A stretch of DNA of 25,329 nt from the NCBI GenBank assembly GCA_029858305.1, contig JAOUFI010000028.1, forward strand, positions 1-25,329, in the 5' to 3' direction. The notes beneath the pieces were generated by a model, which saw nothing but the letters and a program-made list of their open reading frames with translations, did not search any database and had not been told where the DNA came from. A program made the position numbers and the translations under genes. Below are positions 1 through 25,329 of this stretch, piece after piece; within the stretch, counting starts at the first letter, position 1, and the number at the start of each line of letters is the position of its first letter. This DNA comes from Candidatus Thorarchaeota archaeon. Lineage in GTDB: Archaea > Asgardarchaeota > Thorarchaeia > Thorarchaeales > Thorarchaeaceae.

Positions 1-196
1 CTGTTAAATCTTCAAGAAGATTATCATCTTTTGCTATATTGAAAGCAATAGCTTCTGCATTTTTACAACCCTCTATCAAGTGTTTAGCTTTGCTTATTGT
101 TCTGCTAGCAACTATTACATGGAAACTATTTTCACTGAGGTATTGTATGTATGGACGAGCTACGAGTCCCGCACCCAGACATAACACGTTCTTCAT
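1..196 (-). CDS. Saccharopine dehydrogenase (reductase-type, NAD(P)-binding), 5' part only; runs off the window start
   Basis: Not in the ORF track. Manual translation from ATG at 196 gives MKNVLCLGAGLVARPYIQYLSENSFHVIVASRTISKA, a Rossmann GAGxV motif plus VASRT typical of this family. ATGA overlap with the upstream gene's stop. Confidence 0.85.
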   Translation of the reverse strand, partial: MKNVLCLGAGLVARPYIQYLSENSFHVIVASRTISKAKHLIEGCKNAEAIAFNIAKDDNLLEDLT

Positions 197-1512
197 TTCT
201 TTTTATCCTCCTCTAGATATTCCTTGATATACTCGTAATTTTTGGTTAATTTTCCTCTATACACAATAACAGCATCTTTGATTTCTTGTGTTAGCTCCAG
301 ATCATCAAAAGATGATACTGTGAAGTCAGCTTTTGCAAATGCTGGGATAAAGCCAACCAGTGTTTCACTAAATGATGTCGATGATTCACGTGGAAGTTCG
401 CATGGCAAGTTATCAACTGCCATGATAACTGGACCTTCACCTTTTACTCCGGGCTCTGCTCTATCCTTGCTGATGACATAAGTGAATGCAGGATTACCTG
501 GTGTTGTACATTTAACAGTAAACTCAATTGCGCCCCCGATATCACAAGATATGTCACCCACAACACGGAGTTTTCGATTATCTTCATTCCAATGTTGTTT
601 AATGAAGTTCTTTGAAATTAGCCTTGGATACTTTTCACTCCAATAGATACAGTTCATTAATACTGAGAGATATTGAACATAGCTCTCAAATACACCCCTG
701 TAGTTGGCTTTTCCTGTTTTGTAATAATCCTGAAGATTGAAGATAGTTGATGAATCTCTAGGTTCAACCATGTGTTCTTCCTTGAAGACGCACTTATACA
801 ATATATTCTCTTTTGATTCGAGATTTGGAAGATTCTCTGGCTCTACCACTTTATATGGCAGAATATCGAAGATTTCTTGAGCTCCTCGGGATACATTTCC
901 ATAACCAGCAAATCCAACAACAAAAGGTGTGAGCTCTTTTGGAAGTCCTTGTTCACTGATACGCTTCCCTAAGGCTCTGAACTCTTCTTTGACTGCAGCC
1001 AAGCTCTTCAGTTCTAATGTTGACTTCATTCCAGCAAATGGATTTGGTGTGATACCTTCAAACTCTAACCGTTCCCCAAGCACATGAAAAGTATCAGAAA
1101 TACCTGCCATTCCGGCCCAATTACCAAAGAAGATTAGACGTCTTCCCTTTTCATCCACAACACGTTCATAATCAATCAGAGTTGCACCTGCTTCAAGTAT
1201 GTTTCGTAGCATGGGCATATTGTATTTCTGCCCCTTGATTGTGTGGCTAAAGAATACATAGACCACATCTTTTTCAAAGAAACCAATTGGCATTTCTTTA
1301 ATTCCAAAAACTACTTGGGAACCACTGCCTTTCAAGGGGATGATGGTTGCCCCGACTTTCTCATACTCGCTCTCAGAGAAGGCACGTTGTTTGTTGGGTT
1401 CTACAAAAAAATTGATGTGATGTTGATCTCTTAACATCTTGACATGTTCAGGAATTAACGGGACCCTGGCTTCGAAAGCTTTCTCTTCTTTACGTAGACC
1501 AATGCGGTTCAT
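193..1512 (-). CDS. Lysine-ketoglutarate reductase / saccharopine dehydrogenase domain protein (AlaDh/PNT fold, AASS LKR-like)
   Basis: Motifs EARVPLIP, GIKEMP, FFSHTIKGQKYNM, LIDYE, GYGNVSRGA, GDISCDIGG, AVDNLPCELP. GGAGG upstream of the ATG. Confidence 0.88.
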   Translation of the reverse strand: MNRIGLRKEEKAFEARVPLIPEHVKMLRDQHHINFFVEPNKQRAFSESEYEKVGATIIPLKGSGSQVVFGIKEMPIGFFEKDVVYVFFSHTIKGQKYNMPMLRNILEAGATLIDYERVVDEKGRRLIFFGNWAGMAGISDTFHVLGERLEFEGITPNPFAGMKSTLELKSLAAVKEEFRALGKRISEQGLPKELTPFVVGFAGYGNVSRGAQEIFDILPYKVVEPENLPNLESKENILYKCVFKEEHMVEPRDSSTIFNLQDYYKTGKANYRGVFESYVQYLSVLMNCIYWSEKYPRLISKNFIKQHWNEDNRKLRVVGDISCDIGGAIEFTVKCTTPGNPAFTYVISKDRAEPGVKGEGPVIMAVDNLPCELPRESSTSFSETLVGFIPAFAKADFTVSSFDDLELTQEIKDAVIVYRGKLTKNYEYIKEYLEEDKKK

Positions 1513-1665
1513 GTAGCATCCTCCGAGTCATGCCATGCCTGAAGCTATGCTCACGCCGGAGGGCCTAGGTTCTCACGCTTAACCTTTTCCGTTTATACCA
1601 TCAAATAATTGTATTACACAAGTTGAAAATCGGAACATGTGTTCTGTGATTTGAGTCTGAGTATA

Positions 1666-1953
1666 ATGGTCTCATATCTCTATCTCTATGATTGTAGGCA
1701 TGCAAGACAAAGTAATGCGCGACGTGTGGCATTCACTAAGGAGCTCTACGGGTATACATACACTTGGAGAACAAAGTCAGAAATCAAGGAGAAACGAAAG
1801 CCAGGTCTCTTAGATGAATGTCTTGGAGCTGAAGCTGTTGCAGACTCGGCAATCATTGTTCCTGATGAATATCGAACATTGTTTGATAGCTTATTCTCAA
1901 TGTATCAAGATATTCTCAAATTCAGAGTCTATGAGATAATCAGGGAAGTATAA
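1666..1953 (+). CDS. Small hypothetical protein (95 aa), possibly Cas2/VapD-like ferredoxin fold
   Basis: ATG at 1666 preferred over GTG 1639; TTTATA at 1592-1597. N-terminal YLYLYD strand, basic helix RRVAFTKELYGY, later strand DSAIIV. Confidence 0.65.
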   Translation: MVSYLYLYDCRHARQSNARRVAFTKELYGYTYTWRTKSEIKEKRKPGLLDECLGAEAVADSAIIVPDEYRTLFDSLFSMYQDILKFRVYEIIREV

Positions 1954-2170
1954 TCACTGAGAGAAACCATAGCGGCTCTGTGTTATGAACAAAGAAACAT
2001 GAAAATTTAGATTAGAGAGATACAGAATAAGCGCAATATGCACTTCTATGAACGATCAAAAAAATAGCCATGCTATTACAGTTAACGCTTCGATATGTAT
2101 TTAGAACACGTGTTCTAGTTAGTCTAACCTCCGTACCTTTCAGGATAAGGTCTAAAGATTATCTGGATAA

Positions 2171-2193
2171 CACCCCTTCGTTTCCATTGGAAC
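2171..2193 (-). promoter_or_regulatory. ORB element (Orc1/Cdc6 origin recognition box)
   Basis: Minus strand reads GTTCCAATGGAAACGAAGGGGTG: TTCC..GGAA dyad followed by a G-string, matching the canonical ORB. Confidence 0.85.
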
Positions 2194-2316
2194 TACAAAA
2201 AATGGAGTAGTGTCCAGCGATTGATCGTATGATGATAAAAATGGAGATAAAGACCAGCTTTCGAAACAGCTATTTATACTTACCGGAATCTATACTTATA
2301 GACTATTATCTAATAT

Positions 2317-2338
2317 TTTCGAGTGGAAATGATGGGGT
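2317..2338 (+). promoter_or_regulatory. ORB element
   Basis: TTTCGAGTGGAAATGATGGGGT: dyad plus G-string. Confidence 0.75.
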
Positions 2339-2442
2339 CCTATGGGTATTAGAACACGTGTTCGAACTATTACATGTATTACAGTCTATGACAAAGGATA
2401 GAACACGTGTTCTTAATAATTTCCACGACCACAAGACTGATA

Positions 2443-2467
2443 CACCCCTCTTTATGCAACTCGAAAC
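2443..2467 (-). promoter_or_regulatory. Degenerate ORB-like element
   Basis: Minus strand reads GTTTCGAGTTGCATAAAGAGGGGTG; shares TTTCGAGT and GGGGT with the 2317 box and is inverted relative to it. Confidence 0.5.
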
Positions 2468-2493
2468 AGGCTTCAACATATGGAGGATCCTTG

Positions 2494-4386
2494 ATGGCCA
2501 AACCTCAAGAACTACTTGAAGACAATCCCGGGAAAACACTACTATTACTTGCAAATGAAGCAATAGCTCGAGGTGTATTAGAAGCTGGAGTTCGTCTAGT
2601 TGCGCTCTATCCTGGAACACCTAGTAGCGAAATTGGTAACAATTTGACAGTCATGGCACCACATATTCCTAACTTCTATTTTGAATTCAGCACAAATGAA
2701 AAGGTCGCCTTAGAAGTAGCAGGGGCTGCTGCAATTGCTGGAGTCAGATCCATGATGGTCTGCAAGGGTCCCGGTCTCAATGTAGCTGCTGATCCATTCT
2801 TCAGTCTGGCTTATGTTGGAGTCCGAGCAGGAATGATCATCATTGTCGCAGATGACCCGAGTATGTGGAGCTCACAGAATGAAAATGACAGCAGGTACTA
2901 TGCACTAATGGGAAACATGCCAATGATGGAGCCTTCAGATCCCATCGAGGCAAAATCAATGCTTCTTGAAGCATACAAGTATTCTGAGATGTTTGAGCTT
3001 CCTGTGCTCTTTAGAACAACTACTCGAGTCAATCATACCCGAGCACCTGTTACATTTGGACGAATCCCTACCCTTCCTCAAAAGGTAGAATTTGAGAAAG
3101 AACCATTCAGGTTTGTACCAATACCCTCGGTAGCAAGAACTCGACATCCATGGCTTCTCAAACAGGTTGAAAAAGCGCGGGAAGTATCTGAAACCAGCCC
3201 ACTAAACTTTACAGAGGGAGAAGGCGAACTTGGGATCATCACATGCGGAGTATCCTACAACTATGTTCGCGAATCTCTTGTCGAAATGGATATCCAGGCA
3301 GAAATCCTCAAGCTCGGGATTACACATCCCATCCCTGAGAAGAAAATTATAGCATTCCTATGTAAGCATAAGAGAGTCGTAATAGTTGAAGAGCTTGAGC
3401 CCTTCATTGAAACTCATACACGACGATTGGCTCAGCTTCATGATGTATCGGTTGAAATTCTTGGTAAGGAACAAGGATATTTCTCGAGGGTGGGAGAATA
3501 CAGTCCTCGTATCGTAATGGAAGCATTATGTCGAATTATTAATTGTAATACACCTATTAACTGGGAAGAAATTGATGATAGAGCAAGGAAAATACCTGAG
3601 ATTCCTCCGAGACCACCTCTCCTATGTGCAGGTTGTCCACATCGTGCAACATACTATGCAATCCGGGCCGCAACGAGAGGGAAGGCCATCTACCCCTCCG
3701 ATATTGGATGTTACACATTAAGTATTGCACCGCCTCTTGAAACTGCAGACATTCTTTTTGATATGGGATCATCAATAACTACTGCATGCGGTCTCTCTGA
3801 AGTCACCGACCAAGATGTGGTTGCTACAATAGGGGATAGTACATTCTTTGCCTCTGGATTACCCGGTATTGTAGATGCAGTATACAACCAACATCGAATC
3901 TGTCTAGTGGTACTAGATAACCGAACAACTGCTATGACAGGACATCAGCCTCATCCTGGTACTGGAATCACAGGCATGCAGAAAAAAGTCCAAGCATTAG
4001 ACATTGAAGAAGTATGCAAAGGCCTTGGTGTCAAGTATGTAAAGACAGTCTATCCCTTTGAATCAATAGCTGGTCTTGTAGGCGAAGTGAGAGAGATGGT
4101 CAAATGGGCAAGGGACAATCATAGTCCCGCAGTGCTTGTTTCGAAAGAACCATGTGCACTCTTGACAGCTGCGGATCGTCGTCGTGAAGGTATTGTCCTC
4201 CCCAAGTACTATGTAGAATCCGAAACCTGTAATGCATGCAAGCGTTGCCTTAATCGATTATCTTGTCCTGCTATGTACATGAATCCTGAAACTGAAAAGG
4301 CTGTCATCGATGAAACGCTATGTAATCTTTGTGGCACCTGTATTGCAGTTTGTCCCCAAGGCGCAATAAAGAGGGAGGCAGAATAA
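2494..4386 (+). CDS. iorA: Indolepyruvate:ferredoxin oxidoreductase alpha subunit
   Basis: YPGTPSSEI, NEKVALE, LCAGCPHR, SDIGCY, GDSTFF...LDNRTTAMTG (TPP-binding) and two C-terminal 4Fe-4S motifs. Start moved to ATG 2494 (GGAGG at 2482-2486). Confidence 0.96.
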   Translation: MAKPQELLEDNPGKTLLLLANEAIARGVLEAGVRLVALYPGTPSSEIGNNLTVMAPHIPNFYFEFSTNEKVALEVAGAAAIAGVRSMMVCKGPGLNVAADPFFSLAYVGVRAGMIIIVADDPSMWSSQNENDSRYYALMGNMPMMEPSDPIEAKSMLLEAYKYSEMFELPVLFRTTTRVNHTRAPVTFGRIPTLPQKVEFEKEPFRFVPIPSVARTRHPWLLKQVEKAREVSETSPLNFTEGEGELGIITCGVSYNYVRESLVEMDIQAEILKLGITHPIPEKKIIAFLCKHKRVVIVEELEPFIETHTRRLAQLHDVSVEILGKEQGYFSRVGEYSPRIVMEALCRIINCNTPINWEEIDDRARKIPEIPPRPPLLCAGCPHRATYYAIRAATRGKAIYPSDIGCYTLSIAPPLETADILFDMGSSITTACGLSEVTDQDVVATIGDSTFFASGLPGIVDAVYNQHRICLVVLDNRTTAMTGHQPHPGTGITGMQKKVQALDIEEVCKGLGVKYVKTVYPFESIAGLVGEVREMVKWARDNHSPAVLVSKEPCALLTAADRRREGIVLPKYYVESETCNACKRCLNRLSCPAMYMNPETEKAVIDETLCNLCGTCIAVCPQGAIKREAE

Positions 4387-5001
4387 ATGGTTCGTAATAA
4401 CAGTAATACAATAAGTATTGCAATATCTGGAGTTGGTGGGCAGGGTGTTCTAACCCTTGCAGAGATACTTGCAAAAACCGCCTTAGCTGAGGGGCTCAAT
4501 GTAAGAGTAGGTGAGATCCATGGGATGGCTCAGCGTGGTGGTCATGTGGTGTGTACAATCAGAATCGGTGATGGAGCAAAGGGTCCAGTCATAGATGCTG
4601 GTACTGCAGATTTGCTCGTAGGGTTTGAACCAGTGGAAACCTTGAGAGAAATTCACTTGATAAAAAAGAATGGCTGTGTAGTGATGAGCTCTCATGTTCA
4701 ATATCCCGTTGCTGTTTCTATGGGCCAGGCTGAGTATCCCACACATGAATCGATTCTTCGATCAATCGGTGAATTCACAGACCGTGTAATAGAATTTGAT
4801 GCAATGGATATTGCTTTGAAATCAGGAAGTTCTTATGCTCTGAACATGGTCATGTTTGGTGCAATTCTCGGAACCGGACTTGTACCTATAAGTAAGGATT
4901 CTGCACTACGTGCAATTCGTGAATCATTTCCTAAACGGTTTGAAAAGATTAACATCGATGCAGCAGAAACTGGTTTCAGTACAGTCAAATCATGTCTTTA
5001 A
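4387..5001 (+). CDS. iorB: Indolepyruvate:ferredoxin oxidoreductase beta subunit
   Basis: GVGGQGV and EIHGMAQRGG motifs; abuts iorA. Confidence 0.95.
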   Translation: MVRNNSNTISIAISGVGGQGVLTLAEILAKTALAEGLNVRVGEIHGMAQRGGHVVCTIRIGDGAKGPVIDAGTADLLVGFEPVETLREIHLIKKNGCVVMSSHVQYPVAVSMGQAEYPTHESILRSIGEFTDRVIEFDAMDIALKSGSSYALNMVMFGAILGTGLVPISKDSALRAIRESFPKRFEKINIDAAETGFSTVKSCL

Positions 5002-5023
5002 TACTAGTATTATTTGTATTACA
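4997..5023. repeat. 9-bp tandem triplet (TGTAWTACA family)
   Basis: TTTAATACT AGTATTATT TGTATTACA at the convergent iorB/hypF junction. Confidence 0.8.
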
Positions 5024-7400
5024 TTACTTCATTGATGATTCTGGCTGCTACTGTTGCTACTTGACCTACTGAGATCCCTCCATCGCCAGGGGGAATCAAG
5101 GAATGGAACACAGGGACTAGATTATATTTCTGAATTTGATTTTCAATCGCGGATGTTACAATACGATTGAGCGCAACACCCCCAGAGAATCCTATATACA
5201 GTATCTCTTCCTCCAATGCTAAATCACAAGCGATTCTCGCAAGACTTTCACCAAGATGCCACTGAGCTGCATAGGCCAATTCCACTCTACTTGTACCCTT
5301 GTCCTTCATATCAAGTATCTCTTCTAGAGAATGAGTTGTATCTAAGACTAGTCCATAATCCGATTTGACAAACTCAGAGTCAATTCGAATATCAGTACGA
5401 CGGGCAATAGCTTCGAGCTTCATTGGGCACTCACCATCGTAGGTATTCTCAGAGCATACTCCAAGTGCAAGTGCCACTGCATCAAGAAATCTACCAGCAC
5501 TCGTACTCTTTATTATATTCACACTTTGTTTTCTTGCATGAAGTAAAACATCCAAAACTTTCCCAGAAACCTTCGTGTCTGGAGCAATTGAAGATGATCC
5601 CAAGAGCTGAAGGAGCCTTTTCTTTTCTATACTATTTCCAATTATTCCTATTAGCGATCTAGCCGCATAGATAGCTGATAAATCTCCGCCAGTATATTCC
5701 TGTGCTTTCAAACCCCCTCTTCGGACTGAATCGCTATAATTTCCCACAAGAATCTCTCCGCCCCATGCATTCTTATCTAATCCATAGCCGAATCCGTCTG
5801 CTGTAATACAAATAATACGGCTATCATACGGTATCAATCCGTCAACCATTATTGCAGCCAAATGTGCATGATGGTGCTGTATACGATAAAGTGGAATCTC
5901 ATACTCAGTAGCCATTTTTTCTGCGAAATCTGTGCTCAAAAACTCTGGATGCAAATCGCATGAAACAGCATCTAGTTTCTTGATGTCTAATAGATGCAGC
6001 ATATGATCAATCGCATTTGAAAGGAAATCGATGTTCTCAATCTGATTAGTGTCTCCAATATGTTGTGTCATGTAAATTCGGCCAGACTTTGAAACTGAGC
6101 CAGTTGCCTTTTCCTCAGGACCCACTCCTACTATCTTTAGTGCTCTCCATGGACCATTGAAGAGAATTGGTTCTGGTACATAACCCCTTGCACGTCTGAT
6201 GAATACTGGATTTGTTTTATCTATGAGCTTGACCACCGAGTCATCAGCCCGTTGATGTATTCTTCTATTATGCACCAGGAAATAATCAACGATATCTCGC
6301 AGTTCATTCATGATAATTTCAGGTTCGATATACATTGGCATTCCTGTCGGGTTAGCGCTTGTTAGAACTAGGGCTGGTTCGTTGGTATGTCTGAAGAGAA
6401 GATGATGTATCGGCGCATAGGGTAGCATAACACCAATACTGTCTAGTCCTGGAGCTATAGATTCCAAGGACTCGATTGGTATTACTGGTAATACATTATT
6501 CTGTTTCTTCAGACTTGTAATTGTCTTCGTGACCAGTACAATTGGTCTTCTCCAAGATGTGAGTATCTTCTCTTCAAGCTCATTGATATTACTCAGATGT
6601 TTTAGTGTTGAAAGATCTCGAACCATAATTGCAAAGGGACGATGAGACCTCTTCTTTCGCAATCTGAGTGTTTCTATTGGTTCATGATCACTGGTCTTCG
6701 TAGCAATGTGGGTTCCTGAAATTCCTTGAAGTGCTACAATGGCTCCCTCATCAATTAGCTGTGCTGTTTTTTCAATCGGATTTGTATTTGCTATCGTTGT
6801 ACCTCTGCTGTCTACTACATGATAGACAGGACCACAATTATGACAAGCCGTTGTCTGTGCGTGATATCTACGGTCAGTTGGATTTGTATAACCTGTATTA
6901 CAAGTATCACATAACGGGAAGTCGAGCATTGTGGTATTGGGTCTATCATATGGTAAATCTGTAATAGTTGAAAATCTAGGTCCACAAGCGGCACATGATG
7001 TAAATGGGTAAAGATACCAACGTGAGTTCTCATGCATCAAATCATTTACACAATCCTTGCAGATTGCAATATCAGGTGGCAATACAGGAATTGCATCTTC
7101 ATTTCGAATTGTTGAAGATTTATGGATTTGAAATTCTTTGAACTCCTCTTGAGAGTCAGTCCACTCTAAATCTAGTGTATCAATCCGCGAAATTGAGGGT
7201 GAATCGTTTCTAATACTCTGAACCAATTTTTGAATATGTGTTTCTTCACCCTCCACAGTAACCTCAACGCCTGCATCACCGAGGTTTAATACATAACCTA
7301 AAAGCGACAAGGATTTCGCAACACGATAAACAAAAGGTCTGAATCCTACTCCTTGGACTATTCCAGTCACATGAATGGTCGCTCTCTTGTTCGCCATCAT
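5019..7400 (-). CDS. hypF: Hydrogenase maturation carbamoyltransferase HypF
   Basis: Acylphosphatase GIVQGVGFRPF, zinc fingers (CGPRF, DRRYHAQ), YrdC-like domain, QHHHAH and PPGDGGISVGQ. Confidence 0.97.
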   Translation of the reverse strand: MMANKRATIHVTGIVQGVGFRPFVYRVAKSLSLLGYVLNLGDAGVEVTVEGEETHIQKLVQSIRNDSPSISRIDTLDLEWTDSQEEFKEFQIHKSSTIRNEDAIPVLPPDIAICKDCVNDLMHENSRWYLYPFTSCAACGPRFSTITDLPYDRPNTTMLDFPLCDTCNTGYTNPTDRRYHAQTTACHNCGPVYHVVDSRGTTIANTNPIEKTAQLIDEGAIVALQGISGTHIATKTSDHEPIETLRLRKKRSHRPFAIMVRDLSTLKHLSNINELEEKILTSWRRPIVLVTKTITSLKKQNNVLPVIPIESLESIAPGLDSIGVMLPYAPIHHLLFRHTNEPALVLTSANPTGMPMYIEPEIIMNELRDIVDYFLVHNRRIHQRADDSVVKLIDKTNPVFIRRARGYVPEPILFNGPWRALKIVGVGPEEKATGSVSKSGRIYMTQHIGDTNQIENIDFLSNAIDHMLHLLDIKKLDAVSCDLHPEFLSTDFAEKMATEYEIPLYRIQHHHAHLAAIMVDGLIPYDSRIICITADGFGYGLDKNAWGGEILVGNYSDSVRRGGLKAQEYTGGDLSAIYAARSLIGIIGNSIEKKRLLQLLGSSSIAPDTKVSGKVLDVLLHARKQSVNIIKSTSAGRFLDAVALALGVCSENTYDGECPMKLEAIARRTDIRIDSEFVKSDYGLVLDTTHSLEEILDMKDKGTSRVELAYAAQWHLGESLARIACDLALEEEILYIGFSGGVALNRIVTSAIENQIQKYNLVPVFHSLIPPGDGGISVGQVATVAARIINEVM
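6885..6911. repeat. 9-bp tandem triplet inside hypF
   Basis: TGTATAACC TGTATTACA AGTATCACA; the last 18 bp are identical to 7994-8011. Confidence 0.75.
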
Positions 7401-7565
7401 TACTCATTTTGAATCTGGAATTCAAACTAGATATTAATCCAGTGAATTGACAATATTGTGAATTGGTTTTACAGAGTTCTTCGATGTATTACATATATCA
7501 CCATGTTTCAGAGAATTTCATATAGGTCCTCTTAAGGTAGTGTAAGAACTAGTAATCGATTAGCC

Positions 7566-7979
7566 TTGACACCTAATACGCATATATCATCAGTAGCTCA
7601 AGATCCTGAGCCCACTACCTCAGTCCTGGCTGCAATACCAGACTGTCTAAAAAGCACACTTATTGACTGTGCAAATAGTGAAGCGAAATCAAGGAAATCA
7701 ACACTTATCTCAAGCAACAACCTTACCAACCGGTTCATATTATCTAGGTGGGGGATTAGACCATCTCAACGGAGGAGATACAAGAATCTATTCGCTTCGA
7801 TTCGAAAACACTGTCGTGTTTTATTCCAGCATTACCTTCTACGAGGAAGGATAGAATGGATTGATAATTCAGGTCGGCATGTTTTCGGCGTATTCAAGTT
7901 TGATGAAGTTCGAGGCAATCTTATTCTCGGTTTTGTAGAGATGACTCCCGAGTCAGAATGGACCTTATCTCATCGCTAA
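7566..7979 (+). CDS. Hypothetical basic protein, possibly winged-helix DNA-binding
   Basis: 137-aa ORF (TTG start) with three predicted helices, an Arg/Lys-rich stretch (SQRRRYKNLFASIRKH) and C-terminal beta strands. Confidence 0.65.
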   Translation: MTPNTHISSVAQDPEPTTSVLAAIPDCLKSTLIDCANSEAKSRKSTLISSNNLTNRFILSRWGIRPSQRRRYKNLFASIRKHCRVLFQHYLLRGRIEWIDNSGRHVFGVFKFDEVRGNLILGFVEMTPESEWTLSHR

Positions 7980-7984
7980 GCACC

Positions 7985-8011
7985 TGTAATTCTTGTATTA
8001 CAAGTATCACA
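7985..8011. repeat. 9-bp tandem triplet
   Basis: TGTAATTCT TGTATTACA AGTATCACA, just after the stop codon at 7979. Confidence 0.85.
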
Positions 8012-8169
8012 ATTCTAATGGTGATGTTTAAGAGGACTAGCTAATGTATACGATTTTGTATCCGCACAGAGCAACAGAAACATCCTGTGAACAAAAGGTG
8101 TGAAAATGTCCTAAAAGGCCATTTTGAGGCGTTTTAGTACACTCGTACATATAATGATGATGGAGAAAC

Positions 8170-8718
8170 ATGGCTATGAATGAGAAACGAGATACGCAAT
8201 CAAATCGAAAAATAATGAAAGAACTGACATTGGGAGCTAGACAAGTATTACAAGAACCAATTCTTAAGATACTACAGAATGGTTCAGTTCTTAGCCAAAC
8301 ACAGCTTGAAACACTCTTAATTGATCTTGTTATCGAAGATAACTATGGGGCACATATCACGTATGAAGACAAAGCATCAATTCGTTCTCGTGCTGGGGCT
8401 AAGACAAAGGGTGTATCCAGAGGTGCCTTCAACAGAACACTCAAGCAAGCCAGAAGAAATGTTACTCGATGTTTCTATACGATGCTACTTCTTACGTATC
8501 TTGGATTATTTGAATTAACAATATTTCGTCCTTTTGAAGAGGTTGCTGCACGTATAGGTGACTATAGAAGAATACGTGAAATTCTTGCAGGGAAATCTGA
8601 GTTGACTCAAGAAGATCTAGAAAGCGTCAAAGTAACAGAACGTACAATCGTATCCCTTCTAGAAGACCTCTCATTGTCACTTGCTCTGAAAACAGATATC
8701 TCTCGTAAAAGGCAATAG
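8170..8718 (+). CDS. Conserved archaeal hypothetical protein with HTH (HTH_10/Tfx-like) pattern
   Basis: LSQTQLETL...ITYEDKASIR...VSRGAFNRTLKQARRN parallels the LTxRQ...ISRSTFxxHLxxAxxK pattern of HTH_10 domains. Confidence 0.7.
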   Translation: MAMNEKRDTQSNRKIMKELTLGARQVLQEPILKILQNGSVLSQTQLETLLIDLVIEDNYGAHITYEDKASIRSRAGAKTKGVSRGAFNRTLKQARRNVTRCFYTMLLLTYLGLFELTIFRPFEEVAARIGDYRRIREILAGKSELTQEDLESVKVTERTIVSLLEDLSLSLALKTDISRKRQ

Positions 8719-9068
8719 ATAGTTTCTTGAAGAATTTTGTCGATAATCAAAGTTCAAAAAAGAAATGGCTCGAGCGTGCCGCACATAGAAGCGGGACCAA
8801 TGAGTGGAGTCACCATCAACACTTGTGCATTCAAGCTACTAGTTGAGTCATCCTGGAAGTTTTGAGGAGATAGAGATGACACTGAAAGTGCCTGAGATGT
8901 CAAAGAGACCGTGATCCAATGACATCAGTCTATCTTCTATTATTACGACACACTCATACATACACTCACAACAATTATACATAGTTCTAATCATAGAACG
9001 GCAAGTTTTTTCCTAATACAGGTTTCTCCGTTCCCAGAAATCTGAATTTACTCCTTTCCTAATATCTC

Positions 9069-9095
9069 TATAATACTTGTAATACAAGCAATACA
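9069..9095. repeat. 9-bp tandem triplet
   Basis: TATAATACT TGTAATACA AGCAATACA, intergenic. Confidence 0.85.
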
Positions 9096-9177
9096 GTGGC
9101 TCCTATGAGAATAATACACTTAATCATATATTGGTGCCTTTGCTATTTTTAGAAAGCAACAATCATGAGGTCCTCTA

Positions 9178-10419
9178 TTGGCAGAAGATGACAATCGGGC
9201 AAAAATTCTGAAAGCTGTCAAGGACCATGTAAGGCAGTCAGAAGAACAACAACGTGTGCAAATGATTGCTGATGCAATCGGCGAACGAAGAGATCGTGAC
9301 CTGCTCGATATAATATCTTCAATCGAGCAAGATAGAGGATGGCCAGAAACATTACAGCATTTGCAGAAAGCTCAGAACTTCAGTTATTCTCTTCCTGTTG
9401 GCACTGGACCGCTTAAAATTAAAGTTGAAGACTTAAAATTTCGAGAGATGCTCTTCTCTGTTTTAGGGTGTCGCGGGTTAGAACCTATTCCAGTAAATAC
9501 TGAAGAAATCTTGACCCAGATGAAGGACGAGCGTTCGATAGTAGATGCCTCTGATTCAATACGTAAGTATATCGAATCAATTGCACGCAGTCAGATTGAA
9601 ACTGGTGATTCTTTGTTTTTTGATTCAAATGACTTTGACATCCAAGTTTCAGAAGATATAACTCAAATAATCGAACAGCTGAAGCATAAAGAGGTTCAAG
9701 GAATAACTCTGGAACAGAAAGATGATAATATCAATATCGCTCCGCTCTGGTACTGTGAAACCGGACGACAGATATTATCGAGTTATGGAATCAAGGGATT
9801 CATCATTGGCGCAAAACAGTTAGAAGAAGTATTATCTGTAATACAATTTCCTGTAGTCGTCAATAATGTCAATCAATATACAGTACAGCAAAAACAATCA
9901 GACTATCCCTCAAATAAATCGTACCGTGATCTGCATAACTCCATCATTAATCATGATGATGAGAGATTATCTTTACTTTCAAGCAGACATTCATTTTCTA
10001 CACTGAAATCGATGTTGGAGGAAACACTTGATGTATATAACAAAGATTCTTCAAGTGAGAATTACAGGCAGTTTCTTCATCTCATTCACCTTCATGTCAA
10101 AGTTCGAACGCTGGATTCAATACAATTGTTTGAAAGATTGGCATATCTTAAAGATAGAAGAATAGCGACAGTAGCAATTACTGCACTTGGTAATTATTAC
10201 CATGAATCAGCGGCTATTGCTCTGGTAGAGATACTTTGTAAAAGTAAGAATCGCGAGATTGTTAAGACAGCAACAAATGCTATTCTGAATGTAGGAAAAA
10301 GAAGTCCTGAAACTGTTTCAGTGATTGCAACAGCTCTTGAATCATCGACCTGTACATACAAAGGACGATTGAACCGACTTTGGAGAGAATTCGGGAAGAA
10401 AAATCAATTGTATTACTAG
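9178..10419 (+). CDS. Hypothetical protein with C-terminal HEAT-like repeats
   Basis: 413-aa ORF, GAGGT upstream of TTG; IATVAITALGN and IVKTATNAILN resemble HEAT repeats. Confidence 0.75.
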   Translation: MAEDDNRAKILKAVKDHVRQSEEQQRVQMIADAIGERRDRDLLDIISSIEQDRGWPETLQHLQKAQNFSYSLPVGTGPLKIKVEDLKFREMLFSVLGCRGLEPIPVNTEEILTQMKDERSIVDASDSIRKYIESIARSQIETGDSLFFDSNDFDIQVSEDITQIIEQLKHKEVQGITLEQKDDNINIAPLWYCETGRQILSSYGIKGFIIGAKQLEEVLSVIQFPVVVNNVNQYTVQQKQSDYPSNKSYRDLHNSIINHDDERLSLLSSRHSFSTLKSMLEETLDVYNKDSSSENYRQFLHLIHLHVKVRTLDSIQLFERLAYLKDRRIATVAITALGNYYHESAAIALVEILCKSKNREIVKTATNAILNVGKRSPETVSVIATALESSTCTYKGRLNRLWREFGKKNQLYY

Positions 10420-10435
10420 TACTACATGTATTCAG
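10409..10435. repeat. 9-bp tandem triplet
   Basis: TGTATTACT AGTACTACA TGTATTCAG, spanning the stop codon. Confidence 0.8.
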
Positions 10436-10480
10436 ACTAACACGACAGACATAAAACGAATTCTTCTCTCGCGTCAGACT

Positions 10481-11872
10481 ATGCCAAAGTCACAGGTCGA
10501 ATTATATCAGAGCATTGATTCCTTCTTCAATCCAACGAAAGTCGCTTTGGTAGGTGCATCTGCAGATTATAGAAAATTAGGTAATTCAATACTAATGAAT
10601 CTCCTGAGCTCCGAGGTTGAGGTTTTTCCCGTAACTCATAGTAAAGAAAAAGTCCTAGGTGTGAGAGCATATCCAAGTCTTGCAGATTTACCAGAACCTG
10701 TTGATTTAGTTATTGTTGCAGTAGCCGCTAAATATTGTCCAGCCTTGATGTCAGAAATTCATAATGCCGGTGCTAGAAATGCAGTAATCATCTCTGGAGG
10801 CTTTAGTGAAATTGGACCTGAAGGCGCTGAGATAGAAAACACTCTAATCAGAGCTGCTAAAGATGCAGAGGTACGATTTATCGGACCCAATTGCGTTGGT
10901 ATATCTAATAGTCGTCTTTTCAATGGTACTTTCACCATGATGCCTGAACGGGGTAACATTGCTTTCATTTCTCAAAGCGGTGCACTTGGTGGTATGAGTA
11001 TCTATACAACTAGAGCTAAAAGAATTGGAATGAGCAAATTCGCTAGTATCGGTAATTCAGCTGATGTGGGATTCGTTGAAATCTTAGACTATTTCAGACA
11101 GGATCCAAAATCAACTGTGATTGCTGCATACATTGAAGGAATCAGTAATGGAATAGAGTTATTCGAATCACTACGGAGAACAGCACACGAAAAACCAGTT
11201 GTAATACTAAAAGGAGGAAAAAGTGAGGCTGGAAGTCGTGCCACACAGTCACATACTGGATCACTTGCCGGATCAGCTCAGATATTTAACGGTATGATTA
11301 AACAAGCTGGATGTGTAACAGCTCCTACACTTGACACATTATTCGAAATCTGCAAGTTATTTGACTATCAACCACTTCCAGGAGGTTGTAATATTGGTAT
11401 TATTAGTAATACAGGAGGAGCTGGAGTCTTAGCAACTGATGCCGCGTCAGAGCTTGGTTTGAAAATTGCTATCCTCGAAGAAGAAACGCGACACGAACTT
11501 CGACAAATACTCCCACCTATGGCTTCAGTAAATAATCCCGTAGATGTTGTTGCAAGTGGAGGGAGAAGGGAGTACCGTATCGCAACAGAACTTCTTCTCA
11601 AGGATTCAAACGTAGACATGCTACTTGTTATCTGCGGAGTACCAACATTCGCTGGCATGACACAGACAGAACACGCAGCTGGAACTCTCGAAGCTGTTCG
11701 AATGACTGTTACAAGTAAACCTGTTGTCGGGGTTTGGTTGGCTGGAGACGTTGGTAGACCTGGAAAGGATTTGCTGGAAATGAATAGAATCCCATGTTTT
11801 GATGATCCTTTCATTGCAGCACTTTGTATGGCACGAGTGGCTGAGTATACTAGGCTTCATCAACAATTGTGA
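10481..11872 (+). CDS. acdA: ADP-forming acetate/acyl-CoA ligase alpha subunit
   Basis: CoA-binding domain (VGAS, GPNCVG), SQSGA, phospho-His motif SHTGSLAG, NPVD. Confidence 0.92.
   Translation: MPKSQVELYQSIDSFFNPTKVALVGASADYRKLGNSILMNLLSSEVEVFPVTHSKEKVLGVRAYPSLADLPEPVDLVIVAVAAKYCPALMSEIHNAGARNAVIISGGFSEIGPEGAEIENTLIRAAKDAEVRFIGPNCVGISNSRLFNGTFTMMPERGNIAFISQSGALGGMSIYTTRAKRIGMSKFASIGNSADVGFVEILDYFRQDPKSTVIAAYIEGISNGIELFESLRRTAHEKPVVILKGGKSEAGSRATQSHTGSLAGSAQIFNGMIKQAGCVTAPTLDTLFEICKLFDYQPLPGGCNIGIISNTGGAGVLATDAASELGLKIAILEEETRHELRQILPPMASVNNPVDVVASGGRREYRIATELLLKDSNVDMLLVICGVPTFAGMTQTEHAAGTLEAVRMTVTSKPVVGVWLAGDVGRPGKDLLEMNRIPCFDDPFIAALCMARVAEYTRLHQQL
11387..11413. repeat. 9-bp tandem triplet inside acdA
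   Basis: TGTAATATT GGTATTATT AGTAATACA. Confidence 0.7.
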
Positions 11873-11882
11873 TAACTCAGTC

Positions 11883-11907
11883 GGAATACTGTAATACTAA
11901 TATTACA
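11883..11907. repeat. Repeat cluster immediately downstream of the RHH gene
   Basis: GGAATAC TGTAATACT AATATTACA in the convergent gap. Confidence 0.8.
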
Positions 11908-11918
11908 ATCATTTCATT

Positions 11919-12227
11919 TTAAGATTGTTCGAGATACTCTTCTGCTATCTGAGGAAACTGTTGTGCAATGGCCTCACGAAGTTGCTGCTCTACCCACATG
12001 CTCAGATTGATTGCTTTTGTTTTCCGGATAGCCTTAAGACAAGCTCGAAGATCGGTGGGGATGGAGAATGATACAATCGGGCTCTTTCGATCTCTGTTCG
12101 GTACTGCAGAGATAAGCTCAACAGTTTTCATAGGACTACTCGATGATTCCTTTGGAACTGATCGCGTAGTTTGACTTTCATCGTCCTTTTCTGCTTCTTC
12201 ACGTCTATATTTTCCAAGTAGACTCAT
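11919..12227 (-). CDS. Ribbon-helix-helix DNA-binding protein with a charged, probably disordered N-terminal arm (ParG/SegB-like architecture), 102 aa
   Basis: ATG 12227 with GGAGG upstream, 1 bp after the ATPase stop. PIVSFSIPTDLRACLKAIRKTKAINLSMWVEQQLREAI fits the RHH strand-helix-helix pattern. Confidence 0.82.
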   Translation of the reverse strand: MSLLGKYRREEAEKDDESQTTRSVPKESSSSPMKTVELISAVPNRDRKSPIVSFSIPTDLRACLKAIRKTKAINLSMWVEQQLREAIAQQFPQIAEEYLEQS

Positions 12228-12228
12228 A

Positions 12229-13209
12229 TCATTGAACCTCCTTGAGTATAGTTGCATAAGCTTCAGAAACAAGCTCTGCAATTTCTCTATTCACTGTCGG
12301 ATCATTATTCTTGCGAAGAATCTCAGCAGCAACCTGCTGACATCCTCGTGCTAGCATCCTGATGTCGCGTGGATTTCCATTGGCTGCGGTATTAATTACA
12401 GTAATTGCGTCATCAGTGAACGGATAGATATCAAAATTCTCTGGATCAAAACTGTCGATGCGTCCTTGGGCATAAGAAATTCTACGTCCTATGAACTCTC
12501 TTGCTTTTGCATTATTTAACGCAGGCACATCGAGAGGTTCTGTTCTATCTGCAATTTGTGGCAAAAATGATAGCATTGCATTCCAGTAAATCATTGTTCC
12601 AGACATCACTAAGGTGACAATAGGTTCATCAAGAGCCCTCGTTTTTCCATAGGCATCAATCATCTCTTCAGTGGGTAAATCTGCGAGAAAGCGAAGTTTA
12701 TGAAATGCAGCTTCCTGGTTGTCTGCAACATCTTCTATGAAAAGAGCTGTGCGGCTCTGCTCCTCGACATACCTTCTGAGACTTTCTTTTGCAACAGCAT
12801 CAATAATTTGGCTGGACTCCCATGATCGCTTATACTTGACCCTAAGAGAATCGGCAATGGCTGCTGCCATTTGCTTCTCATAGAGTCCAGTCATACCTAC
12901 ATAACCTGTAACAAATTTGTTTCCTCTTCGATCCGCCAGTGTAGGCAGGTCTCTCAATGCTAGAAGCATCAATGTACTCTTACCTGATCCCACAGGCCCT
13001 CGAATGAAAACATGTCGTTCATTGGTTATAATTAGATCAACGATAGAATCCAAGAAGTTACTATCTTCTATGTATAAACGACTGTCAGGCATCTTGAAGC
13101 CGCGAAACGGTGAGAATCTAGCTCCAATTCTTTCCTCCCATGCTCGTAAGACCTCTTTTCGAGTATTGAAGTGCCGAATCAGTGCGCTCTCATGAATAGC
13201 AATCGTCAT
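12229..13209 (-). CDS. AAA+ ATPase, ExeA/TniB/TnsC-like, 326 aa
   Basis: Start at ATG 13209 (GAGGT upstream). Walker A GPVGSGKST, Walker B variant LFIED, sensor-1 region LVMSGT, Arg finger QIADR, lid PFTDDAI...GNPRDI. Confidence 0.85.
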   Translation of the reverse strand: MTIAIHESALIRHFNTRKEVLRAWEERIGARFSPFRGFKMPDSRLYIEDSNFLDSIVDLIITNERHVFIRGPVGSGKSTLMLLALRDLPTLADRRGNKFVTGYVGMTGLYEKQMAAAIADSLRVKYKRSWESSQIIDAVAKESLRRYVEEQSRTALFIEDVADNQEAAFHKLRFLADLPTEEMIDAYGKTRALDEPIVTLVMSGTMIYWNAMLSFLPQIADRTEPLDVPALNNAKAREFIGRRISYAQGRIDSFDPENFDIYPFTDDAITVINTAANGNPRDIRMLARGCQQVAAEILRKNNDPTVNREIAELVSEAYATILKEVQ

Positions 13210-13237
13210 CGTTTGGACCTCTAGTATCTGGAACTTT

Positions 13238-13293
13238 CGTATCACATGTAGTTCATGTAATACAATTTTCAAGAGATGGTTACAGATATAAAA
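13238..13293 (-). promoter_or_regulatory. Predicted promoter of the ATPase-RHH operon with a 9-bp triplet operator
   Basis: Minus-strand TTTTATAT at 13286-13293; CGTATCACA TGTAGTTCA TGTAATACA at 13238-13264 covers the expected transcription start. Confidence 0.7.
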
Positions 13294-13425
13294 TGTGTGG
13301 TAAAAGCTCCAGAATTCCATGTGTCTAGTGTGAGTGATGCGCAACCTTTTTGAACAGAACGAAAGGGTTTGTAGGCTGACCAGCATGTTGGTCATAAGTC
13401 CTTGTTAGGAGATATCTGATCTGAG

Positions 13426-13704
13426 ATGGACGTTGAACGGATTAAGCACATCATGAATTCCCTAATGATATTATCATTCCTCATTTTCGGAGGTCTAATT
13501 GCAATCATGATCATCGGTGATGTTAGTTTGAATAATGCAACGGTATCCCTTCCATTTGCATTCATGTTCATCTCTATTATAACGCTCATAACTACAGGTC
13601 AAATAAACGAAAGACCGAAATTAGCCCAGAAATATCTAAGAGATTGGCTAATTATCTGTACAATCGGAATCGTCATTAGTGCCCTAGTGTTTACATTTTA
13701 TTGA
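13426..13704 (+). CDS. Small membrane protein (about 3 TM helices)
   Basis: Three hydrophobic segments in 92 aa; AGGAG upstream. Confidence 0.8.
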   Translation: MDVERIKHIMNSLMILSFLIFGGLIAIMIIGDVSLNNATVSLPFAFMFISIITLITTGQINERPKLAQKYLRDWLIICTIGIVISALVFTFY

Positions 13705-13738
13705 AAGAACTGAATCATTGGACTTTGGAGTGAAATAA

Positions 13739-14374
13739 ATGAGTGCGATTCTCCCAGGCACAAAGACTACACGTATGGAACTACTAGCGCTAAAGAATCG
13801 AATGAAGCTTGCTGAACGAGGCCATGATCTTCTTCGTGAAAAACGTGACTCATTAATTATGGAGTTCTTTAATGCGATAGCCGAAATCAAAGAAGCAAGA
13901 GAGAAGGTGGATTCAACACTGGCTGAAGCTTTCTCAGCTCTTACACAAGCAAAAATGATTATGGGTCCTTCTCGAGTGATAGAGTTTGCATATGCAAGTA
14001 AGTTTGAGGCTGAATTAAATATATCCACAAGATCGATGATGGGTGTTAGGGTTCCAATTCTCTCTGTTGAACAACGTAGTCCCGAGCTTCCTTATTCACT
14101 ATCGGATTCAAGCACAAAATTTGATGTAATGGGCGAGAAGTTTAAAGATGCACTCAAAGCGATTGTCCGACTTGCGGAGATTGAGTCGACGGTAAAACGT
14201 CTAGCATTAGAAATCGAAAGGACAAAGAGACGTGTTTCAGCACTTGAAACCGTTGTTATTCCAAGATTGGATGCAACTGTTCGTTTTGTAAAACTTGCAC
14301 TAGAAGAACGTGAACGAGAAGATTTTGTCCGTCTTAAGATGGTTCGAGATTGGATTACAGCTGAAACAGAATAA
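13739..14374 (+). CDS. atpD: A/V-type ATP synthase subunit D
   Basis: TRMELLALK...GHDLLREKRDSL and EIERTKRRVSALE..VIPRL motifs. Confidence 0.96.
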   Translation: MSAILPGTKTTRMELLALKNRMKLAERGHDLLREKRDSLIMEFFNAIAEIKEAREKVDSTLAEAFSALTQAKMIMGPSRVIEFAYASKFEAELNISTRSMMGVRVPILSVEQRSPELPYSLSDSSTKFDVMGEKFKDALKAIVRLAEIESTVKRLALEIERTKRRVSALETVVIPRLDATVRFVKLALEEREREDFVRLKMVRDWITAETE

Positions 14375-14385
14375 AACACAACTAT

Positions 14386-14411
14386 TGTATTATTGTATTA
14401 CTGTTATTACA
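14386..14411. repeat. Repeat cluster after atpD
   Basis: TGTATTAT TGTATTACT GTTATTACA; same layout as 11883-11907, and both end TATTACAATC. Confidence 0.85.
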
Positions 14412-14494
14412 ATCTCACTAGGTTGAGTTCCTAGACAATACCAGCGATAGGTAGAGAAGTTCTTACTCGGAAAAAGAAAGCTGTAAGATTGGAA

Positions 14495-15202
14495 TCAAAG
14501 GGTTCCAATATATGTTAAGGTCACATTCAGTAGTGCGCTGAACATGCAACTAGGATAGTTCACGTAGAATCTGGCTACAAGCGGAACTCCGGTATCAAAG
14601 GCTGTCCATCCCTCCCATATGTATGTGGCGACATTCGGAAATATTGAAAGCAACTTTCTAGACCCAAAATACATACTCTCATTCAGTCTGAAACTTGCAC
14701 AATGAGTTACTGACCCAGATCTATCAACATCGGGAGCAGCAATCACTGGAAACTCGTCAAGAAAGAACCTGTCAATCAAAGTCCAATCACCCAGTGGTAA
14801 GATTGATTGAGAAAGAGGTTTTCCAATGTTAGTAGCAAATTCGTTAGGAAATTCGTCAGGAAGCTCAGTTCCGTTTGAGAAACGACAAGATATCTTGTAC
14901 ATTTCTACTACCTGGGACTGAAATGTAGAGCTTGATACCAATCCTGCTACATTGGGTAATTCAACAATTTGGACAATCAGCTGTTCACCATCAAGACTGA
15001 GATAATTGGAGTAGGTGTATCCATAATTTGAATTAGATTCATCATGTGAAACGTTTACGGAGTAAAGAATTTCATCTCCCACTGAAACTCCCCAGTAGAA
15101 AGGAGATTCGAAAGTTCCAACTAGAGAGAAAGCTAGAATACTAACAGAACCAATCAGTATCACAACAAGGACTAATGCCATTAATCGGCGTTGTCTTTGC
15201 AT
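14495..15202 (-). CDS. Hypothetical secreted or membrane-anchored protein
   Basis: N-terminal RQRR plus hydrophobic signal/anchor, followed by a beta-rich domain (WGVSVGDEILYSV). Confidence 0.75.
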   Translation of the reverse strand: MQRQRRLMALVLVVILIGSVSILAFSLVGTFESPFYWGVSVGDEILYSVNVSHDESNSNYGYTYSNYLSLDGEQLIVQIVELPNVAGLVSSSTFQSQVVEMYKISCRFSNGTELPDEFPNEFATNIGKPLSQSILPLGDWTLIDRFFLDEFPVIAAPDVDRSGSVTHCASFRLNESMYFGSRKLLSIFPNVATYIWEGWTAFDTGVPLVARFYVNYPSCMFSALLNVTLTYIGTL

Positions 15203-15341
15203 AATTCACACGCCCTATACTATGTTGTAGATGAATCTAAGCAATTAGAGCTTCTTATTGAAGCTATTCTTAGAATATGAAAAGGATTGATCAATACTGC
15301 TTGTGAGTCTTCTGAGAATCATCAAACGATGAGAATCTGGC

Positions 15342-15366
15342 TGTATATTGTATTAATGTTATTGCA
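15342..15366. repeat. Degenerate repeat cluster downstream of nac
   Basis: TGTATAT TGTATTAAT GTTATTGCA, similar to 14394-14411. Confidence 0.6.
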
Positions 15367-15375
15367 TCATATAGC

Positions 15376-15771
15376 TCAATGCCGCAGCTTCAATATTGCA
15401 GCTGCCAAGTCACCTTCAGTTTCTATCAGCACCTTTTTCGCAGTTTCAATATCAACACCAGTTTGACCTGCAACAAGTGCAGCATCCTCAATTGGAATCT
15501 CAATCTTTTTCTCAGGAGCTGGTTTCTCAGCTGCTACAGATGTTTCCGTTGGCTGTTTTCCTGAACGTAAACGTTCTGTTTTCGAACCTGCGACTTGATA
15601 TGTTTCTGTATTTGCTTGTTTTACCATAGTGACTTGGGGATTTGAAATAACCCATTCTTTGTCCGCGAAACGGATTATTACTTCTTTAACGCCATCTAGA
15701 TCCTTCTGCTCGATTCCCATCTTTCTCATCATTCGTTCCATCTGTTTCGGAGACATTCCTCGAAATCCCAT
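15376..15771 (-). CDS. nac: Nascent polypeptide-associated complex protein
   Basis: PKQMERMMRKMGI...VKEVII NAC domain and C-terminal UBA-like domain (GDLAAAILKL). Confidence 0.95.
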   Translation of the reverse strand: MGFRGMSPKQMERMMRKMGIEQKDLDGVKEVIIRFADKEWVISNPQVTMVKQANTETYQVAGSKTERLRSGKQPTETSVAAEKPAPEKKIEIPIEDAALVAGQTGVDIETAKKVLIETEGDLAAAILKLRH

Positions 15772-15874
15772 AACATCACATCTGTTGTAAGACTAGAGCA
15801 GTAGAACAATAATCATTATCCTGCTACCTGTATGCTGCCTTTCTTCTATAGATAAAATGATTACGCTTGTGAAA

Positions 15875-16711
15875 TTAGACAGACTCAACAGAGATATCGA
15901 ATACCACATGACTAATCCCTGGTGAATAGTTCTTAATCTTTCGTACTTCTATTTCTGGCACAAACTCATGCTTTCTGCAGATATCTGTAATACATGTAAT
16001 ATTTTCCTCTATTGTTTTTTCTGAAACAGCCTTATGCATGTGAATTATACCTCCCTCTTTTATCAATGTTTCAAGAGCATACGGCAGAAATGTTTCAGTG
16101 TCGTGCAAGTATCCCATAATGACACGGCTGGCAACATGAGTTGGATGAACAATTCTACAGTTTCCTAGTACCGCAGTGACTTTGTCTTCTAATTCATTCA
16201 TCTCAATATTCTCTACAAGAAATTCATATGCTTCTGGATTGATTTCAATAGCGATGACATTAACATCATTCCTTTTTGCGATATGCAGTGCAAATTGACC
16301 TACGCATGCAAACATGTCTACAACGCACTCTCCTAGTTTAATGCGTCTAGACATACCAATTCTTTCTCCTTTGTTTCCTCCCGAAAAAGTCATTCGAACA
16401 GGGTCAAACTTGAAACGAACCTTGTTCTCAACATGCAAAGTTACAGTATCTTTACTTCCTGCTACTACTTCATAAAAGGGCCTACGCTCAATTCCCTTAG
16501 TTGGTCCGGTTTTGACTGCTACGGATTTTAATCTATGATCGTAGTCAAGCGTTGCTTTTCCTATAGTCGTAACATACTCCATAAGTTCAGGATTCAGATG
16601 TAGTAGGGCAACATGTCCTACGACGTGAAATCCTGAAGGTAAAGCCAAATTCTGTGGTATTGAGTCCTTCAAACGAGCTCGGAGGAATTCTCTGTATTTC
16701 ATATACCTCAC
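15875..16711 (-). CDS. Trm5/Taw2 (Met-10+ like) tRNA-modifying SAM-dependent transferase
   Basis: HVENKVRFKFD, FSGGNKGER, VDMFACVGQF, EINPEAY, KIKNYSPG. Start may be ATG 16702. Confidence 0.9.
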   Translation of the reverse strand: MRYMKYREFLRARLKDSIPQNLALPSGFHVVGHVALLHLNPELMEYVTTIGKATLDYDHRLKSVAVKTGPTKGIERRPFYEVVAGSKDTVTLHVENKVRFKFDPVRMTFSGGNKGERIGMSRRIKLGECVVDMFACVGQFALHIAKRNDVNVIAIEINPEAYEFLVENIEMNELEDKVTAVLGNCRIVHPTHVASRVIMGYLHDTETFLPYALETLIKEGGIIHMHKAVSEKTIEENITCITDICRKHEFVPEIEVRKIKNYSPGISHVVFDISVESV

Positions 16712-16732
16712 GATTTCATGTGGAATTAGTGA

Positions 16733-17935
16733 CTAAGCATACATACTACTAGGAGCATTATCACTGCCACCACGCTCTTGGACCTTTGAAATTGCCATTT
16801 GAAAGTCCTTCTGTGTGACACAGGTTCTCTTTTCTCGAATTGCAAACATACCTGCCTCTGTGCAGATACTCTTAATGTCTGCCCCAGTCCTGTCTTTTGT
16901 TGCTGCCAAAAGTCTATTGAAGTCTACATTACCCTCGATATTCATCCCACGAGTATGAATCTTGAATATCTCACTTCTACTAATTTCATCTGGCAGAGGA
17001 AACTCGATAATCCTATCGAACCGGCCTGGTCGTAAAAGGGCCGGGTCAAGTATATCCGGTCTGTTGGTCGCTCCCAAAACTGCCACTTGGCCCCTTGTTT
17101 CAAAACCATCAAGTTCACTTAGGAGCTGCATCAAAGTTCTCTGTACCTCTCTATCTCCGGATGTTGCAATATCAAGTCTATGGGATCCTACTGCGTCAAG
17201 TTCATCTACGAAAATGATTGCGGGTGCCTTTTCTTTTGCCATCATGAAGATTTCGCGAACGAGTCGTGCTCCTTCACCAATGAATTTCTGAACTAATTCA
17301 GACCCAATGACACGAATAAAAGTAGCTTTGGTTTCATGTGCAACAGCTCTAGCGCATAGGGTTTTGCCTGTACCAGGTAAACCTGTTAGCAATACTCCCT
17401 TTGGTGGTTCAATACCAACTTTCTCAAACAGCTCAGGCTCAAGCAGGGGTAGTTCAACAGTTTCTTTAATTTCTTGAAGTTGCTGTTTGAGACCGCCTAT
17501 ATCCGTATAGGAAACATCTGGAGCCTCTTCTATCTCCATAGCACGAATTATTGGGTCTCGTGATGGAGGAAGTTCTTGTGTGATTGCAAAGGATCTCTGA
17601 TTAAGTGCCACCATAGCACCTGGCTGTAACTTCTCCATGGGAATAGATGATGCAACATGCACTACAAAGTTAGGTCCAGTCGAGCTTTTCACAATGGCTC
17701 TTCCATCTTCAAGAAGTTCTATGATTGATGCTGTAATCAGCGGGGACTGTCTGAGTTTCTCAAGCTCGGTTCTCAGTGTTTGTGTTTCCTTCTCAAGTCG
17801 GCTGCGTTCCGCTTGCAAAATCTGTTTCTCGGTTTCTAAAGCGCGAAGGCGGCGTTCTAAATGCCTTGTGTAACTTTGTGAGTAAGCCGAATCATCGACA
17901 CTACCTTCATCCTTTGTATCAGTAGTCCCTGGCAA
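16733..17935 (-). CDS. pan: Proteasome-activating nucleotidase
   Basis: Coiled coil, OB domain, [28 protein letters not shown]-terminal HbYX motif MYA. TTG 17935 with GAGGT upstream preferred over GTG 17962. Confidence 0.97.
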
Positions 17936-18083
17936 GAATTCGAACCTCAGGACGACATCCACTGATGAGGTTTTAAGGCTTGCTTTGGGGGTTTCCTTCC
18001 GATTTAACGAAAGTAGAAGTTAGTCCTATCGATAATCTTTATCAGTCCTGACTGGAAATCATCTATGTGCGAGGGAATTAGAA

Positions 18084-18710
18084 GTGCCCAGTTGTGAATT
18101 ATGTGGCCGAGGCATGAAAGGTCATGGCAGAAATATAGTCATTGAAGGAGCATCAATGAACGTTTGCCCTCAATGTGCATTTAAGTTCGGACAACAACCT
18201 AGTGGATCTTCTTCACCCCGTGTTTCATCTCGGCAAGGACAACAAGCCTCTTGGCTAGGAATACCTGAGCGACAACCATCATCTTCCTCATTACCCCCTC
18301 CTATTTCTAGGGCAAAACCTAAGCCAAAGCCAAAAAGCCCGTCGATGGGGGTTCGTCTTGATGATATGGAATTGATTGAAGATTATGCAAGAATTGTTCT
18401 TGCCGCTCGTCAGAAGAAGGGAATAAGCCAAGATGAGCTGGCACAAAAAGTTGGAGAGAGTATATCTACATTGAAGGCGATTGAAGCTGGTCGACAAAAA
18501 CCTACTGAAAAAACAATCAGGGGTCTAGAACGAGAGCTGGATATTTCTCTACTTGAACCACTTGGGACAGTTCCAATTAAAACTAGTACCGGTCAGTCAA
18601 CAGCTGGACCGACACTAGGCGACAGAGTTGTTGTTAAACGAAAAGTATCTCAAAAGTTGCGCCGAGATACCGATGCCAGAGCAACAGGAAATGAACAAAA
18701 CGTAAAATGA
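18084..18710 (+). CDS. mbf1: Archaeal multiprotein bridging factor 1
   Basis: CELCG...CPQC zinc ribbon, Cro-type HTH (SQDELAQKVGE), TLGD motif. Confidence 0.93.
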   Translation: MPSCELCGRGMKGHGRNIVIEGASMNVCPQCAFKFGQQPSGSSSPRVSSRQGQQASWLGIPERQPSSSSLPPPISRAKPKPKPKSPSMGVRLDDMELIEDYARIVLAARQKKGISQDELAQKVGESISTLKAIEAGRQKPTEKTIRGLERELDISLLEPLGTVPIKTSTGQSTAGPTLGDRVVVKRKVSQKLRRDTDARATGNEQNVK

Positions 18711-18852
18711 ATTGATTGATTCCCAAGAATAGGTCTTATATAGAGTGCAGTAGTATATACTAATAGAACATTCCAATATCAGCTATTTTCGTTGTGACGT
18801 AAAAAAGTGCAGTCTACTAGCCAATTATTACATGTTTGGGTGATTTCATCAG

Positions 18853-19374
18853 ATGGTACATGCTAACTTCAATCATGATCTCTTTCGACTTGTTGTTGAA
18901 GAGATTGCAGGAAAAGAGGGCGTTGATGTGTCTACAGTCCTAGTGAACGCAGAAGAAACAACCGATGAAGAAATCGCGACCAAGACCGATCTCAAACTGA
19001 ATATTGTTCGCAGAATACTTTACAAACTACATGACAATCATCTTGCTTCCTATCGTAGAATCCGTGATGTCAACACAGGGTGGTTCCTTTACTACTGGCG
19101 AATTGATCCGAAGAAGGCACAAGCACTCGTAAATCGAAAGAAACGTATGGTACTCAATCTTCTTGAACAGAGACTTGAACATGAATCCAATAATGACCTG
19201 TATTCATGTGTAAATCGTGACTCATCACCTGTTCCATTTGAAGAAGCTATGAACCTCTCCTTCCGGTGTCCAACTTGTAATGGCCAGCTTGAATATATCG
19301 ATAATGCCAAAGCAATATCTTTTCTCCGAAAACGAGTTGAGGAACTAAAGGCTGATTTAGAAGCCTCATCCTAG
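18853..19374 (+). CDS. tfe: Transcription factor E (TFE alpha)
   Basis: TDEEIA...VRRILYKL...GWFLYYW winged helix and FRCPTC zinc ribbon. Confidence 0.96.
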   Translation: MVHANFNHDLFRLVVEEIAGKEGVDVSTVLVNAEETTDEEIATKTDLKLNIVRRILYKLHDNHLASYRRIRDVNTGWFLYYWRIDPKKAQALVNRKKRMVLNLLEQRLEHESNNDLYSCVNRDSSPVPFEEAMNLSFRCPTCNGQLEYIDNAKAISFLRKRVEELKADLEASS

Positions 19375-19456
19375 TTTATGCGTCACACCAGCCCCTTTTT
19401 TTATAAAATCTTCTTAGTAATAGACAGTACCCGACAGACAACAACGAGGCTACCAG

Positions 19457-20230
19457 TTGAAAACAGTAGTTCTATTCTCAAGACTTTATGCACAGTACAA
19501 AAACAGGCTAGCTGAAACTGTCAAATCCCACATTTCAAGTGTGACAGAGGAGCTCGACGCTCGTTTGGCGCGTTTTGACATTGATAAACGTGGTCACATC
19601 ATCATAGGTTTCGAAGGACAGGATGAAGAGTTTGCTATTAATTTTCTTACAAAAGAATATGGATCATCTATTTCTCTAGCTCATGTGAAAGAAGGTGCAA
19701 CAATCAGAGGTTCATTGATTGATGTAGGAAAGGTCGGGTATGGTTTCTATGTTGATATTGCTGCCATAAACAATATGAAATACGTGGACGCACTTCTCCC
19801 ACTTTATCAAGTCCGTGATCAGTTCAAACTAAAGAAACCTCTGCGAACGATTGCTAAGTCACTCATCCTCGTTGACAACCTGCCTGTCGATGTAATGATA
19901 ACTAGTGTGGATTCGAGCGAAGGAAAAATTGAAGCCATATTTGCAGAAAGCACCTTGAATAGATTCGATGAATGGCTTCACGACGACCACGAGCGCCTTC
20001 TAGTATTTGGCGCCAATTCTTCAATGATTGATACTGCATTGAAGAATACTGGTCATAGCGATGACATCTACGAAATTCAAGAGCTGGGCAAGTTTGAATT
20101 TGCGCTAAGATGCAAGAGAAGTACACGGGCTTCAGGAATAATTGCAGCAATCGGTCCCAAGCTAAGAGGAATTCCTATGCATCTATTCATTCCAAAAGAG
20201 GTTGAGGCGAAACTGAATGCCAAGACTTGA
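19457..20230 (+). CDS. DUF2110-family protein
   Basis: GKVGYGFYVDI motif; typical position downstream of tfe. Confidence 0.75.
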   Translation: MKTVVLFSRLYAQYKNRLAETVKSHISSVTEELDARLARFDIDKRGHIIIGFEGQDEEFAINFLTKEYGSSISLAHVKEGATIRGSLIDVGKVGYGFYVDIAAINNMKYVDALLPLYQVRDQFKLKKPLRTIAKSLILVDNLPVDVMITSVDSSEGKIEAIFAESTLNRFDEWLHDDHERLLVFGANSSMIDTALKNTGHSDDIYEIQELGKFEFALRCKRSTRASGIIAAIGPKLRGIPMHLFIPKEVEAKLNAKT

Positions 20231-20894
20231 TGTCTGGTTGGTAGAAAGTGGACGATTTTCATCTCGCCAAGCCGCAAAGAGGGCAATAAAGAAGGGGAAC
20301 GTCACTGTAGATGGGCATCTCTGTAAACCTTCAAAACAGATTACTGGCAACGAATCAATCCAAGTACTAATTGATCATGCAGATGTTCCCAAGGGTTTCC
20401 ATAAACTCAAGAGGATAGATGACGCTCTCGGAGGAAATCTCGTTTCATCTTCCTGTATAGCTCTCGACATTGGTAGCTCAGCTGGTGGTTTTCTTGCCTA
20501 CCTTGGTCTTAAAGGTGCACAAGCCATCGGTATCGAAGTATCAACTAGATTTACAAAAGAATTGCGAGCTCTCGTAGATGCAAACCCGCATCTCTCTATA
20601 TTATATGCAGATGCATTTGAGATTGAACCATCTTCAGTTGCTGATGAAAATAGCCTCGATTTACTTCTTATCGATGTAACAACAGACCTAACAGGTACAC
20701 TTCATCTAGTGTCTATGTACAAATCATTACTGAAAAAAAGAGGGCGTCTTATTGCAGCTTTTAAAACTGAGAACAGAGCTGATGTTGTATTACAAATAAT
20801 AGAATCTGTTAAGAAATTGGGATTTGACGATGTCAAGAACATCCACCTTGATGATACACTCCAAGAAGTCCATATCACAGCGAGTCGTACGTAA
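20217..20894 (+). CDS. TlyA-like RNA methyltransferase (S4 + FtsJ-like domains)
   Basis: RLDVWL...SRQAAKRAI S4 domain and LDIGSSAGGF SAM-binding motif. Confidence 0.88.
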   Translation: MPRLDVWLVESGRFSSRQAAKRAIKKGNVTVDGHLCKPSKQITGNESIQVLIDHADVPKGFHKLKRIDDALGGNLVSSSCIALDIGSSAGGFLAYLGLKGAQAIGIEVSTRFTKELRALVDANPHLSILYADAFEIEPSSVADENSLDLLLIDVTTDLTGTLHLVSMYKSLLKKRGRLIAAFKTENRADVVLQIIESVKKLGFDDVKNIHLDDTLQEVHITASRT

Positions 20895-20931
20895 GCAACT
20901 TTTTATTAGGAATATCTAAGGCGTCAGTTCG

Positions 20932-21041
20932 GGGCCGCTAGTCTAGCCCGGCTATGATGTCTCGTTTACACCGAGAATCCAAACGAGTTATTTACTCATT
21001 GGAATCGAAGGTCGCTGGTTCAAATCCGGCGCGGCCCACCA
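20932..21041 (+). tRNA. tRNA-Val(UAC) with a 32-nt insertion (probable non-canonical intron) 3' of the anticodon stem
   Basis: Acceptor GGGCCGC/GCGGCCC-A-CCA; anticodon arm TCTCG-TTTACAC-CGAGA; T arm GCTGG-TTCAAAT-CCGGC. Confidence 0.92.
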
Positions 21042-21126
21042 TTCTTTTAAACATCTCCAAAGAATTCAAGAGTGCTTTTGTCACTTGCGCATTAAGCGGA
21101 TGAGTCCCTCCGGACCGGGAATCTCT

Positions 21127-21244
21127 GCGGGAGTAGCCAAGCCCGGTCAAAGGCGGCGGACTTAAGATCGTCTAAACAAAGGGGTCACGATAAGATATCC
21201 GCTCTCGTAGGAGTTCGTGGGTTCGAACCCCACCTCCCGCACCA
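21127..21244 (+). tRNA. tRNA-Leu(UAA) with a canonical 37/38 intron (21167-21196)
   Basis: Acceptor GCGGGAG/CTCCCGC-A-CCA; GCGGA-CTTAAG|A-TCCGC; perfect BHB (CTTA/TAAG helix with two 3-nt bulges); long variable arm. Confidence 0.96.
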
Positions 21245-21305
21245 CTTTTGTTTCTATTGACCATATACTAACTACTATAAGAAGGATAAATGCCAATCGC
21301 GAATT

Positions 21306-21869
21306 ATGCCTTTCCAGACATTTGTTTCATCTCTAGGTTTGATTCTCCTGATGGAATTAGGCGACAAAACTATGCTCACTACAATGTGTCTTAGTGCGCA
21401 GTATCGTCGTCCTGGATTGGTATTACTTGCTACTATGGCAGCACTAACAACGTCCTCAATAATTGCAATTATTATCGGGTATATCCTTTCTGCAACTCTA
21501 CCTGTTGAAATCATAACTTATGTGTCTGGAATCTTGTTTTTATCTCTGGGAATCTTCACTCTCGCAAGAGCTAATTCCGAAACTCCTGACTCCTGCGATA
21601 ATCCGGGTACACTATTTGGTATGTTTTCCCTTGTTCTGTTTTCAGAACTTGGTGATAAAAGTCAGATAGCAATACTTGCCCTTGCAGCCCAGTCAATCTT
21701 TCCAATCATAGTATTATTTGGTTCCATTATTGGATTTCTAATTGTTAACTCAGTTGGCGCATTAGCAGGGAATCATGCGGCAGAACGTATCCCTATGAAG
21801 ATGATTAAGAAAGCAGTTGGATTAGTCTTCATAGCTTTTGGCCTCCTAGTCATATTCGGGATTCTATGA
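21306..21869 (+). CDS. TMEM165/GDT1 (UPF0016) Ca2+/Mn2+ transporter family protein
   Basis: Two signature motifs, ELGDKT and ELGDKS; about 6 TM helices. Confidence 0.93.
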   Translation: MPFQTFVSSLGLILLMELGDKTMLTTMCLSAQYRRPGLVLLATMAALTTSSIIAIIIGYILSATLPVEIITYVSGILFLSLGIFTLARANSETPDSCDNPGTLFGMFSLVLFSELGDKSQIAILALAAQSIFPIIVLFGSIIGFLIVNSVGALAGNHAAERIPMKMIKKAVGLVFIAFGLLVIFGIL

Positions 21870-21939
21870 CTAAACCACAGTCTGTGACAAAGCCTTTATG
21901 ACCGAGCTATCATGTTTGGTCTTATTACAAAGGTGAGGA

Positions 21940-23295
21940 ATGTCGTTGAGCCTAGATGAGTCAGGTTATAGCGGTCTTGTTCTTGAGAAGCTCTCTACTT
22001 CAAAGATACGCGTTGGTGATACGATTAGAATCAAGCAAAGTGGAGCTGAGCATACTGGAGTGCTAATGCCACGAAGCCAAATTGGTGGTGATTCACTTCA
22101 TCTTGTCATTAAATTGGATAGTGGATATAACATCGGTATACGAGTCAATCAAGAAACGATAGTACGCCGAGTTAAGACCGGAACAAGAAAACAAGCAGTT
22201 TCCATAGAAACTAGACACCAAGAAGATAACCTCCCTCGAGTATCTATTTTGAGTACAGGAGGCACCATTGCTAGCAAAGTCGATTATCGCACTGGTGCTG
22301 TAAATCCTGCTCTCACTGCACAAGATCTCTACGATACTGTTCCAGAGCTTCAAAACCATGCAAATGTTAACGCAAAAGTCATCATGAGTGTACTATCAGA
22401 AAATATCCAACCCGCAGATTGGGGAAAGATTGCACGTGATGTTGCATCCGAGATAAAATCTGGTACAGATGGTGTTGTGATAGCACATGGAACAGACACA
22501 CTTGGATTCACAGCTGCAGCTCTCTCCTTTGCTCTTCAAAACCTGCCAGTTCCTGTTGTCCTTGTGGGATCTCAACGGTCGTCCGATCGTCCATCATCTG
22601 ATTCTGCAATGAATCTTGTAGGTGCGGTAAACTTAGCCACAAAGGCCAATGCTGCTGAGGTCATGGTCCTTATGCACGCAGAAATAGGAGACAGTTTTCT
22701 TCATGCTCATAGGGGAACTCGAGTTCGCAAGTTACATACTAGCAGACGCGATGCCTTTCAGTCTGTAAATAATCGTCCACTATTCAAAGTCAGCGAAACT
22801 GAAGTGACAGAGATACAACCTCCTTTACTTCGTCGAGATATCGAACGAAAAATTGTGTTAAAACCAAAATTTGAGGAAAAAGTAGCACTATTGAAGACAT
22901 ATCCGGGAATTAATCATGTCCTGATTGATCAGCTTATTGATACAGGTTATAGAGGCATCATTATCGAAGGAACTGGTCTTGGTCACGCACCTGACAATTT
23001 ACAATCTTCAATCATCAAGGCAATAGAAGATGGAATTGTAGTCGCTATGACCAGTCAGTGCATATTTGGTCGAACGGATATGAATGTCTATCGTTCAGGG
23101 GTAGAGCTACTTGCCGCAGGAGTAATTTCCTGTGAGGATATGCTACCTGAAACAGCTCTGGTGAAACTCATGTGGGCATTGGCGAACAGCAAGAATAGTG
23201 ATGTTGCTAAGACTCTCCTTCTAGCACCCCTCGCTGGCGAAATTGACATGCGTAGTGAAGAATCAGAACACATCACAGGTCCTAGGGGAGTTTGA
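21940..23295 (+). CDS. gatD: Glutamyl-tRNA(Gln) amidotransferase subunit D
   Basis: KLDSGYNIG N-domain; asparaginase motifs TGGTIAS, HGTDT, SQRSSDRPSSD. Confidence 0.97.
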   Translation: MSLSLDESGYSGLVLEKLSTSKIRVGDTIRIKQSGAEHTGVLMPRSQIGGDSLHLVIKLDSGYNIGIRVNQETIVRRVKTGTRKQAVSIETRHQEDNLPRVSILSTGGTIASKVDYRTGAVNPALTAQDLYDTVPELQNHANVNAKVIMSVLSENIQPADWGKIARDVASEIKSGTDGVVIAHGTDTLGFTAAALSFALQNLPVPVVLVGSQRSSDRPSSDSAMNLVGAVNLATKANAAEVMVLMHAEIGDSFLHAHRGTRVRKLHTSRRDAFQSVNNRPLFKVSETEVTEIQPPLLRRDIERKIVLKPKFEEKVALLKTYPGINHVLIDQLIDTGYRGIIIEGTGLGHAPDNLQSSIIKAIEDGIVVAMTSQCIFGRTDMNVYRSGVELLAAGVISCEDMLPETALVKLMWALANSKNSDVAKTLLLAPLAGEIDMRSEESEHITGPRGV

Positions 23296-23296
23296 A

Positions 23297-25213
23297 ATGA
23301 CAGATATTGACAGGTATCAGAAACTAGGTCTAATGGTTGGTCTCGAACTCCATCAGCAGCTAGATACTACACGAAAATTGTACTGTCACTGTCCAACTGT
23401 TGTACGTGATGAGGAACCAGATGGAAAATTCATCAGGCGTCTTCGTCCAACCCAAAGTGAGATGGGTACAATTGACCCAGCTGCACTTTTTGAATATCAG
23501 AAACAAAAAAAATTCTGCTACGAGTATTACTATGACACGACCTGTTTAGTGGAGGCGGATGAAGAGCCACCTCATGATTTATGCGAAGAATCCATTGACA
23601 TTTGTCTAACGGTGGCGAACTTTCTAAAATCCAGGCCTGTTGATGAAATTCATCCAATGCGAAAAATTGTCATTGACGGTTCAAATACTACTGGATTTCA
23701 GCGTACTGCAGTAATTGCAATTGGTGGTCTTGCTGACGTGGGTGGAAAGACAATTGGAATCCAGACCATTTGTCTTGAAGAAGATGCAGCAAGAAAAATT
23801 GCTGATGATGATGAAAATAATATACGCGTATACCGACTCGATCGTCTCGGTATTCCTTTAATTGAAGTGGCCACTGACCCTGATATACACACTCCTTCTG
23901 AAGCACAAGAAGTAGCTCTTGCAATTGGACTTCTCTTAAGATCCACTGGTCGAGTAAAACGGGGTTTAGGAACAATCCGACAGGACGTGAATATTTCAAT
24001 CAGAGATGGAGCCATCATAGAAATCAAAGGGTTTCAACAACTTGACATGTTATCCACACTTGTAGAGCTTGAGGTTCAAAGGCAGGAAAAATTACTTGTA
24101 ATTCGTGATACACTGAAAGTTCGCGGAGTTGTGCCTGATGATATAAATGATTCAATCACCGATGTTACATCAATTTTTGCTAACAGCGAGTCAAAAGTAA
24201 TTAGAAGCGCACTCAAAGCTGATGGTGCTGTTTATGCTGTAAGACTTCCAGGATTTGCAGGTCTTATTGGTACCGAAATCCAGCCTGAACGTCGCCTTGG
24301 TACTGAGTTCTCTGATTATGCCAAGTTTTGGGGTGGGGTTGGAGGAATATTCCACACGGATGAACTTCCGAAGTATGGAATTACAGACCATGATTTGACT
24401 CAACTAAAGAATCTGATGAAGGCTGGTGAATTAGATGCCGTGGTCATGGTTGCATCTTCAGAGGAGAGATGTAAAGATGCACTAAAAGCTATCATTGAAC
24501 GAGCTAGAGAAGCCGTTCGAGGAGTACCAGCAGAAACTCGAACACCACTTCAGAATGGCAGTTCAAAATATGCGCGTCCAAGACCAGGGTCCTCACGCAT
24601 GTATCCGGAAACCGATGTGAGACCGGTAAAAATCACAGAAACTCGATTAAGAAAAATCAGGATGAATATGCCTGAAACAATTGAGAAACGGGAGAAAAGG
24701 TTCATCAAAGAATTAGGGCTTAGTTCTGATCTTGCTCATCAAATCTCTCGGTCAGCAAATATTGATGTTTTTGAGCAGGTTGTACGCGAAACAAATGTTT
24801 CCCCAACACTCATTGCAGCTACTCTCGAAAATACAGTAGTTAATCTTCATAGAGACCGAGTTCCCACAGAGAACCTTCTGGACCGCCACTTCATTGACTT
24901 GTTCAAACTCATTGAAAAGAAAGAAGTGTCAACCGACGCAATACCTACTTTATTGACACATCTTGCTCAAAATCCAAATCAAAGCATTGAGGAAGTACTA
25001 ACAACAAAAGATTTGGCCATGGCAAGTCGTGCTGAGATTGAAGAAACCATTAAGAAGATTGTTCGCGATCGAGAAGACTTTATTCAGGAACAGGGTGAGC
25101 GCTCGATTGGAGGACTCATGGGCATTGTCATGAAAGAATTAGGCGGGAAAGTCGATGGGAAAATCGCGAAAGAAATCCTCACAGCTGAGGTTAAGAAACA
25201 GCTCAGTATTTGA
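23297..25213 (+). CDS. gatE: Glutamyl-tRNA(Gln) amidotransferase subunit E
   Basis: GLELHQQL, DGSNTTGFQRT, LDRLGIPLIE, RMYPETD. Start set at ATG 23297, 1 bp after the gatD stop. Confidence 0.97.
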   Translation: MTDIDRYQKLGLMVGLELHQQLDTTRKLYCHCPTVVRDEEPDGKFIRRLRPTQSEMGTIDPAALFEYQKQKKFCYEYYYDTTCLVEADEEPPHDLCEESIDICLTVANFLKSRPVDEIHPMRKIVIDGSNTTGFQRTAVIAIGGLADVGGKTIGIQTICLEEDAARKIADDDENNIRVYRLDRLGIPLIEVATDPDIHTPSEAQEVALAIGLLLRSTGRVKRGLGTIRQDVNISIRDGAIIEIKGFQQLDMLSTLVELEVQRQEKLLVIRDTLKVRGVVPDDINDSITDVTSIFANSESKVIRSALKADGAVYAVRLPGFAGLIGTEIQPERRLGTEFSDYAKFWGGVGGIFHTDELPKYGITDHDLTQLKNLMKAGELDAVVMVASSEERCKDALKAIIERAREAVRGVPAETRTPLQNGSSKYARPRPGSSRMYPETDVRPVKITETRLRKIRMNMPETIEKREKRFIKELGLSSDLAHQISRSANIDVFEQVVRETNVSPTLIAATLENTVVNLHRDRVPTENLLDRHFIDLFKLIEKKEVSTDAIPTLLTHLAQNPNQSIEEVLTTKDLAMASRAEIEETIKKIVRDREDFIQEQGERSIGGLMGIVMKELGGKVDGKIAKEILTAEVKKQLSI

Positions 25214-25329
25214 GTTCTGTTACTTCCACTAACTGAAAGTTAACTTTAATAGATAGACCAATGGCTGACCTCTGAATAGGTAGTAAGACTATCTTGTAGC
25301 CTATGCATTGAAATGCCGCAGTAGCCTAG

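Follow-up and report, generated by a model that had tools for sequence, protein, structure and literature searches.

A 14-kb stretch of the chromosome of a Thorarchaeota (Asgard) archaeon carries about 20 arrays, each composed of two or three palindromic 9-bp units (NGTAWTACN) set 9 bp apart. The evenness of these roughly 20 clusters, the selection acting on those that lie within genes, the neighbouring pair of a candidate DNA-binder and an ATPase, and a likely replication origin together give the field a centromere-like or origin-organising look. Our preferred reading of these sequence data, which we hold at about even confidence, is that the field would form an origin-flanking nucleoprotein domain, centromere-like or origin-organising in role, bound by an RHH protein encoded within it.

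A unique field of phased 9-bp palindromes

The window (the whole stretch analysed, 25,329 nucleotides) is the complete contig C176 of a 3.04-Mb assembly in 205 contigs (G000). All 13 TGTAWTACA starts listed in the original prediction are exact, a count reached in none of 100 dinucleotide shuffles of the window (mean 0.20, maximum 2). The GTAWTAC core occurs 24 times (shuffle mean 1.94), 21 times before 16.0 kb and 3 times after it, as had been estimated, and the degenerate neighbours noted at 9 bp (4997, 7985, 9069, 10409, 13238) are units matching 7-8 of 9 positions.

The 9-bp autocorrelation proposed as a check is present around the 13 exact sites and family-wide. Around the exact sites, the mean 9-mer match rises from a background of 2.77 to 5.15 at -9 and 4.85 at +9, and a unit with a match of at least 6/9 is found for 7 of the 13 sites at -9 and for 7 of the 13 at +9 (background 2.4%). 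Between -30 and +30, no other offset stands out except for a weak signal at -18. Among 396 in-field cores of the family, a unit of at least 5/7 lies at -9 in 57% and at +9 in 50%, while 17-18% have one at +/-18; for the 16 other offsets listed (7-28 bp) the share never exceeds 4%. An independent repeat finder likewise returned three-unit, 27-nt arrays as its top family (D1).

Genome-wide, the motif density shows the single peak that had been expected. Thirteen of the 17 exact copies in the assembly lie on this contig, and a scan for phased unit pairs found about 19 array loci in the window, the remaining 3.02 Mb yielding only weak pairs at background level. In the single-contig relative G261, 7 of 8 copies fall within 13 kb around the ATPase gene.

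The arrays follow one another every 0.4-1.6 kb and occupy divergent and convergent gaps, gene ends and ORF interiors, as originally described. At the distal edge, one exact unit (1610..1618) lies in the divergent gap between an AlaDH-like gene and ORF104, 22 bp from a GAACATGTGTTC palindrome, a pairing seen again in most family loci. A two-unit array, ACTATTACA TGTATTACA (2366..2383), stands 24 bp upstream of iorA, an exact unit (3544..3552) inside iorA, an array of a 6/9 and an 8/9 unit (4393..4410) at the start of iorB, and a three-unit array (4997..5023) in the convergent gap between iorB and hypF. Inside hypF are an array whose gene-strand codons read TGT ATT ACA (Cys-Ile-Thr; 5802..5819), a two-unit array in the variable linker (6478..6495) and a three-unit array belonging to D1 (6885..6911). 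Further arrays lie in the divergent gap between hypF and ORF137 (7485..7502), between ORF137 and ORF182 (three units, 7985..8011), upstream of a HEAT-repeat gene (three units, 9069..9095), inside that gene (9828..9845), at its stop and upstream of acs (10409..10435), inside acs, which encodes an ADP-forming acyl-CoA synthetase (11387..11413), and in the convergent gap between acs and the RHH gene (two units, 11890..11907). The three units at 13238..13264, which lie 29-55 bp before the ATPase start codon, are probably the autoregulatory operator of the ATPase-RHH operon. Two-unit arrays in the convergent gap after atpD (14394..14411) and near the 3' end of trm5/tyw2 (15986..16003) follow, the latter marking the proximal end of the field. 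An outlying pair of a 9/9 and a 6/9 unit (20786..20803) lies inside a methyltransferase gene, 4.8 kb past the field.

Conservation of the field and selection on its sites

The field lies at the same syntenic place in all 21 other loci of the family (f1), whatever their GC content, which spans 37-53% over 16 genera. Relative to the ATPase gene, it occupies the interval from -10.7 to about +3 kb in 6/6 loci of the genus and 15/15 loci of other family genera, and the flanks of 14-30 kb are at background. The coefficient of variation (CV) of array spacing is 0.35-0.62, against about 1 under random placement (P < 0.05 in all 22 f1 loci), and the value observed in G000 was reached by none of 5000 simulations.

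The field had been predicted to accompany the ATPase-RHH pair in related genomes. This was so in the 21 other f1 loci and in the three loci of family f27, but not in the sister family f2 (G019), where the pair is present with only 2 exact sites and no field. Among the phylum relatives with printed site positions (G022, G023, G025 and G030), copies are scattered and their counts are close to those of a reversed-pattern control, as anticipated; the closed genome G030 has no ATPase match and 5 scattered TGTAWTACA copies.

The field sites, including those within genes, are under selection at the DNA level. In hypF, the GTATTAC of the 5802 site is kept in 21 of 22 genomes with its synonymous positions fixed, and is the most conserved 7-nt window of the gene (rank 0 of 2418); the central core of the 6885 array is kept in 17 of 22 (rank 3 of 2418), and the linker array at 6478 occupies the same column in 6-8 of 22. 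In acs, 21 of 22 genomes retain the GTAATAC of the site, which ranks 0 among 1395 windows. The HEAT-gene site at 9828 stays in the same column in 14 of 18 genomes (rank 0 of 1266 7-nt windows), and the HEAT-repeat protein itself is only 26-64% identical across the family. Positional conservation extends to iorA (3544, GTAWTAC in the same codon-alignment column in 12/17 genomes), iorB (4393, 10/21) and trm5/tyw2 (15986, same column in 3/20 and within 30 nt in 10/20).

We consider it next to impossible that the field is a functionless product of chance, base composition or a repeat element. The shuffles never reproduced the observed counts, and an artefact of this kind is already refuted by a position conserved across genera of such different GC content and by the fixed synonymous sites.

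The ATPase-RHH operon

The candidate binder is a 102-aa protein (11919..12227, minus strand) whose N-terminal peptide, MSLLGKYRxE, is joined by a charged low-complexity linker to a C-terminal RHH-like domain (IVSFSIP...INLSMWVE). Its homologues (21 sequences in alignment A2) bear Thorarchaeota names only and belong to no Pfam family. The RHH-like fold is suggested by sub-threshold profile matches, all of which go to RHH families (E 0.0025-0.1); protein-language-model neighbours include Antitox_RHH and ParG clusters (ParG score 0.94, a lead only). A search of the RHH profile against solved structure chains gave no sequence match, and no paralogue was found in G000.

The adjoining gene (12229..13209, minus strand) encodes a 326-aa P-loop ATPase with the Walker A motif GPVGSGKST and weak matches to AAA_22 and AAA_16. 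Its stop overlaps the start region of the RHH gene, and the two genes therefore form an operon. The ATPase is single copy in 66 of 72 class genomes, and its identity of 86-97% within the genus and 77-85% in other family genera exceeds that of its neighbours; its family is tiny within a library of 1.84 billion representatives. We rejected its assignment as a ParA-type partition ATPase, the sole family signal being weak AAA_22, and also as an Orc1/Cdc6 protein, since hhalign to the Orc1/Cdc6 proteins of these genomes gave 46% over the P-loop only. The ATPase is not known to act in partition.

The RHH gene is the only gene of DNA-binding type that always travels with the motif. Arrays stand directly upstream of its operon in f1, f2 and f27, and a GTAWTAC unit recurs at the corresponding position in every family locus (+970 to +1030) and in the two other families. 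In family f19, the partner of the ATPase homologue belongs to a different protein family (hhalign probability 0.06; a weak Arc match), and the field consists of GATATC(A) units in 13-bp phase; of the 38 copies in 40 kb, 27 fall within 8 kb, between Orc1 and the operon of the ATPase. Across lineages where the partner differs, the ATPase, ORF104 and ORF182 stay orthologous.

A probable replication origin at the distal edge

Our sequence comparisons indicate that the field probably flanks a replication origin. The candidate origin zone (1513..2406) at its distal edge contains ORF104 (1639-1953), a conserved small gene between the AlaDH-like gene and iorA, together with two TGTAWTACA arrays and four GAACAYRTGTTC palindromes (1633, 2104, 2352 and 2401). 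All 21 other family loci have the palindrome cluster, and in f19 and f7 the region near Orc1/Cdc6 contains ORF104 and the same palindrome at a short distance from the ATPase operon. A marked AT-rich unwinding element was not found.

In G060 and G078, which represent two genera, the strand composition changes at the orthologous gap: the distal field edge coincides exactly with an orientation-independent switch in AT skew, from +0.08 to -0.08 in the former (440 kb examined) and from +0.05 to -0.04 in the latter (391 kb examined). The switch is a maximum of cumulative GC and AT skew, the top strand being G-/A-rich to its left and C-/T-rich to its right. The Orc1/ATPase locus of G024 has a same-sign switch, and that of G020 has one in GC skew. 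Sparse sampling of G261 revealed no skew structure, and in the contigs of G000 the residual skew was unrelated to gene strand. Of 21 family loci, 15 have a local AT-skew difference close to zero, and the orthologous genes that the loci share may account for the local GC-skew difference.

Alternatively, the switch could represent a replication terminus, with the field serving as a fork-handling domain or one like MatP/matS, since in the bacterial convention the cumulative GC-skew maximum marks the terminus and MatP is itself an RHH protein that binds dispersed palindromes. We regard this as improbable. Orc1/Cdc6 genes adjoin the homologous operon in six other families, the switch has the same sign at the Orc1 locus of two genomes, and in G060 and G078 the genes point away from it for 60-80 kb. 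The arrays of the window show no consistent polarity (8 left-weighted, 7 right-weighted, 4 symmetric), which also makes a polar fork trap unlikely.

In five of six f1 genomes tested, the distance from the ATPase gene to the Orc1/Cdc6 genes is about 33-35 kb, which places the latter about 24 kb past the field edge; in the sixth (G058) they are on another contig. In six other families an Orc1/Cdc6 gene is 3-10 kb away from the ATPase homologue, the distances in f19, f7 (two genera), f3, f2 and f27 being 2.6-10 kb. Such linkage might mean that the pair and the field serve replication control rather than segregation, as part of an origin function such as licensing, timing, sequestration of new origins or a third initiator-like system, with the AAA+ type ATPase recruited along the origin flank. 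This explanation is unlikely, though the least so of the alternatives considered. It would agree with the tight linkage of the ATPase homologue to the best-scoring Orc1/Cdc6 gene in f19, f7 and f3 (2.6-4.2 kb), with the Orc1 - ORF104 - ATPase - small protein - ORF182 - HypF cluster conserved in several families, with the f1 switch, which is 10 kb from the operon and 24 kb from the nearest Orc1/Cdc6 gene, and with a weak match of the ATPase to an orc1/cdc6 model (E 0.004). However, known archaeal origins are compact ORB/DUE units adjoining orc1, unlike this one-sided, even 14-kb field, the likeness of the ATPase to Orc1/Cdc6 ends at the P-loop, and neither a winged-helix domain nor a helicase-loader signature was found.

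Comparison with known systems

According to the accessible parts of two reports, SegB of the Sulfolobales SegAB/segS system joins a conserved N-terminal portion to a C-terminal RHH domain through a variable, disordered middle, and its sites are short palindromes, mostly intragenic and densest around its own operon, with an NTPase partner encoded by the adjacent gene (PMC12284271, PMC12139799). Those parts survey SegB in Thermoproteota and Euryarchaeota and mention no Asgard homologue. The RHH-type layout of our candidate binder, the intragenic palindromes around the operon and the neighbouring NTPase gene recall this system. As far as these parts go, SegA differs in being a ParA-type ATPase rather than an AAA_22-type P-loop protein, and the SegB site is a 13-bp TCTAGA-S-TCTAGA with 32-49 copies chromosome-wide, in contrast to 9-bp phased arrays within 14 kb.

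The RHH cell-cycle regulator aCcr1 of Sulfolobales and their viruses binds, as a dimer, a 9-bp palindromic box in EMSA and ChIP-seq, given as A(T/G)G(A)TA(G)A(T/G)TACN, AGTATTA or TGTATTAT (aCcr1-box/ccr-2 box; PMC9976878, PMC9976892). Its core is the same as that of NGTAWTACN. The Thorarchaeota RHH domain aligns in register with the 59-aa RHH ORF of SIRV2 from the aCcr1 clade (IVSFSIP versus IITFKIP), and homology with aCcr1 is not established (hhalign E 0.0022, probability 13%). aCcr1 proteins are stand-alone and 58-59 aa long, whereas the 102-aa protein has an N-terminal peptide, a linker and an ATPase in its operon. On the published description available, aCcr1 boxes are single or double, promoter-proximal and dispersed, as opposed to phased arrays, half of them intragenic, in one block.

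Because about half of the arrays lie in intergenic, promoter-bearing gaps, the field might instead be a local transcription or silencing domain, its boxes serving as operators of an aCcr1/CdrS-like RHH cell-cycle regulator that co-represses or times the neighbourhood. The regulator could be the local RHH protein or one encoded elsewhere: G000 has 3-4 other small CdrS/aCcr1-like RHH ORFs, whose products could bind the same box. Besides the shared core, the arrays just 5' of start codons (2366 for iorA, 9069 for the HEAT-repeat gene, 13238 for the ATPase) fit such a role. We nevertheless judge it rather unlikely, slightly more so than replication control. Nine arrays lie within ORFs and three in promoterless convergent gaps, the intragenic sites surpass the rest of their genes in DNA conservation, and 13 of the 17 genome copies sit in one 14-kb block, unlike the dispersed promoter boxes so far described for aCcr1. 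The genes under the field are functionally unrelated, the spacing is regular, and the motif switches where the local partner protein switches.

Bacterial ParABS resembles the field in its cluster of palindromes on the origin side, around the genes for the binder and the NTPase and with sites in genes too. ParB is an HTH CTPase clamp, ParA a deviant-Walker ATPase and parS a 16-bp single site; proteins of both types are absent here, and phased 9-bp arrays take the place of parS. In the type Ib plasmid partition adaptors ParG/ParF and omega/delta and at the MetJ metboxes, small RHH dimers cooperatively occupy short tandem repeats at a fixed period of 7-8 bp; in ParG and omega a flexible N-terminal tail stimulates the partner ATPase. 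In those systems the centromere or operator, on a plasmid or at a promoter, is one compact array some 50-200 bp long, against about 20 arrays here, and the partition partner is ParA-like; HMM comparison detected no homology. In the Ter macrodomain of E. coli, MatP likewise pairs an RHH-type protein with dispersed palindromes that define a single chromosomal domain by a replication landmark. There, 23 single 13-bp matS sites spread over 800 kb at the terminus and an ATPase partner is absent, whereas the evidence here favours the origin side.

Proposed role of the field

The parS/centromere-like or origin-organising role originally proposed for these sites is partly supported by the outcome of the checks suggested with it, all of which went as predicted, and by the probable origin next to the field; the non-ParA-type ATPase and the f2 exception weigh against it. 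If it is correct, the field would be a chromosomal landing pad for one sequence-specific DNA-binding protein, beginning at the probable origin (the AlaDH-like/iorA gap with ORF104) and ending just past the ATPase-RHH operon. At each 9-bp palindrome, a dimer of the RHH protein would insert its beta-ribbon into the major groove, and adjacent dimers may bind cooperatively, as MetJ, omega and ParG do on their own tandem repeats, with the array just upstream of the operon providing autoregulation. The conserved N-terminal peptide, carried on its flexible linker, might contact the co-transcribed AAA_22-type ATPase. Many even arrays could in this way build a single large origin-proximal nucleoprotein domain, a centromere-like handle or an organiser of the origin region that would act in the segregation, positioning or compaction of newly replicated origins. 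Should this reading hold, the field would represent a new centromere-like or origin-organising device in an Asgard archaeon.

A single field of evenly spaced palindrome arrays

All 13 copies of TGTAWTACA listed in the original prediction are exact matches, and dinucleotide shuffles gave an expectation of 0.20 copies with a maximum of 2. The GTAWTAC core, claimed to thin out after 16.0 kb, does so: 21 of its 24 copies lie before that point and 3 after it, with 1.94 expected in total. The predicted 9-bp phasing is equally evident around the 13 exact sites: the mean match to the unit, 2.77 in the background, rises to 5.15 at −9 and to 4.85 at +9. Units matching at least 6 of 9 bases occur at −9 in 7 of the 13 sites and at +9 in 7 of 13, and the only other offset standing out within 30 bp is a weak one at −18. 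A general repeat finder returned arrays of three units (27 nt) as the largest repeat family in the window.

The assembly of the window's genome (G000) comprises 3.04 Mb in 205 contigs, with the window as complete contig C176. We found 13 of the 17 exact copies in this contig, which agrees with the single genome-wide peak that had been anticipated, and a scan for phased unit pairs located about 19 array loci on C176 and only weak background pairs elsewhere. Similarly, in G261, a relative from the same family (f1) assembled as a single contig of 2.58 Mb, 7 of 8 exact copies lie within 13 kb around the gene orthologous to the ATPase gene of the field. In those genomes from the phylum's other families for which site positions were listed, counts matched those of a reversed-pattern control and the sites were scattered. 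The 20 arrays of G000 are spaced by 756 bp on average with a CV of 0.46, and none of 5000 simulations was as even. Arrays are more evenly spaced than random at every f1 locus; since the f1 genomes are related, these spacing results are not independent trials.

Conservation of the field at the DNA level

The field occupies the same interval, from about −10.7 to +3 kb relative to the ATPase gene, at all 6 same-genus loci on long contigs and at all 15 loci of other f1 genera, over a range of 37 to 53% GC and with flanks at background. In GC-rich f1 genomes the outer bases drift to CGTAWTACG and the 7-bp core is retained. Of the 396 in-field cores across f1, 57% are accompanied at −9 by a unit with 5 or more of 7 matching bases, 50% are so at +9 and 17-18% at ±18, the other offsets listed reaching at most 4%. 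The original prediction had tied the field to the presence of the ATPase-RHH pair in relatives. This association holds at all 21 other f1 loci and at the 3 loci of family f27, and it breaks down in the sister family f2, in which the pair is present with only two exact sites; a de novo k-mer search in the f2 genome G019 found no changed motif.

Several sites fall inside genes, and their conservation can be compared with that of the surrounding codons. Of 2418 7-nt windows in hypF, the one with the site TGT ATT ACA ranks first in conservation, its synonymous positions being unchanged in 21 of 22 genomes; a second hypF site is retained in 17 of 22. The acs site is retained in 21 of 22 genomes (rank 0 of 1395 windows), and the site in the HEAT-repeat gene in 14 of 18, where it is again the top-conserved window, in a protein just 26-64% identical. 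Other sites are less constant (iorA 12/17, iorB 10/21, trm5 3/20 in the same column, and the unit at 11200 in 1/22). Judged from these alignments, the intragenic sites are maintained at the DNA level. We are highly confident that the field is a selected protein-binding array, and we regard an artefact as an explanation with virtually no chance of being correct.

A conserved ATPase and its RHH-like partner

The genes of the window are archaeal housekeeping and metabolic ones, encoding NAC, TFE-alpha, PAN, aMBF1, GatD/GatE, A/V-ATPase subunit D, Trm5/Tyw2, HypF, IorAB and an ADP-forming acyl-CoA synthetase, and the source names of their homologues point to Thorarchaeota (Asgard). Because these are core archaeal genes in conserved synteny, we rejected the ideas that the contig is foreign to the genome or that the region is a mobile element. 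Two long tRNA matches on the plus strand (20932-21038 and 21127-21241; 107 and 115 nt; Rfam, 46-47 bits), not called by ARAGORN, probably carry introns. Within the field lies an insertion specific to G000 and absent from all 22 other loci, a 235-aa ORF (14495-15202, minus strand) that carries a membrane anchor at its N-terminus.

The field encloses an operon on the minus strand. Its first gene (12229-13209) encodes a P-loop ATPase of 326 aa, whose start was confirmed by the ATPase alignment and whose Walker A motif, GPVGSGKST, is of the classical type. The gene is single-copy in 66 of the 72 genomes of the class that are at least 80% complete, and the protein is 86-97% identical within the genus and 77-85% in other f1 genera, more than IorA, ACS and HypF at the same loci. 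Pfam and NCBIfam gave only weak matches to AAA_22, AAA_16 and pepcterm_ATPase and none to a ParA/CbiA family, and the PDB matches were confined to the P-loop. A profile search of 1.84 billion representatives returned only 30 proteins at E ≤0.001, the remote relatives being AAA_22, TniB or STAND-like. We also considered and rejected an Orc1/Cdc6 identity: the match to TIGR02928 reaches 16 bits (E 0.004), whereas the cut-off is 181, and hhalign against nine Orc1/Cdc6 proteins of these genomes gave a probability of 46% over 35 P-loop columns only. By its sequence, the ATPase is neither ParA-like nor an Orc1/Cdc6 protein. The single-contig assembly G046, in which the ATPase is missing, was discarded as a natural control, as HypF and the HEAT gene are missing too and the entire region is thus absent from that assembly.

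Downstream of the ATPase gene, the second gene of the operon (11919-12227, minus strand) encodes a candidate RHH-like protein of 102 aa. Its N-terminal peptide, LGKYR, is invariant; a charged and variable linker joins this peptide to a conserved C-terminal domain that follows a strand-helix-turn-helix pattern (IVSFSIP..DLRxCLxAIR..AINLSMWVE). Its relatives carry Thorarchaeota names only, and it matched no Pfam family. The sub-threshold matches of residues 50-90 are to RHH families only, namely YlcI_YnfO_N (E 0.0025), ORF56 copy control (0.095), a CopG-like phrog (0.056) and an Arc-like phrog (0.038), and its neighbours in a protein-language model, which serve as leads only, include Antitox_RHH and ParG clusters. 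No ParB-type domain was found in it, and its alignment profile, run against PDB chains at E up to 10 (a set that may not include SegB), gave one spurious match only. Another candidate for the RHH gene, a 65-aa ORF upstream of the ATPase gene (13392-13589, minus strand), looks spurious and is not credible, because the conserved gene at this place encodes a 92-aa membrane protein on the plus strand (13426-13704), preceding the lone A/V-ATPase subunit D gene.

Two studies of aCcr1, an RHH regulator of Sulfolobales, used EMSA and ChIP-seq to show that it binds a palindrome of 9 bp, the aCcr1 box A(T/G)G(A)TA(G)A(T/G)TACN or AGTATTA, which resembles the older ccr-2 box TGTATTAT (PMC9976878, PMC9976892). 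As sequences, the field motif and the aCcr1 box have the same core. The proteins differ in architecture: aCcr1 and CdrS are stand-alone proteins of about 58-60 aa, whereas the Thorarchaeial protein has 102 aa, with an N-terminal peptide and a linker, and is encoded in an operon with an ATPase. Its alignment matched the 59-aa RHH protein ORF59b of SIRV2 in register over 31 columns (hhalign E 0.0022, probability 13%); judged by length, this viral protein is probably the gp21 of the aCcr1 work. Membership of the Thorarchaeial protein in the aCcr1 family is, on this sequence comparison, unproven. By analogy, its DNA recognition may resemble that of aCcr1 and that of RHH proteins binding tandem repeats, such as ParG, omega and MetJ.

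Upstream of the ATPase start codon, a GTAWTAC unit is found at 30-50 bp in f1 and f27 and at about 100 bp in f2. We consider the RHH protein of the operon to be the probable binder of the arrays. Two things speak against this choice: f2 has the pair with only two exact sites, and G000 encodes 3-4 more small CdrS/aCcr1-like RHH ORFs (...YPNRSEAIRIAIRDLL...; C34 54510-54650, C166 37960-38091, C180 22836-22976 and C205 199466-199528), which are overall closer to the viral protein and are possible cell-cycle regulators. As rival candidates for binding the box, these ORFs favour an alternative in which the field would be a cell-cycle transcription or silencing domain, a role that seems to us quite improbable.

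A skew switch at the distal edge of the field

In 440 kb of the f1 genome G060, the field separates 220 kb with a positive AT skew of the top strand from 210 kb in which this skew is negative. The change is seen in genes of both orientations: across this switch the skew falls from 0.155 to −0.024 in plus-strand genes and from 0.014 to −0.138 in minus-strand genes. The change-point lies between iorA and the AlaDH-like gene, in a gap that corresponds to 1513-2406 of the window and is situated at the field's distal edge. G078, from a second genus, has it at the same gene boundary (391 kb analysed), and in both genomes genes diverge from it over 60-80 kb. The Orc1/ATPase locus of G024 has a switch of the same sign, as does that of G020 in GC skew. 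In sparse sampling of G261 the skew had no clear structure. Among 21 loci, the local AT-skew difference is near zero in 15, and a local GC-skew difference is found in 20, which may reflect shared genes. Contig-level skew did not correlate with gene strand in the G000 contigs used for an origin/terminus calibration, and no marked AT-rich unwinding element was found at the candidate origin.

An Orc1/Cdc6 gene lies about 33-35 kb from the ATPase gene, about 24 kb past the distal edge, in 5 of 6 f1 genomes, and on another contig in the sixth, G058. A second Orc1/Cdc6 gene is 70-166 kb away in G060, G078, G041 and G003; in G261 the distance is 1 Mb. Outside f1, the ATPase homologue is separated from Orc1/Cdc6 by 4.2 kb (f19), 2.6 and 2.7 kb (two genera of f7), 2.8 kb (f3), 8.8 kb (f2) and about 10 kb (3/3 loci of f27). 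We think it reasonably likely that the field lies on the origin side. Replication control proper is a role that we consider unlikely for the field. The sign of the switch could fit an origin or a terminus: it is a maximum of cumulative skew, which by bacterial convention would mark a terminus. We give a terminus domain only a slim chance. A polar fork trap was rejected, the arrays being without consistent polarity.

Two observations concern the skews themselves. After removal of gene orientation, the residual AT and GC skews correlate over 53 G000 contigs of at least 15 kb (rho 0.65); they go together, so that one strand is purine-rich. At the Orc1-linked loci G060:C2, G078:C43 and G024:C1 the sign of the switch, at the cumulative maximum, questions whether the bacterial GC-skew convention can be carried over to Asgard genomes. 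The replication modes that two studies derive from skew concern only other classes of Asgard archaea (PMC11291895, PMC9246712).

The switch region encodes a conserved small protein matching no Pfam family, ORF104 (1639-1953, plus strand), found at 23 of 23 loci of the class. Homologues 40-44% identical occur in f19, f7 and f3, at 0.4-6 kb from the ATPase operon and proximal to Orc1/Cdc6. Four copies of a second palindrome, GAACAYRTGTTC, flank ORF104 upstream of iorA (1633-1644, 2104-2115, 2352-2363 and 2401-2412; 0.3 expected). ORF104 and 2-5 copies, mostly 3-4, are present at the switch in all 21 other f1 loci, and the palindrome also occurs beside the ORF104 homologue in f19 and f7, which indicates that the Thorarchaeial field spans the stretch from the ORF104 end to the ATPase operon. 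The 8 remaining copies among the 12 of G000 are single, on 8 other contigs; we therefore did not accept GAACAYRTGTTC as a proven ORB element. It may serve in origin recognition, or it may simply be an operator, bound by ORF104 itself or by another regulator.

Motif and partner in other families

A tblastn search revealed a conserved cluster, Orc1 - ORF104 - ATPase - small protein - ORF182 - HypF, in several Asgard families (loci L142-L148). In f1 this cluster (5019-13209 of the window) has been pulled apart by inserted iorAB, ORF137, HEAT-repeat and acs genes. The same gene pair is found at 3 of 3 loci of f27, a family of 29% GC whose ATPase is about 43% identical, and at each of them 10-11 cores, packed into 4-6 kb, form a compact field beside the pair.

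In f19 (G107) the ATPase gene is followed by a different small protein with a weak Arc-domain match (E 0.053), and hhalign detected no homology between the Thorarchaeial RHH protein and the f19/f7 partner (probability 0.06). The f19 field is made of (A)GATATCA units in direct arrays with a 13-bp phase (L142-L143, G107:C1:1636680-1644561). Within 40 kb, 27 of 38 GATATC copies sit in 8 kb running from Orc1 to just past the operon, including a 2.3-kb non-coding gap directly upstream of the ATPase gene. Across these lineages the ATPase, ORF104 and ORF182 stay orthologous while both partner and motif differ in f19, so the motif changes where the small partner changes. In one f7 genome, three GTAWTAC cores, where about 0.05 would be expected, share the 372-bp gap upstream of the ATPase gene (G024:C1:941388-941760, L144-L145) with GATATC units and a GAACACGTGTTC palindrome, so that the two unit types co-occur at this locus.

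Discussion

The field shares its layout with ParABS and SegAB, whose sites cluster around their operon near the origin, 13 of 17 copies lying here within 14 kb around the operon. The NTPase of those systems is a ParA/SegA protein with a deviant Walker A motif, whereas the present one is a classical GPVGSGKST ATPase. As neither NTPase nor binder comes from those families, the field is not a member of either system. By analogy, it would work most like SegB/segS and origin-proximal parS clusters.

We propose that an RHH dimer would sit on each 9-bp palindrome, with cooperative binding between neighbouring dimers 9 bp apart, and that an operator array would control the ATPase-RHH operon. The N-terminal peptide of the RHH protein may recruit or regulate the ATPase. 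The roughly 20 evenly spaced arrays would then build one nucleoprotein domain flanking the origin, which could hold, place or separate origins, or organise the origin region. Taken as a whole, this statement of an RHH-bound, origin-flanking nucleoprotein domain has, in our view, about an even chance of being right.

More tentatively, the field may represent an undescribed origin machine of several Asgard lineages, a broader reading that we hold to be possible yet somewhat doubtful. Such a machine would pair an RHH-type adaptor with a non-ParA, AAA_22-type ATPase, both encoded beside Orc1/Cdc6, and would assemble on phased palindromes that differ between lineages, with GTAWTAC units at a 9-bp period in Thorarchaeia and f27 and GATATC units at a 13-bp period in f19. 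Expansion of the array in Thorarchaeia would have produced the evenly spaced 14-kb field, which would mark the origin and organise or segregate it. A literature search, with subscription journals and supplements outside its scope, found no description of the element, the gene pair or the cluster in Asgard archaea, and the gene pair with its field is possibly a new kind of machine.

The analysis supplies a 9-bp box and the architecture of its arrays, a candidate for the protein that binds them, a strongly conserved ATPase as its partner, a conserved Orc1-linked gene cluster and a candidate origin position, all of which can be tested without a cultured organism. If the ATPase is a partition or origin-organising motor of a non-ParA type, the known range of such machines widens. 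If the broader reading of an Asgard origin machine is true, prokaryotes would have a third kind of centromere system besides ParABS and SegAB, and the class Thorarchaeia would have its first mapped origin landmark.

What the first reader, a model, noticed from the sequence alone, without database searches (positions are those of the whole stretch)
11883..13293. Candidate new chromosome segregation system: non-ParA AAA+ ATPase, RHH adaptor and flanking tandem repeats
Seen: a translationally coupled pair (1-bp gap) of a 326-aa AAA+ ATPase followed by a 102-aa protein with a charged flexible N-arm and C-terminal RHH, with clusters of the 9-bp repeat directly upstream (13238-13264) and downstream (11883-11907). 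Known: NTPase gene, then RHH centromere-binding gene, plus phased tandem repeats is the layout of type Ib (ParF-ParG) and type II (ParM-ParR) partition cassettes; Sulfolobus SegAB also pairs an ATPase with an RHH protein. Here the NTPase lacks the ParA deviant Walker A (KGGxGKT) and is not actin- or tubulin-like; it resembles ExeA/TnsC/MuB-type AAA+ proteins, and TnsC and MuB polymerise on DNA. No transposase or secretion genes are nearby. Inference: a partition or nucleoid-organising module using a different motor class, about 10 kb from a probable oriC.
Basis: partly seen in the sequence, partly recalled or inferred. Interest (0 to 1): 0.92.

Follow-up and report, generated by a model that had tools for sequence, protein, structure and literature searches.

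The report
Origin-linked AAA+/RHH centromere-like system
An Asgard archaeon carries, next to its replication origin, a very strongly conserved ATPase and small DNA-binding protein surrounded by about twenty arrays of a 9-letter palindrome that is almost absent from the rest of the genome. This looks like a chromosome-segregation or origin-organising device built around a motor type not known from such devices.

Summary
A 326-aa AAA+ ATPase (12229-13209, minus strand) and a 102-aa ribbon-helix-helix-like protein (11919-12227) are 1 nt apart. A 3-unit array of the 9-bp palindrome lies upstream and a 2-unit array downstream.

New here:
- Only 17 exact TGTAWTACA occur in the 3.04-Mb genome, and 13 are in this 25-kb contig.
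- The units form about 20 arrays with strict 9-bp phasing, spaced about 0.75 kb apart over 1.6-16 kb.
- That stretch contains the only full ORB-type origin element in the assembly.
- The clustering recurs in other Thorarchaeia genera and in a family whose ATPase is 45% identical. Two further families have their own phased palindromes, one tightly clustered and one weakly.
- The ATPase is single-copy and about as conserved as the proteasome ATPase PAN. It is confined to several Asgard lineages, where it lies near ORB elements and, in three lineages, 2.5-4.2 kb from orc1/cdc6.
- One lineage has canonical ParA-ParB at this position instead.

Best reading (about 0.5): a parABS-like, origin-proximal partition or organising system with an ExeA/ORC/TnsC-clade AAA+ partner. 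Origin control is the main rival. No binding or function was shown. I found no description in print.

The parts
12229..13209 (-). AAA+ ATPase, 326 aa, ExeA/AAA_22-type, initiator (ORC/Cdc6-TnsC) clade. Walker A GPVGSGKS, Walker B FIEDVAD, GNPRDIRML in the lid.
   Evidence: Translation. Pfam AAA_22/AAA_16 below cut-off. A profile of 16 family members matches ORC1 (4xgc_A, E 1.4e-4, query 67-313) and VchTnsC (7ufi_1, E 1.1e-3, query 65-293). Single copy in the genome. 77-93% identical across Thor genera.
11919..12227 (-). 102-aa protein: conserved N-terminal helix (MSLLGKYRREE...), variable disordered linker, C-terminal ribbon-helix-helix-like domain.
   Evidence: Translation. AF2 topology. Foldseek's top rows are almost all RHH proteins (Arc, SvtR, CopG, SegB, pCXC100 ParB), but E is 0.48 or worse. 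Atlas nearest named clusters are all RHH clan, including ParG. Pfam RHH_1 matches 2 of 15 family members.
13238..13264 (.). Three-unit 9-bp array at the predicted transcription start of the operon; probable operator.
   Evidence: A core site lies within about 100 nt upstream of the ATPase ATG in 34 of 34 readable upstream regions (Thor, f2, f27).
13286..13293 (-). TATA-like box (TTTTATAT on the minus strand) preceded by a conserved ACCACAC, 21 nt upstream of the array.
   Evidence: Conserved block TTTACCACACnTTTTATAT in the aligned upstream regions. Calling it a promoter is inference.
11890..11907 (.). Two-unit array in the gap between the convergent 3' ends of the acetyl-CoA-synthetase-like gene and the RHH gene.
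   Evidence: A site about 1.3 kb downstream of the ATPase start recurs in G242, G075 and G124.
1610..15994 (.). Domain of 20 phased arrays of nGTAWTACn, 1-4 units each. Starts: 1610, 2366, 3535, 4393, 4997, 5802, 6478, 6885, 7485, 7985, 8244, 9069, 9828, 10409, 11200, 11387, 11890, 13238, 14394, 15986. Mean spacing 757 bp. Outliers at 20786, 21419 and 23523.
   Evidence: In coding DNA there are 12 cores against 3.4 expected from synonymous shuffles, 0 of 500 reaching 12.
2173..2337 (.). Probable oriC core: full ORB (2173-2191, minus strand) and mini-ORB (2324-2337, plus strand) in inverted orientation around an A+T-rich stretch.
   Evidence: It is the only full ORB-pattern match in the 3.04-Mb assembly. 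A mini-ORB or ORB lies at 10.0-11.2 kb in 8 of 10 other Thor genomes, as an inverted pair in 4. The ORB consensus itself is recalled, not taken from a call.
8170..8718 (+). Linked 182-aa protein of unknown family (conserved GVSRGAF-R-L-QA-N ... LLGY block), possibly helix-turn-helix. Always within about 5 kb of the ATPase.
   Evidence: It sits beside ParB in 3 of 3 f13 genomes. The Sigma70_r4 lead scores only 0.79.

Best explanation
This is an origin-proximal, centromere-like nucleoprotein system of Thorarchaeia and several other Asgard lineages. It has three parts.

(1) About 20 arrays of a 9-bp palindromic unit (core GTAWTAC) are set in strict 9-bp phase. They are spaced about 0.75 kb apart over some 15 kb that includes oriC. 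The unit is otherwise avoided in the genome.

(2) A small dimeric ribbon-helix-helix protein is inferred to bind one unit per dimer and to fill each array cooperatively. That would coat the origin region with many small complexes. Through the array on its own transcription start it would also repress the operon.

(3) An ExeA-type AAA+ ATPase of the ORC/Cdc6-TnsC clade is inferred to be recruited or switched by the conserved N-terminal helix of the RHH protein. It would then assemble on DNA in an ATP-dependent way.

The likely outcome is that the newly replicated origin regions are gathered, positioned or pulled apart, which is the job parABS does in bacteria and SegAB in Sulfolobales. It may also give other machines, such as SMC-type complexes, a loading platform.

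Shown here: gene pair, arrays, phasing, genome-wide uniqueness, conservation, origin linkage.
Inferred: who binds what, ATP-dependent assembly, segregation.
For: Uniqueness: 13 of 17 TGTAWTACA in the genome lie in this contig. The core is 15-fold enriched here.

Phasing: of 259 cores in the Thor and f27 loci, 133 have a copy with at most 2 mismatches at -9 and 132 at +9, against a background of about 5. Array sizes across the window and 10 Thor genomes: 1 unit 42, 2 units 102, 3 units 68, 4 units 5, 5 units 2.

Not only promoters: arrays lie in convergent 3'-3' gaps (4997, 11890) and in coding DNA, where 12 cores stand against 3.41 +/- 1.59 from synonymous shuffles, 0 of 500 reaching 12.

Conserved clustering within +/-20 kb of the ATPase:
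- G103: 10 of that genome's 12.
- G242: 7 of 8.
- G075: 9 of 19.
- G124: 15, G185: 11, G197: 9 (genome totals not measured).
- f27 G262: 7 within 13 kb.

Other lineages have analogous arrays with other units:
- f19: wGATATCA at a 13-bp period. 10 of 61 genome copies lie within a 15-kb stretch that spans orc1 and the operon.
- f12: TTCAWTGAA at a 9-bp period.

Avoidance elsewhere: 2-4 copies outside the domain, below the reversed-pattern controls.

Origin linkage: ORB at 10-11 kb in Thor. orc1/cdc6 lies 2.5 kb (Jord), 4.2 kb (f19) and 2.8 kb (Odin) from the ATPase.

ATPase conservation: 93/91/81/81/78/78/77% identity, against PAN at 93/89/82/82/82/81/79% and GatD at 80-59% in the same genomes.

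RHH architecture (N-terminal helix, disordered linker, RHH) resembles ParG and SegB.

No canonical ParA, MinD or ParB was found in this genome. In f13, 3 of 3 genomes carry full-length ParB (with ParA in the one locus read) directly beside the linked 182-aa gene, and no ATPase of this family was found there (0 of 3).

The nearest solved relatives, ORC1 and TnsC, are ATP-dependent DNA-bound assemblies (TnsC filaments from the abstract of 10.1101/2021.05.25.445634 as shown in the listing).
Against: No binding, ATPase or segregation data exist.

The array binder could be the linked 182-aa protein rather than the RHH protein.

Clustering is not universal:
- f2 G112 has 34 copies genome-wide and only 2 in the 13.5-kb locus.
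- G152 has 3 and G098 has 5 within +/-20 kb.
- G055 keeps only the 7-bp core.
- f12 G043 has 81 copies genome-wide and only 5 near the operon.
- No array was found in the Jord, Odin or f21 loci.

Origin proximity fits replication control equally well. The ATPase belongs to the initiator clade.

ParAB lies near origins in general, so its position in f13 may reflect origin linkage rather than replacement.

The genome is 88.9% complete, so a ParA could be missing from the assembly.

The AF2 models are of modest confidence (pLDDT 65-66).
Confidence: 0.5

Rival explanations
1. Replication-origin control module. The RHH protein and the initiator-clade AAA+ ATPase would bind the array field around oriC to license, sequester or time initiation, or to help Orc1/Cdc6 or MCM loading. 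Segregation would not be their job.
For: - The module lies next to ORB elements and/or orc1/cdc6 in all lineages examined.
- In Odin and f21 the PolD small-subunit gene is also adjacent (that assignment comes from reading the sequence and was not scanned).
- The array at 2366 lies directly beside the mini-ORB.
- The ATPase's nearest solved relatives include ORC1, Orc4 and Cdc6.
Against: - The arrays spread over about 15 kb, inside genes and in 3'-3' gaps, far beyond any described archaeal origin.
- The ATPase lacks the winged-helix domain of Orc1/Cdc6 and scores 16 bits against a 181-bit cut-off on TIGR02928.
- True Orc1/Cdc6 genes exist elsewhere in the genome.
Confidence: 0.25
2. An ordinary autoregulated transcription factor (RHH) controlling a local regulon, with the ATPase as a co-regulator or an unrelated co-transcribed gene.
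For: - The 3-unit array sits about 21 nt downstream of a conserved TATA-like box of the operon.
- 9 of 24 cores lie in the 13% of the window that is non-coding, several of them 30-100 nt upstream of start codons.
Against: - Arrays lie in convergent 3' gaps and are selected inside coding DNA.
- The neighbouring genes are functionally unrelated housekeeping genes.
- The near-exclusive confinement of the motif to one 15-20-kb domain, and its avoidance elsewhere, is not how regulons look.
- The ATPase is as conserved as PAN.
Confidence: 0.12
3. A mobile, defence or toxin-antitoxin module (RHH antitoxin plus ATPase), or a restriction-modification target motif.
For: - RHH proteins are common antitoxins (Atlas rows Antitox_RHH and HicB).
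- Short palindromes that are rare genome-wide are typical of restriction sites.
Against: - The module is single-copy and present in 69 of 76 Thor genomes, with conserved housekeeping synteny.
- PADLOC gives no significant hit.
- No integrase or transposase is in the window.
- Restriction avoidance does not give phased 9-bp tandem arrays clustered in one domain.
Confidence: 0.03

Closest known systems
Type Ib plasmid partition (ParF-ParG-parH of TP228; delta-omega of pSM19035)
   Same: Gene order is NTPase first, then a small RHH centromere-binding protein with a flexible N-terminal tail. Phased tandem repeats serve as centromere and operator. Autoregulation is implied. (The features of the known systems are recalled; ParG appears as an Atlas neighbour.)
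   Different: The NTPase here is an AAA+ of the ExeA/ORC/TnsC clade, not a deviant-Walker-A ParA. The system is chromosomal and has about 20 arrays over 15 kb, not one array.
SegAB-segS of Sulfolobales
   Same: An archaeal chromosomal operon of an ATPase plus an RHH site-specific DNA binder. There is a repeat site upstream of the operon and further chromosomal sites (passages of PMC12139799; abstract of PMC8682754 in the listing).
   Different: SegA is ParA-like. No SegA/ParA-type gene lies next to this RHH gene. Here the sites are almost confined to one origin-proximal domain.
Bacterial chromosomal parABS
   Same: Multiple short palindromic sites cluster around oriC, some inside genes, and the operon lies nearby. 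(The general statement comes from the abstract of PMC7022226 in the listing.)
   Different: There is no ParB/CTPase fold and no ParA. With an RHH binder, spreading or sliding would presumably be replaced by many discrete arrays (inference).
TnsC / TniB / ExeA (AAA_22) ATPases
   Same: Same AAA+ subgroup by profile. VchTnsC matches at E 1.1e-3 over query 65-293. Outgroup hits carry AAA_22, TniB and an ExeA-like AAA_22 plus PG_binding_1 architecture. JGI labels the family 'ExeA'.
   Different: There is no transposase, TniQ, secretion gene or peptidoglycan-binding domain. The synteny is fixed and made of housekeeping genes.
Archaeal Orc1/Cdc6
   Same: Initiator-clade AAA+ and origin-adjacent. These are the top Foldseek rows (1w5t, 1fnn, 2qby; TM only about 0.3 on a weak model).
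   Different: It lacks the C-terminal winged helix and fails TIGR02928 (16 bits against 181). Bona fide orc1/cdc6 genes are present elsewhere.

Membership tests
Type I (ParA/ParF Walker-type) partition systems | NTPase is a SIMIBI ParA with deviant Walker A KGGxxK[ST] | tested here: not met
   Walker A is GPVGSGKS. The Pfam and NCBIfam hits are AAA+ families, with no CbiA, AAA_31 or ParA hit.
Type I (ParA/ParF Walker-type) partition systems | Second gene encodes a centromere-binding protein (RHH in type Ib) with an NTPase-stimulating N-terminal tail | tested here: inconclusive
   RHH-like topology and RHH-only structural neighbours, at non-significant E-values. Atlas shows the RHH clan, including ParG. 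The conserved N-terminal helix is seen. Stimulation of the ATPase is not testable here.
Type I (ParA/ParF Walker-type) partition systems | Repeated centromere sites next to the operon | tested here: met
   Phased arrays lie upstream and downstream of the operon, plus a field of about 20 arrays.
Type II (ParM) / type III (TubZ) partition systems | Actin-fold or tubulin-fold NTPase | tested here: not met
   AAA+ P-loop protein by Pfam, PDB profile and Foldseek.
Any DNA partition system | Demonstrated stabilisation or segregation of the replicon | not testable with these tools
   Needs genetics or cell biology.
ExeA/GspA (type II secretion) family | AAA_22-type ATPase domain | tested here: inconclusive
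   P0001 scores 23.9 bits, below the cut-off of 27. Relatives pass: P0244 at 34.4 and P0258 at 52.8. The ExeA-like sequence blocks are recalled, not tested.
ExeA/GspA (type II secretion) family | Peptidoglycan-binding domain and/or ExeB or secretin partner genes | tested here: not met
   No PG_binding domain in the protein. No secretion genes in the window.
TnsC/TniB transposition regulators | Encoded with a transposase and target selector inside a mobile element | tested here: not met
   No transposase in the window. Synteny is conserved across 7 Thor genomes.
Orc1/Cdc6 initiators | AAA+ plus C-terminal winged-helix domain, matching TIGR02928 | tested here: not met
   16 bits against a 181.3-bit cut-off. 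The protein ends with the AAA+ lid helices.
Ribbon-helix-helix superfamily (102-aa protein) | beta-alpha-alpha fold that dimerises through the strand | tested here: inconclusive
   The AF2 monomer shows an extended stretch at 50-57 and two helices, pLDDT 73-88. Foldseek's top rows are RHH proteins, best E 0.48. Pfam RHH_1 matches 2 of 15 members at E 2.2e-4.

The most novel reading that the evidence does not exclude
Asgard archaea outside the Loki and Heimdall groups segregate or position their chromosome origins with a fourth class of partition machine. An RHH adaptor coats a multi-array centromere around oriC. An ORC/TnsC-clade AAA+ ATPase works as the ATP-driven partner in place of ParA, ParM or TubZ. 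Centromere and origin are physically merged in the archaeal group held to be closest to eukaryotes (reviewed in PMC12993045).
Probability: 0.33. Interest if true: 0.95.

Novelty: new variant of a known kind. Interest (0 to 1): 0.85.

Why it matters
How Asgard archaea organise and segregate their chromosomes is not known. Neither of the two Asgard papers whose passages I read (a replication-machinery study and a review) holds the word 'segregation' in its main text.

This locus gives a concrete and testable candidate:
- a defined DNA motif with a genome-wide address;
- a small protein that can be tested by EMSA or DAP-seq without culturing the organism;
- an ATPase as constrained as the proteasome ATPase.

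If it is a partition system, its motor class would be new for DNA segregation. It would tie an initiator-type AAA+ protein to a centromere-like domain at the origin.

If it instead controls initiation, it would be a new layer of archaeal origin regulation.

In either case it marks the likely oriC of Thorarchaeia genomes.

Tried and rejected
- Complex prediction on ATPase plus RHH (alignments A1, A4) returned 'no answer', score 0.00. It says nothing either way.
- The AF2 model of the ATPase from a shallow alignment was weak (pLDDT 65.4; residues 36-89 poor). Foldseek TM-scores were therefore only about 0.3. A first AF2 job failed.
- Single-sequence PDB, PADLOC and NCBIfam searches gave only local P-loop matches.
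- The scan's earlier findings held nothing by sequence or by words. The notes on other contigs of this genome did not bear on this locus.
- RNA evidence: a single 300-nt contig of one sediment metatranscriptome lies on 12679-12978. This is too little to claim expression.
- No phased arrays were found with my simple k-mer scan in the Jord, Odin, f21, f6 and f13 loci. This may reflect the method.
- TA, defence and mobile readings were rejected on copy number, synteny and conservation.
- Literature: searches found no description of this ATPase-RHH-array system. The library lacks most subscription journals, and no supplements were opened.
Full report
OBSERVATION

On the minus strand, a 326-aa ORF (12229-13209) is followed after one base by a 102-aa ORF (11919-12227).

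The first ORF has a classical Walker A (GPVGSGKS) and Walker B (FIEDVAD). It scores just below threshold on Pfam AAA_22 (23.9 bits against 27) and on AAA_16. It scores weakly on the ExeA-like TIGR03015.

The second ORF has no Pfam hit. It scores weakly on two RHH-type NCBIfam models, YlcI/YnfO and ORF56.

13238-13264 is three 9-bp units and 11890-11907 is two units.

The other 21 ORFs scanned are archaeal housekeeping genes or have no Pfam hit, with no transposase or secretion gene. They include PAN, TFE, GatDE, NAC, HypF, an indolepyruvate-type oxidoreductase and an ADP-forming acyl-CoA synthetase.

THE MOTIF IS THE MAIN SURPRISE

Exact TGTAWTACA occurs 17 times in the whole 3.04-Mb assembly (mononucleotide expectation about 43). 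Thirteen of the 17 are in this 25.3-kb contig (binomial 2e-24).

The functional core is the 7-mer GTAWTAC.
- It occurs 24 times here, 0.95 per kb, against 0.063 per kb elsewhere.
- One relative, G055, keeps the core in 12 of 14 one-mismatch sites but has no exact 9-mer.

The units stand in strict 9-bp register. Of 259 cores in the window, 10 Thor genomes and 2 f27 loci, 133 have a copy with at most 2 mismatches at -9 and 132 at +9. At -18 and +18 the counts are 42 and 31. At other offsets the count is about 5. Most arrays have 2 or 3 units.

The window holds 20 arrays between 1610 and 15986, with mean spacing 757 bp (sd 348).

The arrays are over-represented in non-coding DNA: 9 of 24 cores lie in the 13% of the window that is non-coding. 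They also lie in convergent 3'-3' gaps. Inside genes there are 12 cores against 3.41 +/- 1.59 after synonymous codon shuffling, with 0 of 500 shuffles reaching 12. The DNA sequence itself is therefore under selection, and not only at promoters.

CONSERVATION OF THE PROTEINS

The ATPase is single-copy in this genome. In the 5.8-billion-protein set, 133 proteins reached E 1e-3 or better. The best 120 are listed at 64-96% identity. Most of those that carry a name are Thorarchaeota, and JGI calls them 'ExeA'.

An exhaustive HMM search of 1.84 billion cluster representatives found only 27 proteins at E 1e-3 or better. The weakest hits are generic AAA_22 proteins, including TniB-like and ExeA-like ones.

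Across 301 Asgard genomes the single-protein query hit as follows:
- Found: f1 69 of 76, f2 1 of 1, f27 8 of 11, f19 5 of 6, f7 5 of 5, f3 4 of 4, f21 3 of 3.
- Not found: f9 0 of 68, f5 0 of 28, f22 0 of 21, f14 0 of 11.
- f12 gave 1 of 19. That one hit is 88% identical and fills the first 958 bases of a short contig, so it is probably mis-binned.
- f6 (1 of 1) and f20 (1 of 7) gave marginal local matches only (E about 5e-6).

A profile of divergent members then found a 434-439-aa relative in 2 of 2 f12 loci examined.

Public labels attached to exact matches identify f7 as Jordarchaeia and f3 as Odinarchaeia. f27 carries a 'Heimdallarchaeota' label.

Among seven Thor genomes from five other genera and this one, the ATPase is 93/91/81/81/78/78/77% identical. 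In the same genomes other window genes score as follows:

| Protein | Identity (%) |
|---|---|
| PAN | 93/89/82/82/82/81/79 |
| AtpD | 96-73 |
| GatD | 80-59 |
| HypF | 75-54 |
| Small (RHH-like) protein | 80-47 |

The ATPase is thus among the most constrained genes of the neighbourhood.

THE PAIR AND A THIRD GENE

A small protein with the same build (basic N-terminal helix, variable linker, strand-helix-helix C-terminus) follows the ATPase in f1, f2, f27, f19, Jord, Odin, f21 and f12.

A 170-200-aa protein of unknown family lies within about 5 kb of the ATPase in all these lineages. In the window it is at 8170-8718. Its phyletic pattern is nearly the same as the ATPase's: f1 68 of 76, f2 1 of 1, f3 4 of 4, f7 5 of 5, f19 5 of 6, f21 3 of 3, f27 7 of 11. 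It is also found in f12 (13 of 19), f13 (3 of 3), f6 (1 of 1) and f5 (1 of 28).

In f13 no ATPase of this family was found (0 of 3). There, a full-length ParB lies directly beside this third gene in 3 of 3 genomes. In the one locus I read, it is preceded by a ParA with KGGVGKT. Elsewhere in the phylum only partial ParB-domain matches appear.

This genome has no hit to that ParA or ParB. Its four strongest SIMIBI ATPase matches are:
- a GET3/ArsA-family protein;
- an Mrp/ApbC-like protein;
- two weak MinD-like proteins, at 72 and 50 bits against a cut-off of 202. One of these lies beside a gene that looks like a CO-dehydrogenase/acetyl-CoA-synthase subunit; I read that from the sequence and did not scan it.

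A fifth, sub-cut-off CbiA match on contig C188 (20.9 bits) was not examined. The genome is 88.9% complete.

ORIGIN LINKAGE

I used an ORB-type pattern whose consensus I recalled from the archaeal-origin literature (Robinson et al. 2004, which I saw only as a reference-list entry in PMC12680538).

The only full match in the whole assembly is at 2173-2191(-). An inverted mini-ORB lies at 2324-2337(+) across an A+T-rich stretch. Both are 10.9-11.0 kb downstream of the ATPase start and inside the array field.

A mini-ORB or full ORB lies at 10.0-11.2 kb in 8 of 10 other Thor genomes examined. It is an inverted pair about 130 bp apart in 4 of them. The two exceptions are G055, where the ORB is at 13.2 kb, and G152, where none was found. 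A further ORB lies at about 15.1 kb in five of the genomes.

ORBs also occur in the loci of f19, Jord G006, Odin, f12, f13 and f6. The main orc1/cdc6 gene lies 2.5 kb (Jord), 4.2 kb (f19) and 2.8 kb (Odin) from the ATPase. In the two Thor genomes checked it is 75 kb and about 1 Mb away, with a paralogue at about 35 kb.

CONSERVATION OF THE ARRAY FIELD

Exact 9-mers within +/-20 kb of the ATPase:

| Genome | Within +/-20 kb | Genome total |
|---|---|---|
| G103 | 10 | 12 |
| G242 | 7 | 8 |
| G075 | 9 | 19 |
| G124 | 15 | not measured |
| G185 | 11 | not measured |
| G197 | 9 | not measured |
| G191 | 6 | not measured |
| G098 | 5 | not measured |
| G152 | 3 | not measured |
| G055 | 0 (core-only sites instead) | not measured |

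In other families:
- f27: G262 has 7 in 13 kb. G238 has 3 within 2 kb of the operon, out of 39 genome-wide.
- f2: G112 shows no cluster, with 2 in 13.5 kb out of 34 genome-wide.
- f19: a different unit, wGATATCA at a 13-bp period with 3-5 units per array, clusters around orc1 and the operon. Ten of 61 genome copies lie within that 15-kb stretch.
- f12: TTCAWTGAA at a 9-bp period, but 81 copies genome-wide and only 5 within 8.3 kb of the operon.

Three Thor assemblies lack both the ATPase and the third gene. They have only 3, 4 and 2 copies of the motif, all dispersed and below the reversed-pattern controls of 10, 5 and 21. The region is probably unassembled in these genomes, and the avoidance elsewhere persists.

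PROMOTER

A core site precedes the ATPase ATG in all 34 upstream regions that could be read. One locus starts inside the gene. Most Thor and f27 regions share three features:
- a block TTTACCACACnTTTTATAT;
- about 21 nt further on, the array TGTATTACA-nGAAnTACn-TGTGATACn;
- a GAGGT about 8 nt before the ATG.

If the TATA assignment is right (inference), the array covers the transcription start. That is the classic position of an autorepressor operator.

FOLDS

A profile of 16 diverse family members matches ORC1 over the whole AAA+ module (4xgc_A, E 1.4e-4). It also matches Vibrio TnsC (7ufi_1, E 1.1e-3), Orc4, Cdc6 and RFC3. The AF2 model is weak. Its best Foldseek rows are archaeal Orc/Cdc6, with TM about 0.3.

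The AF2 model of the small protein shows helix 3-14, a disordered linker, an extended stretch at 50-57 and two helices. Foldseek's best rows are almost all RHH proteins, including Arc, SvtR, CopG, MatP, SegB and pCXC100 ParB, but at E 0.48 or worse. The Atlas neighbours are all of the RHH clan, including ParG.

INTERPRETATION

The layout is an NTPase, then an RHH adaptor with an N-terminal tail, flanked by phased repeats. On top of that come an origin-proximal field of sites avoided elsewhere, the absence of any detected ParA/ParB, and ParAB at this position in f13. Together these fit a parABS/SegAB-like origin-segregation or origin-organising system whose ATP-using partner is an initiator-clade AAA+. 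I put this at about 0.5.

Origin control is the main rival, at about 0.25. It explains the origin linkage and the AAA+ clade. It does not explain a 15-kb field of arrays selected inside genes.

A local regulon (about 0.12) and mobile, TA or R-M readings (about 0.03) fit poorly.

Which protein reads the arrays, whether the two proteins touch, and what the ATPase does are all inferred. The complex prediction gave no answer.

PRIOR WORK

Searches, and passages read in PMC12139799, PMC12680538 and PMC12993045, turned up no description of this system. The library is incomplete, and I opened no supplements.

Noticed in passing
window 1633-1644, 2104-2115, 2352-2363, 2401-2412: A second palindrome, GAACAnnTGTTC, brackets the ORB pair. 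Four of the 8 GAACA[CT]GTGTTC copies in the whole genome are here. Three to four copies lie at the same place, about 10-12 kb downstream of the ATPase start, in 7 of 8 other Thor genomes; G098 has 2. It may be the site of another origin factor, perhaps the linked 182-aa protein.
   Followed up: partly
window 1639-1953 (+): This 104-aa ORF, with a Cas2-like look that I read from the sequence and did not test, has homologues beside the module in Jordarchaeia (118 aa, 44% identical). A longer protein sharing the RFFRELYGY block occupies that place in f12 (189-199 aa). It has an array 29 nt upstream of its start.
   Followed up: partly
L061 (G012) 5885-9392; also G023 and G034: In family f13, ParB lies directly beside the 182-aa-type gene in 3 of 3 genomes. 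In G012, the one locus read, ParA precedes ParB and TnpB-like fragments lie in between. No ATPase of the window's family was found in f13 (0 of 3).
   Followed up: partly
L032 (G038, f19) 680-8570: Arrays of wGATATCA units at a 13-bp period, 3-5 units each, surround orc1 and the ATPase operon. Ten of 61 genome copies lie within that 15-kb stretch. The cognate small protein has a different strand sequence (NFNVRMP against VSFSIP).
   Followed up: partly
window 1-25329 (whole contig C176): The window is an entire contig. In 7 of 76 Thor assemblies both the ATPase and the third gene are missing. In the three of these that were checked, the motif stays rare and dispersed. The origin region may often fail to assemble or bin.
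   Followed up: partly
window 9178-10419 (+): A 413-aa protein with a weak HEAT-repeat match lies in the middle of the array field. It is the least conserved gene of the neighbourhood, at 63-31% identity where found.
   Followed up: no
window 13739-14374 (+): An A/V-type ATP synthase subunit D gene stands alone here, preceded by a 92-aa membrane ORF. No other ATP synthase subunits are in the window.
   Followed up: no
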